NCBI GenBank assembly: GCA_044340745.1
Contig: JBIISZ010000005.1
Span: forward strand, 795 to 64,794
Reading direction: 5' to 3'
From: Candidatus Saccharimonadales bacterium
GTDB lineage: Bacteria; Patescibacteriota; Saccharimonadia; Saccharimonadales; Saccharimonadaceae
Length of the DNA stretch: 64,000 nucleotides
In this document: positions 1-64,000 of the stretch, one piece after another
Layout of the letters: every line of letters begins with the position of its first letter
How positions within the stretch are numbered: the stretch's first letter is position 1
The notes under the pieces: generated by a model
Seen by the model: only the letters and a program-made list of their open reading frames with translations
Told to the model about the DNA's origin: nothing
The model's database searches: none
Translations under genes and position numbers: made by a program

Positions 1-12100: not shown

Positions 12101-15100
12101 CAACCTCAGCCCCTACCTTCGCTGGCCTGACACTATCAAGCGCCCTTGGTGTTTCAAGTGGTGGTACTGGCGCGGGCAACTTCGCGACGAACGGTGTGGT
12201 AATCGGACAGGGAACAAGCGCTCTGACGACCATCGGAACGACCACGGCTAACCAGTGTCTTATTTCTGGCGCTGGCGGGGTGCTTTCCTTCGCGACCTGT
12301 CCAGGTGCGAACGGGGTCAGTAGCTTCAACGGCCTTACCGGTGCGGTCAGCCTTAATACTGTCACCTCAAGTAGCTTGTTGACGAGCGGTAACACGGTGA
12401 CAATCCGTGATGCGAGCGATGCCGTGAAAGGGCTTGCGGCATTCAACGCCGACAACCTCACTGTCACTAACGGTCTTGTGAACACTGTTCAAAACATCAG
12501 CACATCTTCTTCACCGACCTTCGCAGGCCTTACCTTGACTAACGGGCTAAGCGTCGCTAACGGTGGTACGGGGCAGACCGCTTTGACCGCTAACCGTGTA
12601 CTGCTTGGTAACGGTACGTCAGGTATTGCCGTCAGCAACGAAGCGGCGGCTGGTTTGTGTCTGATCGGTAACGCGAGCGGTGCACCAACCTTCCAGGCAT
12701 GTCCGGTCGGTGGTGACATCTCTTCTGGAACTTCACAGACCGCAGGTGTCGTCGCGATGTTCGATACGACAACGAATAGTATCACTGATTCGATCATCTC
12801 GCAGTCAGGCTCGGTCGTTTCGGTTGGTGGTCAGCTGAGCGCGACGACTCTGAGCGGTAACGGTGCGGCATTGACAAGCCTTAACGCTTCAAACATTGCC
12901 AGCGGAACAGTTGCGAACGCACGCCTTAGCGCAAGCGTGACGCTCCAGGGTAACAGTTTCAACGGAAACAGCCAGCTGGTAAAGCTTGATAGTACTGGTG
13001 CGACGACCGAAAACGGGCTCTGTCTGATGAGCACCGGTTCTGGCACGGGTACGTCATTCCAAGCCTGCCCTGGTTCTAACGCCGCTGTCGGTGCAAACAC
13101 CTCACTTTCGAACCTTTCAAACGTATCTATTAACGACATGCTGCTCCCTGGCGCAAGTAACTCTATCGACCTCGGTAGTGCAAGCCAGACCTTCCGTAAC
13201 CTCTACTTAGGTGGAACGGTAAGTGCGGCAGGGGCTATCAACGGCCTGACACTGACTTCGAACAGCCTCCAGAGTGCAGGTGCGTTGAACTTGAGTGCCG
13301 GTGGTACGAACCAGGCAATCACCGTTGCCGGAAGCGGTTCGGGCGGGGTGACATTGAATGCTGGTACGGGCAGCCTACGACTTACGGGCATCACTTGTAA
13401 CACTTCCGCTAACGGTGGCAAACTGACGACGAATGCCTCCGGTGTCGTAAGTTGTGCCGATGATGTCGGCGGTGTCTCCGTAGTGGGAACGATCGATTCT
13501 CAGACAGCTAGTGCGAACGGCGCGACGATCAACGGGAACACTATCTACCTTCAGACTGCCAGCGCTACGGCAACGGGTGTCGTGACGGCCGGTACTCAAA
13601 CGTTCGGTGGTGATAAGACCTTCGCCGGAGCGACGACCCTACAGGGTGCTTCGACGATGAACGGCACGACAACGATCAATGGTACGCTGTATGTCGGAAA
13701 CGCATCTATGGGCGTTCTTTACACGACGCCTACGGGAATGGTCCAGAAGGCATCTACCGCTGGTGCGTCAATCGGACAGTGTCTCGCGTACACCGCGACG
13801 AACACCCTCGGTTTCCAGAGTTGTGGCGGTACCGGTGGTGGTAATCCGTTCTTGCAGGGTGGTAATGCCTTCAACGCCACGGCCACCCTCGGTGTGACTG
13901 ACAACCAAACACTTAACGTGATCCAGAACAACGCTAACCGTATTTCATTGACGAACGGTGGTAATATCGTCCTTACTCCTGATGTGAACAAGTTCGTATT
14001 CATCGACACTACCGCCGCTGATAGCGAGGCGAAACTGATCGTCGCTGGTCGTATCAAGACGGATACCGGATTCAAGGTCGGTACGGCGACGGGTATCTCA
14101 CTGGCACAGTGTGGTGGCTACATTCAGAACGCGGTCGTGAACGGCGGTATCATCACCGGTGGTAACTGTTCGACCGGTGGTTCGGCGGGTCAAGCGATCG
14201 TCCAGGGTGGTAATGCGTTCAACGGTACTATGACACTTGGTACGACAGACAACTTCGGCATCAATATAGTGAAGCAGGGAAGCACCATGATGGCTATCAG
14301 CCAAGACGGTAACATCGACTTCTCACCAAGCGTGAACAAGTGGGTCCGTATCGGTACGACCAATACTGATGGTAGCGCACAACTGATCGTGAACGGCCGC
14401 ATCAAGTCGATGACCGGTTTCCGCGTCGGTAACTTCGACGGGCTGACGATGAGTTGTGCGAACGGTAACCAGACACTTGGTGCGCCACGGTTTGAGGGGG
14501 GTATCCTGGTCCAGGCAAGCTGTTCGACGAACAACTCCGACCTTGCAGAGAACTATAGCTCGACTGACAACCTCCAAGCTGCCGAAATCGTCATGGCGGC
14601 CGGGTATGCACCTACGGCTGTGAGCCGCGCTACTGCAAGCAACCGCGAAAACCTGATGGGTGTCGTATCGACCGCTCCAGCGCAGACCCTTGGTACGGAA
14701 CAAGTTCCTGAAGGTTTCCCGATTGCGCTGACGGGCCGTGTGCCGGTTAAGGTCAACGGTGAGGGCGGTGCGATCGCTATCGGTGATAAGGTTACGATTT
14801 CAAGCGTACCTGGCGTCGGTAAGAAGGCGACGAACGCCGGTATGATCGTCGGTACCGCCGTCGAGACCTTCAACGGGGTAGGCGAGGGTGCGATCGAGGT
14901 ATTCGTCAACCTGATGTACTGGAAGCCGTCGGGTACCGACATGCTGCAGGCGCAATCTGCGGACATTAACACATTGAACATCTCGGGTATGGCAACGATC
15001 GCTTCACTGACCGTCACGGGCATCGCGACCTTCCAAGGTAACATCATCGTCAACGGACATATCGTGACCGGCGGCGGAGCACCGAACTATAGCGTCGGCG

Positions 15101-15384
15101 CAGCTGCGGGTGCTGGTGCAAGCGTCGTGATTGACGGTAATGACACCGCAGGTACGATTACGATCACCACTGGTGCTGACGTAACAGCCGGTAGTCTCGC
15201 GAACCTCGTATTCAGCCAAGGATATGGCAAGTCGCCTCGGATAATCATCTCCGGCCAGGATGACGCCAGTGTGAACGCCCGCGTCTTCCCGACTGCGAAA
15301 ACTACAGGCGGTTTCTCACTGGGAACATCTCAGGTGCTCGCCCCAAGTACCACCTACACCTTCGACTACTTCATCGTCGAGTAA
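6106..15384 (+). CDS. Giant (~3,092 aa) membrane-anchored fibre/adhesin-like repeat protein with phage tail-fibre-like motifs and a C-terminal autoproteolytic-chaperone-like domain
   Basis: N-terminal TM anchor; 11 copies of a KG[LV]A[SA]F[ND] module; ARTNLGAA..GANxDITSL motifs; NSDLAENY...GVVSTAP...ALTGRVPVKV near the C-terminus. ATG at 6106 preferred over TTG at 6097. Confidence 0.85.
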   Translation: MNRKALLPVVVSLGVFVVIFGVVALYLWNASRQTVSSERSQQSVSAVKELPQLEVNDEPVASTKQVIGGDLKVTGTVSIIDGLSASSLQLTPVSSTANLRAGQLYSANNNALYYYDGRSSANITGGLSTAQVDIARLQTEMQRILSQPDGVLTLQGQSGSVVLAGADGITITGTTISNNGVLTVQGRAGNVQFVSGNGIEVSGTTINNTGVTSVGGQTGTIAIGNGLSISNGTLVSTGITQLISQSSDIIVSNAGGGAYTISYAGSGAGGTVALAPTSPQEDSSNNASIAFNKTGLGNLIQLSTGTNASNKFVVDQSGAIINGSINFSQVTGIPSLVNSIAGLTGTVDLGAGLAVNGGRLVATTAVNNLVGTANQVNVTGSGTLTLSLPQNIATTSSPTFAGLTLTNALTIGNGGTGATTASGARTNLGAAASGANNDITSLSGLTTALSVAQGGIGTNTLTQNGVLIGNGTDAISSVNATGANQCLVSDANGEVSFQGCPGAGGVTSVNGKSGVVTIAGVDPNSIDSTGGTIVIRDASYTTKGLASFNATNFSVLNGSVNTAQDINVGATPTFAGLNLTSALSVANGGTGRTTFATNGLLLGQGTGALSTVGTTTAGQCLVSGTGGVLGFSTCPGATGVTSVNGLTGAITVSTIAASSLSQVGNTITINDATEAIKGLAAFNEDNFVVTNGVVNTIQNISTSATPTFAGLNLDSALAVTSGGTGRTSLAANSILVGNGTSAVSTLGTTVAGQCLASGVGGALSFVTCPGAEVVNSLNGQSGNVSITAIDPSSINTASGVITIRDASYTTKGLASFNGSNFSVIDGAVDTVQNIGTTATPVFEGLTLNSALGVASGGTGASSFAANSLLIGQGTSAVTSLGTNTAGQCLISGTGGYLSFASCPGSNGVASINGLIGAVTLRGISASSVLTSGSTVTIQDATDTIKGLAAFNSSNLVVTNGVVNTIQDISVNAAPTFAELTLTSPLAVSSGGTGRTTFALNSVLVGNGSAGLSSVSATGDNQCLISAADGSLSFTTCPGATGVNSINGLSGNLTLNAADPNSIASSGTTITLRDASNLRKGLASFDGTNFTVTNGAVNLIQDIGTGATPTFAGLNLGTALSVTNGGTGATNIEDARTNLGAAASGANTDITSLGSVTSLTSAANLSLSASNGTLTLQGAATVLEQSDGTNSTKLIFQNPTADVTYTLQTAAAGTYEVCTTAGNCVGVGGGVTTSGGTIGRLSRFISGSAIGDSIITDDGSTVSIGGTLSVNNITPSAAAVIGATTQSLSLQGSTTSISSTGGATTNTLTFATPSGVSKTITIPNASGTVAISATGPLVLDANGNLTCPTCLTSGGGGGGATGVSGINGITGDITLVASDASTITTSGTTITINDATATRKGVAAFNNTNLTVTNGVVNTIQNISTTATPTFAGINLNSPLTVANGGTGRTSLPKGIVIGNGTDPVTILAPTGASECLASDSGSNLVFVACPGTSVVNFLNGLNGTVTIDTVSGSSLAISGNNIRIQDATAAIKGLASFNSDNLTVTNGVVNTIQDISTSSAPTFNGLTLNTALGLASGGTGATTAPAARNNLGAASRGANSDITALSGLTTALSVGQGGTGQTTLTANRVLLGNGTSGVAVSNAASAGMCLVGNSSGAPSFQACPGADGVRTFNSLNGDVTLDTTSASSLVVSGNNIRIQDATSSIKGLASFDGNNLTITNGTVNTAQNITTSATPTFAGLNLTAALGVASGGTGRTSLTTNGVLVGQGTSAVSTVSTTTAGQCLVSGTGGSLSFASCPGSGGVSSLNSLNGAVTIDTVTPSSLLITGNNIRIQDATSSTKGLASFNTDSLTVTNGAVTTVQSINTSATPTFAGLTLTTPLGVASGGTGRSTLAANSLIIGNGTSAVSTLGTNAAGKCLVSGTGGVLSFLDCPGASVVNSLNGVSGTLSITAVDPASIDTTGSTITIRDASYTTKGLASFNGGNFIVSNGAVNTIQNISTTSAPTFAGLTLSSALGVSSGGTGAGNFATNGVVIGQGTSALTTIGTTTANQCLISGAGGVLSFATCPGANGVSSFNGLTGAVSLNTVTSSSLLTSGNTVTIRDASDAVKGLAAFNADNLTVTNGLVNTVQNISTSSSPTFAGLTLTNGLSVANGGTGQTALTANRVLLGNGTSGIAVSNEAAAGLCLIGNASGAPTFQACPVGGDISSGTSQTAGVVAMFDTTTNSITDSIISQSGSVVSVGGQLSATTLSGNGAALTSLNASNIASGTVANARLSASVTLQGNSFNGNSQLVKLDSTGATTENGLCLMSTGSGTGTSFQACPGSNAAVGANTSLSNLSNVSINDMLLPGASNSIDLGSASQTFRNLYLGGTVSAAGAINGLTLTSNSLQSAGALNLSAGGTNQAITVAGSGSGGVTLNAGTGSLRLTGITCNTSANGGKLTTNASGVVSCADDVGGVSVVGTIDSQTASANGATINGNTIYLQTASATATGVVTAGTQTFGGDKTFAGATTLQGASTMNGTTTINGTLYVGNASMGVLYTTPTGMVQKASTAGASIGQCLAYTATNTLGFQSCGGTGGGNPFLQGGNAFNATATLGVTDNQTLNVIQNNANRISLTNGGNIVLTPDVNKFVFIDTTAADSEAKLIVAGRIKTDTGFKVGTATGISLAQCGGYIQNAVVNGGIITGGNCSTGGSAGQAIVQGGNAFNGTMTLGTTDNFGINIVKQGSTMMAISQDGNIDFSPSVNKWVRIGTTNTDGSAQLIVNGRIKSMTGFRVGNFDGLTMSCANGNQTLGAPRFEGGILVQASCSTNNSDLAENYSSTDNLQAAEIVMAAGYAPTAVSRATASNRENLMGVVSTAPAQTLGTEQVPEGFPIALTGRVPVKVNGEGGAIAIGDKVTISSVPGVGKKATNAGMIVGTAVETFNGVGEGAIEVFVNLMYWKPSGTDMLQAQSADINTLNISGMATIASLTVTGIATFQGNIIVNGHIVTGGGAPNYSVGAAAGAGASVVIDGNDTAGTITITTGADVTAGSLANLVFSQGYGKSPRIIISGQDDASVNARVFPTAKTTGGFSLGTSQVLAPSTTYTFDYFIVE
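7600..12710 (+). repeat. Intragenic degenerate tandem repeat, ~134-aa (~400-nt) unit, 11 copies
   Basis: KGLA[SA]F anchors near 7730, 8130, 8535, 8940, 9340, 10300, 10700, 11220, 11620, 12025 and 12425; most units end in a CL-x(9-10)-F-x2-CP motif. Confidence 0.9.
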
Positions 15385-15491
15385 TCCACAGCACCAGGCT
15401 TGTTTAGGCCGAATCCAGCTTGGCGGATCATAAGCGCTTTGCTATAATCGGTTTATTAACGTCAATCAACACACATACGGAGGGGAGTTGA

Positions 15492-15995
15492 ATGGAGTAT
15501 AAGCAAGGCGCAGAGCGTCCAAATCATGCTGGCGCACCAGCGCACAAGCCAACAGGGCTTAAGAAGGTCGGCAAAGTAAAAAGGGTAGTTGGTGCTATCG
15601 TCGCGAGCGTAGTGCTCGTCGCAGTACTTGCTTGGTCTACTGTAGCCATTCTGACGTCAACTGGTGTCATTGGTCCTAACGCAAGTATCAACAAGGATGA
15701 TTACCAGGCAGTATTCCTTACGAACGGTCAGGTATACTTCGGTAAGCTACAGAACGCTAAGGGTGAATACCTTCAGCTCACTGATATCTACTACCTACAG
15801 GTAGATAGTTCTATCCAGTCGGGTGAAGAAGCTCAGGCAGCTGCTTCAGACAACAATGTCCAACTGATCAAGCTTGGTAACGAGCTGCACGGTCCACGCG
15901 ACGAAATGCAGATCAGCAACCAGCAAGTGCTCTTCTGGGAAAACCTGAAACCAGACAGCCGCGTTTCTGAAGCCATCAAGAACTACAAAGAGTAG
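15492..15995 (+). CDS. Conserved hypothetical single-TM protein (YQAVFLTNGQVYFGKL motif)
   Basis: Purine-rich SD-like GGAGGGGAG, one TM helix, well-formed globular C-domain; upstream -10 TGCTATAAT. Confidence 0.75.
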   Translation: MEYKQGAERPNHAGAPAHKPTGLKKVGKVKRVVGAIVASVVLVAVLAWSTVAILTSTGVIGPNASINKDDYQAVFLTNGQVYFGKLQNAKGEYLQLTDIYYLQVDSSIQSGEEAQAAASDNNVQLIKLGNELHGPRDEMQISNQQVLFWENLKPDSRVSEAIKNYKE

Positions 15996-16018
15996 TAACG
16001 GTTAGTACAGAATACCGA

Positions 16019-16049
16019 CCCCGCAGCAGCTAAGCTCTGCGGGGTTTTT
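16019..16049 (+). terminator. Intrinsic terminator
   Basis: CCCCGCAG/CTGCGGGG stem followed by TTTTT. Confidence 0.75.
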
Positions 16050-16079
16050 GGTTATAAGCATTTGCGGTATGATAGAAGG

Positions 16080-18017
16080 GTGAAAGCTGATAGCTTCTTC
16101 AAAAAACATACAGTGTCATTCAAACAGCTTCCTAAGAAAAGGGTAGCCTATATTGCCGCTGGCCTCGTCGTGGGTGCCGGCCTTTTTTATAGCCTGGTGT
16201 TCTTTATCTCGAAGCCGATCCAGTTCTCGTACGCAGGCGATTCATGTGCCCGCCACTTGCTACTGTTCCCCAATATACAGCAACAGAGTGGCTCTGATGA
16301 TTTTACCGTTACCAAGGAGGGTGTCGTAAAAGTCGGGGGCTTATCCCTTGCGAGTACGCAGCTCTGCGTGGAACCGGCAACCAGCCCTTCCATAGGCGAG
16401 ACACGCCTGACTGTTTCGCCCTGGGGTGGGCCGCTGTTCGCTAAGCCGTTTGCTATCGAAGTATCAAAGGCACCGATAGTTGCCGTCAGCTCTATAAAAG
16501 GGGCGAAAATCCCCGCTAACCAGCCATTCAAGATTCCGCTGAATGAAGGTGACACTATACATACTTATACGGTCGCTGTCGGCGAGGCCACTGCACCGTG
16601 TAGTCCTGAAGCGGCTGCCGTCGTATGTGATATTCCGGCCTTGAAACTCGAGCACGGAACACCGTACTCACTGGTAATTAGCCGCACGTTCCCTGGTGAA
16701 ACGGAGCGGGATATAGTCGGTACGGTCGCTATCGCAACACTCGACCCGATGGTCATTACCCAGAGCAGCCTTACTGCTGATCAGGTCGTCTACGATACCC
16801 CGCAAAGTTTCACATTCGAGGCGGGCAGGAAAGTAAAGGCGGTTGAAGCAACTTTGGCCGTGAAGAAGGATGGTGTCGAACAGATGCCGGTCTCACTTAA
16901 GGCGGCCGTTACGGATACGAAGTTTTCGCTCAACCTTGCTAAGGCCCTTGAGCGTAAAACTACTTACGTTCTGACGCTCAAGCAAGTACAAGGAGATGAC
17001 GGGGGCACGCTACCGAGCCCTGTCGCCTATACATTCTCGACGTCAGGTGGCCCGAAAGTGAGTGGTGTATCTGTCGGCACGACAAAAGTGGGGCAGAACG
17101 AACGGATAGTACTGACCTTCGATCAGCCACTTCACACATCGGTAAATGTCGGTCAGTTCATCCGTACGACTGGGGTGAACACTGGCGTATCGAAGCTCTC
17201 TGATACGCAAGTGGCAGTGACGGTGCAGAACGCTCCGTTATGTGCGGCGTTTTCAATCGTCGTCGACAAGGGGATGCGAAGCGGAAGTAATGATGCTATC
17301 GCTGACGAGGCGTGGAAGTTTGATACGCGGACGATATGCGGCTACTCTTCGGTAATCGGCTCATCCGTCCGTGGGCGGCCTATTGTCGCACATTACTTTG
17401 GAAACGGTGCTACGACAATCTTGTTTACGGGGGGTATTCACGGCTCAGAGCCGAGTAGTACCACGACTATGCAGGCCTGGGTGGACTACCTCTATGCTAA
17501 CGGATATAAGATTCCCGCTGATAAGCGCGTCGTTGTCGTTCCTAACACTAACCCTGACGGTATCGCGAGCGGTTCGCGAAATAATGTGAACAATGTCAAT
17601 CTAGGGCGTAATTTCCCGACCTCTAACTGGAAAGCCGATATTGAAACCGCGAGCGGCCTCCTTGTGAACGGGGGTGGAAAGGGTGCCGGGTCGGAACCGG
17701 AAACAGCGGCGCTCATCAAGCTGACCCGCCAGCTTCGCCCGCGCCTCGAGGTGTCGTTCCACGCTCAAGGAAGCCTCGTGGGAGCGAACAAGTTTTCCGA
17801 CTCAGTCGCGATCGGGGATATATATGCCAAACTCGTAGGGTATAAAACGATGTTCTATAACGCCGAAGCGGTCATGGGGTATCCGATGACGGGTGAATAT
17901 GAGGATTGGATGGGTGAAGAAATGAACATCCCTGCGATATTGATCGAGCTCCCTCGTACGTCGGGTAATTATCTTACCTCGCAGCTGGACGCATTGGTAC
18001 GTATGCTATCGGTGTAA
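16080..18017 (+). CDS. Membrane-anchored M14 zinc carboxypeptidase (MpaA-like) on Ig-like stalk domains
   Basis: GGIHGSE (HxxE), NPDG, RNNVNNVNLGRNFP, SFH, ILIEL; N-terminal TM helix and beta-rich middle. GTG at 16080 follows -10 TATGAT by 6 nt. Confidence 0.82.
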   Translation: MKADSFFKKHTVSFKQLPKKRVAYIAAGLVVGAGLFYSLVFFISKPIQFSYAGDSCARHLLLFPNIQQQSGSDDFTVTKEGVVKVGGLSLASTQLCVEPATSPSIGETRLTVSPWGGPLFAKPFAIEVSKAPIVAVSSIKGAKIPANQPFKIPLNEGDTIHTYTVAVGEATAPCSPEAAAVVCDIPALKLEHGTPYSLVISRTFPGETERDIVGTVAIATLDPMVITQSSLTADQVVYDTPQSFTFEAGRKVKAVEATLAVKKDGVEQMPVSLKAAVTDTKFSLNLAKALERKTTYVLTLKQVQGDDGGTLPSPVAYTFSTSGGPKVSGVSVGTTKVGQNERIVLTFDQPLHTSVNVGQFIRTTGVNTGVSKLSDTQVAVTVQNAPLCAAFSIVVDKGMRSGSNDAIADEAWKFDTRTICGYSSVIGSSVRGRPIVAHYFGNGATTILFTGGIHGSEPSSTTTMQAWVDYLYANGYKIPADKRVVVVPNTNPDGIASGSRNNVNNVNLGRNFPTSNWKADIETASGLLVNGGGKGAGSEPETAALIKLTRQLRPRLEVSFHAQGSLVGANKFSDSVAIGDIYAKLVGYKTMFYNAEAVMGYPMTGEYEDWMGEEMNIPAILIELPRTSGNYLTSQLDALVRMLSV

Positions 18018-18065
18018 CGAGCGGGTAGTAGCTTCGTATAGCGAAGTGATGTATCGCTAAAATAA

Positions 18066-18100
18066 AAACGGCCCGTCTCGCAGATCGGGTCGTTTGTTTT
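18066..18100. terminator. Bidirectional-type intrinsic terminator
   Basis: AACGGCCCG/CGGGTCGTT stem flanked by an A-tract and a T-rich tract. Confidence 0.6.
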
Positions 18101-18248
18101 TATGTGAACCTTCTTTGTTTTTGAAGAAAGATTCAAACAGGTGCGTATTTATAATATCGCATCGACGGCATACACGCAACAGTAGCATAACCATAAATGG
18201 GCAATTTGGCAATAAATATTACACAACAAAATAATGCTAGTGTAAAAC

Positions 18249-18277
18249 TTGACAAAAAGCATAAGCTATGCTATTAT
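18249..18277 (+). promoter_or_regulatory. Consensus sigma70 promoter with extended -10
   Basis: TTGACA (18249-54), 17 nt, TATTAT (18272-77), preceded by TATGC. Confidence 0.8.
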
Positions 18278-18325
18278 TGAATCATACACATCCGAGGGTT
18301 ATATCGTATGTGAGGTAAAAATGAG

Positions 18326-18360
18326 GGTTTCCACGCCGTAAGGCTAGTGGAAATCTTTTT
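18326..18360 (+). terminator. Terminator-like hairpin inside the leader of the KGG gene
   Basis: GGTTTCCAC-GCC-GTAA-GGC-TA-GTGGAAATC followed by TTTTT. Confidence 0.55.
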
Positions 18361-18403
18361 AATTTGTGGATATCACCGAACACGGTGAAGGAGGACACAC
18401 CAA

Positions 18404-18598
18404 ATGGCAGGGACCAAAGAAGGCGGCAAGAAAGCTGCACTCAAGAACCTACAACGCGACCCAGACTTCTACGCGAAGATTGGTAGCAAAGGTGGCAAGA
18501 ACGGCCACACAGGCGGTTTCGCCGCTAACCCTGAGCTTGCTCGACTTGCAGGCGCAAAGGGTGGACGTATCTCACGTCGCCGTAAGGTAAGCGAGTAA
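18404..18598 (+). CDS. KGG-repeat general stress protein (YciG/GsiB-like)
   Basis: IGSKGG and AGAKGG repeats, 64 aa, AGGAGG SD at 18389-94. Confidence 0.85.
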   Translation: MAGTKEGGKKAALKNLQRDPDFYAKIGSKGGKNGHTGGFAANPELARLAGAKGGRISRRRKVSE

Positions 18599-18608
18599 AT
18601 CGCTCTAC

Positions 18609-18646
18609 AATAAAAATACCCCTTCTTGCGAGGGGGTATTTTTATA
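18609..18646. terminator. Bidirectional terminator between convergent genes
   Basis: ATAAAAATACCCC/GGGGTATTTTTAT inverted repeat. Confidence 0.75.
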
Positions 18647-19109
18647 TGGTCGCTTTCGCTGATGTTCGCCGTAAGGCGCAGAGCCGGGCTTCGTTCACGG
18701 TCCACGACTGAGTGCAAGCGACACAGCGGTAGGTCGTCGCGTTTACCTGGTACCCGTTTGCCGTGCACCCTGGGCAGGTACTCCGCGCATGCAGCCATTC
18801 ACGGTAGGTATCGAGGTTATCCTCGGAGATATCGGCTGTAAAAGCGGTATGGTACTGCTCAGCAAGCTCTTTTGCTTTCTCCCAGGCAGCCGCTTCCAGG
18901 GCAAGCAGCTCGACGTCCCGTCGGTACTCGTGATGATCTAGTATCCCGTGCGATACCTCGTGTAACAACATGGCTTTGGCATGGGGGAGGTCAGGGTTGT
19001 AGAAGACGGTTTTCGTCACGGGTGACCAAGAAAAGTGTTCACTCTCTAAGAAAGCGATATCTGGGTACTCTGTTTTAAGCTTGTGAATCAGTGACGAGAT
19101 CGATCGCAT
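18642..19109 (-). CDS. ImmA/IrrE-like HExxH metalloprotein with a C-terminal CxxC...CxxC zinc ribbon
   Basis: LLHEVSH...ALEAAAW; CPGC and CVAC. Start at 19109 or 19124, overlapping the ROK gene end. Confidence 0.65.
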   Translation of the reverse strand: MRSISSLIHKLKTEYPDIAFLESEHFSWSPVTKTVFYNPDLPHAKAMLLHEVSHGILDHHEYRRDVELLALEAAAWEKAKELAEQYHTAFTADISEDNLDTYREWLHARSTCPGCTANGYQVNATTYRCVACTQSWTVNEARLCALRRTSAKATI

Positions 19110-19896
19110 AGTAGTAGCATCCATAAATAACGGCTTGTTCAGGGTGTTGTGCCTGAAGTAATTTCGGAAGGGGGATATGATCCGGGAGTTTCTCTTTCAA
19201 TATACCGGCAAGATCATGATGATACTTTTCAAAATACGTGCCGATACTTCCGCCGATGACGATTTGATCTGGTTGGATCGTCGGGATCAACGCGAGGAAG
19301 CCGCGGCTGATGCGGTCGGCGATGGCGTGCCAGGTGCGCTTGCTTTTGATGTCACGAGCGTATTTACCGTAGGTAGCGTAAATTGCTTTCCCTGAGGCGA
19401 AGCTTTCCCATTCCCGGACAAGCCCGTCAAACTCGACCAGCGAACGCCCGGCTTCGCTGTGGCGAAGCCCTGGGTCGATCTTTCCGTTGGTGATCACGCC
19501 GCTACCGATGCCAGTACTGATTGTCACGTACAAGCTAGATACAGGGACAGGGTCCTGCTGGCGGGCCTCGGCCAAGCCGGCGAGGTTAGCGTCGTTCTCG
19601 ACGTAAATCGGGGCACCGCCCAAGACGCCTTTGAGCTCTTCGGCGACATTGAAGTTCTTCCACTTCAAGTTATTGCACCAGACCGCGATGCCGTCCTTAA
19701 CGATGCCAGGAAGGGCGATGACGATCATATCGACGTCATCCGGTGAGAAGAGGGCGGTCAGGTGGGTCGTCAACGTTTCGACGTAGTCTTTAGTCTTCGG
19801 TGGTGTCGGAAACTTGAATTCAGTCGTAATCTGACCGGTCTCGGTGTACCCCGCTATCAGTGTTTTCGTTCCCCCAGTATCCACCGCGATAATCAT
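19075..19896 (-). CDS. ROK family sugar kinase
   Basis: DTGGTKT, ENDANLAGLAE, TISTGIGSG; ATG at 19896 follows -10 TACACT by 6 nt. Confidence 0.88.
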   Translation of the reverse strand: MIIAVDTGGTKTLIAGYTETGQITTEFKFPTPPKTKDYVETLTTHLTALFSPDDVDMIVIALPGIVKDGIAVWCNNLKWKNFNVAEELKGVLGGAPIYVENDANLAGLAEARQQDPVPVSSLYVTISTGIGSGVITNGKIDPGLRHSEAGRSLVEFDGLVREWESFASGKAIYATYGKYARDIKSKRTWHAIADRISRGFLALIPTIQPDQIVIGGSIGTYFEKYHHDLAGILKEKLPDHIPLPKLLQAQHPEQAVIYGCYYYAIDLVTDSQA

Positions 19897-19951
19897 AGTT
19901 CCAGTGTAGCACACGAAGCTACTCGTAGCAGGCTATGGTAAAATGAAACGT

Positions 19952-20488
19952 ATGCAAAAGTGGGCGCAAAAACAAACAGGCTTTACTATCGTTGAGCTGC
20001 TGATCGTTATCGTCGTCATCGCTATCCTAGCGGGTGTGACGATTGCTGCGTACAACGGCGTGCAAGAGCGCTCGCGCCAGACGAAAATTACCAACGACAT
20101 CCGTAACCTCGAGCAGGCAATTATCGCGGCACGAAACAACAATGGCGGAGTAGCACTTCGCTATATCACGCTGAGTACCGCGACAGGTTCTAACTGCTGG
20201 AGCAAACCGACGGATACCGACTTAGCTGCGCTTCCCTCTACTGATGGTTGCTGGACTGCCTATAATGCCGCACTTGCCAGAATCAGCGACGCCTCCGGTA
20301 TCAACGTCCGCGGTCTGATTGATCCATGGGGAAGGCCATATTATATGGATGAGAATGAAGGGGAAGGCGCCGACCCACCGATCGCCTGCAACCCGGATGC
20401 AATCGGATACTATGCGCAGCCCTTTACGACAGCTCAGACGATGATAAAGTCACGCTTTATACCAAAGATTCAGCCTCGCTGTCTATAG
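19952..20488 (+). CDS. Type IV pilin / pseudopilin-like protein
   Basis: Class III signal peptide G|FTIVELLIVIVVIAILA, DPWGRPYY motif, Cys pairs. The ORF-track ATG at 19943 overlaps the -10, so 19952 is preferred. Confidence 0.85.
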   Translation: MQKWAQKQTGFTIVELLIVIVVIAILAGVTIAAYNGVQERSRQTKITNDIRNLEQAIIAARNNNGGVALRYITLSTATGSNCWSKPTDTDLAALPSTDGCWTAYNAALARISDASGINVRGLIDPWGRPYYMDENEGEGADPPIACNPDAIGYYAQPFTTAQTMIKSRFIPKIQPRCL

Positions 20489-20554
20489 CCCTTATGGTTG
20501 CATAAAATTTCTCGCCATTTCATACTAGGGCAAAGTAACGGGAGACATGGCGAG

Positions 20555-20953
20555 ATGGCAAGGTTTACGGGGTGGCGACCAACACGGGCGGGCATTGTAT
20601 TAGTTGTAGGAATTATCGTTTTGGCGGCCTTGGTGCTGGGCGGCCTGTATTTGGTGCGCGAGCGGGGCGAACAGGCTCGTCGCGACGAAGCGATTCAGGT
20701 TGCCGAAGGGCAGCTGAATGAAGAGGCGAATGATGTCGCGTTGAACGACCCAGAGGAAACGAATACCCCTGAAGAAACCGCTACGCCGTCAGAACAGACG
20801 AACGGTGGCACTACCCAGAATAATCCGGCACCGACTGCCACTGAACTGCCACAAACCGGTCCGAGTGACATCTTCGCGGGGCTCATTGTTGCGCTGCTTA
20901 CCTTCAGCGTCACGTCCTATGTGATGTCACGCACAGCTGTCCAGAAGCGTTAA
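20555..20953 (+). CDS. Hypothetical membrane protein with an LPQTG sorting-like motif
   Basis: N-terminal TM helix, acidic/Thr-Pro linker, LPQTG plus hydrophobic helix plus basic tail. Confidence 0.65.
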   Translation: MARFTGWRPTRAGIVLVVGIIVLAALVLGGLYLVRERGEQARRDEAIQVAEGQLNEEANDVALNDPEETNTPEETATPSEQTNGGTTQNNPAPTATELPQTGPSDIFAGLIVALLTFSVTSYVMSRTAVQKR

Positions 20954-21060
20954 CTGGACTTATCCCTCCATCTGGGGTACAATAAGAGTAATCGATGAGG
21001 CAGACCCTTATTTAGGTGCGCCTCCGAAATACAATTAAGGAAGGAGTCTTAAAAAGACTT

Positions 21061-22152
21061 ATGGCAAAAGCCGCAAATATTACCATGGATGAGCTTCTCG
21101 CAGGCGAGGGTGCTCACCTTAAACACATCGCACAAGGCGAAGTAATCGAAGGAAAGGTGCTGACAATCCGCAAGCACGAAATCTTGATCGACCTCGGTCC
21201 TCAAGGTATTGGTCTCGTACCACGTCGCGAAGTAGGGTTCTCACGCGCTCTCAACGAGGGTGATGAAGTATCAGCCAGCATCGTTGATCCTGAACTTGAA
21301 AACGGTCAGGTACTGCTTTCACTTCGCAAGGCTGCGAAGGACAAGGGTTGGGACGAAGTCATCGCTAAGCTGGAAAGCGGCGAAATCATCGACGTCAGCC
21401 CATACGACGCGAACCGCGGTGGTCTCCTTGTTGAATACGAAGGTGTTCGCGGGTTCCTCCCAGTTTCACAGTTGTCAGCTGAACACTACCCACGGGTAGG
21501 TAGCAACGATAAGGATGAAATCCTTCAGCGCCTCAACGCGCTTATCAACCAGACCCTTAAGGTACGTATCCTTGATGCAGACCGCAAGGCAAACAAGTTG
21601 ATCTTCTCTGAGAAGGAAGCGGTCAAGGAAGGCCTCGCGGCCCGCTTTGAGAAGCTTAAGGTCGGTGACACCGTTAAGGGTGTAGCCACTGGTGTCGTTG
21701 ACTACGGTATTTTCGTGAACGTCGAAGGTATCGAAGGTCTCGTACACATCTCAGAAATCAGCTGGGAACGTGTTAACAATCCGTCTGATTACGTGAAGAC
21801 CGGCCAGACTATCGAGGCGAAGATCATCGCTATCGACAAGGACCGCCTCAGCCTCAGCATGAAGCAGCTTTCAGAAGACCCATGGCTCGGTGAAGTCGAC
21901 CAGTTTAACATTGGCGATGAAGTCGAAGGTACGGTTACCCGTATTACTCCATTCGGTGCTTTCGTGCAGATCAGCCCAGCTGTTGAAGCGCTTGTTCACG
22001 TCAGTGAGCTTGGCGACGGCGACAGCGCTGACCCTGAGAAGGTGTTCACGCTCAATGAACGCAAGTCATTCGTCGTTCTCGACATCGAAAAAGAGAACCG
22101 CAAGATCTCACTCGGTTTGCCCGGAAGCAAGCCAAAGAAAACAACTAAATAG
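21061..22152 (+). CDS. rpsA: 30S ribosomal protein S1 (four S1 domains)
   Basis: NRGGLLV...GFLPVSQL, EGLVHISEISW, FGAFV...EALVHVSEL; SD AAGGAAGGAG. Confidence 0.93.
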   Translation: MAKAANITMDELLAGEGAHLKHIAQGEVIEGKVLTIRKHEILIDLGPQGIGLVPRREVGFSRALNEGDEVSASIVDPELENGQVLLSLRKAAKDKGWDEVIAKLESGEIIDVSPYDANRGGLLVEYEGVRGFLPVSQLSAEHYPRVGSNDKDEILQRLNALINQTLKVRILDADRKANKLIFSEKEAVKEGLAARFEKLKVGDTVKGVATGVVDYGIFVNVEGIEGLVHISEISWERVNNPSDYVKTGQTIEAKIIAIDKDRLSLSMKQLSEDPWLGEVDQFNIGDEVEGTVTRITPFGAFVQISPAVEALVHVSELGDGDSADPEKVFTLNERKSFVVLDIEKENRKISLGLPGSKPKKTTK

Positions 22153-22228
22153 TTGGTAGTTAGTACACGGTAGGTAGTCGAGAGGCTACCTACCAGACAC
22201 TAGGTACCAACGTCACGACAAGGAGCAC

Positions 22229-24001
22229 ATGATGGCTGAGAAAGTGTTATCGATTGCCAATTCAATCACTGTCGGCGAACTTGCCGAAGTGCTCAACCTC
22301 CCCGTTACGACCCTTATCGGTGAGCTTTTTAAGAATGGTATCGCTGCGACGATCAATCAACGTATCGATTTCGAGACGGCGACAATTATCGTAGAAGAGC
22401 TCGGCCTTGATGTTGAGTTAGAGAAAAAAGAAAGTGCGAACGCCGGCACTGAACGCCGTGTCCGCGAGTTGTCTGATAACGCCGTCGGCCGGCCGCCGAT
22501 CGTAGCGGTCATGGGTCACGTCGACCACGGTAAGACAAGTCTGCTTGATTCTATCCTTGGCCAGAAGGTCGTTGAAGGGGAAGCTGGTGGTATCACCCAG
22601 CACATTAGCGCATACCAGACGGTCCGCAATAACCGCCCAATTACGCTGCTTGACACCCCTGGGCACGAAGCCTTCGCGGCACTCCGTCAGCATGGTGCGA
22701 CCCTTACGGATGTCGTTATCATCGTTGTTGCAGCCGATGACGGCGTGAAACCGCAGACTATCGAAGCGATCCGCTTCGCCCGTACGGCGAACGCCAAGAT
22801 CGTCGTCGCGATCAACAAGATCGACAAGGAAGCTGCCAACCCGCAGCTGGTAAAAACCCAGCTCGCAACCGAGCACAATCTTAACCCAGAAGAATGGGGT
22901 GGTGACACGGTGATGGTCGAAGTAAGCGCCAAGACCGGCCAGAACATCGACAAGCTCCTTGATATGGTGCTTCTTGTCGCTGATCTTGAAGAGCTAAAAG
23001 CGGAAGCCGATACGGCTGCCGAAGGGCTCGTCATTGAAGCGCACATGGAAACCGGCCGCGGTGCGGTCGTAGGGCTTCTTGTCGAACAAGGCGCGTTAAA
23101 GCCAGGCGCCTTCCTCGTGGCAGGAACCGCTTACGGTAAGGTGCGAACCCTTCAGGATTTCGCTGGTAAGGCAATCAAGGAAGCCGGGCCTTCGACACCG
23201 GTAACCATCTCTGGTTTTAAGGAATTGCCTCAGTTCGGTGATGTTTTTGAAGTCGTCAAGAATGAGAAGGAAGCTCGTGCCCGTGCGAACACCGTTCGTA
23301 TCGAGCGTGAACAAAACGCCGCAAGTGCGAACGTGACCGGTGCTGACCTCTTGAAGCTGATGACCCAGAAGCACGAAGCCGAAGACTTCAACGTTATCGT
23401 CAAGGCGGACGTCCAAGGTTCGCTGACCTCTGTGATTGATAGCCTCAAATTAATCGAGACTGGTGGGGAAGTGACATTACATATTGTCAGCAGCGGCGTC
23501 GGTAATATTACCGAGAACGATATTCGCCTCGCATCCGACGGCAAAACGGTCATCTACGGGTTCAATGTTGACCTTCCACCGGCGGTAAAGCAGCTTGCTA
23601 CCCGCGAGCGTGCCGAAGTTCGCCTTTACCGGGTGATTTATGAACTCCTCGATGATGCGAAGAACTCGATGGAAAAACTGCTTGCCCCAGAAGTGGTTGA
23701 GACGGAAATCGGTATCCTTGAAGTCAAGGGTGTCTTCCGTACGATGAAAGACCAGGTGATCACTGGTGGCCAGGTCGTTACTGGAAAGATCGCACCAGGG
23801 TTGCTCGTGCGCGCAAAGCGTAAGGATGAAGTACTTGGTGAGGCGGAAATCACCAATCTGCAACGTGAAAAGGTGGAAGTGAAGGAGGCCTTCGAGGGTG
23901 ACCTTTGCGGGCTCAGCCTTAAGACGAACAAGAAGCTGCTCCTCGAAATCGGTGATACGCTTGAATTCTTCACCCGCGAAGTCGTCGAACGACATCTATA
24001 G
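22229..24001 (+). CDS. infB: Translation initiation factor IF-2
   Basis: [36 protein letters not shown]. Confidence 0.97.
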
Positions 24002-24100
24002 TAATAGGGGTGAATGTTGTGCAAAAAGCTTGTGGTGACACAGGCTTTTTGATATATTGAGGGCAAAAGGCGTTGCAAGAAACAAAAAAGGAAATCATCC

Positions 24101-24418
24101 ATGGATCAGCTTGATGTGTTTATAAAGGAAATCATAGATACCAAACAGCTTCCCGGCATTACCGATGAGGCAAAGGTCGGTTTGGCCGAAGAAATGCGCG
24201 AAGGCCTGCTCGACCAGATCAACCGGGCGTTGATCGAAGCACTCCCGGACGGGAAGGTGGCGGATTTTACGGCGCTCCTTGATACTGATCCGTCTGAAGA
24301 AAAGATAGAAGCGTTCATCGTCGAAAGCGGCGTTGATATCCAAAAGGTCACTGCACAAACGATGCTTAACTTTAGGAACCGGTACTTACAGACCGGTGCC
24401 GAGCGTAGCGCGGAGTAA
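24101..24418 (+). CDS. Small acidic helical protein, DUF5663-like
   Basis: Pattern resembles the 28968 protein (helical, acidic, LIxALP/LSEGMS region); family call from memory. Confidence 0.55.
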   Translation: MDQLDVFIKEIIDTKQLPGITDEAKVGLAEEMREGLLDQINRALIEALPDGKVADFTALLDTDPSEEKIEAFIVESGVDIQKVTAQTMLNFRNRYLQTGAERSAE

Positions 24419-24421
24419 TTC

Positions 24422-27400
24422 GTGAACGAGCACGCTCCGACGACTGCGACGACGAACCCTGAGCCTCTCAAGGTCGTCTTAGTTGACCAGTCGAAGGACG
24501 CGCAGGATGAAGCACGTGACTTGGCAGATGCCCGACTGGATCGTGAGCTAGGCGAGGGTGGTAAGATCCGACAATTCCTGAACGGTATATGGAAGGGTAA
24601 TCTTGCCCGTGACTTTTACCGACAGAGGTACGTCAGCCAGGCACTCGAAACCATACAGACGTCCAACAACGTACTAGCTGATTCACCGGCGGAACGCCGC
24701 GCCAGGGCCCTCGAATCGACTATCGAACGGTTCCAAAGCGAACATGACGAAGTCATTCACGAGAGCGCGGGCGAGCGCCGTGAAGTGCAAGCCGCCGACA
24801 GTGTATTGGCGGTAGGGGTAAAAAATATTATCCGGCAAGCAGTCGAGCGGGCTCAGACATCAGGCCGTCCATTAAACGTGCAGGTACTTCAGGAAGAGCG
24901 AAATCGCTTCCTGAACGAATACCGCAAACAGCACGGCGAGGACGCACTTGGTAAGGGTATCGTCATGGCGGACAATATGTTCGATATTGCCCAGACGGTG
25001 TATGGTGTCGTGGAGCATGGCGAAAGCTTGGACCACGCACTTGGTCGCCTAGAAGTCGTGACAGGTGAAGCGCGTAACGGGGCGCGTACTGAAGCGAAGT
25101 ATACCGCCGTTGATAAAAGTATCGACTGGCTTTCTAAGAAAGGGCTTGCGTCCTTTATTACCCCCGGCGCCTTAGCGACCGGGGTTGCTGCCGGAATGGC
25201 TATCGCGCGTGTGACTGGGCACGGTGTCGTGGGGGCGGCTACCAAAACCTTGCTTCCAGGTGTCGCGGCGGGTGCCTGGGCGGCGCTTCGCGAGAACAAG
25301 CGTACGAAAGACGACCGTTCACAACACGCCCGTGAAATGGCGGTCGGTGGGGAGTTCGCTCAGGATGACAAACGGCGTACCGAGATGGAGCGCACGCGTT
25401 ACGAGTCGGTGGCTGCCGTAGAACTTATTACTCAGCTGCAAGAGGCTTCCACCGAAGAACGGCTCGAAGCCGGGGGCAACGATGCGTTGCAGGCAGCCCT
25501 TGACGCCCTTGCCGCCGCGCAGGCGCGCATCCAACTTTCTGATAGCCGAAACATCGACCTTGTGAGCTATTCTTCAAAGGAAGACGTCGGCGAAGAGCGC
25601 ATGATGCTCGACCTCGCTCGTCGGGAGGCACGCTTAGCAGTCGAACAACGCCTTACCCCTGAAGCACGCGCTGCACTTAACTTAGGTCCTACCGCAAGCG
25701 CGCGGGGACTTATCGACCAAAGAGCCCTGCTTTTCTCAAGGGTGTTGATTGAAGGTGAGGAAGGACAGGAAGGTATTGACCAGAAAGACGCCGCCTTCGC
25801 GAAACTCAAAGCGAAGCGCGTGGCTACGGCTGCGGCTATCGGTGTCGCGACAGGTGTCGTCGGCGGGCTGGTCGTACAAGAAACAGTCGCCGCGTTTGAT
25901 TCGACCCGTTTCGGACTTATTGATGCTATTCGAGGGGAGACGGCCGTACCATTCGAGGGGACCGGTGAAGTACATCAGACGATCCTTGAAGGGATGATAA
26001 GGGGTGACGAGACCATCATTCATACTGATGCTGCTGATACGTACGAAGCATATCCGACAGGTGAAAACGGAAGCATCGAAGTTACGAGCGACCATACGCT
26101 TGAGACAAATGAAGACGGCACCCTGAGTCTTATAGATGGCAACGGAAAAGCCTCCGTAGAAGGCCTTGTGATTGACGCGAACGGAACGCTTGATCAAGCC
26201 TCACTCGATAAGCTTGAAGCTGCCGGTATGGTTGTTGAGGACAAGTCGTTCGATGAAACAATTCAGACACAGACGACCGAACAGGTATCTACCGATCAGT
26301 ACATCCAGAATCATGCAGCCGAAACGACTCGTGTTACGCGTGATCTTTGGTACGGTAATGATACCCCAGGCGTATTTGATCAGAACGAACTTCGCGTATA
26401 TCGCGGGGGAAGCGATGCGGCGCCGGGAATCGTCGAGGGCGGATACCAGTATACCGTGGCCGGCATGACCCAGAACGGTTCATGGCAAGGCGGTGAGCGC
26501 GTCGACTGGAACCAGGCGGCATCTAACGGTAACTTGTTCGTCGCAATATCTGGTACGTATGATTCACAGGGTAATCCGTTCATGATTCCAATCGGCCCTG
26601 ATGGCGCCGTGAACATCCCTGCTGACAGCCCGGCCGGACAGTTCTTTGCCAATGAGAATAATTCAGTCGCCTTCAACGGTGCGTACATGGAAATCGTTCA
26701 GACGACCGGGCAAGATGCTGAGGGTGTTGTTCACATTCGTCCACTGGCGACCCTCGTAGGGGATACGAGCGTCGAGCTGGTGAATGATACCGTCACGACG
26801 GAAAGTATCGTGCACCATGCGGAATATTCCATTACCACGAACGGCTATGATACTGCCCAGGCCAACGCGACCGAGACGGCGCCGATCACTCCGATTGCTT
26901 CACGGCGGTCTATGGAAGCTTTACGGAACGAAGGTAGTGAAAATACACCCGAAACTTCTCCCGCGACTCCTTCTGAAACTGCAAGTGGCTACGGCTACGA
27001 AAACGGCCGTATCAGCCCTGACAGGCTACGCCGATGGGAGAGTGAACGCTCACCGCGCCTCCGTGAAAACCCTGACGCGGAGCTTGAGACACTTGAAGAA
27101 GTCGATTTCTACTATGAGCAACAACGCCAGCGTCGCGGTGAGGCGTACGTACAGGAAATCGAAGCCAACGTCGACCAAAGTGAAGCGCTACAGGCAATTG
27201 ATACTGACTCTCGCGCTATCATCGTAATGCCGGTCGGTGCTGCACAGGAATCGGAAAACATATACGAAGCGTTATCGTTGTATGCTCAACAGGATGAAGA
27301 TGCCCAGAAGAAAACGACAATACTCTTGAACGTAAACTGGATCAGTGACGCGACGAACGACCCTGAGAAGAAGGCGAAGATCGACAAGACCTTGAGCGAG

Positions 27401-28558
27401 ATCCAACGTGCCCAAGCCGACTTCCCTCAGCTCAACATCGCACAATTTACCAAAGTCTGGGATCGCGATTGGGTAGATGGCGTCCGTAACAAGAAGATAT
27501 ACGGTGAAGTGATCAAGACACTCTACGATACGGCAGCCTTTGCCGTTCGTCGCGCGATTAAAGAGGGCCGTGCGACACCTGATCAAGACTTGCTGCTTAT
27601 TACGAACGATGCCGACCAGAAGGGTATGCACCGCCATTACCTCCAACATTATGTCGCAGCTGAAGAGCAATATAAAGACTCAGACGCCTTTATCGGCACG
27701 ATCCGTTGGGGTGTCGAGACGGCCCGCGACTTCCCTGGGTACCATGTTTCGCAGCTATTCATGCAGGCTATGAATATCGCCGCAACACGTCCGACGAACC
27801 ACTCGCTTGCGCCGGCTACTATCGGCCCTAACTCGGCGTTCCGCGTATCGACGTATGCCGCTATCGGTGGCTGTGAGGACCGTGACGACCTCGGTGTCGG
27901 TGCGGATTCTGAATTAGGACGAAAGGTCCTGGCTGCTCGTGGCCGTTTGCCTGAAAAGAGCGGTAACGGATATGGTGGTCTTGGGACGACCTATCTCACA
28001 GGGTCGACAGTCGGTCCTGGTAGCCGCGAGCGGGTTATTCGCCAGGTGATCGGCTCTGATATCGATTCCGCTCCGGGTCGCTTGCTTGATTCGGCATATC
28101 GCCTTGATAACTTCATCCCGCACGCCTGGAACGAGTTCGACAATGGATCTACTCGTGAAGACGACAAGAATAACCCGAACCTGATCATAAAAGAAGACGC
28201 GCGAAAAGACTTCGCGCCAATCCGTCAGCGTGTCGAACGTCAGATCACCGACTTCATCAATCATTGGTATCCGGATCAGGCGGTCGCAAGCTTCACGTTG
28301 TCGATGCTATTCCCTGACGTACCTGAATTGAAGAATAATGCTCAAGCGTGGACGCTCCGCCAGCAGTCAGACGGTTCGTACCGCTTCGCCTTTACGACCG
28401 ACGGTGCGCGTCGCTTCAAGAATTCACTCCTCCGTTCTAAGGGCCGATTCGATCCGATTGCGAACCGTTTGCGCCGCAGGGTATATGGCGAAGTGCGTCC
28501 AGGTGCTAAGATTCGTCCGGTAGCGGCCGAGGCGCCCCTTGTGAGAGCTACCGCCTAA
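24422..28558 (+). CDS. Large (1,378 aa) membrane-associated protein with a C-terminal GT-A/GT2-like glycosyltransferase domain
   Basis: Two Gly/Ala-rich hydrophobic regions, a beta-rich middle, then IIVMPV...LLITNDAD...GPNSAFRVSTYAAIGG...ADSELGR. Confidence 0.7.
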   Translation: MNEHAPTTATTNPEPLKVVLVDQSKDAQDEARDLADARLDRELGEGGKIRQFLNGIWKGNLARDFYRQRYVSQALETIQTSNNVLADSPAERRARALESTIERFQSEHDEVIHESAGERREVQAADSVLAVGVKNIIRQAVERAQTSGRPLNVQVLQEERNRFLNEYRKQHGEDALGKGIVMADNMFDIAQTVYGVVEHGESLDHALGRLEVVTGEARNGARTEAKYTAVDKSIDWLSKKGLASFITPGALATGVAAGMAIARVTGHGVVGAATKTLLPGVAAGAWAALRENKRTKDDRSQHAREMAVGGEFAQDDKRRTEMERTRYESVAAVELITQLQEASTEERLEAGGNDALQAALDALAAAQARIQLSDSRNIDLVSYSSKEDVGEERMMLDLARREARLAVEQRLTPEARAALNLGPTASARGLIDQRALLFSRVLIEGEEGQEGIDQKDAAFAKLKAKRVATAAAIGVATGVVGGLVVQETVAAFDSTRFGLIDAIRGETAVPFEGTGEVHQTILEGMIRGDETIIHTDAADTYEAYPTGENGSIEVTSDHTLETNEDGTLSLIDGNGKASVEGLVIDANGTLDQASLDKLEAAGMVVEDKSFDETIQTQTTEQVSTDQYIQNHAAETTRVTRDLWYGNDTPGVFDQNELRVYRGGSDAAPGIVEGGYQYTVAGMTQNGSWQGGERVDWNQAASNGNLFVAISGTYDSQGNPFMIPIGPDGAVNIPADSPAGQFFANENNSVAFNGAYMEIVQTTGQDAEGVVHIRPLATLVGDTSVELVNDTVTTESIVHHAEYSITTNGYDTAQANATETAPITPIASRRSMEALRNEGSENTPETSPATPSETASGYGYENGRISPDRLRRWESERSPRLRENPDAELETLEEVDFYYEQQRQRRGEAYVQEIEANVDQSEALQAIDTDSRAIIVMPVGAAQESENIYEALSLYAQQDEDAQKKTTILLNVNWISDATNDPEKKAKIDKTLSEIQRAQADFPQLNIAQFTKVWDRDWVDGVRNKKIYGEVIKTLYDTAAFAVRRAIKEGRATPDQDLLLITNDADQKGMHRHYLQHYVAAEEQYKDSDAFIGTIRWGVETARDFPGYHVSQLFMQAMNIAATRPTNHSLAPATIGPNSAFRVSTYAAIGGCEDRDDLGVGADSELGRKVLAARGRLPEKSGNGYGGLGTTYLTGSTVGPGSRERVIRQVIGSDIDSAPGRLLDSAYRLDNFIPHAWNEFDNGSTREDDKNNPNLIIKEDARKDFAPIRQRVERQITDFINHWYPDQAVASFTLSMLFPDVPELKNNAQAWTLRQQSDGSYRFAFTTDGARRFKNSLLRSKGRFDPIANRLRRRVYGEVRPGAKIRPVAAEAPLVRATA

Positions 28559-28590
28559 GGCTATAATAAGAGCAAAGATTAGGGGGCATC

Positions 28591-28920
28591 ATGGATACGC
28601 AACAGCAGCTACTACAAGTAAAACAGGGGATTCTAGAGGACCTACTGCCTTTGGCAATCGAAGGGCAAGGCGCACCGGAAGAGCGTGCTGAAACGGTATT
28701 GTCTATTCTTGAATTAGGCAACACATCGCCTGAACTCTATGTAAAAGCGCGCGAAATCATCGGAAGCATCGAAGATAAGACCCTTCGTGCGGACTTACTA
28801 ATGAGGTTACTGGGGAACGTCCAACTCGCTTTGAGCTCGCTGGCTGGGCCAGAAGAAAGCACGCCGCCCACCGAAGAGGCCAGCCAGTCGCAGCCAGCTG
28901 CTGTCCCACCTCAACAATAA
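28591..28920 (+). CDS. Small acidic helical hypothetical protein
   Basis: 109-aa ORF with GGGGG SD-like site and an upstream TATAAT. Confidence 0.65.
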   Translation: MDTQQQLLQVKQGILEDLLPLAIEGQGAPEERAETVLSILELGNTSPELYVKAREIIGSIEDKTLRADLLMRLLGNVQLALSSLAGPEESTPPTEEASQSQPAAVPPQQ

Positions 28921-28967
28921 CTTCTCAGTTTGTTATAATGAGGAAAAGTAATTAGGAAAACTACTCC

Positions 28968-29396
28968 ATGTTCCAACTTGACGACCAATTCCTCATCGAT
29001 ATCGGCCTGAACGACCTCCCTGAAGAGCAAAAGCGACCGTTTCTTCAGCATGTCTACGACCAACTAGAATATAGGGTAGGGATTCGCCTGAGCGAGGGGA
29101 TGAGCGACGCTCAACTTGAAGAATTCGAAGCGATCATCGACAAGAAGCCAGACGTAGTAGACGCCTGGATACAGCAGTATGCCCCTGCATACGCAAGCGA
29201 TGAACTATTTGCGAAGATCCAACAAGCAAGCGGTCTGGCCGCCGACAATCCGCTGTTGAAGTCTGAATACGCTGCGACCAAATGGCTGGAAGTCAACCGC
29301 CCTGATTATCGCGACGTCGTCGCACAGACGCTCGAAGAGCTCAAGCAGGAAATCGCCCAAAGCCGCGACGCTATCCTTAGCCCGCCGACCGCCTAG
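28968..29396 (+). CDS. DUF5663-like protein
   Basis: MFQLDDQFLIDIGLNDLPEEQKRPFLQHVYDQLEYRVGIRLSEGMS, a pattern I recall from a widespread CPR family. Confidence 0.7.
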   Translation: MFQLDDQFLIDIGLNDLPEEQKRPFLQHVYDQLEYRVGIRLSEGMSDAQLEEFEAIIDKKPDVVDAWIQQYAPAYASDELFAKIQQASGLAADNPLLKSEYAATKWLEVNRPDYRDVVAQTLEELKQEIAQSRDAILSPPTA

Positions 29397-29399
29397 AAC

Positions 29400-30287
29400 T
29401 TATTTGGCGTAGCCGTTCAGAAACGCCGCTGCGTCCATGAGCTTGCCGCTAGGGCTGATGAGTTCCTCGATACGTACATAACGACCATCGCGACACTTGA
29501 TATCGAGTACTGTTTCCGCATCGGTAACGATATGCGCCTTAGTGATGACGATCTGGTGACTAAGTACGGTCGCTTTCGTCTTTGGAAAAACAAGATGAGC
29601 CCGAACTTTACGTTCTGCTTGTTCGGCGCTGAGCTGCGAAAAGTCAGGGTGGGTATCGTCTTTCGTCAGCAGCTGACAGTAGGTCGCGGCCGCATCATTC
29701 TGCGGCGTAGGCAGAAGCGTGCCGTTCATGATGCCTGGCAGGGCAAGAGAGAGTTCCTGCGCGCCTAATTCACCAAGCTGCGCTTCAAGCTCAGGTGCGG
29801 TTTCGATATCGAGTAACGGGACGGTGACCTGGCTATAGATTGGTCCGGCATCCATGTCTTTTGAAAGCTGCATGATCGTAACACCGGTTTCGGTGTCACC
29901 GTTAAGGATAGCGGTCTCGATAGGGGATGGCCCACGGTATTTCGGAAGTAATGACGGGTGGACGTTAATAATACCCGGGGTAAATAAGTCGATGATCGAC
30001 TGCGGAATGATGCGCCCGTAGCTGACGAGGACCCCGATAGGATCTTTGACCGTTTCGATGTGCTCAGCTAAAGCAGCAATCCGCAGGGGCTGCCATACCG
30101 GAATCCCATTCGCTTCCGCGATCTCTTTGACAATCGGTTTTACGAGGTGCTGCCCACGGCCCTTACGGGCGTCAGGCTTCGTGACAACCGCACCGATAGT
30201 AAAACCCTTGGCGATGAGCTCGCGGAGCGATGCGGCGCTGAATTCGTCAGTCCCAAAGAATATGATTGTCTTTGATGTGTGTATCAT
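29400..30287 (-). CDS. fmt: Methionyl-tRNA formyltransferase
   Basis: IIFFGTDEFS, VVTKPD, INVHPSLLPKYRGPSPI, DMDAGPI. Confidence 0.95.
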   Translation of the reverse strand: MIHTSKTIIFFGTDEFSAASLRELIAKGFTIGAVVTKPDARKGRGQHLVKPIVKEIAEANGIPVWQPLRIAALAEHIETVKDPIGVLVSYGRIIPQSIIDLFTPGIINVHPSLLPKYRGPSPIETAILNGDTETGVTIMQLSKDMDAGPIYSQVTVPLLDIETAPELEAQLGELGAQELSLALPGIMNGTLLPTPQNDAAATYCQLLTKDDTHPDFSQLSAEQAERKVRAHLVFPKTKATVLSHQIVITKAHIVTDAETVLDIKCRDGRYVRIEELISPSGKLMDAAAFLNGYAK

Positions 30288-30822
30288 AGTCGAGTGGCTC
30301 CAATTCACCCTTATCATTCAACCGGTAAAAGGCTTTTACGTCGTCTTTGATGTGATCGATGAATACGATGCCGTTGGTGTGGTCGATTTCGTGTTGGATG
30401 ACGCGCGCCAGGAAGCCCTCAGCTTTGAAGCGTACCTCTTGGCCTTCAAGATTAACAGCTTTGACGCGGATCTTGCTGTACCGAGGTACTTTTCCGTAAA
30501 CATCTTTCACGCTGAGGCAACCTTCGTAATCGGCAACTAATTTGCCTTCGTATTTGACAATCTCCGGGTTGATCAGCGCGGTGAAGTCGTTCGTTTCCTT
30601 GTCGTCAAAGTCGCTGCGGACGATGACAACCTTTTGCAGCGAATCAATCTGCACTGCCGCTAATGCAGCGCTGATTTCGTGGGGGCGGGATGCTTCCCAA
30701 TCAAGTGCTGCTTCCGTCATTTCATCGATCAGTTTCAGTGTCGCTTCATCAAGGTCGCGGACTTTGGCTGATTTTTCACGCAGGTGCGCGTTCGGCAGGG
30801 TGATGATATCGTCTTTGGTCAT
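30247..30822 (-). CDS. def: Peptide deformylase
   Basis: LAAVQI, EGCLS, QHEIDH; ATG at 30822 follows TGCTATACT by 8 nt. Confidence 0.95.
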   Translation of the reverse strand: MTKDDIITLPNAHLREKSAKVRDLDEATLKLIDEMTEAALDWEASRPHEISAALAAVQIDSLQKVVIVRSDFDDKETNDFTALINPEIVKYEGKLVADYEGCLSVKDVYGKVPRYSKIRVKAVNLEGQEVRFKAEGFLARVIQHEIDHTNGIVFIDHIKDDVKAFYRLNDKGELEPLDYDTHIKDNHILWD

Positions 30823-30869
30823 TAGGAAACAGTATAGCAGAGGTCGGAAGGCTGAAAAACCCCTTAGCG

Positions 30870-31421
30870 TCAACTCACGTCGTTTTGGGCTAGCGCATCC
30901 GTATATTCGGTGACGAGAAACTGTAAATGTTCGAAGTAGGCCGGATCGCCGTGGTATTCTACGCGGTCCTCCAGGTTCTTGTAAGCGACTGCCACGGGCG
31001 CTTGGTGTTTCCTGCGTTTCTCATCAAGCAGGCTGCCGGGTTCCGGCGTCTTGTCGGAGCCGTATTCCAATAGATCGTTGGCAGTGCTGACCGCGCCTGG
31101 TTTCACGCCGGTGGCGTCGATGACATACACGGCTTTGCCGTCGGTTTCATTCGTATAAACAGGCATAACCGCGATCCGCTCTTTATTACGGGCGTAGTTA
31201 GAGAGGCGTAGGTCGCTTTCTTCTATCTTACCCGCTACATTAAGCCAGATCTGTTCAGTCTTCCTGTCGTAAGTAAGGCGGTTGGCGTAAAGGTAGGCGA
31301 TCGTACCGGGAAGCAAGCTTTCGATTGTCTCTTCACGAAGGTATTCAGGTAAGCCTATCTTCGGGGTAGGGATTTCGATGCTCGGTGGGAGATGTTCTTG
31401 ATGGGGTTTCGGAGCGTCCAT
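30870..31421 (-). CDS. Hypothetical protein
   Basis: 183-aa ORF filling the gap between priA and def, with its own -10 TATTAT 6 nt upstream. Confidence 0.65.
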   Translation of the reverse strand: MDAPKPHQEHLPPSIEIPTPKIGLPEYLREETIESLLPGTIAYLYANRLTYDRKTEQIWLNVAGKIEESDLRLSNYARNKERIAVMPVYTNETDGKAVYVIDATGVKPGAVSTANDLLEYGSDKTPEPGSLLDEKRRKHQAPVAVAYKNLEDRVEYHGDPAYFEHLQFLVTEYTDALAQNDVS

Positions 31422-31425
31422 ACTT

Positions 31426-33369
31426 CTATAATAAACTCCCTGGGTCTAATTCGCTCTGCCAATGTGTCGGTGGAAGCAAGGCAAGGGCCTGTACGAGCGC
31501 ATCGCGCTTCGTACTTTTTAGGATCAATTGCCAGCGGTAGGTGTCATGCTGACGCTCGTAGAAGGCCGGTGTCGGGCCTAAGATAGAGACCTCTTTAGGA
31601 ATGGTGCGCCGTAACTCGGCGGCAAGCGCTTTCGCATTGCGGATGGCCGCCGCTTCGGTCTTGTAGACGTCAGTGAGCTGTAAAAGGTAGCGGAACGGAG
31701 GGAAGCCGGCTTTTTGACGCTCGGCAAGCGCATACTGATAAAACCCTTCATAGTCCTGGGCGAGCCCATAGTCGATAACCGGATGTGTCGGTTGATACGA
31801 CTGGACGACGACGTCAGTGGTGCGTTCGTCGCGACCGACACGGCCTACTACCTGTGCAAGCAGCTGGAAAGCGCGCTCATCAGCGGCATAATCGGGTAGT
31901 GCCAGCCCGCTATCAGCTTGGATGATCGCTACCGTATTGAGCTTCGGAAGGTCGAGCCCTTTGGCTACCACTTGCGTGCCGATAGCGATATCAATCGTCC
32001 CGTCGTAGAGCTCTTTGTATCGCGAGGCTACAGTCTCATCCTTGGTGTTATCGGAATCAAAGCGGGCGATACGCGCCTTCGGAAACAAGCGCCGCAGTTC
32101 ACTTTCGATAAGTTTCGTGCCGATACCTTTATGAATAATATCTGCCGACTGGCACACCGGGCAGGCCGTTGGTACCTTGTCGGAGTATCCGCATATGTGG
32201 CAGCTTAGCTGGAACGTATCGGCATGGAGGATAAGTGGGACGAAACAGCGTGGGCAGTCTGCTGACCAGCCGCAGTTCTCGCACAAAGTCGTACTGGCGC
32301 TTCCGCGTCGGTTATGGAAAATCAATGTTTGTTTACCGCTGGCGATATTCTCGTCAAAACGGTTGATGAGAACATCGGAAAAGAAACGGTGTTTCTTGAA
32401 GTTTTCTCTCTTCTTCATATCGATAACGCGAACGGTCGCTTTAGCTGCGTTTCCCTTTGCGCGTCGCGTCAGTTGGATAATAGGGGAGCCGTGTGCTTCT
32501 GCGACGTAGCGATCAGTGATGAGAGGTGTTGCACTCCCGAAGACGACTCGGGCGTCAGCGAACTTACCGAGCATCGTAGCGGCACGAAGCGCCGAATAGC
32601 GGGGCGCTTGCTCTTGTTTGTAGCTTGGCTCGTGGGCTTCATCAATCACAATCAACCCTACCCGCGGCACTGGCATGAAAAGAGCCGATCGAGGCCCTAT
32701 GGCAATAAGCGGCTGTTCTGCCGCGAGCGCCTGTTTCCAGGCGACGTGCCGCTCTGCTTCGGTCATTTGAGAGTGGGTAACGATGGTATGAGGGAATTCG
32801 TGTGCGAACTCGTCGACAATCTGGCTTGTTAGACTGATCTCGGGTACGAGTACGATGACGGAGTTACCTGCCGCAAGGGTCCGCCTCGCGAGCTCCTTGT
32901 ATACCTCTGTTTTTCCTGATCCTGTGACCCCTTGCAGCAGGGTAGTTGCAGGAGTGGCGTCCATGATCGTGGCGACCGCCGCCGACTGTTCAGCATTGAG
33001 TACAATTTTTGTTCGATCACGGATACTTTCTTGCTCCGCCGACGGGGCTTTACTGCGTCGTTTGACAGTTAGTCCACGGGGGAGAACGGTCTGGAGGACG
33101 GTCGCGAAAGGGGTGCGGTAATAATCACTGATCCATTGACTGAGGCTGACCAAGGCTATAGGAAGCGGACGGTCTTCGATGATTCCGATAATCTCTTTCG
33201 TATCGTAAGGCGGTTTTTCAACTTCCTTTATGACGACTCCGTTCAAGTTCTGTTTACCGACAGGGATAGTTACTAAACTGCCGATTGCAAGGGCGCCTTC
33301 AGAGGCGTACGTGAACGAAGCTTGTCCGGCACGAACAATCTTCGTCGGGGCGACCTCATAAAACTTCAT
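31426..33369 (-). CDS. priA: Primosomal protein N' (replication restart helicase)
   Basis: GVTGSGKTEVY, LVPEISLT, DEAHEPSYKQ, CxxC x4, GTQVVAKGLD, QVVGRVGR. Confidence 0.96.
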   Translation of the reverse strand: MKFYEVAPTKIVRAGQASFTYASEGALAIGSLVTIPVGKQNLNGVVIKEVEKPPYDTKEIIGIIEDRPLPIALVSLSQWISDYYRTPFATVLQTVLPRGLTVKRRSKAPSAEQESIRDRTKIVLNAEQSAAVATIMDATPATTLLQGVTGSGKTEVYKELARRTLAAGNSVIVLVPEISLTSQIVDEFAHEFPHTIVTHSQMTEAERHVAWKQALAAEQPLIAIGPRSALFMPVPRVGLIVIDEAHEPSYKQEQAPRYSALRAATMLGKFADARVVFGSATPLITDRYVAEAHGSPIIQLTRRAKGNAAKATVRVIDMKKRENFKKHRFFSDVLINRFDENIASGKQTLIFHNRRGSASTTLCENCGWSADCPRCFVPLILHADTFQLSCHICGYSDKVPTACPVCQSADIIHKGIGTKLIESELRRLFPKARIARFDSDNTKDETVASRYKELYDGTIDIAIGTQVVAKGLDLPKLNTVAIIQADSGLALPDYAADERAFQLLAQVVGRVGRDERTTDVVVQSYQPTHPVIDYGLAQDYEGFYQYALAERQKAGFPPFRYLLQLTDVYKTEAAAIRNAKALAAELRRTIPKEVSILGPTPAFYERQHDTYRWQLILKSTKRDALVQALALLPPTHWQSELDPGSLL

Positions 33370-33390
33370 CTTCTCAGTATAGCGCTTCGG

Positions 33391-33517
33391 GGCAAAACCG
33401 CCGCATACTCTTGCAGGATAGACTCAAAGCCAAGTGCAGCCCTTGAAATTACATCGCTATGACGTGAATTTCAAGGCGCGTAACGGTCTATCGACAAGAG
33501 TATGCGGTGGTTTTGCC
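33391..33517. repeat. Dispersed ~127-bp long-hairpin element, copy 1
   Basis: 23-bp inverted arms (33391-33413 and 33495-33517); the core 33421-33488 matches the reverse complement of 60499-60566 with two differences. Confidence 0.85.
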
Positions 33518-33540
33518 TGCAGTAATGCTAGAATAAGCAT

Positions 33541-34197
33541 ATGTATTTTGAGAGTCGTGTACAGGCCGGACAGCAACTAGCAGCCGACCTGGTGGGTAAA
33601 TACCGGTATGAGAACTGTGCGGTCGTCGCATTGAGCGACGGCGGTGTCGTCGTGGGTGAGTGGATCGCGGCGACGTTGCACTGCGTTCTGACGATGCTTC
33701 TCGTCGAAAATATCGAGGTTCCGGGTGAAAGTATGAGTTTCGGTGGCGTTTCGCAGACAGGGCAGTTCACGTACAACAGTGAATTTTCATCTGGCGAGAT
33801 TGAGGAATATACTTCCGAATTTCACGGGTACCTTGATGAACAGAAGCGCGAAGCGTTCCAGCGGATCAACCGACTCCTGGGGGATGGGGGGTTGATTGAT
33901 AGGGAATTACTGCGCGATCGGACGATCATCTTGGTCGATGACGGATTTTCCCAAACCGGCATTATCGATGTGGCGCTCGACTTCCTGAAGCCGATCCGGA
34001 TCAATCGTCTCGTCATAGCAGCCCCTGTTGCTTCGGTAGCTGCTGTTGACCAGCTCCATATCGCCGCCGACGAGCTTCATATCCTTGATGTGAAGTCGAA
34101 TTACCTCGATACGAACCATTATTATGCTCAGAACGACGTCCCTTCGCACGAAGATACGGTCGATAAAATAAACAAAATTATCCTGAATTGGCGTTGA
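33541..34197 (+). CDS. Phosphoribosyltransferase-family protein
   Basis: VVALSDGGVVVG and PRPP-binding IILVDDGFSQTG, AAPVAS. Confidence 0.8.
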   Translation: MYFESRVQAGQQLAADLVGKYRYENCAVVALSDGGVVVGEWIAATLHCVLTMLLVENIEVPGESMSFGGVSQTGQFTYNSEFSSGEIEEYTSEFHGYLDEQKREAFQRINRLLGDGGLIDRELLRDRTIILVDDGFSQTGIIDVALDFLKPIRINRLVIAAPVASVAAVDQLHIAADELHILDVKSNYLDTNHYYAQNDVPSHEDTVDKINKIILNWR

Positions 34198-34277
34198 CCC
34201 AGGACTACGAAAAAGTGTAGAATAAAACTCAACAGGTTGAGACAGAGTCCTTTGGGGGACGTAACAAAAGGGGAAGC

Positions 34278-34580
34278 ATGTTAGACGTTTTCATTACATC
34301 ACGGGTACGGCGCAAGATCGTTGTGGTCTATGCCAAATATCCTGATTTCCGCACGCACGTACGCGGCCTCGCGAAGCTGATCAAAGAAGATCCAGGTAAT
34401 ATCCAACGCGAGCTCAAGCGTCTTGAGAAAGTTGGTTTTTTGGCAAGTGAACGCCAGGGAAACACAAAGATTTACGCGACGAACAAGCAATTTCCTATCT
34501 TTAAAGAGCTCCAAAGTATCGTCATCAAATCCCAGCAGCACGCTGCTCGTCCGAAGCGCACTTCATCTGACGTCGCCTAA
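34278..34580 (+). CDS. Winged-helix (ArsR-like) DNA-binding protein
   Basis: HTH-like LAKLIKEDPGNIQRELKRLEKVGFL followed by a wing (SERQGNTKIY). Confidence 0.7.
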   Translation: MLDVFITSRVRRKIVVVYAKYPDFRTHVRGLAKLIKEDPGNIQRELKRLEKVGFLASERQGNTKIYATNKQFPIFKELQSIVIKSQQHAARPKRTSSDVA

Positions 34581-36262
34581 TGTCCTTATTTGACCGCATC
34601 TTACAGAACAGGGGGATATCGCCTGAACGAAGAGCGGTCTTTTTATCCCCTGATTACGATGCGAAACATGACCCTTTCTTGCTTCCGGATATGCAAGCGG
34701 CGGTCGACCGGCTCGCCGTAGCACGCGAACAGCAAGAACATATTACGATCTATGGTGACTATGATATCGATGGGCTGACAGCGACCACGGTACTGCTGGA
34801 TGCGCTGGAACGTTTCGGTTTTGAACATGTTGATGCGTTTATTCCGAACCGGTTTACGGAAGGGTACGGTCTGACGGTTGATGCGATTGAACGGATTGCG
34901 CAGACGGGCGCTCAGCTTATTCTGACTGTCGACTGCGGGAGCCTGAGTCACAAGGAAATTAGCCGGGCGAATGAGCTCGGTATGGATGTTATCGTCACCG
35001 ATCACCACAATGTCGCCCCTGAACAACCCCCTGCGGTCGCAGTGATTAACCCAAAGCGCCTCCTGCAAGACTATCCGAACGAATACGAAAAGCTCCTGTT
35101 AAAACCCGATTCACCACAGAAGGGTAAGTTATATCCGTTTCTTGACCTCGCAGGGGTAGGGGTAGCGTTCAAATTGGTACAAGCGTTGCAAACACGCCTT
35201 GACGGCCTTGAGCCGGGGCAAGAAAAATGGTTGCTTGACTTGGTAGCCTTAGGTACGGTGTGCGACGTCGTTACCTTGGTAGATGAAAACCGCACGATTG
35301 TTTTCTGGGGCTTAAAGGTACTTGCTCGAACCCGTAGGCAAGGCTTGAAAGCGCTGATGTCCGTCGCTGGCGTCCGTCCGGAAACGGTCAACGCGCGAAG
35401 CCTTGGCTTCGGATTAGGGCCGCGCATGAACGCCGCGGGGCGTCTGGAGACGGCAAAGTACGCTCTCGATATGCTGACCGCGACTGATCCTATGGAAGCC
35501 CTCCGACTCGCACGACAACTGGATGAAATGAATCAGGCGCGCCGCAAAGAGCAAGATGAAATCCTCAAAGAGGCGATTCTTCAAGCGGAAACCTTGCTCG
35601 ATGACCCGGTACTGGTTGTCAGCGCGGCTGGCTGGAACCATGGTATCGTCGGTATCGTCGCTGCTAAGCTCCTTGAGCGCTACCAGAAGCCGACTTTTGT
35701 TTTGGCGGAACATGGTGAGGAAGCGAAGGGGTCGGCGCGCAGTTATGGTGATTTCAGTGCCGCCGATGCGATTCGGTCGGCCGATGACATCATTACGAAG
35801 GGGGGCGGCCACAAGCTCGCCGCAGGCGTGACGCTCCCTTCTGCAAATATTGCTGCCTTCCGCAAGCGGGTGAATGAGTTCTACCGGCAGTCAGACCTCC
35901 GAAACCAAACCGATTTACTGTTGCCGATAGCCGATGCCGACGCACTTTTGACCGATATTTCAGAGGCGCTTCTCGCTGAGATCGCTACGCTCGAACCGTT
36001 CGGGAACGGAAATCCGCAACCGGTGCTTCGCAGTGAAGCTTTGGTGGTCACCGGGGTGCGGCGAATGGGCGATAGCGGGCAACATGTGAAACTTTCCGTA
36101 CGGGCAAATGACGGGTCGATTGACCTTTTGGCGTTCAACGCACCGGATCATTTCTTCGTAGAAGTAGGGCAGTCGGTAACGGTATGGTTCGCCCCTGAAT
36201 TGAACGAATGGCAAGGGCGTCGATCCGTCGAAGGTCGCTTACTCCATCTTGAGGTGGTTTGA
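34580..36262 (+). CDS. recJ: ssDNA-specific exonuclease RecJ
   Basis: GDYDIDG, TVDCG, TDHH, LGTVCDVV, PRMNAAGR, GSARS, GGHKLAAG, EPFGNGNP. Confidence 0.96.
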   Translation: MSLFDRILQNRGISPERRAVFLSPDYDAKHDPFLLPDMQAAVDRLAVAREQQEHITIYGDYDIDGLTATTVLLDALERFGFEHVDAFIPNRFTEGYGLTVDAIERIAQTGAQLILTVDCGSLSHKEISRANELGMDVIVTDHHNVAPEQPPAVAVINPKRLLQDYPNEYEKLLLKPDSPQKGKLYPFLDLAGVGVAFKLVQALQTRLDGLEPGQEKWLLDLVALGTVCDVVTLVDENRTIVFWGLKVLARTRRQGLKALMSVAGVRPETVNARSLGFGLGPRMNAAGRLETAKYALDMLTATDPMEALRLARQLDEMNQARRKEQDEILKEAILQAETLLDDPVLVVSAAGWNHGIVGIVAAKLLERYQKPTFVLAEHGEEAKGSARSYGDFSAADAIRSADDIITKGGGHKLAAGVTLPSANIAAFRKRVNEFYRQSDLRNQTDLLLPIADADALLTDISEALLAEIATLEPFGNGNPQPVLRSEALVVTGVRRMGDSGQHVKLSVRANDGSIDLLAFNAPDHFFVEVGQSVTVWFAPELNEWQGRRSVEGRLLHLEVV

Positions 36263-36294
36263 AGTTCCTAAGCGCTTATGCTTAAATGGGGGCA

Positions 36295-37278
36295 ATGAAG
36301 CAGTGGGCTCAAAAACAGACAGGGTTTACTATCGTCGAACTACTAGTCGTCATCGTCGTCATCGCGATCCTAGCCGCTATTACCATCGTTGCATACAATG
36401 GCATTCAAGATAGGGCGAGAGTCTCGGCCTTGTCGAGTGAACTGACACAAGTCGCCAAAGCGGTAGAGACGGCGAAATCATTATCTTCAGCCGAGCGATA
36501 CCCGGCGACGCTCACGAGCGTTGACGGCATAAAATCCGTTCAAGGTCTGAACTACTTCTATAACCAGGCAGAAAATACGTACTGCGTACAAAAAACGCAG
36601 AACGGCGTGACGTACTCGGTCGGGCGACGCTCAGGACTCAGGGAGGGTAATTGCAACCTCAACAGTCTGGTGCGATGGCTCCCATTTAACGGCTCCACGG
36701 TAGACTCTATCGCCGCAGCCAGCGTGGCAGTTGATGGTACGGTCTCATATGTGACCGGCGCAGGTGGTACCGCGAGCGGCGCATACGCGAGTAACGGCGC
36801 GAACCGCCTGAGCTTCACTTCGGCGACAGTACCTTCGGCAGTAAGCCCGGTGACGATTTCCGTCTGGGTGAAAGGCGTCGCTTCGTCCGATTTCGCCTAC
36901 ATTATCCATCGCGGTCCAGACAGCACGATCGGAACCTCCGTATATTGGCTTGGAGTGAACAATAACAATACCTACGGAGCATCGGTTAACGGAGCCTACG
37001 GCCAGGGCGATTCAGGAGTGGTGGCGACGAACACGACGTGGCGACATGTCGTCCTGACGTATGACGGTTCTCGGCAATCTGTCTATGTCGATGGCCAGCT
37101 CCGTACGAGCGCGCCAGTCGCGTTTAACAACCAGGCGACGGGCAATACCTTCACGATCGGTGCAGGTTCTTCGCCGGCTCATCGTCCGTTCGTCGGCTCC
37201 CTGGACGATCTGCGTATTTACAGCCGTGCGTTGACGGCGACGGAAGTCATGAACTTATACGATGTCGGCGCATATTAG
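36295..37278 (+). CDS. Prepilin-type protein with a C-terminal LamG/concanavalin-A-like lectin domain
   Basis: G|FTIVELLVVIVVIAILA; WRHVVLTYDG...VYVDG...GSLDDLRIYSRALT. Confidence 0.88.
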   Translation: MKQWAQKQTGFTIVELLVVIVVIAILAAITIVAYNGIQDRARVSALSSELTQVAKAVETAKSLSSAERYPATLTSVDGIKSVQGLNYFYNQAENTYCVQKTQNGVTYSVGRRSGLREGNCNLNSLVRWLPFNGSTVDSIAAASVAVDGTVSYVTGAGGTASGAYASNGANRLSFTSATVPSAVSPVTISVWVKGVASSDFAYIIHRGPDSTIGTSVYWLGVNNNNTYGASVNGAYGQGDSGVVATNTTWRHVVLTYDGSRQSVYVDGQLRTSAPVAFNNQATGNTFTIGAGSSPAHRPFVGSLDDLRIYSRALTATEVMNLYDVGAY

Positions 37279-37288
37279 CGGGCACCTC

Positions 37289-37317
37289 TTGCAACCCTTG
37301 ACCGTATCTGTTACAAT
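37289..37317 (+). promoter_or_regulatory. sigma70 promoter of rpsU
   Basis: TTGCAA, 17 nt, TACAAT with TG extension. Confidence 0.65.
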
Positions 37318-37328
37318 ACATCACTGAT

Positions 37329-37544
37329 ATGGTACAAGTAACACGTAAAGACGAACGCGAAGCGAACGAAAACATCATTCGTCGTTTCAACCGAAAGGTC
37401 CTACAGAGCGGTGTCCTCGCTGAGGCGAAGGCTTCTCTGCGCTTTTCAAAGCCAATCAGCAAGGTTGAGCGCCGCAAGAAGGCGATCATCCGTAAAGAGC
37501 GTAAGGCAGACAAGCTTGCGAAAGCTCGTCTCGGCGTACGCTAA
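37329..37544 (+). CDS. rpsU: 30S ribosomal protein S21
   Basis: NENIIRRFNRKVLQSGVL...FSKP; basic, 71 aa. Confidence 0.85.
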   Translation: MVQVTRKDEREANENIIRRFNRKVLQSGVLAEAKASLRFSKPISKVERRKKAIIRKERKADKLAKARLGVR

Positions 37545-37553
37545 GGCTGGTCA

Positions 37554-38009
37554 GTGTCTCTAAAGGCACAACTCGATAACGATCTCAAAGCCGCTCTTTT
37601 GGGCGGCGATCGTTTTCGTGCCGATGTTTTGCGTGGCCTGAAAGCTGTCGTTCTGAACGAAGAAGTTGCCAAAGGCCTCCGCGAAGAAGGGCTTGATGAC
37701 GCAGCTATTGAACAACTGATCGTGCGTGAAGTGAAAAAGCGCCTTGATAGCGCACAGCAGTACGAAGCTGCTGGCCGGCCTGAACTCTCCGAAGGTGAGC
37801 GCAACGAAGCGGCAATCCTTGAGGCGTATCTTCCCGAGCAACTTTCTGAAGATGACTTAAAAGTAATCATCGTTGACACGATCAGTGCCTTGGGTGTCAG
37901 TGGTCCGCAGGCGATGGGGCAAGTGATAGGTGCCGTGAAAGGCAAAGTAGGCAACACTGCCGACGGCGGCACGATCGCCCGGTTGGTGAAGGAATCCCTG
38001 AGCTCATAA
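37554..38009 (+). CDS. yqeY: GatB/YqeY domain protein
   Basis: LKAQLDNDLKAA...GRPEL...EAAILEAYLPEQLS...MGQVIGAV...ADGG; follows rpsU. Confidence 0.9.
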   Translation: MSLKAQLDNDLKAALLGGDRFRADVLRGLKAVVLNEEVAKGLREEGLDDAAIEQLIVREVKKRLDSAQQYEAAGRPELSEGERNEAAILEAYLPEQLSEDDLKVIIVDTISALGVSGPQAMGQVIGAVKGKVGNTADGGTIARLVKESLSS

Positions 38010-38010
38010 A

Positions 38011-38037
38011 GAAACGCGCCTTGAGGCGCGTTTTTTT
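38011..38037 (+). terminator. Intrinsic terminator
   Basis: AAACGCGCC-TTGA-GGCGCGTTT followed by further Ts. Confidence 0.8.
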
Positions 38038-38053
38038 GGTATACTAAGTACCA

Positions 38054-38848
38054 ATGAAGCAGTGGGCAACGCAAAAACGATCCGGTTTTACTATCGTCGA
38101 ACTCCTCATCGTAATCGTCGTGATTGCGATCCTGGCCGCAATCACCGTCGTCGCCTATAACGGGATTCGCGAAAGGGCGGAAACATCATCGCTCCATAGT
38201 GCTGCTGCGCAGGCATACAAAAAGATAGAAGCCGAGAAAATCCGAACAGGGGTATATCCAAGCGCCGTCGAAGACGCGGGGGTCATTGCTGCAACGGGAA
38301 GTACCTATGACTATAGGGCATTCGGATATGGTTCATGCGTCGCCGTATCAAAAGGTGACCTCACGTACCATGTGTCGACAGATAACCCTTCGCCAACCAG
38401 CGGCTCCTGTGGGCAGGTCAAAGCTGAGTATTTCAACAACAACAGCTTGAGTGGCACGCCTGTACTAACTCGGTACGAAGATCAGATCAACAACACATGG
38501 GGGACAGGTAGCCCGCAAGCCGGAGTAGTGAATGTCGACTCCTTTTCATCGCGATATACGACATACATCAACCCTCCGGTAACGGGTGCTTATACTTTCT
38601 ATACGGTCATGGATGACGCCGAGCGTCTAACGGTCAACGGTACGGTATTGGTGGATGCTATCACCACCTCATCTCCTTGTTGTGTGACGCGCACCATGCC
38701 TGTCGTCAACCTTACCGCGAACACGCCCGTACCGGTCGTAGTAGAGCACCGAGAGGGTGGTGGCGGTGCTTATATACGGCTGCTTTGGTCGTATACCGGT
38801 CAGACGCAAACCGCCGTCCCGGCATCTGCTTTCCTTCGTAAAGGCTAG
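38054..38848 (+). CDS. Prepilin-type protein with a C-terminal PA14 domain
   Basis: G|FTIVELLIVIV; AEYFNN...INNTWGTGSP...DSFSSRY...YTFYTVMDDAERLTVNG...EGGGGAYIRLLW. Confidence 0.85.
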   Translation: MKQWATQKRSGFTIVELLIVIVVIAILAAITVVAYNGIRERAETSSLHSAAAQAYKKIEAEKIRTGVYPSAVEDAGVIAATGSTYDYRAFGYGSCVAVSKGDLTYHVSTDNPSPTSGSCGQVKAEYFNNNSLSGTPVLTRYEDQINNTWGTGSPQAGVVNVDSFSSRYTTYINPPVTGAYTFYTVMDDAERLTVNGTVLVDAITTSSPCCVTRTMPVVNLTANTPVPVVVEHREGGGGAYIRLLWSYTGQTQTAVPASAFLRKG

Positions 38849-38880
38849 CCTAAACCCTTCTGAACCCGTATCATAAAGGT

Positions 38881-39429
38881 ATGATTGTATTTTTTGGTCC
38901 AGCGGGTGCTGGAAAAAGTGTCCAAGGGCAAATCTTATCCGCGCGTCAAGGATGGCGATGGTTGAGCGCCGGTCAGATCCTGCGAGACACGCACGACCCT
39001 GAAATTGTTAAGACGATGCATGAAGGTAAGCTCGTGTCGCACGAAGCGATCACCCGTATCATGGGCGAAGCGATCCAGAAGGCGGGTGAAATTGACCAGC
39101 TTATTCTGGACGGGTTCCCAAGGCAGCTCGAGCAAGCCCAATGGTTAATAGATAGCAAAACAAACCACGGGCGTGATATCGGCCTTGTCGTCGTATTAGA
39201 AGTGCCCCGCGAAGAGCTTTTGAAGCGCCTTGCTATTCGTGGCCGAGCCGATGACACCCCTGAAGCGATTGATCAGCGCCTTGCGATTTACCGCCAAGAG
39301 ATGTATCCGATCCTAGGGTTGTTCGCTGAAGATAGTATTCCGGTCGTGCACATCGATGGGGTTGGTACGGTCGGTGAAATCCATGACCGTATCTTCGCTG
39401 AACTCCAAGGAAGGGGATTGGCTAAATAA
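38881..39429 (+). CDS. adk: Adenylate kinase-like NMP kinase (short LID)
   Basis: GPAGAGKS, LSAGQILR, ILDGFPRQ, RGRADD. Confidence 0.85.
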   Translation: MIVFFGPAGAGKSVQGQILSARQGWRWLSAGQILRDTHDPEIVKTMHEGKLVSHEAITRIMGEAIQKAGEIDQLILDGFPRQLEQAQWLIDSKTNHGRDIGLVVVLEVPREELLKRLAIRGRADDTPEAIDQRLAIYRQEMYPILGLFAEDSIPVVHIDGVGTVGEIHDRIFAELQGRGLAK

Positions 39430-40181
39430 TGCAAAAGCAGAAAACACCAGAAGAACTGCAGGCGATGCGCGAAGGCGGGAAGATTCTCGCGACTATCTTC
39501 GATGGGCTGAAGCAACAAGTCAAACCTGGCGTGTCCGAAAAAGAACTCGACGCCTGGGTCGACGCTGAAATCAAGAAACATGGAGCGATAGCTACCTATA
39601 AGACTGACGAAGTCAATTTCCCGGCCGCAATCTGTATTTCGACGAACGAGCAGATTGTCCACAGTATTCCGACTGACTATGTTTTACAAGAGGGTGACCT
39701 TGTCGGCTTCGACTTAGTCATTACCTATAAGAATATGAAGACGGACAGCGCCTTCTCGATGGTTGTCGGGGATAAAGCGACCAGTGTGCAGAAGCATTTG
39801 CTTCAAGCCACCGAACGTAGCCTGTACGCTGGCGTCGACGCAATCAAAGGGCCGGTGCGGGTCGGCGATATCAGCGCCGCCATCGAAAAGGTGCTGAAAG
39901 AAGCGAAAGTCGGCATTATCCGCGAGCTGGTAGGGCACGGTATCGGCCATGAGATGCATGAAAAGCCAGACATTCCTAATTACGGGCGCAGGGGTGCTGG
40001 ACCCCTCCTGAGTCCTGGCGATACCATTGCGATCGAGCCGATGGCGACGCTTGGCGGCGAGAAAATTACCGTTGACGACGACGGCTGGACAATCAGTACC
40101 TGGGATGGAAGCCTCGCGGCTCACTTCGAGCACACCGTGCTTATCACGGAAGATGGCGCTGAAATCTTAACGAAACTGTAG
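39429..40181 (+). CDS. map: Methionine aminopeptidase type I
   Basis: CISTNEQIVHSIP, VGHGIG..MHE.P, IAIEPM, AAHFEHTVLIT. Confidence 0.96.
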   Translation: MQKQKTPEELQAMREGGKILATIFDGLKQQVKPGVSEKELDAWVDAEIKKHGAIATYKTDEVNFPAAICISTNEQIVHSIPTDYVLQEGDLVGFDLVITYKNMKTDSAFSMVVGDKATSVQKHLLQATERSLYAGVDAIKGPVRVGDISAAIEKVLKEAKVGIIRELVGHGIGHEMHEKPDIPNYGRRGAGPLLSPGDTIAIEPMATLGGEKITVDDDGWTISTWDGSLAAHFEHTVLITEDGAEILTKL

Positions 40182-40234
40182 GTTTCATCGCATAACGCTT
40201 GTGAAAACATGAGCGTTAGCGGTATACTAACCCT

Positions 40235-41476
40235 ATGCAAGAGTCTTCTTCGTATGCTGTCGGCCTTGATATCGGGACTACAAAAGTACGCGCCGTCGTG
40301 GCGCATCTTGATAGTTCGACCGGGGTACCAACAATTGTTGGTATTGGCCAGGCAGCAAGTACCGGTATGCGCAAAGGGGTGGTCGTCAACTTACAAGGCC
40401 CAGCCCAGGCTATTGATACCGCCCTCGGTGAAGCAGAGCGAATGAGCGGACACGAAGTCCACGCAGGAACCATCAGTGTCAACGGCTCACATATCCTCAC
40501 TACCCATGCCGACGGCATGGTAGCGGTCGGTGCGCCCGATCATGAGATAAGTCATGAAGATCTCGATCGTATCCGCGAAGTCGCGACGCTCGGTAAAGTG
40601 CCTGCAAACCGTGACATCCTCGATGTCGTGGCGCACAGTTATAAGCTTGATGGGCAAGAGGGGATCAAAGATCCGATCGGTATGACTGGTACGCGCCTTG
40701 AAATCGACGCGCATGTTATTTCGGCACTTACTCCTTATCTGACCAACGTAGAAAAGGCCGCCGATGCCGCACAGGTTCAGCCACACGCCATCGTCCCTAC
40801 GGTCATGGCAGCCGCTCGTGCCGTGCTGAACGAACAGCAACTCGAGAATGGTGTCGCCGTTATCGACCTCGGGGGTACGACGACAAGTATTGCCGTATAC
40901 GAAGAAGGGGACCTCCAGTACGTGGGTGTTGTCCCTATCGGGGGTACGAACATTACCAATGACCTAGCTATCGGTTTGAAGACTGATCCTGAAGTCGCTG
41001 AAGAAGTGAAGCTGAAGCATGGTTGCGCGTTGAGTCATAGCGAAAGCGCAGGGGTGAGTGTTAAGCACGGCGGTGAAATCTTCAGTTTCAAGACGGAAGA
41101 TATCAATGAAATCGTCGAAGCCCGCCTTGAAGAAATTTTTGAAGGGATTCAGTTCCATCTTAAGAAGGCAGGTCGCGCAGGTAAGTTACCAAGCGGCGTC
41201 GTACTCGTAGGGGGTACGGCTAAGTTGAAGCATATTGCTGAGTACGCCAAAGAAACACTGGGGCTTGCTGCTCGCCTCGGGCAACCCTCCGGGTTTGGTG
41301 GTGTTGCGGAAGATATTGATAAGTCTGAGTTCGCCACTGCTATTGGCCTGATGTTGATCGATGCCGAGCAGGCGCATCACGACAAGCCGCGAAAAGGTGG
41401 TCCGAAGCTTAAAGCACCTTCCGCTAAGGACTTAAAGAGCAATGTCACAAAGATTTTTGGTTGGTTCAAACCGTAA
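40235..41476 (+). CDS. ftsA: Cell division protein FtsA
   Basis: GLDIGTTKV, IDLGGTTT, PIGGTNITNDLA, GVVLVGGTA. Confidence 0.95.
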   Translation: MQESSSYAVGLDIGTTKVRAVVAHLDSSTGVPTIVGIGQAASTGMRKGVVVNLQGPAQAIDTALGEAERMSGHEVHAGTISVNGSHILTTHADGMVAVGAPDHEISHEDLDRIREVATLGKVPANRDILDVVAHSYKLDGQEGIKDPIGMTGTRLEIDAHVISALTPYLTNVEKAADAAQVQPHAIVPTVMAAARAVLNEQQLENGVAVIDLGGTTTSIAVYEEGDLQYVGVVPIGGTNITNDLAIGLKTDPEVAEEVKLKHGCALSHSESAGVSVKHGGEIFSFKTEDINEIVEARLEEIFEGIQFHLKKAGRAGKLPSGVVLVGGTAKLKHIAEYAKETLGLAARLGQPSGFGGVAEDIDKSEFATAIGLMLIDAEQAHHDKPRKGGPKLKAPSAKDLKSNVTKIFGWFKP

Positions 41477-41597
41477 TATTCTTAAGTATAAACAAGTTGT
41501 TCGAACACAAAAAATACCAAGTATTGACGCTAGGCGTCTCGTGGTACAATAGTACTAACAGACAAGCGTGATAAAGCGTATAGGGAGAAAGACAGGC

Positions 41598-42821
41598 ATG
41601 CCTGAAGTAAAACCGAGTGACATTCAAACCTTCGCCAGCATCAAAGTCGTTGGTGTTGGTGGCGCAGGTGGTTCAGCAGTTAACCGTATGAAAGAAGCCG
41701 GTCTTGCCGGTGTTCAGTTCATCGCGATGAACACTGATGCACAGGCATTGCATAACAGCAAAGCTGACGTAAAGATTCACCTTGGCCATACGACGACCGG
41801 TGGCCTTGGCGCGGGCGCTGACCCTACGAAGGGCGAGGCGGCTGCCAACGAGTCACGTGAAGAAATTCACGCTGCCCTTGAAGGTGCGGACATGGTCTTT
41901 GTCACGATTGGTGCAGGTGGTGGTACCGGTTCCGGTGCCGGATATGTCGTCGCCGAGGTCGCCCGCGAAATGGGTATCCTCGTGGTCGGTGTTGCGACCC
42001 GTCCGTTCAGTTTTGAAGGCGAGAAGCGCCGCCAAAATGCAGAGTGGGCTATTAGCAACCTCCGTCGTCACGTCGACACGCTCATTACTATCCCTAACGA
42101 CCGTCTTCTGCAGACGATTGACCGCCGTACGCCACTGCTTGAAACCTTCAAGATTGCTGACGACGTGCTGCGTCAAGGTGTGCAGGGTATCTCAGAGCTT
42201 ATTACCGAACACGGTCTTATCAACCTCGACTTCGCCGACGTGAAGGCAATCATGAGCAACGCCGGTTCCGCCCTTATGGGTATTGGTCGTGCGAGCGGTG
42301 ATAACCGCGCCGCCCTGGCTGCTCAGCAGGCAATTGAATCACCGCTGATTGAAGTATCAATCGATGGTGCCCGTGGCGTACTCTTCAATGTCACCGGTGG
42401 CTACGACATGAGCATGTCTGAAATCCAGGAAGCAGCCGAGATCATCACCAGTGCCGTTTCTCCGGACGCTAACATTATCTTCGGTGCGACCTTGAAGCCG
42501 GAAATCGAAGACGAACTCGTCATTACGGTAATTGCTACAGGGTTCGACTCTGCCTACTTCCAGGACGAAATGCCTGCTATCGAGCAGGGCGACACGGACA
42601 TCGCCGAAAAAATGAGCGCAGCGATCGACGAGACTGAAGTCAAAGACATCGACATGAACCTTGATCATTCAGAAGCAGCCGCCATTTTCAACGAAGAGCC
42701 GACTGAGAACATGTGGAACCAGCAGTCTACCCCTGAACAGGAAGAAGAGTCTGACACTCCAGCCTTTCTTCGCCGCCGTAAAAAGCGCGCTAAGAAGCAT
42801 GATAACGACGAGGAAGCGTAG
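41598..42821 (+). CDS. ftsZ: Cell division protein FtsZ
   Basis: [37 protein letters not shown]; promoter TTGACG-17-TACAAT upstream; ATG at 41598. Confidence 0.98.
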
Positions 42822-42824
42822 TCT

Positions 42825-43286
42825 ATGTCAAAGATTGTCATCGGTGACAGTCGCGTCGTTGAATCCCGTGAAGTGAGCGACGGGGTGACGATCCGTCGTC
42901 GCCGCGAAGCTCCAGACGGCACTCGTTTCACGACGTACGAACGCATTGAAAAGCCGAACCTGGCGGTCATTAAAAAGAACGGTGCCCGAGAGCTCTACGA
43001 CCGTGAGAAGCTTTCAAATGCTATCAAGCGTTCAGTCGGGAAGTTCTTCACTTCGGAACTTGAAGTGGAAGAAATGATCGATGTCGTTGAAGACGCCCTT
43101 TACGACCTCGGCGAGAATGAAATCACCTCACAGCAGATTGGTGACAAAGTGCTCGACGTACTTGCCGAGCGCAACGAAGTCGCGTACGTACGGTTCGCTA
43201 GCGTGTACCAAGAGTTCACGACGCTTGATGACTTCGTGAAGATCCTTGAAGTCCGCCGTCAGCAAAAGCAACAGAAGGCACTATAG
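42825..43286 (+). CDS. nrdR: Transcriptional repressor NrdR-like protein with an ATP cone, lacking the Zn-binding cysteines
   Basis: SRVVESR...IRRRR...RFTTYE, VIKKNG, VAYVRFASVY. Confidence 0.88.
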   Translation: MSKIVIGDSRVVESREVSDGVTIRRRREAPDGTRFTTYERIEKPNLAVIKKNGARELYDREKLSNAIKRSVGKFFTSELEVEEMIDVVEDALYDLGENEITSQQIGDKVLDVLAERNEVAYVRFASVYQEFTTLDDFVKILEVRRQQKQQKAL

Positions 43287-43287
43287 C

Positions 43288-43545
43288 ATGCGAGTCGTGG
43301 TGGTATACAAAGAGGCAACTGATTACGCACGGCAGGTGAACGACTATATATTCGATTTCAAGCGGCTGACCGGGCATGACCTAGAAACACTCGACCCTGA
43401 AACGCGTGAGGGGATAGGCTTCTGCGGAGCGTATGACATCCTTCAGTACCCGACTATCATCGCGCTCTCCGATGACGGCCAAGTGCAAAGCATCTGGACC
43501 GGCCTTCCATTACCAACCATGAGCGAAGTAAGTTATTATGTTTAA
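43288..43545 (+). CDS. Small thioredoxin-fold-like protein without CxxC
   Basis: beta-alpha pattern and YDILQYPTIIAL resembling the thioredoxin cis-Pro segment; overlaps the VKOR start. Confidence 0.5.
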   Translation: MRVVVVYKEATDYARQVNDYIFDFKRLTGHDLETLDPETREGIGFCGAYDILQYPTIIALSDDGQVQSIWTGLPLPTMSEVSYYV

Positions 43546-44170
43546 CCTTTTCAAGAACACGAAGAAAGAAGATGCGCAAAAAATGTATCGGGCAGCGTTT
43601 TCGGTATTACTGACGTTCGCGATTACCTCGCTTATCGCTGCATTCGTGCTCAGTATTGAAAAGATCCATTTGTTGAATGACCCTGATGCGGTACTTTCTT
43701 GTAGCTTCAACCTCGTTCTGAACTGTTCGACGGTCATGCAAAGCTGGCAGTCTACCGTTTTCTTCGGTATCCCTAATATGTATATCGGCCTGATGGCGTT
43801 TCCGGTGCTTATTACCGTCGCGGTAGCGGCCTTATGGGGTGGCGCTACTTTCAACAAGGGCTTCCTACGCCTGATGAATATCGGTGTATTGCTCGGTACA
43901 ATCTTCGCGTACTGGCTGTTCTTCAATAGCCTGTATGACATTCAAGTCCTCTGCCCGTGGTGCCTCGTCGTCACATTCAGTTGTACGATGATGCTTGCCG
44001 CAGTCACGCACCTTACGTTCCGCCAGAATGCTTGGGGTCTAAAGAAAGACTTAAACGAGAAAGTGCAGAAATTCTTAAAAGCAGGCTATCATCAGCTTGT
44101 CGTTGCCAGCTGGGTCGTCATCATGATCGCTCTCGTATTCATCCAGTTCGGCGCCGCACTCTTCGCGTAG
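43538..44170 (+). CDS. Vitamin K epoxide reductase (VKOR) family disulfide-formation protein
   Basis: SCSFNLVLNC loop cysteines, FFGIPN, LCPWC active-site CxxC, 4-5 TM helices. Confidence 0.88.
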   Translation: MFNLFKNTKKEDAQKMYRAAFSVLLTFAITSLIAAFVLSIEKIHLLNDPDAVLSCSFNLVLNCSTVMQSWQSTVFFGIPNMYIGLMAFPVLITVAVAALWGGATFNKGFLRLMNIGVLLGTIFAYWLFFNSLYDIQVLCPWCLVVTFSCTMMLAAVTHLTFRQNAWGLKKDLNEKVQKFLKAGYHQLVVASWVVIMIALVFIQFGAALFA

Positions 44171-44208
44171 TTTGAACCACTCAAGGTGCTTATGGTAAAA
44201 TAGCCCCA

Positions 44209-45171
44209 ATGCAACGTGGGCAAAAACAAACAGGTTTTACGATTGTCGAGCTGCTGATCGTCATCGTCGTGATCGCCATATTAGCAGCCATCACTATCGT
44301 TGCCTATAACGGTATTCAGAACCGCGCGAAAGAGACGGCCGTGAAGAACGATGTTGCTCAGGCAGTGCGCCAAGTAGAGGCCGCAAAAGCGGGGGATAGT
44401 AAAGAACTGTATCCTGCGAGTAGTGCGATTACGCTGAAATCAAGCGGGGGTGTGACAGCTCGGTACTCACCAAACAGCACTGGAAACGAGTACTGCGTCC
44501 AGGCGACCAACGGTACGCTTGAATATATGGCGACGAGCCTTGATAAGACAGTGCGCACCGGAACCTGCGACGTAGATAGCGGCCTTGTCGTCTGGCTTCG
44601 TATGAACGGGAATGCCACCAACACAGGAAGCGCAGGCGGTACGTTTTCCGTCACTGGCGCAACGGCAACGACAGGGCAGAACGGACAAGCAAATACTGCC
44701 TACCAGTTCACCAGCGGATCAACCATCTCGCAGACTATCACGAACGAATTCCCACAGTTGACAGCATCCGCGTGGGTGTACAACGACAGCCTGTCGGGTA
44801 CGCCAGGGTTATTGAACGGCATCGCCGCGTCGCCTATCCACTGGGAGATATCTGGTGGCGCATGGCGTCTTCGTCTCGCGGGTATCGATAGGGGAAATAT
44901 CGCGACGCCATCGCCAGCGCAAACATGGTCGCATGTGCTTTTTACCTATGACCGTACAAGTGGTGCGTTACGGTATTATCTAAACGGTTCGCTGGTTACG
45001 ACACTCAATGGAAACTCCGGATTGAATGATTATTTCTCTGGGGGGTTTGTCATCGGGCAGTCGAACGGTGCCGGGCGTCAATGGCTTGGTAAGATTGATG
45101 ACGTCCGTGCATATAATAGGGTCCTCAGTGATGCCGAGGTACAAACCCTCTACGCAGCCGGCGCCCAGTAG
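44209..45171 (+). CDS. Prepilin-type protein with a C-terminal LamG-like domain
   Basis: G|FTIVELLIVIV; TWSHVLFTYD...YYLNG...GKIDDVRAYNRVLS. Confidence 0.88.
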   Translation: MQRGQKQTGFTIVELLIVIVVIAILAAITIVAYNGIQNRAKETAVKNDVAQAVRQVEAAKAGDSKELYPASSAITLKSSGGVTARYSPNSTGNEYCVQATNGTLEYMATSLDKTVRTGTCDVDSGLVVWLRMNGNATNTGSAGGTFSVTGATATTGQNGQANTAYQFTSGSTISQTITNEFPQLTASAWVYNDSLSGTPGLLNGIAASPIHWEISGGAWRLRLAGIDRGNIATPSPAQTWSHVLFTYDRTSGALRYYLNGSLVTTLNGNSGLNDYFSGGFVIGQSNGAGRQWLGKIDDVRAYNRVLSDAEVQTLYAAGAQ

Positions 45172-45213
45172 CCCGCTTGCCAAGTTGTATAAAAAAATGC
45201 TACACTTTGTATA

Positions 45214-45410
45214 GAAACGTTTGAGCGGCCATCACCCGCGAGTTTCGGGAAGAACCATGTATGTGTTCAGTTGCCTGCGAGGCTACATACATCCAGTAGA
45301 ACCCGACGCGCTCCCGGCGTTATAGCGGACAATGAAGTGCTGGAAGTATATTCTTTCGGAAATCGGATGGTACCACCCTGTGTAGGGTTCCGATGACCGG
45401 AAGTTTTTTT
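45214..45410 (+). ncRNA. T-box riboswitch (Ile-specific) with ultrashort stem I and an intrinsic terminator
   Basis: Specifier AUC (45231-33) in the loop of GCGG/CCGC; stem II with GAA/AGUA; antiterminator ATCGGA-TGGTACC-ACCC-TGTGTA-GGGT-TCCGAT (45362-94); terminator TTCCG-ATGAC-CGGAA-G-T7; promoter TTGCCA-18-TACACT. Confidence 0.9.
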
Positions 45411-45430
45411 ATTTTCATAAGGAGTGAGCA

Positions 45431-48310
45431 GTGAAATTTCAAGCAGGAAGCCGCCGTCGTGCGCTCGAATACGAAAAAGATCTTGTCCGATATTGGAAAG
45501 AGAACAAGACCTTTGAAAAATCGATCGAGCTTCGTTCAAAAGACAATTCATACGTCTTCTATGACGGCCCTCCGTTCATTTCCGGTGTGCCGCACCACGG
45601 TACACTTTTAAGCTCAATCGTCAAAGACGCCGTCCCACGTTATCAAACGATGAAAGGTAAGCGCGTTGAACGGGTGTGGGGCTGGGACGCTCACGGCCTT
45701 CCTGCGGAACGATACACCGAAAAGAAACTCGGCATCAATTCCCGACAAGAAGTGATAGAATACGGCATCGAGAACTACATCACCGCCACCCGTGCGAACA
45801 TGCTTGAAACAAGCTCGCTTTGGGAAGATACCATCGACCGTATCGGCCGCTGGGTCGACTTCAAGGGCGCATACAAAACCATGGACAAAGATTACATGGA
45901 ATCTATTTGGTGGGCTTTCAAGACATTATACGAAAAGGGTAAGATCTATGAAGGTGAAAAGGTACTGATGTACTGTACGCTCGATGCGACGCCACTTTCA
46001 AAGGCTGAGGTCACCATGGACGCCGGCGCGTACCAGGATGTGACTGATCCGAGTGTCTATACCAAGTTCACCCTCGAAGACGGCACGGTGCTTCTTGCCT
46101 GGACGACTACCCCCTGGACATTACCTGCCAACACGGCCCTTGCTATTAACCCTGGCATTACCTATGTAGAGGTAAAAGTAGGGGATGACCAGTTCGTACT
46201 TGCCAAAGACCTTGTTGAAACCGTACTGACTGATGAAAAACACCAGCCGCTCGAACACACGGTTTTACGGGAACTGACCGGCGAAGACCTTATCGGCAAA
46301 CGCTATCAGCCACTCTTCGAGGACCGCGGCGAGAACGCGCACCAAGTCTGGGCTGCCGACTACGTCACGACTGATTCTGGTACGGGTATCGTTCACATCG
46401 CGCCAGCCTATGGTGAGGAAGACTTCGCCCTGGCACGTGACAAGAAGATCCCGGTCGTCCATGTGCTCGATGAAAACGGTGAATACACCGAAACCGAATG
46501 GCAGGGTGAAAACGTTTGGGCAATCAACAAAACCATCGCCAAAGCGCTCCATGAACGCGGCATGGTATGGAAAATCGATTACATCCGCCACTCCTACCCG
46601 CACTGTCACCGCTGTGGGACGAAACTTATGTACCGCGCTCACCCAAGCTGGTTTATGGACATCGACGCGCAGCGCGAGCAAATGCTTAAACAAAACGGCG
46701 ACATCGAATGGTTCCCAGAGCACGTCAAGAACGGCCGTTTCGCCAAAACCATCGAACAAGCACCAGACTGGAACATTTCTCGTGACCGCTTCTGGGCGAC
46801 CGCCATGCCAGTTTGGAAGTCACCATCAGGCAAGACCAAAGTCATCGGTAGCTACGCTGAACTCAAAGAGCTCAGCGGTATCGAACTTGAAGACTACCAC
46901 CGCCCATGGATTGATGACGTTACCTTTGATATCGACGGTGAAACCTACGCCCGTATCGATAAGGTGATGGACAGCTGGTTCGAAGCCGGCAGTATGCCAT
47001 TCGCGCAGTTCCACTATCCATTCGAGAATAAAGAGAAATTTGAAGCTAACTTCCCAGGTGACTTCATCGTCGAGTATATCGGCCAAGTCCGCGCCTGGTT
47101 CTACTATATGCACGCCATGAGTGTTGCCCTGTTCGGTGAAAACTCGTTTAAGAACGTTGTCGTGACCGGCAACGTTGCCGGAAATGATGGCCGGAAGATG
47201 AGTAAAAGCTACGGCAATTACACTGACCCGAATGAACTGATGGATAAGTTCAGCGCCGACTCGCTGCGTTTCTTGCTCCTCTCAAGCCCGCTCCTTAACG
47301 GTGAAGACTTCGCTTTGCAGGACAAGGAAGTAGGGGATGTTGCGCGTAAGCTCAGTATGGTCTGGAACATGTACGATTTCTTCACGATGTACGCCGACGT
47401 CGACGGTTGGGAATTTGACGGCACGCTTGTCGATCCTTCCGACGAAGTCACCAACCCGCTCGACCAATGGATTATCGGCCGCGTTCACCAGCTGCTTCAG
47501 CAAATTGAAACCCATATGGACACATACGACATCCCGAATGCCATCAACCCAATCTTGCCGTTCCTTGATGATGCCTCGAACTGGTATGTCCGTCGTTCCC
47601 GCCGCCGTTTCTGGAAGTCAGAAGACGACACCGACAAAGATGCTGCTTACAAGACACTGCATTACGTACTGGTGCGCCTGAGCCAAGCTCTTGCGCCATT
47701 CGTGCCGTTCATGGCCGAAGAACTGTACCGTAAGCTGACGGGCGGCGAAAGCGTCCACCTGACCGATTGGCCGGAAGTTGGCCACGTCAACGAGCTCGCC
47801 CTTGACCATATGGCTCGAACGCGTGAGATCATCGAGCAAGGCCTGAGCCTGCGTATGTACAAAGACGAGAACGAGCAGCAGATCAAAGTCCGCCAGCCGT
47901 TGTCAGTTCTGCGCTACGGTGGTGCAAAACTCGATGCGTTCTACGAATCAATTATTGCCGAAGAAGTGAACGTCAAACTCGTCGAACACCTCGGTGCGGC
48001 CGAAGAAGATACCGCGCCGGTCGTCGAACTCGACAAAACCATCACCCCTGACCTCCGTGCTGAAGGGCTCGCTAGGGAAGTTATCCGCCACGTCCAAGCA
48101 GCGCGCAAGAACGCCGGCCTCAACGTCGACGACCGCATCGTCCTCAGCCTGACAAGCAGCGACGCTGAGCTGACGGAGGCAATCGACATCCATAGCCTCG
48201 TCATCATTGCGGAGACCCTCGCGACGGAACTGAAAAAGGGCGAATACAGCTACGCGGTCGACATCACCGTCGAAGGTTTACCGCTTCGCATCTCCCTCGA
48301 TAAAGCGTAA
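45431..48310 (+). CDS. ileS: Isoleucyl-tRNA synthetase, type 2 (eukaryote-like)
   Basis: FYDGPPF, WGWDAHGLP, WTTTPWTLPAN, GTGIVHIAPAYG, DWNISRDRFW, KMSKS; GTG start with AAGGAG SD. Confidence 0.96.
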   Translation: MKFQAGSRRRALEYEKDLVRYWKENKTFEKSIELRSKDNSYVFYDGPPFISGVPHHGTLLSSIVKDAVPRYQTMKGKRVERVWGWDAHGLPAERYTEKKLGINSRQEVIEYGIENYITATRANMLETSSLWEDTIDRIGRWVDFKGAYKTMDKDYMESIWWAFKTLYEKGKIYEGEKVLMYCTLDATPLSKAEVTMDAGAYQDVTDPSVYTKFTLEDGTVLLAWTTTPWTLPANTALAINPGITYVEVKVGDDQFVLAKDLVETVLTDEKHQPLEHTVLRELTGEDLIGKRYQPLFEDRGENAHQVWAADYVTTDSGTGIVHIAPAYGEEDFALARDKKIPVVHVLDENGEYTETEWQGENVWAINKTIAKALHERGMVWKIDYIRHSYPHCHRCGTKLMYRAHPSWFMDIDAQREQMLKQNGDIEWFPEHVKNGRFAKTIEQAPDWNISRDRFWATAMPVWKSPSGKTKVIGSYAELKELSGIELEDYHRPWIDDVTFDIDGETYARIDKVMDSWFEAGSMPFAQFHYPFENKEKFEANFPGDFIVEYIGQVRAWFYYMHAMSVALFGENSFKNVVVTGNVAGNDGRKMSKSYGNYTDPNELMDKFSADSLRFLLLSSPLLNGEDFALQDKEVGDVARKLSMVWNMYDFFTMYADVDGWEFDGTLVDPSDEVTNPLDQWIIGRVHQLLQQIETHMDTYDIPNAINPILPFLDDASNWYVRRSRRRFWKSEDDTDKDAAYKTLHYVLVRLSQALAPFVPFMAEELYRKLTGGESVHLTDWPEVGHVNELALDHMARTREIIEQGLSLRMYKDENEQQIKVRQPLSVLRYGGAKLDAFYESIIAEEVNVKLVEHLGAAEEDTAPVVELDKTITPDLRAEGLAREVIRHVQAARKNAGLNVDDRIVLSLTSSDAELTEAIDIHSLVIIAETLATELKKGEYSYAVDITVEGLPLRISLDKA

Positions 48311-48372
48311 TCAGCCGTAAGGGTGGGGCAGGTATTGCAATTTCATACCGTTTATGGTATTATGTAATAACA

Positions 48373-49263
48373 ATGCTCCACCACGAAGCTGACCACCACG
48401 CAGTTACCCCCGATACCGACGCCGACAAAGAGCCGGTAGGGTTCGCTGCGTTCGCGGCGCGTCTCAAAGAACGTGCCCGCGAGGAAGGCAAAGTGACGGC
48501 TCTCGACCATCTTCACGAACTTTACCGAGCGAATGACCAAGAGGCGCTCGATACGTACATCGACGACCTCGTGTATGAAGCACTGCAGAATGACGAAGAA
48601 TTCCTCGATAACATACAGACGCTTCGTGAAGCCCGCAAAGCAAACGGCACAGGTGCTGAAAATGAAGACCTCCGCCGTAGGCAGAACGAGATCTTTAACG
48701 AATACAAGCGGAACCTTATTAGTATTTCTGGCCTTCCTGAAGCCGTAGGGCAGGATGAGTACGAAGAAGCCAAAAAGCGTATCCAAGGCATTATTGCCGA
48801 ACATGTTACGACGCACGATGGGACGGACGGTGTTCTCGGTGCGTTAGGTATTCTTACCCTTGATGATGAAGGCAGGGAAATCTTTACCTACCCACGCGGT
48901 CTTTTCCCGGCGCAGACTGACCAGAAATGGGATCTTTATTTGGAACGGGTACAGAACCACCTTCGAAAAGAACGTGGTGTTGTCGTCGGTACGCTTGATA
49001 AAGACGAACTAGAAGATGCTGATAAAATGCGCCGTACCGCTCACGACTCGGCGACGCGTGACGTCCATAGCCTTCTTGGTTTAGATACGATTACCGATGG
49101 CCAATGGGATTTCAAGAAAACTCGTGCCATGCTTGGGAAGATGCGTGACAGCAAGTTTCCGACGGTAGAGACGGCCGAAAAAGGCCGCACCACCGAGCAG
49201 GTCCTTCGAGCTGCTAACGCCTTAGGTGTGCTGAGTACGAAGATCTCTGACCTTCGCCGATAG
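48373..49263 (+). CDS. Hypothetical acidic helical protein
   Basis: 296-aa ORF with its own promoter TTGCAA-17-TATTAT, 9 nt before ATG. Confidence 0.7.
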   Translation: MLHHEADHHAVTPDTDADKEPVGFAAFAARLKERAREEGKVTALDHLHELYRANDQEALDTYIDDLVYEALQNDEEFLDNIQTLREARKANGTGAENEDLRRRQNEIFNEYKRNLISISGLPEAVGQDEYEEAKKRIQGIIAEHVTTHDGTDGVLGALGILTLDDEGREIFTYPRGLFPAQTDQKWDLYLERVQNHLRKERGVVVGTLDKDELEDADKMRRTAHDSATRDVHSLLGLDTITDGQWDFKKTRAMLGKMRDSKFPTVETAEKGRTTEQVLRAANALGVLSTKISDLRR

Positions 49264-49264
49264 A

Positions 49265-49936
49265 CTACGTTTTGATTTCAACACCGCCAAGAATGGCGCT
49301 CCCGGTCAATATGAGCACCGGACCTTTGTGGCTGTCATCACCTTGTGATTTATTCTCTACACCACCGGCGATAGGGGCGACTTTCGAGACGACTTTCCAG
49401 TCACGAGGGACACGGATTTCAATACCACCGAACAGGGCGAATACGTCAAGGGTGGCTTCTTTTTTAATTTTAGCGTCCCGTAGGTCAAGCATGGCACCGC
49501 CGAAGATGGCAGTCACTTTACCACCTTGGTAGTCATCGGATTTGTTCACTGTTTCTGAGCCACTGAATAATACGGAGATATCATCGGCATGGTGGGTGGT
49601 AGTTGGAACCTTGCTGCGGTTCTTGTGCCCGATGAGTACGGAAAGCCCGACGGCTACCAATACGACCGGAACGATCAGCTCGAATACGCTGAATTCAACC
49701 AACGAGTGGTTTTTGAGCAGGAGTAATCCACCGACGATAACCAACGCCAAGGCCCAGATGTAGTTGCGCCGTGCATCGTTTGCGAAAGTAATAACCCCAC
49801 CGATAATAATGAGGGCTGGCCACCAAGTACTGAAGTAGCCCCAGAACGAAATGACGTTCAGGGTGTCCAGTAGGGCGCCGAGCCCGATGATGATAATGAG
49901 TATTCCGGTGACGTAGCGTGAGAGAGTCTGTTTCAT
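49265..49936 (-). CDS. LiaF/DUF2154-like membrane protein (cell-envelope stress family)
   Basis: Four N-terminal TM helices; FGGAMLDLRDA...ALFGGIEIRVP...GGVE...LGGVEIK beta-repeat C-terminus. Confidence 0.8.
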   Translation of the reverse strand: MKQTLSRYVTGILIIIIGLGALLDTLNVISFWGYFSTWWPALIIIGGVITFANDARRNYIWALALVIVGGLLLLKNHSLVEFSVFELIVPVVLVAVGLSVLIGHKNRSKVPTTTHHADDISVLFSGSETVNKSDDYQGGKVTAIFGGAMLDLRDAKIKKEATLDVFALFGGIEIRVPRDWKVVSKVAPIAGGVENKSQGDDSHKGPVLILTGSAILGGVEIKT

Positions 49937-50014
49937 GAGCCAAGTATAGCATATTGACATTTTATTAAGTTTATGCTTAAATAGAAATATAACTAATTAA
50001 AACAAAAAGTGTAT

Positions 50015-50212
50015 ATGTCATTATTCAGCTACCTACAATTACAACCCATTGATCCGCAGGATGACGGCACTACCAGTGACCTTGATACCTTCGATGAAGA
50101 TGAGACAATCGACCTTACTCAGGATGCCGACGGGGAAGAACTCATCCATGAATGGGAACAGATCGAACGCGACCTCCATGATTCAGCCGGTATCGCTGAC
50201 CATGACGCGTAG
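50015..50212 (+). CDS. Small very acidic hypothetical protein
   Basis: 65-67-aa ORF downstream of TTGACA-17-TTAAAT (49954-82). Confidence 0.5.
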   Translation: MSLFSYLQLQPIDPQDDGTTSDLDTFDEDETIDLTQDADGEELIHEWEQIERDLHDSAGIADHDA

Positions 50213-50247
50213 CAGTGTTTCACGGAATACGCTATACTAAGTAAAGT

Positions 50248-50637
50248 ATGAATATCTCTAATGAAGCGTTTGATGCCCTCGTGACGAAGGCGATGGACGA
50301 CTTGCCGCAAGAATATATAACCGGCCTAGAAAACGTGGCTATTTTGTATGCCGATGCCCCTGATGGGTACCAGGTTGAAAAGTCTGAACTCCATGAAGGC
50401 GGGCTATTGTTAGGGTTGTACGAAGGGATCCCGTTAACGAGCAGGGGAGCGGGGTATACGTTCGTGCTGCCTGATAAGATCACCTTATTTAAAGATGCCC
50501 TCCTTACTATATCGCGTACGCCGGAAGAATTATTTGAGAATGTAAAGCGCACTCTATGGCATGAGATCGCTCATTATTACGGGCTCGACCATGATCGGAT
50601 CGACTTCCTGGAGCAACGTGGGCCACTTCCATCATAA
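50248..50637 (+). CDS. Zincin-like metallopeptidase (DUF1025 type)
   Basis: LLGLYEGIPLT...LPDKITLF...TLWHEIAHYYG. Confidence 0.85.
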   Translation: MNISNEAFDALVTKAMDDLPQEYITGLENVAILYADAPDGYQVEKSELHEGGLLLGLYEGIPLTSRGAGYTFVLPDKITLFKDALLTISRTPEELFENVKRTLWHEIAHYYGLDHDRIDFLEQRGPLPS

Positions 50638-50765
50638 GCTTGGCTCGTAGCGCCTTTAATCCGCTCATGCTATACTAGAGGCACGTTCAGTATATAGCGA
50701 GCCGATGCGAGGGGGTCAATATAAAAACCGGAACGGGAAGTGTTTCTAGCTACGCGGTAAAAGCC

Positions 50766-51380
50766 TTGGTGTTTTTATGCGCCGTGCTATCGTTCGCATC
50801 AGTATTTGCACTTATTTCCTCTCGGCAAGCTTCTGCCGAGAGTTTCTTATTACAGACGGTCCGCTGTACGGTTCGGACGCTACTGGCGGCGGAATGTGTG
50901 AAGCCTGGCGCTGGTTCTGTCACGCCTGTATCACCAAGTACAGCACCGAGCCAGACGGCCGCACCGGCACCTTCGCCGGAGCAATCTATGAATACTCAGG
51001 CCGCTCCGCCTGCGCAGCAGCCGGTTCAAGGAGGGGCGGGGGTGGCGGGTTCGTCACCTACAGTAGGTATCCAAGGGATGTCCCCGTTGACCCCTGAAGA
51101 AGCGGGCGTGCAGGAAGTAGAGCGCCCGGTAGCAACTCAAATGCTTCATACCTATGCAGGACCGTCTATACAGCTTGCTGCTATGCCGTTAGAGGCGTTC
51201 GGCGCTCGATCGGTCGCTGAATCGAGCCCGGTACTCGCGACTACCGAGGGGTGGCATATCTTTGGCATCGCTTGGTATTGGGTGCTCCTACTGGGCGGGG
51301 CAATAACAGGGGTGGTATTGTTGTTTCGGCGGGATATATTTAAGAATTCTTTCAGTGTTGTCAAAAGGGAGGCGCGGTGA
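50766..51380 (+). CDS. Exported Pro/Ala/Gln-rich protein with a C-terminal FGIAWYW-TM anchor
   Basis: Signal-like N-terminus, low-complexity linker, C-terminal TM helix plus basic tail; start uncertain (the frame is open from 50679). Confidence 0.65.
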   Translation: MVFLCAVLSFASVFALISSRQASAESFLLQTVRCTVRTLLAAECVKPGAGSVTPVSPSTAPSQTAAPAPSPEQSMNTQAAPPAQQPVQGGAGVAGSSPTVGIQGMSPLTPEEAGVQEVERPVATQMLHTYAGPSIQLAAMPLEAFGARSVAESSPVLATTEGWHIFGIAWYWVLLLGGAITGVVLLFRRDIFKNSFSVVKREAR

Positions 51381-51497
51381 TACAGTTAAGAAAAATACAA
51401 AAGTCAAAAGCAGATATTTTGTAATAACTAAGGTGATGCGAGGAAAATAGCCAGGTGGGACGAGCTATTTTCACACCGTACGTAAGGGGAGAGTTCC

Positions 51498-54308
51498 ATG
51501 AGAATAGCAGCTCGGGCGTGGGCGCTCGGTAAGAAAACCACATTGATTACCACAGCATTTGTTCTGGCAGTAAGTACTTTGACGGCAGCGGTGCCGTTTA
51601 TTTTGTCTCAGAGGGCGGGGGCAGCGCCGCTTGATGTTTGTGCGTCCGGTTGTGCGTACACTTCCATTCAAGAGGCTATCAACCTTGCGAATGCCGGCGA
51701 TACTATTTCTGTCGCATCAGGTGTATATAATGAAAAAATCGACGTCAACAAAGCTGTAAGCATTATCGGTGCTGGTGCTGCTACCACCCGTATTGTCGCC
51801 CCGACAGCTAACGATACAACCGTTAACTTTGGGTCGACTGGCGCAACGGTATCCGGCTTTACTATTACCCACGAGTATACGCAGGCTGAAAAAGATGCTT
51901 GGGACTTTAATAATATGGGGGTTAATTTTAACGGATCTGGTAACACGCTCTCTAATAGTACGGTGCTACACAACCGGAACGGTATCTATATTAATCAACG
52001 GACTTCTAATAAGATCATCAACAATGTGATTACGGATAACCGTACCGGTATACATTTCGCTGGAAACGTTAACGGGACGGTGGTCACGGGAAACACGGTG
52101 AGTAACAACTGGACGCTTGGACTTGTGTACTATGATATTTCCGGCACATCAGTTAACTTTAGTACACTAGCCGTTACGGGAAATACATTCACTGGAAACT
52201 GGTACAGCGAGATTCTCGTAAAAGACGCTCCAGGCGCTTCAGGGGTTCTTGATGTCGAGGGGAATACATTTACCGACACGCCAGTGACGTATTCCACGTC
52301 GGCTGACGCAAGCTTGAACGAACCTGGATTCGCGAGCCAGCGTCCTGTATCTTTCGGTGGTGCGGCGGTTGCCCCATCCACGCCGCTTCCAACCCTGCGT
52401 ATCTATAACAGCGCACCGGCGGCTACGATTAGCTACGATTCGACCGCACCTTCTGTTGCGGCGACTGCAAACGGTGTGGCGCTCCCAGAAAACCTTTCTA
52501 CGAGTCCGAAGACATATATCCGTGGTCAGGCTCAAACGACTTTCGTAGCACAGCTTACGGATAGCGGTAGTGCGCCAAGAGAAGCGTACATCGAATTCTT
52601 CCAGGCCAACTGGGATGGAAGCTACGGAAACTGGCGTAAGGATAACACCAGTGCGGGTGATGTCCGTTACGGAAGTGCACCGCAGCTCACTGTTGACACT
52701 TCTGCGTTGAACGGTCGCTACGGACTCAAGGTAGTGGCGAGCGACACGCTTGGCAATACGAAGACGACGTACCACTATTTCACTATCGATAATAAAGTTC
52801 CTACGGTAACGGTCAAGCCAGCAGGTTCTATCGTTGAAGGGTCTTCGTCTGATACTGGTCCATATACCTACGTAAGCTTTAAGCTTTTTGATGAAGACGG
52901 CAACCTTAAGGAAGTCGTGCTCAACGGAAATGTCTATGCACGCGGTGGAACGTGGAATGACTTGAACTGGTCGAATATTACCGCATCACACCTACAACAA
53001 GGCACTAACACGATTATCGTACGAGACTACGCAGGGAACGAGTCAAACGTAGAATTCGTATACGATACGGTCGGTCCAGTGGCACCGACGCTCACGACGC
53101 CTGATTGGTACGTCACGAGCGGTTTTGCGAAGACGCTTAGTTGGGCTGCGCCAGCTGATAACGATGTAGCGTACTACGAGTACGCAGAGTACAACAATAC
53201 TCCTCCAACTTCTGATGTGACTATACCGAGTTGGATGAAAGTCATCGCTGCGCCAAACACTACCACTACCGATACCGCTTGGCAGAGTAACGTGACGATC
53301 TACTGGCGTGTCCGCGCCGTGGATACGGCAGGGAATAAGGGTGCATGGAGCGAAACGAGGACTATCGTGTCTGACTATGTCGACCCTACGGCATCGGTCG
53401 GCACTGCGACGGTAAACGGTGACCAACTTAGCGTATCTGCAAGTGCAAGCGATGACCTATCTGGTGTTCAAAGCATTTCCATCGGCCTGTACGACCTTTC
53501 AGGAAATAAGATTGGTGACATCAGTAACCAGACGTTTACCGACCATGAATTGAACAAGACCGTCGATGTAGTTGGTTTCGACCTTGATGATCTCCCATTG
53601 AACCAAAACGGTACATTTGAAATCAGGGTGTCTGCAAGGGACTGGGCGAATAATGAATCAAATGTAGCCACTACTGAGATTAGCGTATTTGTCGATCGCG
53701 ATAGCCCGGAGGTGACGATTTCGAGCATCTCCACGACCGACACAACCCCGCTTCTTAGCGGCACCGTAGATGACGCCGACCCGAACACTACGGTCGTGGT
53801 CAGTATCGATGGAGAAGAGTTCACAGCAACCAACAATGGTGACGGCACCTGGAGCTACCAGGTATTGACGCCACTTACTCTGGGAACGTATGTGATTAGC
53901 GTTATAGCAGAAGATAGTAGAGTTAACGTAAGTAGCGTAGATAGCGGCACGCTTACAATCTTCGCCCCCGTCCTATCTACGACTGACGAGCCTGTCGTAG
54001 ATGAAACATCGACCGACGCTCAACCTCAAGATACTTCGACGGCGAACCTGCCATTAGCATTCGGCCCAGCTGCGAACTTTGCCGTACTCGGTACGACGAC
54101 GGACGTTCCTGCGGGCGATACCGAAGACACCGATCAAGACGTCCAAGGTGCCACGACGGACGACATCATCGCTCAGGCGCTTGATGCGACAAATAACACT
54201 GACGGTTCAGTGTTCGGGCTCGCTTGGTACTGGTGGTTGGCGATCATCGGCGGCGCTGCGGTGATCATCTGGGGTGTCGCTTCGGCGATCCGCGGTCGTC
54301 AGTCATAG
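51498..54308 (+). CDS. Surface protein: right-handed beta-helix (NosD/pectin-lyase-like) plus Ig-like/FN3-like domains and a C-terminal FGLAWYW-TM anchor
   Basis: YTSIQEAINLANAGDTISVASGVYNE, Asn-ladder repeats, DTTPLLSGTVDD...TWSY Ig-like domain. Confidence 0.82.
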   Translation: MRIAARAWALGKKTTLITTAFVLAVSTLTAAVPFILSQRAGAAPLDVCASGCAYTSIQEAINLANAGDTISVASGVYNEKIDVNKAVSIIGAGAATTRIVAPTANDTTVNFGSTGATVSGFTITHEYTQAEKDAWDFNNMGVNFNGSGNTLSNSTVLHNRNGIYINQRTSNKIINNVITDNRTGIHFAGNVNGTVVTGNTVSNNWTLGLVYYDISGTSVNFSTLAVTGNTFTGNWYSEILVKDAPGASGVLDVEGNTFTDTPVTYSTSADASLNEPGFASQRPVSFGGAAVAPSTPLPTLRIYNSAPAATISYDSTAPSVAATANGVALPENLSTSPKTYIRGQAQTTFVAQLTDSGSAPREAYIEFFQANWDGSYGNWRKDNTSAGDVRYGSAPQLTVDTSALNGRYGLKVVASDTLGNTKTTYHYFTIDNKVPTVTVKPAGSIVEGSSSDTGPYTYVSFKLFDEDGNLKEVVLNGNVYARGGTWNDLNWSNITASHLQQGTNTIIVRDYAGNESNVEFVYDTVGPVAPTLTTPDWYVTSGFAKTLSWAAPADNDVAYYEYAEYNNTPPTSDVTIPSWMKVIAAPNTTTTDTAWQSNVTIYWRVRAVDTAGNKGAWSETRTIVSDYVDPTASVGTATVNGDQLSVSASASDDLSGVQSISIGLYDLSGNKIGDISNQTFTDHELNKTVDVVGFDLDDLPLNQNGTFEIRVSARDWANNESNVATTEISVFVDRDSPEVTISSISTTDTTPLLSGTVDDADPNTTVVVSIDGEEFTATNNGDGTWSYQVLTPLTLGTYVISVIAEDSRVNVSSVDSGTLTIFAPVLSTTDEPVVDETSTDAQPQDTSTANLPLAFGPAANFAVLGTTTDVPAGDTEDTDQDVQGATTDDIIAQALDATNNTDGSVFGLAWYWWLAIIGGAAVIIWGVASAIRGRQS

Positions 54309-54326
54309 CGCGACGATGCTCATACT

Positions 54327-54356
54327 CAAAGCCCTTACGTTTGTAAGGGCTTTTTG
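54327..54356 (+). terminator. Intrinsic terminator
   Basis: AAAGCCCTTAC-GTTT-GTAAGGGCTTT followed by TT. Confidence 0.8.
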
Positions 54357-54372
54357 ATATACTTTAGGCACT

Positions 54373-55323
54373 GTGAAAACAAAACAAACAACAGGAAAAA
54401 AACGAGTGACCGCGGCAGCGAAGCGTCCGACGACGCTTTCGCGCAAGGTGGCGCATCACACGAAGAAACTTCTTGTGCCCCATAAGGCGAACGACTATCG
54501 GCCGCACTTGGTGCGCTTGCATGGGATTATCGCGGTACTCGGTATCGCATTGGTGGCGCAGGTTGCGTATACTTTGGCGGCTACGGGCACGTTCGGGGTC
54601 ATGGGGCGGGCGGCGGATATCTCTACCGTCGAACTGTTGACTGACACGAATGCGGAACGTGAGGCGCAGGGGCTACGTGCCCTTACATTGAACGACCAAC
54701 TAAGCCAAGCTGCCTACCTCAAGGGCCAGGATATGCTGGCGAATGACTATTGGGCGCACGTATCGCCTAGCGGTGTCGAGCCATGGAAGTGGTTTAGTGA
54801 TGCAGGATATAACTACAGTACGGCAGGTGAGAACTTAGCGAAGAACTACCCAGATGCCGAGGCGACGGTCGCCGCATGGATGAATTCCGAGACCCACCGG
54901 GCGAATATTCTCAACGATACGTATCAGGATGTTGGGTTCGCGGTCGTTGAGGGCGAGCTACAGGGCAAAGAGGCGACAGTGGTCGTTGCCTTGTACGGTG
55001 CACCGGTAACGGTCGCCGCGGTTGCCGAACAAGCGGTAAACCGGGTCCAACCGGCATTTTCCGCTTCGGCAGTATCTCAGAATTCGGATGGACCGCTGGA
55101 GTATTTCGGATCGGCAGTAGGGTCATTGAGCCCAGTGACGGTCATGACCCTTGGGCTGCTTGGGCTGGTGGCGATCGTGGGTGTATCTGCGCACCATTAC
55201 CGCGCGAAGTTACCGAAGGCGTGGAAGAAAAGTTGGCGTTTGCATCACGGGTTGTATACATTCCTCGGCATGATTAGCTTGGGCGTACTGGTGATTTTGG
55301 CTTCGGGAACCGGCCAACTCTAA
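54373..55323 (+). CDS. CAP/SCP domain membrane protein
   Basis: TNAERE...LSQAAYLKGQDM...YWAH...AGENLA...WMNSETHRANIL...VGFA. Confidence 0.9.
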   Translation: MKTKQTTGKKRVTAAAKRPTTLSRKVAHHTKKLLVPHKANDYRPHLVRLHGIIAVLGIALVAQVAYTLAATGTFGVMGRAADISTVELLTDTNAEREAQGLRALTLNDQLSQAAYLKGQDMLANDYWAHVSPSGVEPWKWFSDAGYNYSTAGENLAKNYPDAEATVAAWMNSETHRANILNDTYQDVGFAVVEGELQGKEATVVVALYGAPVTVAAVAEQAVNRVQPAFSASAVSQNSDGPLEYFGSAVGSLSPVTVMTLGLLGLVAIVGVSAHHYRAKLPKAWKKSWRLHHGLYTFLGMISLGVLVILASGTGQL

Positions 55324-55368
55324 ATATACGCATCCCGTAACCTTGAGCAGTATGCTATATTCATATAT

Positions 55369-57885
55369 ATGAATCGCGCGTATCGTGGGTTTACGCTAGT
55401 TGAGGTGCTCGTTGTCATAGTCGTCGTGGCTATACTTGCAACAATTGTTTCACTTGGATTGAACGGGTATTTGGCTCAAGGTCGTGACGCGCAGCGATCT
55501 TCTAGTATGGTATCGGTCAGTGAGGCATTGGAAAAATATTATGATGCCAACGGTGAGTACCCGGGATGTACGGCGATGTCGGCGTCGCCTTCGAACGTTG
55601 TTAAAAACACTTTGACCGGTGTAACTGAGGATCTGTTCGTCGACCCTCGCGATTCGGGGACCACAACTTCGATTACTTGTGACGACATCGAATCAGTATC
55701 GGGAAATAAATATCAGTACCGCGGTGATGGAAGCGAGACTTGTGCGACAGGCCAGGCGTGTCTTGCGTATACATTGCGTTATCGTGAAGAGCAAAGCGGC
55801 ACAATCAAAGAAATTGACAGCCGTCGGAAAGTATCTATTTCTACCTCTGGTATTCCTGACCTTGCGGCAAGCGGTACCGGCATTACCCGCATCACCACCA
55901 ACTGGAATATGGTGCCTAACTCTACAGGCTACCACCTGCAGGTGTCTTCAAATGCGAGCTTCAGTAGCCTTGTTGTAGACGAAACATATGAAGCATATTC
56001 TGAGGTGCTAACGGGCCTTGGGTACAATACGACATACTATCTTCGTATCCGTGCGGTGAGTTCAACCGGAAGTGGTAACTGGTCGCCGACGGTTACTGCG
56101 ACGACCCAGGCGTTGTCTGCTCCGACTGTCAGTGCATCAACGACTGGTATGACCTCATTGCGTGCGACGTGGGGATCGGTGAGTAGCGCGACCGGATATA
56201 CGGTTCAAATTGCGAGGAACACCGCATTTACGACTGAGTTACAGACGTTCACGGCAAGCGGCACGTCCCAGAACTTTAGCGGCCTCGATTACAACACAGC
56301 GTACTATATCCGTGTCCGGGCGGTTGCGAACAGCAATAACGGGCCATGGTCGGCAACGGTCACCAGAACGACGGACGACTTGGATCGTCCAACACTGAGC
56401 GCCAGCACCTCAAGCCTTACTTCTTTGAGTGCAAGCTGGACGGCGGTGCCAACTGCGACAAGTTATACCCTCGAACTATCGACAGTTAGTTCATTCAGTA
56501 CGATTACCCGTACAATCACCGCTACGACAACCTCAACCTCTATTACTGGCCTTAGCTACAATACGACATACTACCTTCGCGTGAAGGGCGTTTGGAGCGG
56601 CAACCAAGGGCCATGGTCGAACGTTGTAACCCGCTCAACGGATAGCCTTGATGCACCGACGGGCTTGTCGGCAACTGCGCTCTCGACCTCTTCTATCAGC
56701 GCGGACTGGGACGCTTCAGTAGGGGCCTCATCCTATCGCCTTGAGTGGTCCACTTCGAGTAGCTTCTCTTCTTTGACCGGCTCGGCGGAAGGTATCACTT
56801 CGACCGCACGCTCAGCGACCGGGTTAAGCTCTAATACGCTGTATTACTTCCGTGTGCGGGCTGTTTGGTCGGGAAATAGTGGTCCTTGGTCATCGGTCGC
56901 AAGCGCGCGGACCGACATGGCGAACCCGACAGGCACGACAATCACTGCGGCCATGAGCGGATCGAACGCGGTCGGCACCGCATCGGCATCGTGTGCGAAC
57001 GGGTCTCCACAGTACCAGATCCGTTATCGAAGCACGAACACCTCTACGATGGGCACATGGTCTTCATGGAGTTCTTGGACGGCGACGACGACAAGGAGTG
57101 TCGCGACTGCACAAGGCTACCAGTACGGCTTCCAGGTCCAGTCTCGTTGTATCTCAGGCTCTTACATAAGTGACACCGTGTCACCGACTACTGTAGCAAC
57201 GACGGTGCGCGCCTTTGCGGCACCTGGTGCACCGAGTGTTTCGGCAAGTACCTCAGGCGGTACGACAACCTTCACCCGAGGTGGCGTCACCTGTTCTGGA
57301 AATGGCACGGCCGAATATCGCTACCGACGCTCACGAGAGGGTGACTATTACAGCTATAGTGGTGCGACGACAGGGAATAGCGCCACGACCGACACAACGA
57401 GCCAAGGCTGGAATTATGGTATGAACTGGCAGGGGCGCTGTAAGAATATTTACAACACTGGTCCGTTTGGCAGTGAGGGGCGTGCGACGTATCTTCGACC
57501 TGTCGGTAGGCCGAATGGCTACAGTTTCAATATGTGGCGTGAATCATCAAGTGTAATTAAGGGTACTGTCTCAAACTCATGCGACACCGGCGCGACATTG
57601 TATGGATACTTCGACGTCTGGGCACCATCGAACTGGCCATGGGTTAACCCAAGTACTGGTACAAATGAGGGACGCTATGGTTGGCGTCGCGATAGCTACG
57701 GTTGGGTCGGAGGGCTTAACTACTGGGCGAATACCATAACGACCGGTGCTACGACGAGCAGGTCAGGGGGTATCCCTAGCGGCACCACATGGCGCGTCGC
57801 TGGGCATTACAAGTGTCAGAATATGACAACAGGTCGTAATAGCGGTGACTTTGTTTACGGGGAAAGTGGAGCCTACGGGTTCTAG
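55369..57885 (+). CDS. Prepilin-type protein with tandem fibronectin type III domains and a Cys/Trp-rich tip
   Basis: G|FTLVEVLVVIV; four clear FN3 repeats (W...Y...YYxRVRAV...GPWS) and two degenerate ones. Confidence 0.87.
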   Translation: MNRAYRGFTLVEVLVVIVVVAILATIVSLGLNGYLAQGRDAQRSSSMVSVSEALEKYYDANGEYPGCTAMSASPSNVVKNTLTGVTEDLFVDPRDSGTTTSITCDDIESVSGNKYQYRGDGSETCATGQACLAYTLRYREEQSGTIKEIDSRRKVSISTSGIPDLAASGTGITRITTNWNMVPNSTGYHLQVSSNASFSSLVVDETYEAYSEVLTGLGYNTTYYLRIRAVSSTGSGNWSPTVTATTQALSAPTVSASTTGMTSLRATWGSVSSATGYTVQIARNTAFTTELQTFTASGTSQNFSGLDYNTAYYIRVRAVANSNNGPWSATVTRTTDDLDRPTLSASTSSLTSLSASWTAVPTATSYTLELSTVSSFSTITRTITATTTSTSITGLSYNTTYYLRVKGVWSGNQGPWSNVVTRSTDSLDAPTGLSATALSTSSISADWDASVGASSYRLEWSTSSSFSSLTGSAEGITSTARSATGLSSNTLYYFRVRAVWSGNSGPWSSVASARTDMANPTGTTITAAMSGSNAVGTASASCANGSPQYQIRYRSTNTSTMGTWSSWSSWTATTTRSVATAQGYQYGFQVQSRCISGSYISDTVSPTTVATTVRAFAAPGAPSVSASTSGGTTTFTRGGVTCSGNGTAEYRYRRSREGDYYSYSGATTGNSATTDTTSQGWNYGMNWQGRCKNIYNTGPFGSEGRATYLRPVGRPNGYSFNMWRESSSVIKGTVSNSCDTGATLYGYFDVWAPSNWPWVNPSTGTNEGRYGWRRDSYGWVGGLNYWANTITTGATTSRSGGIPSGTTWRVAGHYKCQNMTTGRNSGDFVYGESGAYGF

Positions 57886-57894
57886 TAGGAGTAT

Positions 57895-58302
57895 ATGATG
57901 GATAAGAAACGAAAAGTGTTGTTGATACTAGGAGGCGTGATCCTGTTTATCGGGGTAGTCGCCGCCGCGATAGCAATAGCTTATGCTGTCCAGCCAAAAG
58001 AGGCTACCCCGGAAGGTGAAAATGGCACTGTACAGCAGGACCCCGACGAGAGCGTCGCTACCCCTGAATTGCAACCTATCCAGGCCGCGGAAACCTTGAA
58101 AAGCGAGGGCCGTGCCGCACTGGACAAGCGCGAGTATGATCAGGCGATGACGAAATATGCCGAAGGCAAAGCATTATACGACAAAGCAGGCGACACAGGT
58201 CGCGCGTCAGAGTTTGAAATGCTAATTGAAATAGCCGCGAACGAAAAAGAGGCAAGCGCGAACGTGGTGAATGAAGAAGTATTGGTCGGAACAGGTAATT
58301 AG
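57895..58302 (+). CDS. Single-TM hypothetical protein with a TPR-like helical pair
   Basis: N-terminal TM helix; AETLKSEGRAALDKREYDQAMTKYAEGKALY; AGGAG SD. Confidence 0.6.
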   Translation: MMDKKRKVLLILGGVILFIGVVAAAIAIAYAVQPKEATPEGENGTVQQDPDESVATPELQPIQAAETLKSEGRAALDKREYDQAMTKYAEGKALYDKAGDTGRASEFEMLIEIAANEKEASANVVNEEVLVGTGN

Positions 58303-58374
58303 TACCAAGCAACTTTACAAATCTGCACACCTCTGTTACAATTACATACTGATTGTTAATAAAAGGAATCAAGA

Positions 58375-58683
58375 ATGACAAAAGCAGTCGTTAAGATCGG
58401 TGGCAAGCAATACGTTGCAACCGAAAAAGAGACCCTCCTGGTGGACCTCCTCCCGGAAGGAACTAAAGAGCTCACGCTTGACGCACTGTTGGTGATTGAC
58501 GGCGACAAAACTACTGTCGGCGCTCCAACGGTCAAAGACGTGAAGGTAACTGCAAAGGTTATCGAAGAGGAAGTAAAGGGCGACAAGGTCCTGTACATCC
58601 GCTACAAGGCTAAGAAGCGTGTTCACAAAGTGAACGGTCACCGCCAAAAGTACTCGAAGATTGAAATCTCTTCAATCAAATAA
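58375..58683 (+). CDS. rplU: 50S ribosomal protein L21
   Basis: AVVKIGGKQY, GHRQKYSKIEI. Confidence 0.95.
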   Translation: MTKAVVKIGGKQYVATEKETLLVDLLPEGTKELTLDALLVIDGDKTTVGAPTVKDVKVTAKVIEEEVKGDKVLYIRYKAKKRVHKVNGHRQKYSKIEISSIK

Positions 58684-58814
58684 TAAAAGACAGCCCTCCG
58701 GGGCTTCTTTTATTTTTAGGTGACGAAGTGCGGGCTGAAAACATCCATAACCTTTTATTCTGTTCACGGTTTGCGTGCTATAATGAATCCAATGAACGAG
58801 GGTCAGAAATAAAC

Positions 58815-59600
58815 ATGGCAACGGTGATTGCGGTGACAAATCAAAAGGGGGGCGTCGGTAAGACGACGACCTCTATCAATTTGGCCTACTTTTTGGCGAA
58901 AGCCGGAAAGAAGACCCTATTAATCGACTTTGACCCGCAAGGGAATGCGACGAGCGGTTTGGGTATCGATAAGTCCTTACTGACGGCGACGATGACCGAA
59001 GTAATCAAGGGTGAAGCAACGCTTGACCAGACGATTGTCGCGACAGATCATAAGAACCTCTGGATCGCACCGACGACCTCGATTCTTGCAAATACCGAGG
59101 TAGAACTTGCTCAGACGGATAAGCGGTTCTCGCGCTTGAAGCTGGCGATAGATTCGAGCGAGTTCGAATATGAATATATCATTATTGACAGTCCGCCAAG
59201 TCTGAGCCTTCTGACCGTCAACGGCCTGATTGCCGCGCGCTTCGTACTGTTGCCGGTTCAGGCTGAATTCTACGCCTTGGAAGGCCTCGGGCAACTCTTA
59301 GAAACGATGAAACTTGTGCGCAAGGGGATGAACCCGTACCTGGAGCTTCTTGGGGTACTGCCGACGATGATGGATTCTCGTACTACTTTGAGCAACCAGG
59401 TGCATGCTGAAATAAAGCGACACTTCCCAGGAAAAGTCTTTGAATCGACTATTCCTCGTAATATCCGCCTCGCCGAAGCGCCAAGCCACGGTATTCCTAT
59501 TGGTGTCTATGACAAATTCTCAAAGGGTTCACGCGCGTACAAGGCGCTTGCTAAAGAAGTCATTACCCGCGTAGAGGCGCCTGCGGAGGCACAATCATGA
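58815..59600 (+). CDS. parA: Chromosome partitioning ATPase ParA/Soj
   Basis: NQKGGVGKTT, DFDPQGNAT, IIDSPPSL, PVQAEFYALEG, IPRNIRLAEAPSHG. Confidence 0.96.
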   Translation: MATVIAVTNQKGGVGKTTTSINLAYFLAKAGKKTLLIDFDPQGNATSGLGIDKSLLTATMTEVIKGEATLDQTIVATDHKNLWIAPTTSILANTEVELAQTDKRFSRLKLAIDSSEFEYEYIIIDSPPSLSLLTVNGLIAARFVLLPVQAEFYALEGLGQLLETMKLVRKGMNPYLELLGVLPTMMDSRTTLSNQVHAEIKRHFPGKVFESTIPRNIRLAEAPSHGIPIGVYDKFSKGSRAYKALAKEVITRVEAPAEAQS

Positions 59601-60472
59601 GCGCGAAAAAAGGGCTAGGGCGTGGGTTCGATTCGTTGATCCCGACGGATCTTTTTGATGATAGCTTTGACCCGACGGCCCAGCAGGACCAGAAAGTAAG
59701 CGAAGAGAAAACGCTTCCTATCGCGAAGCTACAGGCAAACCCTGATCAGCCGCGCCGTATGTTTGATGAAGAAGCATTGAACGAACTTGCTGCATCTATC
59801 AAAGAGCACGGCGTGATACAGCCGATCATCGTGACTCCGAAAGGTGATACGTATCAAATCGTTGCCGGTGAACGCCGCTACCGTGCCTCAAAGTTAGCAG
59901 GGCTCACGGAAGTGCCCGTGGTCATCCGTTCCATGACCGACCAACACCAGCTAGAGGTATCCCTTATTGAAAACATTCAGCGACGGGACTTGAATACGAT
60001 CGAAACGGCAACTGCGTATGCGAAACTTCGTGACCAGTTCAATTTATCCAACGATCAGATCGCACAGCGTGTCCATAAATCGACCCCCGCCGTCATCAAC
60101 ACGATGCGCCTATTAAAGCTGCCGAAAGAAGTCATCCAGGCAATCGCCGACGGAACGCTCAGCGAAGGGCAAGCTCGACCTTTGATCGGTCAGGACCCTG
60201 AATTACTCGCCGAGCTCGTTCCAAAAATTATTTCTGAAGAATGGACCTCAAGAAAAGTCGAACAGTACATCGTCAATATCAAGAAGGCGCAAAAAGCAGA
60301 CGCACCAGCTGACACGCCTGTCGACTCCGAGCACGAAGCGCGTATCGAAGCACTTCGTCAAAGGCTGAACGCACCGATTGACCTCCGCGTGAACAGTAAA
60401 GGTGCCGGTAAGATCGTCATTTCTTTCAAGAATTCAGATGAATTCGAACGTATTCGTAAGTTACTTGGCTAG
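59597..60472 (+). CDS. parB: Chromosome partitioning protein ParB/Spo0J
   Basis: GLGRGFDSL, NPDQPRR, IVAGERRYRA, LIENIQRRDL. Confidence 0.96.
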   Translation: MSAKKGLGRGFDSLIPTDLFDDSFDPTAQQDQKVSEEKTLPIAKLQANPDQPRRMFDEEALNELAASIKEHGVIQPIIVTPKGDTYQIVAGERRYRASKLAGLTEVPVVIRSMTDQHQLEVSLIENIQRRDLNTIETATAYAKLRDQFNLSNDQIAQRVHKSTPAVINTMRLLKLPKEVIQAIADGTLSEGQARPLIGQDPELLAELVPKIISEEWTSRKVEQYIVNIKKAQKADAPADTPVDSEHEARIEALRQRLNAPIDLRVNSKGAGKIVISFKNSDEFERIRKLLG

Positions 60473-60597
60473 GAAGAAACCCCGTTATCTGACGGGTGGA
60501 CCGTTACGCGCCTTGAAATTCACGTCATAGCGATGTCATTTCAAGGGCTGCACTTCGCTTTGAGTCCACCCTTACAGATAACGGGGTTTCTTCCTAG
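60469..60597. repeat. Dispersed ~129-bp long-hairpin element, copy 2
   Basis: Perfect 23-bp inverted arms CTAGGAAGAAACCCCGTTATCTG (60469-91 and 60575-97); core shared with 33421-33488 in the opposite orientation. Confidence 0.85.
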
Positions 60598-60608
60598 ACC
60601 CAGATTAC

Positions 60609-61208
60609 TTAAAACGTTCGAATCTTATTGAACGGGAAGATACGGACGCCGACCGGACCGACGACGTCGTAGAGTGGGACGGTTCCGAGGCCGTTTCGTG
60701 AGTCATACGAATAGCTGCCGGTACGGTGATCACCGGTGACGAACAAGTTACCTTCGGGGACGATAGTGTCGATTTGGCCGGTCGTCGGTGAGCCAGGTTC
60801 GCCGTTATTTTCATCATCCGGGTTGAACCCTTGGGGATTTTGTTCGTTATACACAGTAAATGTGCCGTTTTGCAGTACGACACGTTCGCCTGGAAGGCCA
60901 ATGACCCGTTTTACGATGTATTCATCTTCGATGCCCCTGCTGTAGTGAGGGTTTTTGAAAACGATGACTTGCCCGCGTTCTGGAATGTACGGGGTGTTAC
61001 GCAGGTTCGCCCAGGTGACCGGAAGCCGATTCACGATAAGTCGATCGCCAGTGTAGAGGGTCGTTTCCATGCTCGGGCCGACGACATTATAGCTGCGAAA
61101 TACGAAGGTATTGATTAGTACGGTACCAATGACCACACAGATAATGAAAATCGATAGCTGTAAAATATCTTTGACGAAGGGGTGTCGGGTAAAAAAAGAG
61201 GCTTCCAT
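60609..61208 (-). CDS. lepB: Signal peptidase I
   Basis: VVGPSMETTL (Ser), YIVKRVIGLPG (Lys), GDHRTGSYSYDSR; ATG at 61208 preferred because 61220 overlaps the -10. Confidence 0.93.
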   Translation of the reverse strand: MEASFFTRHPFVKDILQLSIFIICVVIGTVLINTFVFRSYNVVGPSMETTLYTGDRLIVNRLPVTWANLRNTPYIPERGQVIVFKNPHYSRGIEDEYIVKRVIGLPGERVVLQNGTFTVYNEQNPQGFNPDDENNGEPGSPTTGQIDTIVPEGNLFVTGDHRTGSYSYDSRNGLGTVPLYDVVGPVGVRIFPFNKIRTF

Positions 61209-61330
61209 AAACCATTCCATTATACGTGAGCGCTATCGGAAACACCACCTGGAAGCAGTTTTTAGCATAAGCTTTTTGGAAGCTGAATATGCTTGCAAGC
61301 GAGGGGATAGTGTATAATGGTATAAGTTTT

Positions 61331-62980
61331 ATGATTAAAAACACCTCTTCAGTTGACGGGTTTATCCCACGACGACCCGGCACGCAGCTGGGGTCTTTGC
61401 ATGACGAAAAGCCTACTCGAAAGCGTACCCAAACCTCGGCTAACCGAAGCCTTCAGACGAGTGGTTCTACCGTAGTTTCTGCTGATACAGTCGGCCAGCC
61501 GCGCCGGGGGCGTGTCATCGGTCGTGACGATATCGATGAGTCACTGCGTGAAATCGACAATTTAGAGCCTGAAAACGGGAAAAAACCGAAAAAGGGTCGT
61601 CGTAAAGATCGAAAAGCGAACAAACCTAAAAGCAAAGCGCGACGAATTGTTTTTTGGGTGTCGATGGCGCTACTCGCAATTCTTGTAGGGGTTGGTGGGT
61701 TCTTGGCATTCAAGGCCATCACCGCGACGCAGACGGTATTCCAGGGAAGTGTCCTTGACCTTATTCAGAACGAACCGCTGAAAGAAGACGCGAATGGTCG
61801 GAGTAACTTCCTCGTATTCGGTACTGCTGAAGACGATGAAGGCGGTGAGCACGGCGGGGCGAACCTGACCGACTCGATCATGGTGATCAGCGTCGACCAA
61901 GATAAGAAGAACGCATACATGCTCAGCCTTCCTCGTGACTTATGGGTGCAGTACCAAGAAACCTGTACGGTAGGGAACCAAGGAAAACTGAACGCAGCGT
62001 ATTTCTGTGCTTCTAACGATGGCGAAGACGAGCAAGCCGGAGCCGAAGCCTTAATGGCAAAAGTCGGGGAAATTACCGGCCTTGAAATGCAGTACTATGT
62101 ACACCTTAACTTCACCGCTGTCGTCCAGGCAGTCGATGCGGTCGGTGGTGTCGACGTGACGATTCAGAGTGAAGATCCACGCGGTATCTTGGACCGTAAC
62201 TTCGACTGGAAGTGTAACTACACGTGTTACTACGTCAATTACAAGAATGGCCAGCAGGCGCATCTTGACGGCGAGCGAGCTCTTGCCCTTGCCCGAGCCC
62301 GTAATGCCGCAGGCGGGTACGGACTCCCAAACGGGAACTTTGACCGCGAGAAAAATCAGCAGATGATCATTAAGGCGCTTCGCGACAAGGCGCTCAGCGT
62401 GGGTACCCTGACGAACGTCGGTGCGGTCACTGGATTGATCGACGCTTTGGGGAATAACCTTCGTACGAACATTCAAACCAAAGAAATCCGAACGCTTATG
62501 GATGTCGCATCAAAGACGACCGATGAAAACATCATCTCCCTGAGCTTGAACGAAGAGGGAAACATGCTTGTGACAACGGGAAGCTACAACGGCCAGAGCA
62601 TTGTTCGACCGGTCGCTGGCCTCCTCGACTACAGTCAGATCCATGCCTATGTACAAAAGAGTACCTCGAGCGATCCGTTCGTAAAGGAAGAGCCGCATGT
62701 TACGGTCTTGAATGGAAGCGGTGAAGCGGGGGTCGCGCAGCGGCTCGCGGATCAGCTTGAAGATCGTGGCTTCGTCATCGATGCCGTCGATAACGCTCCT
62801 GATGGTACCTACCAGGCAATTGAAATTTATCAGATCAACAAAGAAAAGACCGCCACCGCGGCTAAGCTAAAAGAGCTCTATAAGGTGACTTTAAAAACGA
62901 CGACGCCTCCGGTGAGTGTAGTAGGTGAGACTGATTTCGTGATCATCATCGGTAGTGCCAGCGCCGTTCCTGCCGAATAA
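61331..62980 (+). CDS. LCP (LytR-CpsA-Psr) family glycopolymer transferase with a C-terminal LytR_C domain
   Basis: LTDSIMVIS, SLPRDLWV, KLNAAY, ALARAR, DFDRxxxQQ-like NFDREKNQQ; C-terminal VTVLNGSG...A. Confidence 0.9.
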   Translation: MIKNTSSVDGFIPRRPGTQLGSLHDEKPTRKRTQTSANRSLQTSGSTVVSADTVGQPRRGRVIGRDDIDESLREIDNLEPENGKKPKKGRRKDRKANKPKSKARRIVFWVSMALLAILVGVGGFLAFKAITATQTVFQGSVLDLIQNEPLKEDANGRSNFLVFGTAEDDEGGEHGGANLTDSIMVISVDQDKKNAYMLSLPRDLWVQYQETCTVGNQGKLNAAYFCASNDGEDEQAGAEALMAKVGEITGLEMQYYVHLNFTAVVQAVDAVGGVDVTIQSEDPRGILDRNFDWKCNYTCYYVNYKNGQQAHLDGERALALARARNAAGGYGLPNGNFDREKNQQMIIKALRDKALSVGTLTNVGAVTGLIDALGNNLRTNIQTKEIRTLMDVASKTTDENIISLSLNEEGNMLVTTGSYNGQSIVRPVAGLLDYSQIHAYVQKSTSSDPFVKEEPHVTVLNGSGEAGVAQRLADQLEDRGFVIDAVDNAPDGTYQAIEIYQINKEKTATAAKLKELYKVTLKTTTPPVSVVGETDFVIIIGSASAVPAE

Positions 62981-63060
62981 CACTTCGAGGTATAACACTG
63001 CCATTTAAAATGGCTATCTGTCGCAATTTGCCTACCCGCGCGTGCTATAATAGTAATGAT

Positions 63061-63861
63061 ATGGAGTTTCTTAAATTAGTTCGGAAACGCTCCTTCCTTA
63101 GCGAGCTCATCTATGCTGTTCTTAACGTAGGGTTAGCGGTCGGTGTGCTGCTCAGTGTCTGGTACACCAGCTCTGTCTCGTTAGCACTCGTGCTGGTGCT
63201 TATTAGTAAGTGGCGTATCTTTGCGGTACGCCCTCGATACTGGTGGGCGAACCTCCGTTCTAATATGGTCGACATTATCGTCAGTGTGAGTATCGTCTTC
63301 CATCTGTATACGATCGCAACGGCCGATATTGCATCATCGACACAGATTATTCTGATGGCCGCTCTGACACTGCTCTACATTGGGTGGCTTTTGTTCATCA
63401 AGCCTCGTTCAAAGCGGAAGTTTATCGTCGCACAAGCGGGTGCAGCGCTTTTCTTCGGAACGTCGGCACTGTTCATTTTCAGCTACAACTGGCCAGTGTC
63501 GATCGTGGTGCTATTGATGTGGTTGATCGGGTATTCCGTCGCACGGCACATCCTCAGCGCATACGACGAAGAAACTCATGCACTTTTCTTAGGACTCGTA
63601 TGGGGTCTCGTGCTCGCAGAAATCGCCTGGGTATCCTACCACTGGGCTATCGCATACCCGCTCCCGATCGTTCCAAGCCTGATGGTGCCGCAGGTCGCAA
63701 TCACTGCTACGCTTGTCAGCTTCCTTGCATTCAAGGCGTATGATTCCTTTTACAAGCACGCTAAGATCCGTATGAACGACGTATTACTTCCGCTTCTCTT
63801 CACTATCAGTGTTTTGATCGTACTATTAGTGCTGTTTAATCGCGTCGGTACGGCTATTTAA
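63061..63861 (+). CDS. Polytopic membrane hypothetical protein
   Basis: About 8 hydrophobic segments; ATG at 63061 follows TGCTATAAT by 9 nt. Confidence 0.75.
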   Translation: MEFLKLVRKRSFLSELIYAVLNVGLAVGVLLSVWYTSSVSLALVLVLISKWRIFAVRPRYWWANLRSNMVDIIVSVSIVFHLYTIATADIASSTQIILMAALTLLYIGWLLFIKPRSKRKFIVAQAGAALFFGTSALFIFSYNWPVSIVVLLMWLIGYSVARHILSAYDEETHALFLGLVWGLVLAEIAWVSYHWAIAYPLPIVPSLMVPQVAITATLVSFLAFKAYDSFYKHAKIRMNDVLLPLLFTISVLIVLLVLFNRVGTAI

Positions 63862-64000
63862 GCTTCTGAAATAACAAGCCGTAGCCATCAACTTCTTGTC
63901 GAAGTAAGCCGTAAAGAGCGGCTTCTTTTATGATTTCAGGGTGCTGTTCAGGGTCGGCTTCAAGAAGCAGGTGGCCGCCGACGGCTAGCTTTTCTTTCGT
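63854..64000 (-). CDS. prmC: 3' end of a probable HemK/PrmC-family methyltransferase (partial, runs off the window)
   Basis: Manual translation TKEKLAVGGHLLLEADPEQHPEIIKEAALYGLLRQEVDGYGLLFQKLK*; the LxxGGxLLLE pattern is typical of the PrmC C-terminus. Not in the ORF track. Confidence 0.5.
   Translation of the reverse strand, partial: TKEKLAVGGHLLLEADPEQHPEIIKEAALYGLLRQEVDGYGLLFQKLK

Follow-up and report, generated by a model that had tools for sequence, protein, structure and literature searches.

Many genes of this Saccharibacteria genome are very probably expressed from leaderless or near-leaderless mRNAs, alongside a second set of genes led by Shine-Dalgarno (SD) sequences. A sequence-only reading of the window (the whole 64,000-nt stretch analyzed here) had proposed leaderless translation from TAnnnT hexamers lying 6-11 nt ahead of start codons, and the proposal is supported by the sharp onset of promoter-to-start spacing, the lack of an SD, the restriction to AUG, a pyrimidine at -1 followed by A at +1, weak structure at the 5' end and conservation between orthologues. 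The source of the window is a 917-kb metagenome-assembled genome (MAG) of Saccharibacteria (TM7) near Candidatus Microsaccharimonas; its FtsA shares 87% identity with the protein of Ca. Saccharibacteria bacterium 49-20 and 82-86% with those of Ca. Microsaccharimonas MAGs, and a complete RpoD and the ribosomal protein S1 (rpsA) are among its encoded proteins. With gene calls and start choices made by our own simple pipeline (ORFs of at least 90 codons) rather than by a validated gene finder, the leaderless-type arrangement was found at 256 of 808 genes (32%; position weight matrix [PWM] score of at least 5 bits, 9-21 expected to be false), or roughly 43% of transcription units; in the reported span it precedes about one gene in two. 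The earlier suggestion that much of the genome is leaderless stands for this one third of genes; they are a minority.

The consensus before leaderless-type starts, T-TGS-TATAMT, is that of a sigma-70-type extended -10 element with T at -5, TG at -3/-2 (G in 66-83%) and a weak -35 located at 17 bp, of which a weak T at the first position is discernible; the signal lies at -12 to -17 relative to the start codon. PWM matches, defined as an extended -10 whose end lies 5-12 nt ahead of an in-frame 5' ATG (ATG starts only), identified 241 candidate starts genome-wide at 6 bits, and windows of equal width farther upstream gave 35-55. The genome-wide spacing histogram displays a sharp onset at 6 nt, a maximum at 6-8 nt and a trough at 12-20 nt, with 188 strong promoter matches at 6-11 nt from the start, 15 in the trough and 78 at 21-60 nt, the last including extended -10 motifs upstream of SD-led genes. 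When no gene starts were assumed, TATA[AC]T followed by ATG rose from 10 copies at a spacer of 5 nt to 67 at 6 nt and then decayed (43, 35, 26, 26, 23) to a baseline of ~13. The more permissive TA[TC]A[AC]T, again followed by ATG, occurred genome-wide in 80, 63, 56, 37, 38 and 30 copies at spacers of 6 to 11 nt, and in about 13-36 copies at each of the remaining spacers within 0-44 nt. AT-rich upstream sequence might yield TAnnnT hexamers often enough, and TAnnnT alone is frequent (24,684 copies in the genome) and carries no spacing signal. Chance or composition as the origin of the arrangement is nevertheless refuted by the controls and retains a probability close to nil: local shuffling of the 30 nt upstream left 19.0 ± 4.0 matches versus the 241 observed, in line with the enrichment that the sequence-only reading had predicted; a survey pattern, TATAMT-N6-7-ATG, was found 110 times here versus 29 for its reversed-pattern control; the same pattern was not enriched in E. 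coli K-12 (55 versus 91 in the reversed control); and the arrangement is retained between orthologues whose flanks have diverged almost completely (see below).

Within the window, the hexamer was found at the stated spacer (6-11 nt) at all 20 sites listed by the sequence-only reading, one being the variant TTAAAT [Table 1]. TATACT accounts for seven of them and TATAAT, TAAAAT and TATTAT for two each, TATGAT, TAGAAT, TACAAT, TACACT, TATCAT, TATATT and the TTAAAT variant being seen once. TG precedes the hexamer in the form TGn at 13 of the 20 sites, and G occupies -2 in 18. We note that the site preceding the LCP-family transferase gene at 61331 is an addition to the earlier list. Homology agrees with the start positions of adk, ftsA, def, priA and the ROK kinase, whose profile alignments extend to residues 1-3 (residue 2 of the ROK kinase aligning to profile position 2-3), and with those of the pilins, in which the prepilin motif begins at residues 6-10. 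The start of the pilin at 36295 is further backed by its paralogue at 38054, whose N-terminus is identical. The 71-aa protein at 37329, which matched none of the NCBIfam families, is read as a putative ribosomal protein bS21 (rpsU). The pilin gene at 19952 and the ROK kinase gene at 19896 form a divergent pair separated by a 55-nt intergenic region, the promoter of the orphan gene at 31421 is located within the end of priA, and the T-run of an upstream terminator hairpin extends into the promoter of the pilin gene at 38054. That ORF-track starts are placed too far upstream was borne out at eight of the 20 sites and at the added 61331 site, and genome-wide the longest ORF begins on the -10 box or ahead of it in 84 of the 256 leaderless-type genes; for the pilin at 19952, for instance, the ATG of the longest ORF (19943) falls across the hexamer. 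AGGAG-type SDs were located ahead of all four genes cited as contrasts (rpsA, infB, ileS and the KGG gene).

Table 1. Promoter-proximal starts in the window, followed by four contrasting SD-led genes. Spacer, distance from hexamer to start codon; G131, a genome of the same genus.
Positions	Strand	Element	Spacer (nt)	Start codon	Gene	PWM score (bits)	G131 orthologue
16068-16082	+	TATGAT	6	GTG (16080)	645-aa membrane-anchored MpaA-like amidase		not found
19894-19908	-	TGc-TACACT	6	ATG (19896)	ROK-family sugar kinase	13.0	
19939-19954	+	TGg-TAAAAT	7	ATG (19952)	type IV pilin	11.2	
30820-30836	-	TGc-TATACT	8	ATG	peptide deformylase (def)	14.0	
31419-31433	-	TATTAT	6	ATG (31421)	183-aa orphan gene	weak score, no TG	absent
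33367-33381	-	TATACT	6	ATG	priA	11.4	
33529-33543	+	TGc-TAGAAT	6	ATG (33541)	218-aa protein	9.4	TGc-TAAAAT, 6 nt, ATG
36282-36297	+	TGc-TTAAAT (variant)	7	ATG (36295)	pilin (MKQW...)	hexamer missed by PWM	
37312-37331	+	TGt-TACAAT	11	ATG (37329)	71-aa protein, near-leaderless		TGt-TACAAT, 9 nt, ATG
38040-38056	+	TGg-TATACT	8	ATG (38054)	pilin	15.2	
38869-38883	+	TATCAT	6	ATG	adenylate kinase (adk)		
40223-40237	+	TATACT	6	ATG	ftsA		
44196-44211	+	TGg-TAAAAT	7	ATG	pilin	12.1	
48358-48375	+	TGg-TATTAT	9	ATG	296-aa orphan protein	11.8	
49934-49948	-	TGc-TATACT	6	ATG (49936)	223-aa protein	16.6	TGc-TATACT, 7 nt, ATG
50233-50250	+	TATACT	9	ATG (50248)	129-aa protein	13.8	TATACT, 10 nt, ATG
54358-54375	+	TGa-TATACT	9	GTG (54373)	YkwD/CAP-domain protein, ambiguous start		
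55356-55371	+	TGc-TATATT	7	ATG	838-aa pilin-headed protein	10.4	
61206-61224	-	TATAAT	10	ATG	signal peptidase I	7.4	
61313-61333	+	TATAAT	12	ATG (61331)	LCP-family transferase, near-leaderless	10.0	TATACT, 13 nt, ATG
63046-63063	+	TGc-TATAAT	9	ATG (63061)	266-aa protein	13.3	TGg-TATAAT, 10 nt, ATG
21037-21063	+	SD AAGGAAGGAG (21037-21046)		ATG (21061)	rpsA (S1)		
22220-22234	+	SD AAGGAG (22220-22225)			infB (IF-2)		
45419-45433	+	SD AAGGAG (45419-45424)		GTG	ileS		
18387-18406	+	SD GAAGGAGGA (18387-18395)			KGG-repeat stress-protein gene, leader ~120 nt		

The two sets of genes differ in their translation signals. In a genome-wide positional count, a GGAG peak is clear at -16 to -8 before all other genes and absent before leaderless-type genes, and no SD peak was seen inside or before leaderless-type starts. 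The 16S rRNA ends in ...GGATTACCTCCTTTCT, and the CCUCC anti-SD, which the sequence-only reading had singled out for checking, is intact; because it has been retained, the genome is predicted to be mixed, with leaderless-type and SD-led genes side by side. AUG makes up about 95% of leaderless-type starts, while genes with an SD of at least 5 nt start with ATG in 80%, GTG in 14% and TTG in 6% of cases. A separate genome-wide test returned 18 GTG starts with the motif versus 5.7 expected (an excess of about 12) and no motif excess for TTG starts. The GTG sites at 16080 and 54373 are individually plausible even though GTG is weakly enriched genome-wide, and no ATG lies ahead of the transmembrane helix of the amidase at 16080. 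The base at -1 is T or C in 89% of the spacer-6 class, which is what initiation of transcription at the A of the ATG would predict, and A in 49% of the spacer-7 class; at spacers of 9 nt or more, purines are enriched at +7/+8 past the hexamer. The first 40 nt of leaderless-type genes fold at -3.6 kcal/mol, more weakly than those of SD genes (-4.9) or than gene interiors (-7.0).

Were the promoters real but the true start codons located farther downstream, these mRNAs would carry short ordinary leaders and the promoter-proximal ATGs would go unused. The starts are predictions from sequence, the YkwD/CAP-domain gene has an alternative leadered start (GTG 54406, with a weak AGGA) downstream of 54373, and the promoter-proximal ATG of a parA-like gene opens a 6-codon mini-ORF before an SD-led start, all of which would be compatible with this explanation. 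We consider it very unlikely given that the enrichment is restricted to in-frame ATGs (out-of-frame and interior decoys predict 6-12 false matches versus 241), that 218 of the 304 ATGs found at spacers 6-11 from TA[TC]A[AC]T open ORFs of at least 90 codons, against ~6 at each control spacer, and that no SD peak occurs in or before these starts. Moreover, the adk, ftsA, def, priA and ROK kinase profiles reach the N-terminus, the pilins require these N-termini, and the start ATG is exactly aligned in most orthologue pairs (see below).

The position of the motif, 6-12 nt before the start, is also where RBS-like motifs lie; S1-binding AT-rich enhancers are known, and S1 is encoded here, such that TAnnnT could be a non-SD RBS or translation enhancer of leadered mRNA, as in GeneMarkS-2 group B (Bacteroidota), rather than a promoter. 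This is exceedingly unlikely, as the motif matches the extended -10 consensus of sigma-70 in full, including TG at -3/-2 and the weak -35 at 17 bp, and also occurs 21-60 nt upstream of SD-led genes. It marks 45-54% of genes with divergent orientation or gaps of 26-60 nt versus only 15% of those with gaps of at most 25 nt, operon-internal genes using SD instead; an onset at precisely 6 nt, together with the pyrimidine/purine signature, is consistent with initiation of transcription, and the anti-SD is intact. The group B type was rejected in that the motif does not precede all genes, operon-internal ones using SD.

Comparison with G131, a whole genome of the same genus (483 reciprocal best hits, median protein identity 69%), points to the arrangement being conserved between species under selection. 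It was kept in 123 of 155 leaderless-type genes (79%) versus 27 of 328 others (8%; Fisher p = 1e-56), with the start ATG exactly aligned in 93 and the spacer within 1 nt in 100 of the 123 pairs, while flanking upstream identity was about 0.33, which is near-random. Identity at the hexamer positions is partly circular in this comparison because the same PWM selected both orthologues; the 79% versus 8% retention is not. Across Saccharibacteria, every one of 80 ftsA loci has a -10 box 6-7 nt ahead of the ATG, even where protein identity falls to 50%, and the adk arrangement is shared only within the genus and by a few other families. Applied to 81 genomes of the class, the TATAMT-N6-7-ATG pattern gave a median ratio of 2.6 to its reversed control, 55 genomes (68%) reaching at least 2-fold with p<1e-3.

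We infer the position of the transcription start and the mode of ribosome binding as follows. Leaderless-type genes would lie directly behind a sigma-70-type extended -10 whose hexamer ends 6-11 nt before the AUG. Across 49 bacteria, the transcription start site (TSS) is centered 7 bp downstream of the -10 element (PMC12641261); with the polymerase starting ~7 bp past the hexamer, these mRNAs would therefore begin at or near the AUG, their 5' end being the A of the AUG at a spacer of 6 (perhaps 7) nt or lying 1-6 nt upstream of it at spacers of 8-12 nt. About half of the leaderless-type sites have spacers of 8-12 nt and are therefore, strictly speaking, near-leaderless, probably carrying a 1-6 nt leader. 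Such a leader would have no room for an SD site, nor does one occur there; the 5'-terminal AUG may then be bound directly by a ribosome with its initiator tRNA, as in Actinobacteria and Deinococcus. The remaining genes would be operon-internal or have leaders of 20-120 nt, their GGAG-type SD pairing with the CCUCC tail of the 16S rRNA.

Another explanation holds that the promoters are real but mostly secondary, expression coming mainly from upstream read-through and the SD-less internal AUGs being served by coupling, re-initiation or 70S scanning. Intrinsic terminators just upstream are indeed few (11 of 82 leaderless-type genes with same-strand gaps of 26-120 nt, or 13%), which leaves only partly standing the earlier view of these genes as compact self-contained units, and 36 leaderless-type genes lie within 25 nt of a same-strand upstream gene. 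RNA runs with the organism yield isolated 150-240-nt contigs, among which a 151-nt record (run X26), from a library filed as metagenomic RNA-Seq that may represent RNA or DNA, has its first base 19 nt ahead of the adk ATG. Read-through as the main route is nonetheless unlikely: 99 of the 256 genes are divergent and therefore allow no upstream read-in, the median same-strand gap, at 51 nt, is a large one for coupling, confinement to ATG typifies 5'-terminal starts, and the pyrimidine(-1)/A(+1) signature and sharp spacer-6 onset are properties of start sites, not of coupling. Read-through and leaderless expression are not mutually exclusive, and longer transcripts that carry the same AUG internally are probably made too.

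In GeneMarkS-2 group C, operon-first genes are transcribed without leaders from a Pribnow box placed 6-8 nt from their starts (Lomsadze et al. 2018, PMC6028130), examples being Actinobacteria (Mycobacterium tuberculosis, Streptomyces) and Deinococcus-Thermus (PMC6028130; Cortes et al. 2013, PMC3898074; Shell et al. 2015, PMC4633059). By its -10 localization and SD usage the present genome appears to fit this type: a -10 box precedes operon-first start codons by ~6-10 nt with no SD there, SD and anti-SD are kept for other genes, and the estimated ~43% of transcription units falls within the 25-50% reported for group C (PMC6028130). It differs in lineage (Patescibacteria/Saccharimonadia), in the 0.9-Mb size of the genome and in being known here from sequence. 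Its promoters also depart from group C in being strongly of the extended -10 (TGn) type, in their longer spacing tail, to 11-12 nt, and in starts that are almost exclusively AUG. In mycobacteria, the work of Shell and colleagues is said to find 5'-terminal GUG in common use as well, and leaders of up to about 5 nt are classed with leaderless genes in group C. The leaderless mRNAs of E. coli and its phages (lambda cI from pRM, Tn1721 tetR), whose 5'-terminal AUG is bound by 70S ribosomes (PMC9031893, PMC8459731), require a 5'-terminal AUG and have an unstructured 5' end, both of which show up statistically in the genes described here; they are rare exceptions in E. coli, whereas about a third of genes are concerned here. 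Archaeal leaderless genes (group D; Haloferax, Sulfolobus) likewise combine many transcripts devoid of 5' UTR with SD-led internal genes, but are preceded by a TATA box ~26 nt upstream rather than by a bacterial -10 with TG extension ~10 nt upstream. The archaeal-type group D was rejected on the grounds that the signal lies at -12 to -17, not ~26 nt, and that the 16S rRNA and RpoD are bacterial. Our literature search found no report of leaderless-rich expression for the Saccharibacteria lineage; the mechanism is well known in other bacteria.

Gene finders expecting an SD or the longest ORF would misplace starts in metagenome assemblies of Saccharibacteria and other CPR bacteria, and the longer upstream ORF extension in one third of leaderless-type genes would distort predictions of N-termini, signal peptides and pilin leaders. 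Genetic manipulation of Saccharibacteria has lately become feasible; an expression cassette might need no more than TGnTATAAT, six bases and ATG, and SD-based designs may act unlike native genes. The mechanism itself is not new; it offers a testable link between a reduced translation machinery, genomes of small size and intergenic regions that are short (median 51 nt). Tentatively, and with some doubt on our part, leaderless initiation may be an ancient trait, under selection, throughout the class Saccharimonadia and in many, not all, other Patescibacteria, making the CPR a third large leaderless-rich bacterial clade, whose hallmarks would be extended -10 promoters and near-exclusive AUG. Actinobacteria, Deinococcus-Thermus and CPR are grouped in Terrabacteria, and the trait could therefore date to a common ancestor rather than to three origins. 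If true, a class-wide and patchily phylum-wide leaderless mode would bring a third large lineage into the debate over a possible ancestral status of leaderless initiation in bacteria.

Judged by the FtsA identities given in the table, the window derives from a Saccharibacterium (TM7, Patescibacteria/CPR). Its genome comprises 916,851 bp in 25 contigs (96.5% complete, GC ~51%) and encodes a complete primary sigma factor, RpoD, whose C-terminal model is matched over positions 1-237 with 371 bits. The sequence-only reading had named 20 starts in the window at which a -10 hexamer lies too close to the start codon to leave room for a Shine-Dalgarno (SD) sequence. Extraction of the 45 nt upstream of each and computation of the hexamer coordinates placed the named hexamer at the named spacer (the nucleotides between hexamer and start codon) in all 20 cases. 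TATACT occurs seven times, TATAAT, TAAAAT and TATTAT twice each, and TATGAT, TAGAAT, TACAAT, TACACT, TATCAT, TATATT and the variant TTAAAT once each. TGn directly precedes the hexamer at 13 of these sites and a G stands two bases 5' of it at 18. Profile searches place the proposed ATGs at residues 1-3 for adenylate kinase, FtsA, peptide deformylase, PriA and the ROK kinase, and find a prepilin cleavage motif at residues 6-10 in five pilin genes. The genes that had been set against these, rpsA, infB, ileS and the KGG gene, all carry an AGGAG-type SD. Coordinates are collected in the table.

Features of the window and their start regions (window positions)
Position	Feature	Promoter or SD	Start and remarks
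6097-15384	giant ORF, 3095 aa		preceded by an SD-led gene run starting at the window's left end
16080	listed start		GTG; no alternative ATG ahead of the membrane helix
19894-19954	ROK-kinase gene and pilin gene, minimal divergent promoter pair	own -10 box each, 6-7 nt from ATG; 30 nt between hexamers	genes 55 nt apart
19952, 36295, 38054, 44209, 55369	five type IV pilin-like genes	own leaderless-type promoter each	common prepilin leader MKQW.../MQKW...; C-terminal parts differ; one of 838 aa
21061	rpsA, S1 domains	SD AAGGAAGGAG	ATG
24422-28558	giant ORF, 1378 aa
37329-37544	rpsU-like gene, 71 aa	TGt-TACAAT, 11-nt spacer (9 nt in G131)	stands alone
38000-38056, 54325-54375	terminator hairpin running into the next gene's promoter	TGn-TATACT	T-run of the hairpin enters the promoter
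38881	adk	own promoter	follows secY in many relatives
40235-41476	ftsA		87% protein identity to Candidatus Saccharibacteria bacterium 49-20, 82-86% to Ca. Microsaccharimonas MAGs
54373	listed start		GTG; leadered alternative start possible
58776-58817	region ahead of the parA-like gene	TGCTATAAT, 7 nt	ATG of a 6-codon ORF
58792-58812	mini-ORF MNEGQK-stop	includes a GAGGG SD-like site	stops 2 nt short of the parA-like start
58815	parA-like gene		ATG
	ileS	AGGAG-type SD	GTG

The arrangement extends well beyond the window. When ATGs were tallied, independently of gene calls, at every distance downstream of each TATA[AC]T (TATAMT) on both strands of the whole genome, counts of 8-15 at spacers 0-5 were followed by 67 at spacer 6 and by 43, 35, 26, 26 and 23 at spacers 7-11, with a baseline of ~13 beyond; the same whole-genome test gave no peak for GTG or TTG. 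With TA[TC]A[AC]T at spacers 6-11, 218 of the 304 ATGs open ORFs of at least 90 codons, as against ~6 of ~22 at each control spacer. A 12-nt position weight matrix was also trained for the upstream motif and applied, with cut-offs of 5 and 6 bits, to 815 ORFs of at least 90 codons selected by codon-usage score, 808 of them scorable. Of the 808, 256 reach the 5-bit cut-off with a motif 5-12 nt ahead of an in-frame 5' ATG (hereafter leaderless-type genes, as predicted from sequence); the false matches expected from decoy ATGs, out of frame or interior, number 9-21. At 6 bits, 241 matches were observed versus 19.0 ± 4.0 with the 30 nt upstream of the candidates shuffled, and windows of equal width farther upstream gave 35-55; the refuting outcome named in the sequence-only reading, a spacing no more frequent than in shuffled AT-rich controls, is therefore clearly contradicted. 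A generic -35/-10 consensus scan was discarded: its 23 matches barely exceed the 15.1 ± 4.4 of shuffles, since what these promoters depend on is the TG extension rather than a -35 element; it nonetheless recovered five of the listed sites. The promoter-start arrangement is real and highly non-random.

Its consensus, T(-5)-A-T(-3)G(-2)S(-1)-TATAMT, is that of an extended -10 promoter, with a weak -35 element in which only the first T is enriched, at 17-bp spacing. Strong promoter matches are bimodal by distance to the next start, 188 lying at 6-11 nt, 15 at 12-20 and 78 at 21-60. Leaderless-type promoters thus make up about two thirds of those recognisable close to a gene, and short-leadered ones the remainder. 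Among divergently oriented genes 45% bear the motif; the share is 54% for same-strand gaps of 26-60 nt and drops to 15% for gaps of at most 25 nt. On our own gene calls, and assuming that non-motif genes with gaps of at most 25 nt are operon-internal, leaderless-type promoters head roughly 43% of transcription units. A GGAG/GAGG/AGGA peak stands out clearly at -16 to -8 in non-motif genes and is absent upstream of motif-bearing ones. The anti-SD is intact, the 3' end of the 16S rRNA reading ...GGATTACCTCCTTTCT. The suspicion that several longest-ORF starts had been set too far upstream is borne out genome-wide, the frame being open 5' of the promoter-proximal ATG in 84 of the 256 genes by a median of 9.5 codons.

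Transcription start sites (TSSs) are centred 7 bp downstream of the -10 element across 49 bacteria (PMC12641261), so that at spacer 6 the A of the ATG occupies the TSS position. T or C stands just 5' of the ATG in 89% of the spacer-6 class (n=67 genes), in line with the pyrimidine(-1)/purine(+1) rule for TSSs. At spacer 7 this base is A in 49% of genes, suggestive of a 1-nt leader in many cases, and at spacers of at least 9 purines are over-represented at +7/+8 from the hexamer, pointing to leaders of 2-6 nt. We note that, genome-wide, T directly precedes the ATG in 50-57% of genes with spacers of 9-12 versus 34% of SD-led genes; this falls outside any TSS rule, since transcription should begin 2-6 nt upstream, and may represent a context preference of near-leaderless initiation. 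Tested by start codon, all 241 matches being to ATG, TTG was rejected as a leaderless start (7 observed versus 7.7 expected, no excess), as was GTG, whose enrichment is weak (18 versus 5.7, an excess of ~12). Genes with an SD of at least 5 nt use 80% ATG, 14% GTG and 6% TTG. The restriction to AUG agrees with the established requirement for an AUG at the 5' terminus. Leaderless-type mRNAs are predicted to be less structured over their first 40 nt, with a folding energy of -3.6 kcal/mol; SD-led genes give -4.9 (p = 5e-5) and gene interiors -7.0. Two public RNA runs contained the organism as isolated contigs of 150-240 nt, with no readable TSS, and two urban metatranscriptome runs yielded nothing. 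Leaderless or near-leaderless translation is the best-supported explanation of these sequence patterns, and a very probable one.

The arrangement is conserved. G131, a complete genome of the same genus (795 kb, GC 45.7%), likewise shows a spacing onset at 6 nt. Among 483 reciprocal best matches between the two genomes (median 69% identity), the orthologue in G131 is leaderless-type for 123 of 155 leaderless-type genes versus 27 of 328 others (odds ratio 43, p = 1e-56). Of these 123 pairs, 93 have exactly aligned predicted start ATGs and 100 have spacers differing by no more than 1 nt, identity at upstream positions outside the motif being only ~33%. Leaderless-type genes account for 32% of the genes that have an orthologue within the genus and 31% of those that lack one, so that a division into leaderless core genes and SD-led accessory genes is not seen. 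Window genes that keep the arrangement in G131 include 33541, 37329 (rpsU), 49936, 50248, 61331 and 63061. The protein encoded at 37329, which has no NCBIfam match, is read as a putative bS21, and the customary grouping of translation genes in operons appears to have given way to single units. For ftsA, a TATAAT- or TATACT-like box lies 6-7 nt before the ATG in 80 of 80 retrieved Saccharibacteria loci, down to 50% protein identity, with TG also present in most and a TTGACA-like -35 often. Considered as a second class-wide example, adk was dropped, as only the window's family and a few others have a leaderless promoter there; outside those families adk lies closely behind the preceding gene. 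There is thus evolutionary turnover of the arrangement.

The distribution of the trait was surveyed by counting TATAMT-N6-7-ATG against a reversed control pattern, which gave 110 versus 29 in the present genome and 55 versus 91 in E. coli K-12. Across 81 evenly drawn genomes of the class, ratios have a median of 2.6; 55 genomes (68%) are enriched at least 2-fold at p<1e-3 and only four fall below 1.2. Among 151 evenly drawn genomes of the phylum the median is 1.67, enrichment of at least 2-fold is seen in 40 (26%) and none in 29, which include all sampled members of three families. The pattern is unenriched in Patescibacteria families f10, f19 and f22 (17 genomes, ratios 0.74-1.05) and enriched 4- to 10-fold in families f38, f76, f43 and f65. 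Within Saccharimonadia the trait spans the class; in the rest of Patescibacteria its occurrence is patchy. It seems to have been gained or lost at about family level.

The further proposal that each such gene forms a compact self-contained unit holds in part. The starts at 38054 and 54373 are clear examples, terminator, promoter and start codon falling within ~45-65 nt, but among leaderless-type genes with gaps of 26-120 nt a recognisable intrinsic terminator lies upstream in only 13%, no more often than in other genes. Read-through transcripts may accompany leaderless ones. In the divergent ROK-kinase/pilin pair, the distance between the hexamers is such that each -35 region overlaps the opposite promoter. 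As a general device, leaderless mini-ORFs were rejected: genome-wide, short ORFs that follow the motif are no more common than background. The parA-like locus of G131 has the same layout as that of the window, with TATAAT, 8 nt, the ATG of a 4-codon ORF (MSKG-stop) and a GTG start; the mini-ORF ATG could be a 5'-terminal uAUG aiding ribosome loading, or incidental.

In group C of GeneMarkS-2, operon-first genes have a Pribnow box ~10 nt from their start and SDs are used elsewhere; the group has been reported mainly for Actinobacteria (90%) and Deinococcus-Thermus (97%), leaderless transcripts accounting for 25-50% (PMC6028130). The present genome shows the defining sequence features of this group, as judged from its sequence, but differs in its lineage (Saccharibacteria), in its strong reliance on the TG extension, in its near-exclusive use of AUG and in a spacing tail reaching 11-12 nt. 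A 2025 promoter survey includes 188 RNA-seq-inferred TSSs of Nanosynbacter lyticus, for which its main text makes no mention of leaderless transcripts. Full-text literature searches found no papers on leaderless genes in Saccharibacteria or CPR, though the GeneMarkS-2 supplementary tables may place TM7 genomes in group C. The finding is of moderate evolutionary interest, and helps annotation and genetic tools in Saccharibacteria.

Follow-up and report, generated by a model that had tools for sequence, protein, structure and literature searches.

In polymorphic toxin-immunity systems, such as CdiA-CT/CdiI, Rhs and the Sec-exported Bacillus WapA/WapI, a large protein with a constant N-terminal part carries a sharply bounded variable C-terminal domain after a short conserved motif; the small acidic gene that follows varies in step with this domain, and the two are swapped jointly among near-identical strains. 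For O-antigen glycosyltransferase alleles, and for Pseudomonas pilin with its tfpO/tfpW-Z islands, recombination between conserved flanks replaces glycosylation specificity, and a cognate accessory gene is exchanged too. We found that a locus in a Candidatus Saccharimonadales genome, studied in a 64,000-nucleotide stretch of DNA (the window), resembles both. Its central protein, here called giant, is a modular core protein of bacteria of the candidate phyla radiation (CPR), to which the ultra-small Saccharibacteria belong. It is anchored in the membrane, and its constant part of ~835 aa is a scaffold for an exchangeable C-terminal enzyme that is nearly always a glycosyltransferase. The scaffold family is previously undescribed, with no described homologue in any library searched. 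Little is known of how Patescibacteria find and exploit the bacteria that host them, and functions have yet to be assigned to most of the essential genes specific to their lineages.

The locus comprises four plus-strand genes, all of them where an earlier note on this DNA had placed them: up105 (24101-24418; 105 aa, an acidic helical protein and apparently a divergent DUF5663 member), giant (24422-28558; 1,378 aa, with a GTG start 3 nt past the up105 stop), dn109 (28591-28920; 109 aa) and dn142 (28968-29396; 142 aa, a DUF5663 protein). Upstream lies infB (22229-24001), and downstream of dn142 lie fmt, def and priA in convergent orientation. Just past the infB stop, the plus-strand sequence reads as a hairpin with a T-run (24024..24051); a consensus terminator scan did not list it, but it has the look of a terminator, and the four genes may thus be transcribed as a unit of their own. 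The earlier note had described the group as inserted after infB. We found conserved synteny instead of an island: the order S1-infB-[small]-giant-[~110 aa]-DUF5663-fmt-def-priA is held in relatives down to ~32% identity, and giant is a single-copy locus, syntenic with infB and fmt across Saccharimonadia. Outside Saccharimonadia the up105-giant pair remains but is no longer syntenic with translation genes. The neighbours of giant are S1, infB, DUF5663 genes, fmt, def, priA and recJ; the locus has no sugar-nucleotide, flippase, polymerase or export genes, and neither in the window nor in related loci is it a polysaccharide or glycan cluster.

In the constant part of giant, hydrophobic helices rich in Gly and Ala separate two conserved domains, and a beta-rich domain comes after them. 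Residues 1-240 (24422..25141, plus strand, as are all features below) form a conserved alpha/beta N-terminal domain, predicted to be cytoplasmic, with many near-invariant charged residues and AF2 pLDDT mostly 80-96; the AlphaFold2 model of the N-terminal part is mostly helical, in line with the earlier reading. Hydropathy places a Gly/Ala-rich hydrophobic two-helix hairpin at residues 241-289 (25142..25288; family mean KD19 1.39 and 1.43), with positively charged outer flanks, a conserved P279-G280 in the second helix and low AF2 confidence at residues 243-264. A conserved helical domain follows (residues 290-465; 25289..25816; AF2 pLDDT ~90-97), likewise predicted to be cytoplasmic, Lys/Arg-rich at both membrane-proximal ends and with invariant E291, R304, G309, R393 and A399. 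Residues 466-492 (AAAIGVATGVVGGLVVQE; 25817..25897; KD19 up to 2.08) make up a third hydrophobic helix in which G482 and Q486 are near-invariant and E487 is invariant. Both Gly/Ala-rich regions first taken for hairpins are therefore present, the former as a two-helix hairpin but the latter as a single helix. The 15-aa flanks of the third helix contain on average 5.9 K+R before it versus 0.7 after it, an asymmetry of the same sense in all 200 family members examined, and the positive-inside rule predicts from this that giant is N-in with everything past the third helix outside. The beta-rich middle domain (residues 493-823; 25898..26890) is the best-conserved part, with AF2 strands at 517-818 in a model that is beta-rich at about 496-820, as had been proposed. 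It is poor in Lys/Arg and rich in Ser/Thr/Asn/Gly (K+R 6.4%, S+T+N+G 31%), a composition that appears to be of extracellular type. The conserved motif PIASRRSMEAL (residues 824-834; 26891..26923) closes the constant region.

No Pfam, PDB-sequence or Foldseek match was obtained for the N-terminal ~835 aa, and residues 1-240 and 493-823 have no PDB or BFVD fold match. Within the N-terminal 865 aa we recognised no Pfam domain and no signal peptide, TPS, RHS, LXG, PAAR or MuF module. By hydropathy no hydrophobic segment precedes residue 241, so nothing at the N-terminus resembles a signal peptide; this agrees with the earlier note, whose proposal that the protein is secreted finds no recognisable secretion or trafficking domain to build on.

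The C-terminal third of giant (residues 866-1378; 27017..28558) can be identified confidently, on the strength of its structural model, as a GT-A glycosyltransferase closest to GT2 enzymes and not to toxin glycosyltransferases. The AF2 model of this domain, which includes a C-terminal helical/beta subdomain, has a pLDDT of 90.9 and a pTM of 0.91, and the GT-A core spans about residues 930-1230 (27209-28111). Foldseek against the PDB returned PcManGT as the best match (6yv7, E=4e-6), followed by hyaluronan, chitin and cellulose synthases and K4CP; twenty matches reached E<=1e-3, and the 20 best-ranked are all GT-A glycosyltransferases. This resemblance to GT2 enzymes is at the level of the fold, with TM-scores of 0.3-0.43 and 8-15% identity. 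TcdA/TcdB GT44, Legionella Lgt/SetA and NleB/SseK are absent from the best 50 structural matches, and the domain has no Pfam or NCBIfam family and no PDB sequence match by single sequence or profile. We take its neighbours to be GT2 enzymes acting on glycans or polyprenyl-phosphate carriers, with PcManGT presumably grouping with enzymes that handle polyprenyl-phosphate sugars. The motifs singled out earlier are well conserved: D1063, A1064 and D1065, the DxD motif (27608-27616) within NDAD (residues 1062-1065), and N1137 of GPNSAFR are invariant in 44 homologues, at least 90% of which keep D1162 of ADSELGR. In a wider alignment of 81 sequences D1063 shows no variation and D1065 is kept in at least 90%. 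These data suggest a GT2-like domain with an intact DxD site and thus a predicted glycosyltransferase. Its most divergent part is the C-terminal, acceptor-side half.

The family defined by the N-terminus of giant comprises 962 clusters at 50% identity, spread across CPR phyla. A GT-A tail occurs in 186 of the 214 members analysed, as a strong match in 136 and a divergent one in 50; other members carry GT9 (GT-B fold), a J domain with an intact HPD motif (a single member) or remaining tails without a Pfam match. Since GT9 tails occur besides GT-A, an unrelated fold supplies the same chemistry. Homologues joining the same N-terminus to different C-terminal domains, which the earlier note had suggested looking for, thus exist as GT-A alleles, GT9, J domain and unknowns, and none of these varying homologues sits in a polysaccharide cluster. 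The tails are nonetheless almost all glycosyltransferases of two unrelated folds, and no nuclease, deaminase, ADP-ribosyltransferase or other known toxin domain was found in ~240 members, which speaks against the secreted effector proposed earlier.

Comparison of close relatives revealed that in Saccharimonadia the glycosyltransferase domain and dn109 form one recombination cassette that is replaced between close strains. In four near-isogenic pairs the N-terminus is 87-99% identical and the C-terminus only 28-48% (30-50% for the glycosyltransferase domains of near-isogenic strains), with identity collapsing directly past the conserved SRRS(L/M)E motif. Two pairs of loci, L033/L034 and L035/L036, were compared at the DNA level: their flanks are 87-100% identical, identity is ~45% from the junction of middle and glycosyltransferase domains to the end of the ~100-aa gene, and it recovers at the start of the DUF5663 gene. 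By homology with these breakpoints, the cassette in the window extends over 26924..28920 and holds the linker, the GT-A domain (stop at 28558), the intergenic spacer and dn109; in a close relative, an indel at 26919-26970 falls inside the junction motif and linker. Glycosyltransferase domains are <50% identical in 7 of 18 pairs with N-termini >=80% identical. The cassette also moves between distant lineages: some alleles are common to lineages with no more than 38-41% identity in their N-termini. Neither the 64-kb window nor the flanks of the loci showed an orphan cassette.

In the dn109 protein a helical, strongly acidic core of ~80 aa is joined to a disordered acidic/Gln/Pro tail; the protein has no family in any library searched and no export signal. 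Across 16 Saccharimonadia loci its identity follows the glycosyltransferase domain (coefficient 0.96) and not the N-terminus (0.11), and strains with 95-99% identity in the flanking genes have dn109 proteins that are 27-28% identical. It therefore appears, from this joint exchange and covariation, to be a cognate partner of the glycosyltransferase domain, which agrees with its earlier description as a partner of giant. However, the gene is missing beside GT-A members in L005, L013, L016 and L022, and hence is no obligatory antidote; GT9, J-domain and unknown tails have no consistent small gene behind them.

Of the two flanking genes described as DUF5663-like, dn142 is a clear member (PF18908, E=8e-17, 62.1 bits against a Pfam gathering cut-off of 23.7 bits), while up105 gives only a weak match below that cut-off (E=0.005, 17.9 bits). 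Among up105 orthologues, that of L004 gives an unmarked hit to PF18908 and those of L001 and L033 give hits marked weak; up105 and dn142 are 24% identical over 62 aa (pairwise E=0.019). An up105 orthologue stands directly 5' of giant wherever the flank is readable (30 loci of L001-L032, plus L033-L036), including in Moranbacteria, Doudnabacteria and Parcubacteria, at a gap of 2-10 nt, and its identity tracks that of the giant N-terminus (coefficient 0.76). By this linkage up105 seems to be a constant partner of giant. In contrast, dn142 is linked to giant within Saccharimonadia only and has 2,673 homologues, the best 120 of which are 77-100% identical; being far more conserved than giant, it looks like a core protein and not like the effector-specific chaperone suggested earlier. 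Tn-seq in Southlakia scored its orthologues SEML1_0162/0163 as essential or growth-defect genes (PMC10633639 Tables S1/S2), and SEML1_0163 (DUF5663) has Foldseek/DPAM matches to the trigger-factor C-terminal domain and an LTXXQ/Spy-like protein (PMC10633639 Table S2).

The reading that we favour, while granting it slightly less than an even chance, is that giant is a resident scaffold-tethered glycosyltransferase with strain-variable specificity. It rests on the high-confidence GT-A fold with its invariant DxD, on nearest structures that are GT2 enzymes and not protein-glycosylating toxins, and on GT-A tails in 186 of 214 members, with GT9 in others and no toxin domain. It rests also on a gene that occurs once, among conserved housekeeping neighbours, in relatives down to ~32% identity, and on a family of 962 clusters; on up105 in every locus with an available upstream flank; on sharp, recurrent breakpoints and the covariation of dn109 with the glycosyltransferase domain; and on the acceptor-side concentration of divergence and the absence of dn109 from several GT-A loci. 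Giant would then glycosylate some component of the surface or envelope of its own cell, whether a protein or a lipid-linked glycan handled at the membrane, and dn109 may bind the glycosyltransferase domain and serve it as acceptor, regulator or specificity factor. Exchange of alleles would diversify the glycan made, as in O-antigen or pilin-glycosylation islands, possibly under pressure from phage or host recognition. However, the topology predicted in 200/200 members and the extracellular-type composition of the beta-rich domain would place the enzyme outside, where nucleotide-sugar donors are not expected. The locus also has no flippase, polymerase or sugar-nucleotide genes, the J-domain variant does not fit a pure glycosylation role, and the joint swap of a C-terminal domain and a co-varying small acidic gene is also a toxin-immunity signature. 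In a possible but more doubtful account, the main rival, giant is a contact-dependent polymorphic effector with a cognate neutraliser: the N-terminal part would anchor it in the epibiont membrane, the beta-rich domain and enzyme would be exported, and the GT-A, GT9 or J domain would act in the cytoplasm of the host or a neighbour. The role of dn109 would be to neutralise its cognate enzyme (immunity) or to chaperone its export, and that of the DUF5663-like partner to keep the hydrophobic helices soluble or to assemble the anchor. The constant N-terminus and variable C-terminus with a conserved motif at the boundary, the joint exchange and covariation of the domain and the next acidic gene, the frequency of divergent alleles on N-termini >=80% identical, their sharing among distant lineages, and the N-in, C-out charge bias with an extracellular-like middle domain all favour it. 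Moreover, the recognisable tails all need cytoplasmic cofactors (NDP-sugars, DnaK), so outside the producer they would be sensible only if they reached another cytoplasm. Cultivated Saccharibacteria are obligate epibionts, many of whose essential genes are envelope functions of unknown role (PMC10633639). An effector is nevertheless hard to reconcile with a core, single-copy, syntenic gene that forms no sporadic island and has no orphan cassettes, with members free of toxin domains, with the absence from giant of a signal peptide and of LXG, RHS, PAAR or TPS domains (Pfam), with the patchy occurrence of dn109 and the lack of a steady gene after other tails, with fold neighbours other than TcdB, Lgt or NleB-type toxins, and with no PADLOC or PHROG relationship. 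The earlier claim of a secreted effector with chaperone or immunity partners finds partial support in the GT-A domain, the swappable C-terminus and the cognate dn109, and fits poorly with the single-copy core locus. We are similarly hesitant about the broader idea that CPR bacteria share an undescribed contact-dependent delivery device, in which the scaffold and its obligate DUF5663-like partner present a swappable cytoplasm-working enzyme; the beta-rich stalk would be exported, the host bacterium or a neighbour would receive the GT-A, GT9 or J domain, and the Saccharimonadia cassette would also encode a cognate acidic neutraliser. If this were true, host exploitation or host range in episymbiotic Patescibacteria would depend in a strain-specific way on the locus.

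The J-domain variant with its intact HPD motif, the conserved linkage with infB, fmt and def in Saccharimonadia and the very high conservation of dn142 could also point to a membrane-associated platform for protein biogenesis or quality control, which we judge unlikely. Here the scaffold and chaperone-like DUF5663 proteins (trigger-factor C-terminal or Spy-like fold), encoded beside infB, fmt and def, would recruit enzymes onto nascent or exported proteins, mostly glycosyltransferases and in one lineage a DnaK-recruiting J domain; the trigger-factor/Spy-like matches of SEML1_0163 and the essential or growth-defect phenotypes of SEML1_0162/0163 are in keeping with this (PMC10633639). However, the up105-giant pair persists where translation-gene synteny is lost, rapid allele exchange is not expected of a housekeeping modification, and the J-domain member was seen only once. 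Least probable, in our view, is an extracellular glycosyltransferase or lectin-like adhesin, whose exported GT-A domain would use lipid-linked sugar donors outside or merely bind host surface glycans, its variability reflecting host-range adaptation or immune or phage pressure on an exposed domain. The predicted C-out orientation and extracellular-like middle domain would suit it, as would variability greatest in the acceptor-side half and the presumed grouping of PcManGT, the closest fold neighbour, with polyprenyl-phosphate-sugar enzymes. Yet no bacterial GT-A enzyme is known to us to act beyond the membrane, the invariant DxD points to chemistry with nucleotide sugars and a metal, J-domain and GT9 variants would be senseless outside a cytoplasm, and dn109, which has no export signal, co-evolves with the glycosyltransferase domain.

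Cassette exchange likely marks giant as a determinant of envelope or host interaction in Saccharibacteria. The family combines an always-paired scaffold without a fold match, an enzyme domain of known chemistry and the exchange of this enzyme and a small acidic protein as one cassette between near-identical strains; because such exchange marks interfaces of host, phage or kin conflict, the family is a testable candidate for strain-specific surface or host-interaction chemistry. The same genomic slot in Southlakia epibionticum holds an unannotated gene that is essential in Tn-seq, along with two DUF5663 genes scored as essential or growth-defect (PMC10633639). Since this species is genetically tractable, experiments are feasible.

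Set against the known systems, giant shares the architecture and exchange pattern of polymorphic toxins but has no toxin, RHS/YD, TPS, LXG or PAAR domain or signal peptide, is a single-copy core gene in conserved synteny, carries variable domains that are almost all glycosyltransferases keeping their catalytic residues, and lacks the small downstream gene in several lineages. TcdA/TcdB GT44, Legionella Lgt/SetA and NleB/SseK are alike in joining a GT-A/DxD domain to hydrophobic Gly/Ala-rich helices in a large protein, but in giant the domain order is reversed, with the glycosyltransferase at the C-terminus and no protease or CROP-type domain, and its organism is an epibiont of bacteria and not a pathogen of eukaryotes. 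T6SS effectors with Eag chaperones and T7SS LXG-Lap pairs likewise link a small helical protein, always directly upstream, to a large protein with hydrophobic helices; the giant locus has no sequence or domain relationship to them and no T6SS or T7SS context, and its partner is a DUF5663 relative that co-evolves with the ~835-aa conserved region. With GT2 GT-A enzymes (PcManGT 6yv7, hyaluronan, chitin and cellulose synthases, K4CP) giant has in common the GT-A fold, the DxD after the fourth strand and the G-x-N...GG...(D/E) arrangement on the acceptor side, whereas its glycosyltransferase belongs to no Pfam GT family and lies C-terminal to an 865-aa non-enzymatic scaffold. Compared with the O-antigen and pilin cassettes, the giant locus trades a domain of a large scaffold protein instead of a free-standing gene, and its surroundings lack genes for sugar nucleotides, a flippase or a polymerase.

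The four open reading frames (ORFs) lie at the coordinates assigned to them in the earlier note: a 105-aa ORF (24101-24418), the ORF for the giant protein of 1,378 aa (24422-28558), which begins with GTG 3 nt past the stop of the upstream ORF, a 109-aa ORF (28591-28920) and a 142-aa ORF (28968-29396). Ribosomal protein S1 and infB are encoded upstream, and fmt, def and priA downstream on the other strand. A hairpin and T-run follow 3' of the infB stop codon, so the four genes may form their own transcription unit; evidence from RNA is weak. We found the order S1-infB-[~105 aa]-giant-[~110 aa]-DUF5663-fmt-def-priA in relatives with 44%, 35%, 33% and 32% identity as well, and it is still kept in one relative in which the block is inverted. 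The same four genes had been described as inserted after infB; this is wrong, since relatives down to 32% identity share the gene order, and an island at this position was rejected because of that conserved synteny. Within the class Saccharimonadia, the giant locus belongs to the conserved core, and the 109-aa gene, the 142-aa gene and the linkage to infB and fmt occur only there. At three related loci, an extra protein of ~480 aa containing DUF5663 is encoded between infB and the small upstream gene (L001 6148-7590, L002 1526-2968, L017 5586-7040). The source organism was found in metagenomes of lake water, sludge and groundwater.

Hydropathy analysis of the giant revealed no hydrophobic N-terminus and three Gly/Ala-rich hydrophobic helices (residues 241-263, 268-289 and 466-492), the first two forming a hairpin. 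We then built two AlphaFold2 models, each with 80 homologues as alignment. In the model of residues 1-865 (pLDDT 82), residues 1-240 fold as an N-terminal alpha/beta domain, 290-465 as a helical domain and ~496-820 as a beta-rich one. The C-terminal glycosyltransferase (GT) domain, residues 866-1378, was modelled at pLDDT 90.9 (pTM 0.91), and in Foldseek it resembled GT2-type GT-A glycosyltransferases; its top match was the mannosyltransferase PcManGT (E=4e-6), ahead of hyaluronan, chitin and cellulose synthases and chondroitin polymerase. Toxin glycosyltransferases were absent from the top 50 structural matches to this model, and the structural matches share 8-15% identity with the GT domain at TM-scores of 0.3-0.43. 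Residues D1063, A1064 and D1065, which form the NDAD motif of the earlier note, and N1137 in GPNSAFR are invariant. Given these fold matches and invariant residues, the GT-A call made from sequence was correct, at the level of fold only. A large clostridial-type toxin was rejected, as both the fold neighbours and the domain order are incompatible with one.

Sequence searches of the giant and the 109-aa protein against Pfam, NCBIfam, PADLOC, PHROGs and PDB sequences returned no match, nor did a whole-family profile against PDB sequences. Foldseek with the N-terminal model as one uncut 865-aa query, in which a weak domain-level match may be missed, gave nothing significant (best E=0.5 in PDB and 0.07 in BFVD). 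Elsewhere in the window, a second giant ORF of 3,095 aa (6097-15384, forward strand, TTG start) precedes a peptidase M14/Big_5 protein and had no Pfam match at E<=1e-4. The window also encodes two pilin-like proteins on the forward strand: in that at 55369-57885, three fibronectin type III domains come after an N-terminal methylation motif (N_methyl), and that at 19943-20488 has a comparable hydrophobic N-terminus and an orthologue with N_methyl at locus L033.

All 81 first-round homologues of the giant are hypothetical proteins, only three of them cover less than 85% of the query, and those with a named organism always belong to Saccharibacteria. The family is large and extends across the candidate phyla radiation: searching with the N-terminal 865 aa yielded 962 cluster representatives (clusters at 50% identity) at E<=1e-3, of which 536 passed E<=1e-30, and genome matches include Moranbacteria, Doudnabacteria and Parcubacteria MAGs. 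Four region HMMs found the N-domain and the hydrophobic/helical region in all full-length members and the beta-rich domain in nearly all of them; the latter had no detectable match in L031. The C-terminal tails of 214 proteins were classed as strong GT-A (136), divergent GT-A (50), other (21) or none (7, mostly truncated proteins). Three loci carry a GT9 tail, a GT-B-type glycosyltransferase (PF01075, E=2e-10 to 7e-8), and one carries a DnaJ J domain whose HPD motif is intact (E=3.5e-9). None of the recognisable tails is a known toxin domain, and Pfam gave no match in 16 proteins with non-GT-A tails, in five members with long N-terminal extensions or in two relatives of 2.6-2.8 kaa.

The J-domain member (L021 2666-6172, a Saccharibacteria MAG) has the J domain in place of the glycosyltransferase, and the gene that follows it resembles a DEAD-box helicase by its sequence. 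Four Moranbacteria loci (L025, L026, L031 and L032) share a C-terminal domain of ~450 aa that we labelled 'DHH-motif' for its DHH tripeptide only, with no family assignment; it matched nothing in Pfam or PDB sequences. In P0216 (2,789 aa) and P0217 (2,577 aa), the N-domain, the hydrophobic/helical region and part of the beta-rich domain occupy the C-terminal half, behind ~1,500-1,700 aa of unassigned sequence, and neither protein has a strongly hydrophobic segment.

Within Saccharimonadia, identity over the N-terminal 840 aa is uncoupled from identity in the GT domain. Pairs of homologues with N-termini 95% (P0003/P0015), 94% (P0076/P0079) and 98% (P0010/P0014) identical have GT domains only 34%, 30% and 50% identical, respectively, and the pair P0064/P0075 shows the reverse (N-terminus 41%, GT domain 73%). 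The GT domain is less than 50% identical in 7 of 18 pairs whose N-termini are at least 80% identical. DNA comparison of two near-isogenic locus pairs located the exchanged segment: flanks are 87-100% identical, identity falls to ~45% from the junction of the beta-rich and GT domains to the end of the ~100-aa downstream gene, and it is regained where the DUF5663 gene starts. At the protein level, the break in four pairs lies directly past a conserved P(I/V)xSRRS(L/M)E(A)L motif (residues 824-834 of the window protein). The 109-aa protein, an acidic helical core of ~80 aa with a disordered acidic/Gln/Pro tail, is 27-28% identical in the two near-isogenic locus pairs, compared to 97-99% for the small genes up- and downstream; regression of its identity over 16 loci gave a coefficient of 0.96 on the GT domain and 0.11 on the N-terminus. 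Metagenome contigs of the window organism's close relatives carry one and the same allele and thus add no population-level polymorphism. In one close relative (sludge metagenome X6, ~400x depth), 77 nt stand in place of 50 nt at window 26919-26970, a stretch that runs from the last part of the junction motif into the Ser/Thr/Pro-rich linker ahead of the GT domain, the same junction at which the cassettes break. At L011, the counterpart of the 109-aa gene is encoded on the other strand (11981-12361), directly behind a giant with a divergent GT-A tail.

An orthologue of the 105-aa gene directly precedes the giant in every locus with upstream flank present, at a gap of 2-10 nt and independently of phylum and of C-terminal domain, and the identity of its product follows the N-terminus of the giant. 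This protein matches DUF5663 weakly, under the Pfam cut-off. DUF5663 membership is clear for the 142-aa protein, which has 2,673 homologues, the best 120 of which are 77-100% identical (77-87% outside its own near-identical cluster); the protein is far more conserved than the giant and is probably a core protein that is simply the giant's neighbour.

Charge around the third hydrophobic helix is strongly asymmetric, with a mean of 5.9 Lys+Arg in the 15 residues before it and 0.7 in the 15 after (n=200, asymmetric in 200 of 200 members), and the outer flanks of the hairpin are likewise positive. By the positive-inside rule, this pattern predicts that both N-terminal domains are cytoplasmic and that everything past residue 492 lies outside. 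By composition, the beta-rich domain is of an extracellular type (K+R 6.4%, S+T+N+G 31%) and the GT domain resembles a cytoplasmic one. Yet, to our knowledge, GT-A/DxD and GT9 enzymes, like J domains, function in a cytoplasm. Two ways out present themselves: either the giant is monotopic and wholly cytoplasmic, its hydrophobic segments not spanning the membrane, or its enzyme acts in another cell. A conserved Pro-Gly in the middle of the second helix, a conserved Gly-Gly in the middle of the third and the Q486-E487 pair would all fit the former.

We tentatively favour a resident glycosyltransferase tethered to the scaffold (the constant N-terminal ~835-865 aa), with strain-variable specificity. 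This reading is preferred because the gene is core and syntenic, because almost all tails are glycosyltransferases, including an unrelated fold with the same chemistry, because the enzymes nearest in fold work on glycans or lipid carriers, because no known toxin domain was found, and because several GT-A lineages dispense with the 109-aa gene. Its main rival, which we judge less likely, is an effector that would be delivered by contact and have a cognate neutraliser or chaperone; this is suggested by a variable C-terminus bounded by a motif, the acidic gene swapped along with the GT domain, alleles passed from one lineage to another, a C-terminus predicted to lie outside and the need of every C-terminal domain type for a cytoplasm. 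A platform for protein biogenesis is a lesser candidate, to which the infB/fmt/def linkage, the chaperone-like DUF5663 and the J-domain variant point, and a truly extracellular enzyme or adhesin is another.

In Southlakia epibionticum, the corresponding slot, with infB on one side and two DUF5663 genes and then fmt, def and priA on the other, is occupied by SEML1_0161. This unannotated gene of 767 aa has a Tn-seq call of GD/ES/ES (PMC10633639, Tables S1/S2), meaning growth-defect first and essential at both later time points, and by its position may be a homologue of the giant's N-terminus. A profile search did not extend to SEML1_0161, and searching with the 142-aa protein yielded close relatives only. 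The DUF5663 genes SEML1_0162 and SEML1_0163, essential and growth-defect respectively, belong to Patescibacteria-enriched core families, and one of the Southlakia DUF5663 proteins had a match to a trigger-factor C-terminal or Spy-like fold (PMC10633639 and its Tables S1/S2). DUF5663 may be a core chaperone of the candidate phyla radiation, linked with fmt and def instead of the giant. The literature searched made no mention of SEML1_0161 and gave no description of the giant family, of DUF5663, or of polymorphic toxins or such a polymorphic system in Saccharibacteria. Exchange of cassettes is familiar from evolution elsewhere, and the GT domain itself belongs, remotely, to a fold already known. 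In the papers and libraries searched, we did not find the scaffold, the small partner obligately paired with it, a scaffold fused to a swappable enzyme, or the co-swapped acidic protein.

Follow-up and report, generated by a model that had tools for sequence, protein, structure and literature searches.

Dispersed hairpins with a conserved internal-loop module and variable arms constitute an undescribed family in Saccharimonadales

Two long hairpins found in the window (the whole 64,000-nt stretch of Candidatus Saccharimonadales DNA analysed here) proved to be real members of an undescribed, low-copy family restricted to Saccharimonadales, in which the two strands of an internal bubble are kept almost unchanged and pairing is all that is required of the middle stem and the long basal arms. 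Genomes can do without the element, which is low in copy number, comes and goes as a unit at gene junctions that tolerate it, and can be flipped. We tentatively prefer to read it as a non-autonomous hairpin, mobile or duplicative, with a conserved loop module that would be recognised on a folded single strand.

Both copies had been described in an earlier note based on the sequence alone, and both were verified, W1 at 33391-33517 (+) and W2 at 60469-60597 (-), with an anatomy matching that description:

33391..33413, + strand: W1 5' arm, 23 nt, partner 33495-33517, one G.U pair at 33400/33508
33414-33416, + strand: W1 loop strand CAG
33417-33423, + strand: W1 middle stem, 5' strand GATAGAC, 7 bp, covarying across the family
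33424..33440, + strand: W1 5' bubble strand TCAAAGCCAAGTGCAGC, invariant or near-invariant columns in alignments of 27-29 copies
33441..33476, + strand: W1 apical hairpin, with a 9-10-bp AT-rich lower stem, a conserved irregularity, a short upper stem and a loop
33477..33485, + strand: W1 3' bubble strand CGCGTAACG, conserved in the family alignments
33486-33492, + strand: W1 middle stem, 3' strand GTCTATC, pairing with GATAGAC
33493-33494, + strand: W1 loop strand GA
33495-33517, + strand: W1 3' arm
60597-60575, - strand: W2 5' arm (arms 60469-60491 / 60575-60597, 23/23 paired)
60574-60572, - strand: W2 loop strand TAA
60571-60564, - strand: W2 middle stem, 5' strand, 8 bp
60563-60547, - strand: W2 5' bubble strand
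60546-60511, - strand: W2 apical hairpin
60510-60502, - strand: W2 3' bubble strand
60501-60494, - strand: W2 middle stem, 3' strand
60493-60492, - strand: W2 loop strand GT
60491-60469, - strand: W2 3' arm

The W1 arms (33391-33413 / 33495-33517) form 22 Watson-Crick pairs besides the G.U pair, and the folding energies of W1 and W2 were -68.9 and -75.2 kcal/mol, respectively (z = -10.4 and -13.0 versus dinucleotide shuffles). The 3x2 loops reported previously are present (CAG/GA in W1, TAA/GT in W2), the middle stems differ by compensatory changes (GATAGAC/GTCTATC in W1 versus GGGTGGAC/GTCCACCC in W2), and in both copies a 17x9 bubble is followed by the 9-bp stem CCTTGAAAT/ATTTCAAGG; the two substitutions that separate the cores are C/G in the bubble and T/G at the start of the apical loop. 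The bubble has the size initially proposed but is not fully open: it contains a 2-bp helix that shows G-C to A-U double changes (G26-C75 in alignment A5, with A-U in two copies, L024+ and L021-). In W1 the 5' strand TCAAAGCCAAGTGCAGC begins with the U.G closing pair, followed by the A-rich bulge of 9 nt and then by GU, GCA and GC. The 55-nt core pattern occurs twice in the window versus 0.00 occurrences expected, and a full covariance-model scan of the 64 kb matched W1 and W2 and no third copy. Two other segments were considered as extra copies and rejected: 25796-25850 (+), with 21 bits and E ~0.002, which lies within an ORF of 1378 aa and is probably a chance match, and 61617-61698, a weak model match in coding, lysine-rich and A-rich sequence that was also taken as chance. 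The former contains ACTCAAAGCGAAGCGCG, close to the 5' bubble strand, a similarity that is probably fortuitous, a relic being possible.

To find further copies, a gapped pattern derived from the two bubble strands was run on species-representative genomes and metagenome contigs. It retrieved 8 stretches from the former, 8/8 of them in Candidatus Saccharibacteria or Saccharimonas MAGs, and 19 from the latter; the sole match on a viral contig looks like chance. A covariance model (R1) built from 26 cores recovers 29 copies with scores of 63-93 bits, to which two more were added in loci included later. Every one of the 29 lies in Saccharimonadales DNA (candidate phylum Saccharibacteria); in the divergent subfamily L010 the neighbouring gene is a Saccharimonadales RNase J. 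W1 and W2 therefore belong to a dispersed family and are not just two duplicated copies. The proposal that it is undescribed also held: no Rfam 15 family matched the element regions of 20 loci, lowering the threshold to E<10 produced only noise (viral frameshift, IRES and miRNA-precursor models, far below threshold), a literature text search for the core sequence was empty, and nothing similar to the whole element was found among phage and plasmid records. At gathering score, no Rfam 15 family is present anywhere in the 64-kb window, which therefore does not have even a tRNA gene. Known structured RNAs were observed in the vicinity of other copies. A LOOT RNA (RF03000, 72.9 bits) is located at L007:7264-7386 (-), beside a tRNA and 3.6 kb from a hairpin copy, and is unrelated to the hairpin in sequence and fold, and at L015 (934-1269, 1954-2055, 4817-5231) the hairpin copy has the RNase P RNA gene on one side and the tmRNA gene on the other.

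Copy number was about eight per genome, according to the ratio between core k-mer depth and flank depth, which was ~8 in three metagenomes containing the window strain (150/19.5, 80/10 and 2750/350); several distinct flanks were visible.

Across the family the element is a rod-shaped hairpin spanning 100-165 nt, and its most conserved parts are the two bubble strands, 5' UAAAAGCGAAGUGCAGC and 3' CGCGUAACG (U-A-A-A-A-G-C-G-A-A-G-U-G-C-A-G-C and C-G-C-G-U-A-A-C-G, respectively). They form part of a module of ~62 nt that comprises, in this order, a U.G closing pair that is invariant in the family alignment, the 9-nt A-rich bulge AAAAGCGAA, 2 bp, a GCA/GUA 3x3 loop, another 2 bp, a bulged C and, last, the apical hairpin with its conserved mismatch. 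The sequence of the apical hairpin is of several types, all of which combine a lower stem rich in AT and a short upper stem rich in GC with a 1x1 mismatch; the mismatch keeps its position and is mostly C.A, sometimes U.C, A.G or a bulged C, and never Watson-Crick. Pairing was found in 96.4% of the cells of the middle and apical stems, versus 71.5% in shuffles, double (compensatory) changes affect 17 of the 22 stem pairs, and the covariation score is 0.631, compared to 0.158 in shuffles and <=0.12 when partners are slid. Such strong covariation over 29 copies bears out the idea, advanced from two copies only, that selection acts on structure plus core sequence.

The arms consist of 17-45 bp with near-perfect pairing and differ in sequence between loci, and between them and the middle stem there is a small loop rich in purines, most often of the tandem GA type. 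The fixed geometry of a 23-bp arm and a 3x2 loop that had been proposed is therefore a feature of W1 and W2 and not of the family. Similarly, the arms of most copies are unrelated, W1 and W2 among them, but locus specificity is not complete, since homologous arms with compensatory substitutions were found both in orthologues (W2 and L036) and in some paralogues (L003, L004 and L008).

Which strand is under selection could be deduced from mismatches in the arms. With strand-symmetric scoring, 51 transition-type mismatches were of the G.U type and 18 of the A.C type (p = 9e-5); the count depends on the rule used, being inflated to 57 versus 3 when arm extension accepts G.U and uninformative (6 versus 4) under an over-strict rule. 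In fixed windows of 25, 35 and 45 nt, the arms plus middle stem folded better on the sense strand in 27 copies and worse in none, in 25 versus 2, and in 22 versus 5, respectively. The arms thus favour the strand on which the core is written, and it follows that one single strand is selected, either RNA or single-stranded DNA. The invariant U.G closing pair and the purine-rich GA/GA inner loops are in line with this. For the apical hairpin the energy bias is reversed, the complementary strand giving the more stable fold in 26 of 28 copies, because of the conserved 1x1 mismatch; this mismatch is never Watson-Crick and sometimes involves a transversion, and it was therefore read as a conserved irregularity rather than as pairing of the opposite strand.

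The genomic setting of the window copies was as the earlier note had it. W1 is located between the divergent starts of priA (31426-33369, -) and a phosphoribosyltransferase-like gene (33541-34197, +; PRTase), upstream of the leaderless promoters of both, and W2 between the convergent stop codons of parB (59597-60472, +) and the signal peptidase gene lepB (60609-61220, -), with the parB stop codon (60470-60472) falling within the W2 arm. The following features flank them:

33376..33381, - strand: -10 box of priA, TATACT, followed by 6 nt and the ATG at 33369; flanks W1, outside the element
33526..33534, + strand: extended -10 of the phosphoribosyltransferase-like gene, TGCTAGAAT, followed by 6 nt and the ATG at 33541; flanks W1
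60442..60454, no strand assigned: outer inverted repeat, partner 60611-60623, in the 3' coding ends of parB and lepB around W2; p ~0.002

Both divergent genes appear to be leaderless (33367-33381, -, and 33526-33543, +, in the window, and orthologous positions in L024, L025 and L032-L034). The -10 has the form TGnTAnAAT in the PRTase gene and in the priA orthologues of L024 and L034, and is a plain TATACT in priA of the window; the TGCTAGAAT-type extended -10 is kept at 6/6 orthologous loci. Mirror-image leaderless promoters are also present at the orthologous priA/PRTase loci, and it is because of them that the outer intergenic region looks palindromic, so that the palindromy reaching the divergent start codons (L005, L034 and W1) was discarded as a feature of the element. 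The sequence AGTATAGC upstream of W1, considered as a promoter of its own, turned out to be the priA leaderless promoter on the other strand. Around W2, the last codons of parB (EFERI) and lepB (KIRTF) form the inverted repeat ATTCGAACGT, which is found in the window and in L038 and not in L035-L037, where LepB ends in TEMRFF or TGIRGF. Since L038 has the same repeat around an unrelated hairpin, the repeat is a property of the gene ends. An orientation dictated by the replication strand was rejected as well, W1 and W2 being on opposite strands of a window throughout which GC skew has one sign.

Gain and loss were compared at two junctions, priA/PRTase and parB/lepB, and relatives with clean empty sites were found for both window loci. 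At the priA/PRTase junction, occupied by a single copy in the window, L024 and L025 have a pair of copies placed head to head (such pairs exist in L021, L024 and L025). Between L024:8600-8960 and L025:1390-1750 the flanks and the minus-strand copy are ~95% identical; in the plus-strand copy half of the stem positions differ, always with a change in the partner, and this divergence could be due to allelic replacement by recombination or to very fast stem turnover. The closest relative, L032, has a 90-nt spacer without a hairpin at this junction. In L033 (9835-10003, -) there is a hairpin in opposite orientation that lacks the A-rich bulge and has CTGCAGCC and GCGCGAAGCCGTC where the family has GTGCAGCC and GCGCGTAACGGTC; this hairpin may be related to the family, in a degenerate or divergent form that escapes the model. 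In L034 the entire 228-nt spacer (9776-10003) is a near-perfect palindrome with 37-bp arms and -130 kcal/mol, the interior of which is unrelated to the family. At the parB/lepB junction, L036 carries an orthologue of W2 that shares its TAA/GT loop. The site is empty in L037 and in L035, which comes from the MAG that also contains L032, and the two stop codons there are separated by 7 nt or overlap; the closest relative (the L032/L035 MAG) thus has neither of the window copies. The same junction holds a different hairpin of 151 nt, with 29-bp perfect arms and its own core, between lepB and parB of L038 (1200-1352), and a 92-nt non-hairpin spacer in L039. Long hairpins of several families therefore seem to occupy the same junctions in Saccharimonadales.

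One contig, from a strain with 98.6% identity to the window in the parB flank, has the core reversed between the same arms, running from parB through the arm into the core in opposite orientation. As to a likeness to invertons, this flipped contig is the only one, the contigs from three deeply sequenced samples containing the window strain showed no second orientation, and no recombinase is located nearby. W1 and W2 differ by 2 nt in their cores, compared to ~10 nt between W2 and its orthologue in L036, so that cores within a genome are more alike than orthologues and must be homogenised or replaced within the genome.

Under the reading that we prefer, a hypothetical trans-acting factor would recognise the loop module on the folded strand carrying UAAAAGCGAAGUGCAGC, which could be a transcript or single-stranded DNA exposed during replication or recombination; the long near-perfect arms would serve as a double-stranded handle presenting the module, and recombination from arm to arm would flip the core. 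The factor is hypothetical because no candidate enzyme was found in the window or beside any copy. As the earlier note had stated, the Pfam-annotated genes of the window include no transposase, integrase, reverse transcriptase, HUH enzyme or recombinase, and a RAYT (Y1 HUH) gene is equally missing among them; two large ORFs, 6097-15384 (+; 3095 aa) and 24422-28558 (+; 1378 aa), have no Pfam hit on record. Clustering of 129 ORFs neighbouring the copies gave no recurrent family except the orthologous priA, and no transposase, HUH enzyme, recombinase or reverse transcriptase is encoded next to any copy. The hairpin may still be a single-stranded DNA substrate of an HUH or tyrosine recombinase, a possible role for which the window has no such gene. 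The arms do not seem to be guides or spacers, those of W1 and W2 having no match in IMG/VR or elsewhere in the window. Weighing against a mobile hairpin, the conserved bulges, the 3x3 loop and the mismatch are more typical of a protein-binding RNA, RNA-derived contigs cover the element, and the comparison of filled and empty sites revealed no clear target-site duplication or defined element ends.

Several known repeats offer partial parallels. REP/BIME elements and REPINs, mobilised by RAYT (HUH) transposases, are likewise dispersed extragenic palindromes; they act as a hairpin on a single strand, are polymorphic for insertion and rely on a factor whose gene lies elsewhere. However, arms are conserved and loops vary in REP, and here the arms vary and the internal loop is conserved, which makes the family the reverse of REPIN/MITE logic, as had been claimed; in addition, REP copies are counted in hundreds and accompanied by a RAYT gene, in contrast with the ~8 copies found here. 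Regarding MITEs, terminal arms are not common to the copies, and no clear duplication was seen between filled and empty sites. Rickettsia palindromic elements, Correia elements of Neisseria and enterobacterial ERIC/IRU sequences are palindromic units of 100-150 nt at gene boundaries which, like the hairpin element, vary in presence among strains, comprise several families per clade and are often co-transcribed. Unlike in the hairpin element, the whole unit is conserved in them, including the terminal repeats, and they have no strictly conserved unpaired module between non-conserved stems. Integron attC sites, also found at gene boundaries, are strand-specific hairpins of 60-140 nt defined by their structure, with variable sequence and a preserved fold, but they conserve the base (R''/R' boxes, RYYYAAC / GTTRRRY) and vary at the apex, the opposite of what is observed here, and are arranged in cassette arrays next to an integrase, whereas the hairpin element has neither array nor integrase. 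Membership in the REP, MITE, attC, retron or 6S groups was discarded, some of the features that define each of them being different from those of the family.

A possible alternative is that the copies constitute a family of small non-coding RNA genes, with about eight paralogues per genome that produce rod-like sense transcripts and undergo gene birth and death. It is a close rival of the mobile hairpin because the conserved irregularities look like those of a protein-binding RNA: covariation together with conserved bulges and loops is typical of structured RNA, and the excess of G.U on the sense strand of the arms, the tandem GA loops and the invariant U.G pair fit the same picture. The internal-loop module would then probably bind a protein, as an RNP scaffold, decoy or sponge, and the basal stem would be a double-stranded RNA handle, probably trimmed by RNase III; as part of the same possibility, the likeness among paralogues could stem from gene conversion or co-evolution with the partner, and birth and death would explain presence and absence. 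There are also indications of transcription. A contig from a lake metatranscriptome covers 33391-33616, beginning exactly at the first base of the arm, and for a 900-nt stretch of L005 the contigs from four RNA-derived runs (three wastewater RNA libraries and one transcriptome) are limited to the element and its immediate flanks; these contigs are of low depth, carry no strand information and may include DNA, so transcription of the element is likely but unproven. Other data fit worse with dedicated RNA genes. A position-weight scan of 25 copies gave no enrichment of a conserved -10 box on the sense side over the antisense side, and no consistent U-tract follows the 3' arm across the element flanks. 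Copies are found in all four gene-orientation contexts, usually 0-30 nt from the flanking genes, and in co-directional contexts 9 are antisense and 3 sense, their orientation being unrelated to the direction of the neighbours. Finally, the absence of both window copies in the closest relative and the presence of other hairpin families at the same junctions also argue against this alternative. Under either explanation we infer that a protein binds the loop module.

Near-identical cores between unrelated arms could result from insertion into palindromic gene ends or from templated copying of a flank, both of which are possibilities. Along these lines, we consider it rather unlikely, although worth stating, that the hairpins represent a new type of mobile element of ultra-small bacteria, in which only the ~62-nt core would be transmitted or homogenised between sites, the arms would be site-specific and either acquired or rebuilt, recombination between arms would flip the core, and an enzyme would act on the folded strand with the conserved loop module as its handle. 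Site-specific arms would arise if the core landed in the centre of palindromic gene ends, or if one flank were copied onto the other. The latter resembles the inverted flank duplication suggested in the earlier note, for which only a weak and ambiguous hint was obtained. The parB-side arm is weakly similar to the lepB end of empty sites (p = 0.04 and 0.27), where direct and inverted matches are indistinguishable because the lepB-end region is itself quasi-palindromic; given these values, and the presence of the outer W2 repeat also in L038, arms copied from the flank are only a faint possibility.

A local role in cis, as a terminator, an insulator of convergent genes or a cruciform absorbing supercoils between divergent promoters, seems improbable. 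The copies do fill intergenic gaps tightly, W1 is placed where the polymerase footprints of two divergent leaderless promoters meet and W2 between convergent genes, but the occurrence in every orientation context, the missing U-tract and the relatives devoid of the element at the same junctions are difficult to reconcile with such a role, which would need neither a strict 26-nt unpaired module nor strand asymmetry. An intrinsic terminator, in particular, was rejected: there is no consistent T-run, and copies are located between divergent promoters and antisense to both neighbours.

Very improbable is a retron-like or other RNA that serves as template for a reverse transcriptase encoded elsewhere, with the arms as a1/a2, priming from G16 of the AGC and copying of the apical hairpin into cDNA. 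As in a retron msr-msd, locus-specific inverted repeats bracket a conserved core and an invariant AGC G is found near the top of the stem, and a hairpin selected as cDNA would be expected to favour the complementary strand, as the apical hairpin does in 26/28 copies; yet this advantage is due to the one conserved, never Watson-Crick mismatch. The closing repeats are present and the G is 5 nt from the last pair; only 10 nt separate G16 from the apical hairpin, with no msr stem-loops ahead of the supposed template. The core is much shorter than in retrons, and the suggestion does not hold up against ~8 dispersed and variably present copies, no msr stem-loops, and no reverse transcriptase in the window or beside any copy. 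The weakest option, a 6S-like open-promoter mimic sequestering RNA polymerase, has in its favour the rod shape, the large asymmetric bubble, the adjacent AT-rich stem and UAAAAG in a bubble strand, but 6S RNA is a single-copy, Rfam-detectable housekeeping RNA with stable synteny and a longer terminal stem, none of which applies to an element with no 6S model match even at E<10, ~8 copies per genome, changes in presence and orientation among close relatives and an apical side of just 9-14 bp plus a short upper stem, and we consider it scarcely credible.

The ~1-Mb genomes of Saccharibacteria contain hardly any non-coding DNA and few mobile elements that can be recognised. In this context, 26 unpaired nucleotides that are almost invariant in many species have to be read by something, and the same family is free to change over 60 nucleotides that are paired, and it enters and leaves gene junctions. 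RNA and DNA are both conceivable as the active form. The element explains the breaks of Saccharibacteria genome assemblies at these sites, and covariance model R1 can be used to annotate it in genomes. If the element acts as RNA, a phylum that is still poorly understood would gain a new ribonucleoprotein component; if it acts as a DNA hairpin, it would point to an unrecognised recombination or transposition system in Saccharibacteria.

Follow-up and report, generated by a model that had tools for sequence, protein, structure and literature searches.

The leader of the isoleucyl-tRNA synthetase gene ileS in a Saccharibacteria genome raises the question of whether a T-box riboswitch with an ultrashort stem I can work through a transcription terminator. 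Reviews pair the ultrashort stem I with slower translational control in Actinobacteria, so that a terminator-coupled family tests this rule linking architecture to output. The ultrashort form is indeed treated as a translational T-box class (bioRxiv 10.1101/2023.02.28.530422), and a long stem I with an elbow platform is described as a general requirement of transcriptional T-boxes (PMC7583486, section 6.2). The reason that reviews give for linking long stem I to transcriptional control is that the tRNA must be captured quickly: the tRNA elbow is contacted by the IDTM motif of distal stem I, and fast capture in transcriptional control is believed to depend on this motif (PMC7583486). The DNA that we analysed, called here the window, is a 64-kb stretch of Candidatus Saccharimonadales bacterium (GCA_044340745.1, contig JBIISZ010000005.1), and all coordinates are positions within it. 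The public sequencing runs that contain this stretch are chiefly lake-water, sludge and groundwater metagenomes. A first-pass annotation had listed a stem I, a stem II with an S-turn, a UGGUACC bulge, a hairpin, a run of seven U and a Shine-Dalgarno (SD) motif upstream of ileS, and all of these are in the sequence.

The leader stretch (45172-45430) sits between a pilin-like open reading frame (44209-45171) and ileS. The elements that frame it are the following.

45431..48310, + strand: ileS, coding for a type-2 (eukaryote-like) isoleucyl-tRNA synthetase (IleRS) of 959 aa (TIGR00392, 792 bits)
45177..45206, + strand: sigma-70-like promoter TTGCCA, 18-nt spacer, TACACT, with TG upstream of TACACT (consensus scan)
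45214, + strand: probable 5′ end of the leader transcript (start of a single RNA-Seq contig, weak)
45419..45433, + strand: SD AAGGAG (45419-45424) and GTG start of ileS (45431), outside the terminator hairpin (sequence)

The type of the synthetase is reflected in the solved structures closest to it, which are 8C8V and 8C8U (677 bits) and T. thermophilus 1ILE (646 bits); S. aureus 1FFY scores 303 bits. In a wastewater RNA-Seq run (X18), a contig of 151 nt begins at exactly 45214, that is, 8 nt past the -10 hexamer. The leader is transcribed in this one run, with a start that agrees with the predicted one; the contig gives a weak indication of the start and is silent on termination.

The conservation set was made of 80 GTDB species genomes, chosen as those whose IleRS is most similar to that of the window; the closest relatives of the window protein (76-87% identical) belong to Candidatus Microsaccharimonas, Saccharimonadaceae or Saccharibacteria. 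A leader was found 5′ of ileS, directly or behind a short open reading frame, at 61 of the 80 loci, and at 14 further loci it lay 400-1200 nt upstream of ileS, before one or two passenger genes. Among the remaining loci, four contigs were cut and one (L056) was without a leader. The survey of ileS leaders that had been proposed at first pass hence finds the element in front of ileS, or of a short operon with ileS as its last gene, in 75 of the 76 informative Saccharibacteria species genomes. All 62 leaders that were aligned share the same layout of ultrashort stem I and terminator, so that the combination claimed in the first-pass annotation is a common property of these leaders. Compensatory changes are present in every helix of the leader and covariation is well above both controls. 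On this comparative evidence the leader element is real and under selection, and the occurrence in 75 of 76 genomes, together with the compensatory changes, makes the coupling of an ultrashort stem I to a terminator a conserved class and not a one-off. Comparable -35/-10 pairs were found 5′ of stem I in 39 of the 62 homologues.

The 5′ half of the leader carries the parts that would read the anticodon.

45216..45244, + strand: ultrashort stem I (sequence, Rfam alignment)
45216-45218 / 45242-45244, + strand: base helix of stem I
45223-45224 and 45240-45241, + strand: K-turn-like GA/GA motif (one GA in each strand) flanking the 4-bp stem
45225-45228 / 45236-45239, + strand: 4-bp stem GCGG/CCGC of stem I
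45229-45235, + strand: specifier loop CCAUCAC, 7 nt, with AUC at 45231-45233 followed by the purine A45234
45245..45306, + strand: stem II (folding)
45245-45249 / 45302-45306, + strand: base helix of stem II
45250-45254 and 45295-45301, + strand: S-turn strands of stem II, AAGAA and AGUAGAA
45307..45329, + strand: stem IIA/B pseudoknot, with IIA at 45307-45309 / 45317-45319 and the IIA loop pairing with 45326-45329

The specifier loop is 7 nt long and reads YYAUCAN in 62 of 62 leaders, with AUC in every one of them. The 4-bp stem below the loop takes many forms among the leaders (GUGG/CCAC, GCGG/CCGC, GAGG/CCUC, AUGG/CCAU, ACAG/CUGU and others); in a 60-sequence alignment it is paired in 100% of cases, and all four of its pairs have changed on both sides. 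The AUC followed by a purine thus stands over a GA/K-turn motif, as in a T-box, and the codon matches the ileS gene downstream. The base helix of stem II is 94.7% paired in the same 60 sequences, with five of five pairs covarying, and the S-turn motifs GAAGAA and AGUAGA are near-invariant across leaders; the distal hairpin of stem II is long in the window genome. The S-turn is followed by a IIA/B pseudoknot, as T-boxes have it. Across homologues, again in the 60-sequence alignment, pairing reaches 84% in IIA and 66% in IIB, and compensatory changes are present; in the window leader IIB is weak, with about three pairs that can be drawn. Taking stem I, stem II, IIA and IIB together, 15 of 17 pairs have changed on both sides (n=60), and pairing falls to 30-38% when the partners are slid against each other.

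The 3′ half carries a complete T-box discriminator, preceded by a stem III.

45335..45361, + strand: purine string AAGUG, stem III and AA linker, forming an RRRxG-stem III-AA motif (folding of the truncated leader)
45335-45339, + strand: purine string AAGUG
45340-45346 / 45353-45359, + strand: stem III, CUGGAAG / CUUUCGG, with loop 45347-45352
45360-45361, + strand: linker AA
45362..45394, + strand: T-box discriminator core, made of A1, bulge, A2 and loop GUGU (sequence, covariation)
45362-45367 / 45389-45394, + strand: helix A1, AUCGGA / UCCGAU
45368-45374, + strand: 7-nt bulge UGGUACC
45375-45379 / 45384-45388, + strand: helix A2, ACCCU / AGGGU

The segment 45362-45394 is the sole TGGNACC site with intact A1 and A2 in the 64-kb window. 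Helix A1 is 100% paired across homologues, with four of six pairs covarying, and all five pairs of A2 covary. The discriminator base of bacterial tRNA-Ile is A73, with which position 4 of the bulge, a U in the window leader, would pair; L039 and L073 have UGGA in place of UGGU. The tRNA-Ile gene itself was not found in the window or in about 100 fetched loci, where the only tRNA genes were for tRNA-Val, in L081 and L082. The outer four pairs of stem III are 97-98% paired, three of them covarying (n=54 alignment), and 55 of 62 homologues have a stem III of 3-10 contiguous pairs; it is absent in L046, L060 and L061, and a simple count gives 0-2 pairs in L037, L053 and L057. An RRRxG-stem III-AA motif, as defined in PMC7583486, hence precedes an A1, UGGNACC bulge and A2 in the order expected of a T-box discriminator.

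At gathering thresholds Rfam yields no match in the 64-kb window. The check with Infernal and the T-box model, which had been suggested with the first-pass annotation, came out on both sides: the T-box model RF00230 aligns end to end over 45211-45395, with E = 6.2e-7 in a 401-nt search, and its score, 37.4 bits, lies far below the cut-off of 93. In this alignment 78 positions of distal stem I are reduced to 7 nt, and the missing distal stem I accounts for the shortfall in score. The same model detects 3 of 11 homologous loci at E <= 0.01, none with more than 36.9 bits. Since these leaders are so far under the Rfam threshold, they are missed when Patescibacteria genomes are annotated. The long stem I of class I, with its interdigitated T-loop platform for the tRNA elbow, is absent. 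What is present instead is the layout of the ultrashort class: a 4-bp stem, a specifier in a 7-nt terminal loop, no distal T-loops and ileS downstream. Reading stem I as that of an actinobacterial-type ileS T-box, with its 4-bp stem and AUC in a 7-nt terminal loop, was hence right.

The class being clear, the question becomes how the leader acts on ileS. We consider it probable that it senses tRNA-Ile as a T-box riboswitch and attenuates the transcription of ileS, through a terminator that nests the discriminator within it and with stem III as the element that switches. The terminator that we propose is made of the following parts.

45353..45410, + strand: proposed intrinsic terminator, long hairpin 45353-45403 plus U7 (minimum-free-energy fold, RNAalifold, covariation)
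45353-45359 / 45397-45403, + strand: basal helix CUUUCGG / CCGGAAG, formed by the 3′ strand of stem III and the sequence after A1
within 45353..45403, + strand: upper part of the terminator, a 2x2 internal loop (AA / GA) and then the intact A1, bulge and A2 as its tip
45404-45410, + strand: U7, directly 3′ of the long hairpin

Folded in full, the window leader has the long hairpin as its minimum-free-energy structure, and stem III, A1 and A2 form instead once the last 20 nt are omitted. The long hairpin is also the minimum-free-energy fold of discriminator plus tail in essentially all 62 leaders, and RNAalifold predicts it independently. In an alignment of 54 sequences the terminator fold is 93.6% paired and 19 of its 22 pairs have changed on both sides, values that were reached by 0 of 500 shuffles; slid controls pair at 38-53%. 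A run of at least four T follows the hairpin directly in 62 of 62 leaders. Basal helices in the family are mainly 10-18 bp. The loop of stem III and its 3′ strand together supply their 5′ arm, and their 3′ arm closely repeats the stem III 5′ strand and continues it into the loop. The window leader has the shortest basal helix of the family, 7 bp, and the sequence after A1, CCGGAAG, differs little from the stem III 5′ strand, CUGGAAG. The outer pairs of stem III and those of the terminator both covary, so the 3′ strand of stem III has two conserved partners. Because the long hairpin leaves A1, bulge and A2 intact, the competitor of the terminator is stem III and not the helix usually named antiterminator. 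Computed energies for the window leader are -18.2 to -19.0 kcal/mol for the antiterminator state and -22.7 to -24.3 kcal/mol for the extended terminator; the family medians are -20.1 kcal/mol (stem III + A1 + A2) and -33.8 kcal/mol (extended terminator).

The first-pass annotation had seen a different hairpin in front of U7 and called it mutually exclusive with the antiterminator.

45388..45402, + strand: small hairpin UUCCG AUGAC CGGAA, 5 bp, an alternative terminator of canonical style that breaks A1 (terminator scan)

This hairpin is present, followed by a G and by the U7 at 45404-45410, and it is what the terminator scan finds. On it would rest the canonical model, in which the 3′ strand of A1 (UUCCG, 45388-45392) re-pairs with CGGAA (45398-45402) and the small terminator excludes the antiterminator as in Firmicutes. 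That is the terminator rule given in PMC10907184, and it is the layout used by two other ultrashort ileS T-boxes, L142 and L181, from metagenomes (IleRS 53-58% identical), whose hairpins have 7-8 bp: UCCAAUGC/GCAUUGGA and UUCCAAU/AUUGGAA. In the window, however, the small hairpin reaches just -5.1 kcal/mol, and the state containing it, at -13.4 kcal/mol, is weaker than both the antiterminator (-18.2) and the extended hairpin (-24.3). A hairpin of this type at -4 kcal/mol or better is possible in just 12 of 62 homologues, and close relatives such as L001 are unable to form it. Covariation, too, backs the pairing of the extended helix and not that of the canonical model. We rejected the small hairpin as the conserved terminator on these grounds, so that of the earlier claim the presence of the hairpin and the U7 stands and a conserved terminator role does not; as an account of control at this locus, the canonical model is improbable. 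The 5′ strand of the conserved terminator is accordingly not the one of class I, where the 3′ strands of A1 and A2 supply it.

Both hairpins might act in the window genome, the extended helix as the main terminator and the small hairpin as a back-up or as a folding intermediate that opens A1. The 3′ arm (45397-45403) and the U-run are common to the two hairpins, and the basal helix of the window leader is the shortest in the family. The comparative data, though, do not require a model with two hairpins, and the small one is energetically uncompetitive in it, so that we hold this combined action to be as improbable as the canonical model. A contribution of the small canonical-style hairpin in the window genome is conceivable.

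Attenuation through the long nested hairpin, the reading that we prefer, would proceed in three steps. The architecture of the leader rests on folding and covariation, and from it we infer the mechanism. In the decoding step, by analogy with the actinobacterial ileS complexes, the anticodon GAU of tRNA-Ile would pair with the AUC exposed in the terminal loop of the 4-bp stem I. The S-turn of stem II and the IIA/B pseudoknot would support this anticodon contact, there being no distal stem I to hold the tRNA elbow. In the sensing step, the 3′-ACCA of uncharged tRNA would pair with the UGGU of the 7-nt bulge, as the actinobacterial and Bacillus complexes suggest, and stem III with the RRRxG...AA purines would dock on the duplex of tRNA and bulge, by analogy with solved complexes (PMC7583486). 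The importance of stem III for this step has precedents: the antiterminator alone shows no appreciable tRNA binding without stem III (PMC7583486, section 5.2), and stem III, in a coaxial stack with the antisequestrator, shifts away when the tRNA is charged (PMC12647780).

In the switching step, A1, bulge and A2 would not be remodelled; CCGGAAG would compete for the 3′ strand of stem III, CUUUCGG. When no uncharged tRNA is bound, CCGGAAG would displace the 5′ strand of stem III, A1 would be extended into the long hairpin abutting U7, and this hairpin with its U7 would make RNA polymerase terminate ahead of ileS. With uncharged tRNA docked, stem III would be locked and the basal helix could not close, allowing read-through to the free SD. 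Stem III is the only helix that needs to open for the terminator to close, which would make it the real antiterminator of the system. In the window leader the basal helix is favoured over stem III by merely 4-6 kcal/mol or so. Competition with stem III is not the whole story, since L046, L060 and L061 have a basal helix without stem III, and with A1, bulge and A2 retained in the terminator, contact between tRNA and bulge may persist when the switch is OFF. That Saccharibacteria RNA polymerase terminates at long nested hairpins is an assumption of the mechanism. Speaking against the mechanism, the leader is without the elbow contact thought to be needed for fast tRNA capture (PMC7583486).

The same missing contact, on which kinetic control is believed to depend (PMC7583486), could be taken to favour another explanation, namely that hairpin and U-run serve RNA stability or act as a constitutive or leaky attenuator, and that the T-box acts post-transcriptionally or is a relic, with no tRNA-controlled read-through. 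Yet AUC, S-turn, RRRxG...AA and UGGUACC are all under strong purifying selection, and a relic would not keep all of them; moreover, the terminator 3′ arm covaries with stem III over more than 60 species. We therefore regard a constitutive or relic element as very unlikely. Least credible of all is translational control through SD sequestration as in Actinobacteria: L089 (GC 57%, IleRS 41% identical) does pair an ultrashort stem I with an A1 strand, CCUCU, complementary to its SD GAGGAG, so that the SD-sequestering type exists among related IleRS genes, but the window SD has no complementarity to the discriminator, and the same holds for 54 of 56 homologues.

The position of the SD points the same way. 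In the window it lies 9 nt past the U-run and outside every predicted helix, free as the first-pass annotation had described it; among the 56 homologues in which ileS directly follows, 54 have an SD-like motif 3′ of the U-run and outside the predicted helices, and a gap of 13-45 nt separates U-run and start codon in 54. The SD at 45419-45424 is free and is preceded by a terminator and U-run in place of a sequestering strand, and the output predicted by this model is transcription attenuation, not SD sequestration.

The family reaches beyond the conservation set. A pattern scan of metagenomes, in which about 80% of the matches were chance matches, was filtered to about 24 true T-boxes. All of them carry AUC, ileS lies downstream in all whose contig reaches that far, and a nested terminator is present in 18 of the 24 or so. 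In a divergent Saccharibacteria lineage (L081, IleRS 44% identical, nearest named relatives Saccharibacteria) we found this ultrashort leader too, its terminator likewise built on stem III. The textbook-style terminators of L142 and L181 further mean that the hybrid of ultrashort stem I and terminator occurs with more than one platform, and in the GC-rich L089 an ultrashort stem I is combined with an A1 3′ strand that sequesters the SD in the classic way. No T-box was found directly upstream of ileS in an Acidimicrobiales MAG (L092) or a Dormibacter MAG (L093), nor directly upstream in the IleRS relatives L084, L086, L087, L090, L091 and L094.

The first-pass annotation had also suggested that the element was acquired from a host lineage. 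The window IleRS is 38-43% identical alike to those of Acidimicrobiales, Dormibacterota, Planctomycetota and others; its identity to actinobacterial and other relatives is only about 40-43%. An element that is near-universal in its clade and spans divergent Saccharibacteria such as L081, next to an IleRS about equally distant from several other phyla, gives no support to host transfer, and a recent transfer from an actinobacterial host is not supported. These distributions would fit an ultrashort decoder that has long been linked to type-2 ileS and has expression platforms specific to each lineage. It is possible that the ultrashort type is ancestral to both T-box classes.

We give about even chances to the wider proposal that Saccharibacteria hold a natural transcriptional T-box class without elbow contact, which switches by partner exchange of the stem III 3′ strand while the discriminator stays static. 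The family coupling an ultrashort decoder to a terminator spans much of the phylum. If the proposal is true, a long stem I is not required for co-transcriptional T-box control, and stem III, whose place in the sensor was recognised only lately, is able to act as a switching element. The nested terminator assigns to stem III a clear genetic role that mutations can test. ileS is among the few visibly regulated genes in the reduced genomes of Saccharibacteria, and the presence of the leader suggests that these epibionts monitor isoleucine charging, which would be relevant to their presumed dependence on the host for amino acids.

In the literature searched on Patescibacteria, CPR, TM7 and Saccharibacteria, a T-box riboswitch was not mentioned, and the class II model of TBDB was searched in Actinobacteria only, plus class I matches with truncated stem I (PMC7778990). 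Nor is the nested architecture described in the literature that we searched; an ultrashort leader with a terminator may already have been noted in some actinobacterium. The abstract of Sherwood 2015 reportedly speaks of "many", not all, actinobacterial leaders as predicted to be translational.

The nearest known relatives of the Saccharibacteria leader are the actinobacterial ultrashort ileS T-boxes of M. smegmatis, M. tuberculosis and N. farcinica (Sherwood et al. 2015; PDB 6UFG and 6UFM, via PMC7583486). It shares with them an AUC followed by a purine in a terminal loop, a very short stem I above a GA motif, the S-turn, the IIA/B pseudoknot, the purine-flanked stem III, the UGGNACC bulge and a type-2 ileS. 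It differs from them in its Saccharibacteria host and in its output, a terminator here and SD sequestration there. The predicted switch differs as well: that of M. tuberculosis ileS breaks the antisequestrator (PMC12647780), whereas the Saccharibacteria leader would keep A1/A2 and exchange stem III.

With the transcriptional T-boxes of Firmicutes (B. subtilis glyQS and tyrS; RF00230) the leader has in common the discriminator core, the terminator with its U-run and an aminoacyl-tRNA synthetase downstream. Unlike them, it is without the long stem I and the distal T-loop platform for the elbow, and the 5′ strand of its terminator is formed by the loop and 3′ strand of stem III, not by the 3′ strands of A1 and A2 as in canonical T-boxes (PMC10907184). 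The metagenomic L142 and L181 stand closer, having the same ultrashort stem I, AUC, ileS and terminator with U-run, but their terminator re-uses the A1 3′ strand (UCCAAU...AUUGGA) in textbook style, which the window family does not do. In the way it would switch, the leader resembles the strand-exchange platforms of ZTP and pbuE (PMC10085676, PMC10907184), in which a downstream strand invades a ligand-stabilised helix and thereby completes the terminator. In contrast to these, the ligand here would be the 3′ end of a tRNA, and the helix invaded, stem III, is an accessory sensor helix and not the one that closes the aptamer.

The ileS leaders of Saccharibacteria depart from a single plan in several of their parts. 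The variants are listed here, the L numbers in the list being handles for the fetched ileS loci of Saccharibacteria species genomes and the number after the colon the position in the locus.

Variants of the T-box leader and of the region between it and ileS
L046:1409-1479, L060:1420-1482, L061:1399-1468: leaders without stem III
L039:1432, L073:1437: T-box bulge UGGAACC
L018:1434: T-box bulge UGGUAUC
L055:1429, L064:1436, L012:886: T-box bulge UGGUAAC
L025, L069, L076: large hairpin insertion in stem III
L027, L079: large hairpin insertion in helix A2
Window, L001, L026, L076: large hairpin insertion in stem II
L002, L006, L012, L013, L014, L020, L028, L030, L035, L036, L038, L047, L049, L068: passenger genes
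L004:1335, L011:1287, L019:1287, L043:1313, L054:1244, L006:1070: very acidic small ORFs

The absence of stem III from three leaders is odd, because this stem has been reported to be indispensable for binding of the tRNA 3′ end. In all three, CCC(C) and then AA(A) stand between the purine string and A1, and the G-run lying immediately 5′ of the U-run pairs with the C-run. The bulge is not uniform either, and from its sequence UGGAACC would require a discriminator U73 or else leave a mismatch. The large hairpin insertions are lineage-specific, and about half of the leaders carry an additional 5′ hairpin between promoter and stem I. In the window, a 151-nt contig of a wastewater RNA-Seq run covers 45214-45364, its first nucleotide falling exactly on the leader's predicted transcription start.

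Many Saccharibacteria have a variable passenger gene, or two of them, between the T-box terminator and ileS (locus position 1501). Their products include CYTH, GNAT acetyltransferase, small cupin, CAP, HAD hydrolase, PemK/MazF-like toxin and ArsC-family proteins, and because of this position tRNA-Ile would co-regulate them along with ileS. The acidic ORFs (58-144 aa, six loci) lie immediately 3′ of the terminator and 5′ of ileS; a Pfam scan of two of them (L006, L011) gave no match.

Upstream of the leader, the gene at 44209-45171 (+) encodes a 320-aa, type IV pilin-like protein whose N terminus bears a cleavage/methylation signal of the prepilin type. Elsewhere in the window, GGTGGTACCGG recurs with a 402-nt period at 7869, 8271, 8673 and 9075 (+), and also at 10836 and 10956, a periodicity that points to tandem repeats of ~134 aa within a large ORF.

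Ultrashort stem I is also found with other expression platforms. On two metagenome contigs (L142:2492-2640 and L181:4824-5000), ultrashort ileS T-boxes carry a canonical terminator, in which a downstream AUUGGA, lying ahead of a U-run, re-pairs with the A1 3′ strand UCCAAU. Related lineages thus use terminators of two different designs. In a GC-rich relative (L089:1330-1500), ultrashort stem I bears a CUAUCA loop and the SD is sequestered, GAGGAG being complementary to CCUCU of A1. With its ultrashort stem I and SD sequestration, this leader corresponds to the actinobacterial translational type.

Follow-up and report, generated by a model that had tools for sequence, protein, structure and literature searches.

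Two neighbouring surface proteins encoded in the window, that is, the 64,000-nt stretch of DNA from a Candidatus Saccharimonadales bacterium analyzed here, end in the same Trp-rich tail, which is an undescribed, lineage-restricted C-terminal signature with the layout of a motif, a transmembrane (TM) helix, and a basic stretch. We consider the chances to be about even that this tail is a portable, lineage-specific membrane-anchor module that needs no dedicated processing enzyme. Saccharibacteria live attached to other bacteria, and to our knowledge little is known about how they hold and display their surface proteins. A literature search on the motif and on sorting signals of Saccharibacteria returned nothing relevant.

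Two neighbouring genes with a common C-terminal tail

The small tail protein (50766..51380, + strand) is present in the list of open reading frames with 204 aa from a TTG start, and its true start probably lies further upstream. Behind a signal peptide-like N-terminus it has a C-x10-C loop, and a Pro/Ala-rich linker leads to the Trp-rich tail; it has no Pfam or NCBIfam family match. The large tail protein (51498..54308, + strand; 936 aa) combines a signal peptide-like N-terminus with a right-handed beta-helix as its head, a stalk of the Ig-like (Big_13) type, and an acidic linker that leads to the tail, with Pfam matches to Beta_helix (1.7e-14), Big_13 (2.2e-14), and NosD (1.2e-6). The topology and the signal-peptide-like N-termini of both proteins were judged by eye from the translations. 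In the small protein, ...ATTE is followed by the juxtamembrane signature GWHIFGIAWYWV (51249..51284, +) and by the TM core and basic cytoplasmic tail, LLLGGAITGVVLLF (51285-51326) and RRDIFKNSFSVVKREAR, which together cover 51285..51377 (+; orthologue alignment and translation). In the large protein, ...NNT is followed by the signature DGSVFGLAWYWW (54201..54236, +) and then, according to the translation, by the TM core LAIIGGAAVIIWGVASAI (54237-54290) and the basic end RGRQS (together 54237..54305, +). Both signatures were located by pattern scan, in-context position, and translation, and share the pattern [GD]-x-x-x-F-G-[IL]-A-W-Y-W-[WV], after which come the hydrophobic helix and the basic stretch. 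The original prediction had placed one FG[IL]AWYW-TM tail on both neighbouring surface proteins, behind low-complexity linkers on different bodies, and this description proved accurate, positions included: the linker is Pro/Ala/Gln-rich in the small protein and Asp/Thr-rich in the large one, and no similarity was detected when the two bodies were compared.

The two adjacent copies are the only strict ones in the 0.92-Mb genome. Their position side by side would fit a local accident, in which one tail was recently copied from the other with no wider meaning. However, the two tails use different codons, and this explanation, to which we assign hardly any credence, is refuted by the retention of the tail across genera in the orthologue groups of both proteins, by its spread over several families of the order, and by the 798 protein clusters described below. 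A third candidate carrier in the same genome (C6, 498 aa, with the looser motif ..GVNWYFW-TM) was rejected, as it is not recognized by the tail profile. Promoter and terminator scans of the region 49900-55500 gave sites no more numerous than in shuffled sequence and are therefore uninformative on operon structure.

Spread and anatomy of the tail

The back-translated pattern F-G-x-A-W-Y-W was matched in 8 of 301 genomes of the class, versus none for the reversed control, and all in-context matches were located 31-39 residues from the stop codon, which excludes a chance origin of the tail. The profile scan that had been suggested along with the original prediction recovered 798 protein clusters among 1.84 billion proteins; in 150 of the 150 matches listed, the tail is at the extreme C-terminus, at most 12 residues from the end. 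Carriers are concentrated in the family of the window (Saccharimonadaceae), occur sporadically in the remaining families of its order, and are rare outside it. The productive route was the scanning of genomes and of a representative library with HMMs. Word-indexed protein searches limited to the tail region (5.8 billion proteins) gave only 3, 1, and 8 matches, because their E-values are too harsh for about 50 residues and the length window leaves out most carriers.

Usually there is one carrier per genome, and there are two where the small neighbour exists. The main carrier is a hypervariable, modular surface protein at a conserved locus, and in relatives of the large protein the stalk and tail are the same but the head differs (LTD or unknown). 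The small-class orthologues align over a conserved AE[SG][LF]L...C-x9-10-C segment and the tail, and commonly end in S[IV]VK. In some genomes (genus g8), a cutinase-PKD protein, with an unrelated body and at an unlinked locus, also bears the tail. There are thus at least three unrelated tail-bearing bodies, namely those of the large family, of the small Cys-loop protein, and of the cutinase-PKD protein. With 798 clusters, several families, and an unlinked carrier, the motif is not limited to two paralog-derived tails; nor does it match a curated family, as neither tail reached the cut-off of any Pfam or NCBIfam model. In hundreds of lineages the tail marks a fast-evolving, modular, adhesin-like protein. 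With its roughly 40 residues it can serve as a sequence handle to detect such proteins in metagenomes, and it merits a curated domain model.

Across 193 distinct tails, W9 is invariant, and G6 (191), W11 (191), W12 (189), and Y10 (183) are nearly so; a second Trp occupies position 24 in 151 tails and an Arg position 31 in 165. By these counts, the two membrane boundaries are lined with aromatic residues, and the positive charge is on the inner side. AlphaFold2, run on the tail alignment, predicted a single continuous helix over residues 5-38 (mean pLDDT 80). Confidence is low over the first 10 residues (pLDDT 56), and the model does not show whether the collar, as we call the juxtamembrane signature, forms a loop. 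The column statistics and the AlphaFold2 model thus agree with the layout of a type I anchor, that is, a single C-terminal hydrophobic helix with aromatic residues at the interfaces and positive charge on the cytoplasmic side. In 5 of about 195 tails, collar positions 1 and 8 are replaced together, never singly, by a Cys pair (C-x6-C), a variant that suggests a loop; 189 of 193 tails contain no Cys. Conservation of the TM and cytoplasmic part was dropped as a sign of tail retention, since in a matched control from the same 23 genomes the 24 residues that follow LPxTG in a sortase-type substrate had a higher mean identity (67%) than the 21 residues after WYWW (39%).

Known sorting systems and the search for a processing enzyme

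A tripartite layout is standard for known C-terminal sorting signals (10.1101/2023.06.07.544157). The tail has this layout, with a signature, a TM helix, and an Arg-rich cluster at the very end of proteins that carry signal peptides (the sorting-domain criterion of 10.1101/2023.06.07.544157), so that the predicted motif-TM-basic arrangement corresponds to a real signature, lineage-restricted and without a curated family match. The tail could therefore be a true sorting signal, in which an enzyme would recognize and cleave the G-x-A-W-Y-W-W signature and either fix the passenger or set it free; candidates would be a housekeeping sortase, the one CPBP protease, or a member of a new class. We regard this as the less probable alternative to an anchor, but as one to be taken seriously. 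In its favor are the near-invariance of the signature, its strictly C-terminal position in the matches listed, its presence behind low-complexity linkers on at least three unrelated bodies, and the occurrence of sortases and CPBP in every carrier genome. However, most carriers derive from one orthologous locus, and this locus contains no enzyme gene.

To assess candidate enzymes, we surveyed 48 genomes, 28 tail-positive and 20 tail-negative. Rhomboid (PF01694) was found in none of the 48, while the control detected PF01694 in 14 of 14. Exosortase/archaeosortase (PF09721) was likewise absent from all 48 above the cut-off, and one of three weak sub-threshold matches was in a tail-negative genome. 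Sortase (PF04203) was present in every genome, with mean copy numbers of 2.9 with the tail and 2.55 without it; two tail-positive genomes (G080 and G192) have a single sortase, and no sortase gene was found near the tail locus. CPBP (PF02517) was also present in all 48 genomes, mostly in one copy, irrespective of the tail, and it is not adjacent to the tail locus. Altogether, none of five candidate families and neither of the two conserved neighbours tracks the tail. Of the sorting signal that had been proposed, the signature, the layout, and the non-homologous bodies are thus real, while its dedicated sortase-like or rhomboid-like enzyme found no support, and the suggested profiling of membrane proteases (rhomboid, CPBP, sortase, exosortase) revealed none whose presence follows that of the tail. 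Since no dedicated processing enzyme was found, the tail is most likely a simple hold in the cell membrane, and processing by a housekeeping enzyme has its place among the alternatives because sortases and one CPBP protease occur in every genome.

The tail resembles LPXTG signals in its C-terminal signature, hydrophobic helix, basic cluster, low-complexity linker, and occurrence on secreted surface proteins, and true LPxTG tails and sortases coexist with it in the same genomes. In contrast to LPXTG signals, it has no LPxTG-type pentapeptide (NPQTN, LAxTG, QVPTGV) before the TM helix but reads FG[IL]AWYW, and sortase presence and copy number do not follow it. Models for LPXTG, srtB, and other CTERM signals aligned with the TM part only, below the cut-offs (E-values of 0.02-0.2 for TIGR01167, TIGR03063, and TIGR03065). 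PEP-CTERM/exosortase, PGF-CTERM/archaeosortase, and GlyGly-CTERM/rhombosortase systems share with the tail the tripartite organization, the Arg-rich end, and the lineage-restricted signature, whereas the tail lacks a PEP, PGF, or GlyGly motif and the cognate enzymes (PF09721, PF01694) are those missing from all 48 genomes. These systems usually have many substrates per genome, and the tail is not such a many-substrate signal: most genomes have one carrier, and the genome of the window has two unrelated ones. The low number is weak evidence, because the reduced genomes analyzed here also have very few LPxTG substrates, only one or two. MYXO-CTERM signals, which are associated with CPBP myxosortases (10.1101/2023.06.07.544157; PMC11980579), are also tripartite, and a CPBP (Rce1-like) protease is encoded in every genome examined. 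However, MYXO-CTERM-type signals contain an invariant Cys, whereas Cys occurs in the tail only as the rare pair, and CPBP is equally present in tail-negative genomes and not located at the tail locus.

The tail locus, possible intramembrane assembly, and proposed membrane anchoring

The conserved gene order is Zincin_1, an optional small protein, the large protein, and a CAP-domain membrane protein. In the window, Zincin_1 (PF06262, Pfam E=5.4e-24; 50248..50637, + strand) is a putative metallopeptidase of 129 aa that contains HEIAHYYGLDH and no TM segment. In most loci its gene is upstream of the tail genes or follows CAP. Zincin_1 was found in 26 of the 28 tail-positive versus 8 of the 20 tail-negative genomes, and is missing from tail-positive G205 and G282. 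The CAP-domain protein (PF00188/YkwD-like, with Pfam and NCBIfam matches; 54373..55323, + strand) has one N-terminal and two C-terminal TM segments and ends in GTGQL. Its gene directly follows the large gene in 26 of 27 distinct Saccharibacterial loci, and it is widespread in the class also without the tail. Tail-positive genomes that lack one or the other exist (CAP is missing from G177 and G259); each neighbour is therefore dispensable, and both were rejected as obligatory partners or enzymes.

The constancy of the locus raises the possibility that the tail is mainly an intramembrane assembly motif, whose helix would pack on its own copies, on the tail of the small protein, or on the TM helices of CAP to form a surface complex. 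Consistent with such packing, the small gene lies next to the large one in the genus of the window and in some other genera, and the TM cores contain paired small residues (AA..AA/AG for large-class and GG..GG for small-class tails); the joint Cys pair in the collar hints at a folded contact. Within the family, 32 genomes have the tail together with a full-length CAP, about 6 have the tail only, and 7 have CAP only; this co-occurrence concerns neighbouring genes and lacks phylogenetic independence. Several findings argue against assembly: the large carrier is alone in most genomes, CAP is retained without any tail carrier in G196 and G261, neither the cutinase carrier nor the carriers in other families have CAP as a neighbour, and TM conservation showed no significant helical face (moment 0.083, reached by 8% of shuffles; p ~0.08). 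We consider assembly as the main function improbable, and more so than sorting.

According to the preferred reading, the membrane anchor, an N-terminal signal peptide would direct Sec export of the carrier, and the last ~35 residues would stop transfer and remain as an N-out/C-in helix within the cytoplasmic membrane. At the outer interface of this membrane would sit the near-invariant G-x-A-W-Y-W-W collar. The inner end of the helix would be fixed by a second Trp pair together with the Arg cluster, and the acidic or Pro-rich linker would span the wall and bear the extracellular body. Besides the adhesin-like protein, the module would in some genera tether its small Cys-loop neighbour as well, and in a few cases a further exoprotein, e.g., cutinase-PKD. 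The anatomy of the tail, its strict C-terminal position, distribution, and portability, and the lack of a correlated enzyme are observed features, whereas the topology, the persistence of the tail in mature proteins, and a role as adhesin are inferred.

Ordinary type I stop-transfer anchors have aromatic belts and positive-inside charge and need no processing. The tail resembles them in its presumed single N-out/C-in helix, with Trp/Tyr at the interfaces and Arg/Lys inside, and differs from them in its collar of seven to eight near-invariant residues, which is conserved across hundreds of otherwise unalignable proteins and recurs in free-standing mini-proteins. Three observations speak against an anchor: cleaved sorting signals have exactly this tripartite layout, a simple anchor would not need so invariant a signature, and the tail was transferred to unrelated bodies like a sorting domain. 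On the other side, the canonical motif has been lost in some genera, where the syntenic orthologue has another Trp-rich pre-TM segment, e.g., MTWVNVWTW-TM or GIVNWW-TM, a pattern that suits physico-chemical anchoring better than a strict protease site.

If the tail is retained, it would be a well-defined natural anchor usable for protein display on Saccharibacteria; if it is cleaved, it would represent a new sorting pathway in an organism without rhomboid and exosortase enzymes. More speculatively, and with a low probability similar to that of assembly, the WYWW tail may be a sixth prokaryotic C-terminal sorting pathway, confined to Saccharimonadales and with an enzyme outside the sortase, exosortase, archaeosortase, rhombosortase, and dedicated-CPBP classes, or a membrane-active Trp collar at the contact between epibiont and host; either way it would tether a hypervariable adhesin-like protein that mediates host attachment. 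Viral fusion proteins have Trp-rich membrane-proximal external regions just outside the TM helix. The likeness, Trp residues clustered right at the outer end of the TM helix in a surface protein that touches another cell, is a lead only; there is no sequence relationship, and a membrane-active role of the tail is hypothetical.

Free-standing mini-proteins of 30-50 aa that are scarcely more than the tail occur in other lineages. They carry no passenger to sort, which argues against a sorting signal, and the motif in them must act within the membrane protein itself. That other phyla have mini-proteins with the same collar suggests a rule of wider validity for the starts of N-out helices. In other Patescibacteria, mini-proteins of 30-32 aa consist entirely of M-x-LG[LI]AWYWW-TM-KKK, and for two of them the genes lie at a common position upstream of a DUF2207 gene; similar mini-proteins of 48-50 aa are present in Clostridia.

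Two neighbouring proteins with a common tail

The small and the large protein lie on the plus strand at 50766-51380 (204 aa counted from a TTG start) and 51498-54308 (936 aa), separated by 117 bp. Their C-terminal ends, with coordinates checked, read ...ATTE-GWHIFGIAWYWV-LLLGGAITGVVLLF-RRDIFKNSFSVVKREAR and ...NNT-DGSVFGLAWYWW-LAIIGGAAVIIWGVASAI-RGRQS, respectively, that is, a G-x-A-W-Y-W-W motif, a TM helix and a basic end. The bodies are unrelated: the small protein, for which no family match was found, combines a signal peptide with a C-x10-C loop and a linker rich in Pro, Ala and Gln; in the large protein, a right-handed beta-helix forms the head and Big_13 Ig-like domains the stalk, and the linker behind them is rich in Asp and Thr. 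This confirmed the original prediction of a tail shared by two unrelated neighbouring surface proteins. A degenerate DNA pattern for F-G-x-A-W-Y-W matched in 8 of 301 genomes of the class, its reversed control in none of the 301, and every in-context match lay 31-39 residues ahead of a stop codon; chance is ruled out for this match. The two tail copies of the genome differ in their synonymous codons, and therefore neither is a recent copy of the other. A local accident as the source of the resemblance was excluded.

The reading frame of the small protein continues without a stop ahead of the TTG at 50766 (region 50640-50770) and holds no ATG, GTG or TTG there; the residues that it would encode (..YAVKALVF..) look like the basic n-region seen in orthologues (..ILRGAKTATFLL..). 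Because of these two features, the true start is probably a non-canonical codon further upstream.

Distribution and anatomy of the tail

The organism is a Saccharibacterium whose nearest named relatives are labelled Candidatus Microsaccharimonas. At E<=1, a profile built from 11 tails found matches in 98 of the family's 151 genomes; at E<1e-4 it did so in about 51, usually with one strong match per genome, and two where the small neighbour is present. With a second profile of 57 sequences, 58 of 401 genomes of the class were tail-positive, including 41 of the family and 12 from other families of the same order; in the window's genus, the tail was found in 12 of 14 genomes, and orders other than the window's gave weak matches only. 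The peptide pattern [FL]G[LI]AWYWW yielded 27 confirmed loci, nearly all labelled Saccharibacteria, across 185,579 species (one genome each). Among 1.84 billion representative proteins, the profile matched 798 clusters at E<=1e-3 (84 at E<=1e-10), so that the motif is not limited to the two tails of the window; in all 150 of the matches listed from these clusters, the match ended at most 12 residues from the C-terminus. No Pfam or NCBIfam model scored over cut-off on any tail, as expected for the proposed new signature, and the LPXTG, srtB and PVV-CTERM models gave sub-threshold alignments covering the TM part alone. A full-text literature search found no description of the motif or of sorting signals in Saccharibacteria. 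Taken together, these results show the tail to be a genuine C-terminal module, restricted to the order and not described before, of the same kind as the known tripartite C-terminal anchor or sorting domains.

Numbered from the residue eight before the first Trp of WYW, the 193 distinct tails have F or L at position 5 (181; F 133, L 48), G at 6 (191), A at 8 (168), W at 9 (all 193), Y at 10 (183), W at 11 (191), W at 12 (189), W at 24 (151) and R at 31 (165), with a core rich in Ala/Leu/Ile between positions 12 and 24. Two forms precede the motif: D-G-[ST]-I-F-G, as in the window's large protein, and (E)-G-W-K-[IL]-F-G, which the window's small protein shares with numerous large proteins from elsewhere. 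Cys stands at both position 1 and position 8 (C-x6-C) in five tails spread over different families (loci L022, L079, L081, L083 and L134 of genomes G362, G425, G495, G280 and G083; for example, DCWRILGICWYWW, GCFEIFGICWYWW and CAQWFGVCWYWW), and no tail carries a single Cys at either. Because the swaps are always paired, the sequences suggest that these two collar positions are in contact. In contrast to this hint, AlphaFold2 on the tail alignment gave one straight helix over residues 5-38 (mean pLDDT 80; 56 over the first ten residues). The gene following the carrier at L081 (6549-8396) encodes a 615-aa protein ending in ..RSCTNAFGVCKNLLLGFVGLASLIGLVVAVARRGSTN; this end has the Cys pair and FG but lacks the Trp cluster, and may be a degenerate relative.

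Carriers and gene neighbourhood

The large carriers form one single-linkage network of modular, quickly diverging proteins. Among 126 full-length representatives, mid-protein similarity was undetectable in 3,907 of 7,875 pairs, and yet the tails share a mean identity of 58%; the N-terminal signal region is likewise conserved. The head can be a beta-helix or a lamin-tail domain or be of unknown type, and the stalk is Big_13 or Big_3_3. The large protein and its relatives (L013, L015, L054, L060, L061, L067, L071) retain signal peptide and tail, but their heads are swapped and their number of Ig-like repeats varies, a pattern that apparently marks a cassette-like surface adhesin undergoing diversification. 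Small carriers have in common a signal peptide, a Cys loop and a linker, and their cytoplasmic part ends in S[IV]VK, which is specific to this class. Proteins unrelated to these carriers bear the tail as well. In genus g8, a 783-aa protein with Cutinase (GYSQG) and PKD domains carries the tail ...SFEIAWYWWLMITT... beside an FtsK-like gene (L076 5833-8184 in G214; L077 4368-6719 in G241) and is possibly a surface-tethered esterase of an epibiont; the same locus of G223 encodes a 385-aa Ig/PKD protein with the tail. The carriers found in the order's other families are large, Ig-rich and encoded in differing genomic contexts.

The gene order in the family is ileS, (LiaF-like), Zincin_1, (small), large and a CAP-domain protein with three TM helices. 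The CAP gene directly follows the large gene in 26 of 27 distinct Saccharibacterial loci, and Zincin_1 lies upstream or, in two loci, after CAP. In the family, 32 genomes have both the tail and full-length CAP, about 6 the tail only and 7 CAP only; the genes adjoin one another and are inherited, or lost, as a unit. Neither neighbour is obligatory for tail carriers: G177 and G259 have carriers without CAP, G205 and G282 carriers without Zincin_1, and in G196 and G261 Zincin_1 stands beside CAP with no carrier. CAP homologues occur in 213 of the 401 class genomes, beyond the range of the tail. In three genera of the family with small genomes (g3, g5 and g10; for example, G013, G134 and G122), carriers, full-length CAP and Zincin_1 are all absent together. 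The window's YkwD-like CAP protein (54373-55323) has three TM helices, one of them N-terminal and two C-terminal; its basic N-terminus includes a conserved VPHKxNxYRPH motif, and its end, GGGQI/GTGQL, is conserved as well. Many genomes of the class have a shorter type of paralogue, which is missing the two C-terminal helices.

Sorting signal or membrane anchor

The original prediction took the tail for a C-terminal sorting signal, and its layout, invariance and portability fit this reading. We compared five protein families, which span the known classes of processing enzymes for signals of this type (10.1101/2023.06.07.544157; PMC11980579), between 28 tail-positive and 20 tail-negative high-quality genomes of the family. 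Rhomboid (PF01694) was found in none of the 48 (controls 14/14), so that a dedicated rhomboid-like enzyme was not borne out. The sortase-like alternative fared no better: sortase (PF04203) is present in all 48, tail or no tail (mean copies 2.9 with and 2.55 without), two tail-positive genomes have a single sortase, and exosortase/archaeosortase (PF09721) was over cut-off in none of the 48. CPBP (PF02517) is present in all 48, mostly in one copy, and Zincin_1 (PF06262) in 26 of the 28 tail-positive and 8 of the 20 tail-negative genomes. None of the five behaves as a cognate enzyme. Housekeeping sortases and a CPBP are present, but co-occurrence gives the sorting signal no positive support, and we consider it unlikely, though a serious candidate.

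The TM core and cytoplasmic end of the tail are well conserved. As a control we used the genome's LPxTG protein (521 aa, ...ELPTTGPAENMIFAGIVFAIVVFFYYRSKQLGTEVRLIRRDINGGTI) and its orthologues from the same genomes: mean identity is 67% over the 24 residues after LPxTG versus 39% over the 21 residues after WYWW. Conservation is therefore uninformative on cleavage and does not count as evidence for retention of the tail. The LPxTG protein (contig C18; L095-L120) has an unusually long, strongly conserved post-motif region, PxENMIFAGIVLAVVTYFYxRSRQLGKEVRLIRRDLNxGTI, whose 67% identity over 23 genomes is higher than one would expect of a sorting peptide that is discarded.

A phylum-wide scan found free-standing ORFs of 30-32 aa in four genomes of other Patescibacteria families, consisting of M-x-LG[LI]AWYWW-TM-KKK and nothing else (for example, MELLGLAWYWWLAIVVVVGGGVYYFMNQKKK, MFLGLQWYWWLAIVVVVAAGVYYYMTKMRKKK and MLGIAWYWWVLAIVVIVALLWILITQRKKQ at L141, L143 and L142 of G748, G847 and G561); the first two occupy the same position, between rubrerythrin and a DUF2207 gene and immediately upstream of the latter. 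In MAGs of Lachnospiraceae and Oscillospiraceae, similar ORFs of 48-50 aa are flanked by a histidine kinase gene and an ABC ATPase gene (L066 5995-6147; L070 ~4528-4674). The mini-ORFs match no Pfam or NCBIfam family. Judging from these sequences, the collar of the mini-proteins must function within a membrane helix that has the same N-out/C-in orientation, because there is no passenger to sort. Furthermore, where a genus lacks the canonical motif, its syntenic large protein retains a Trp-rich segment of another form ahead of its last helix (...MTWVNVWTW..., ...MIWLNWW... or ...GIVNWW...). Because of the passenger-free mini-proteins and this retained segment, we prefer to see the tail as a portable anchor in the membrane whose Trp collar lies at the interface, a reading to which we give an even chance; such an anchor would tether the hypervariable adhesin-like protein and a small number of further exoproteins. 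That the tail serves assembly in the membrane seems improbable, more so than sorting. The altered tails upstream of CAP (L088, L091, L092, L074 and L090 of G398, G244, G251, G006 and G441) comprise a hydrophobic segment, E..MTWVNVWTW or one of the other two forms, the last helix and a single Lys, and may form a two-helix hairpin.
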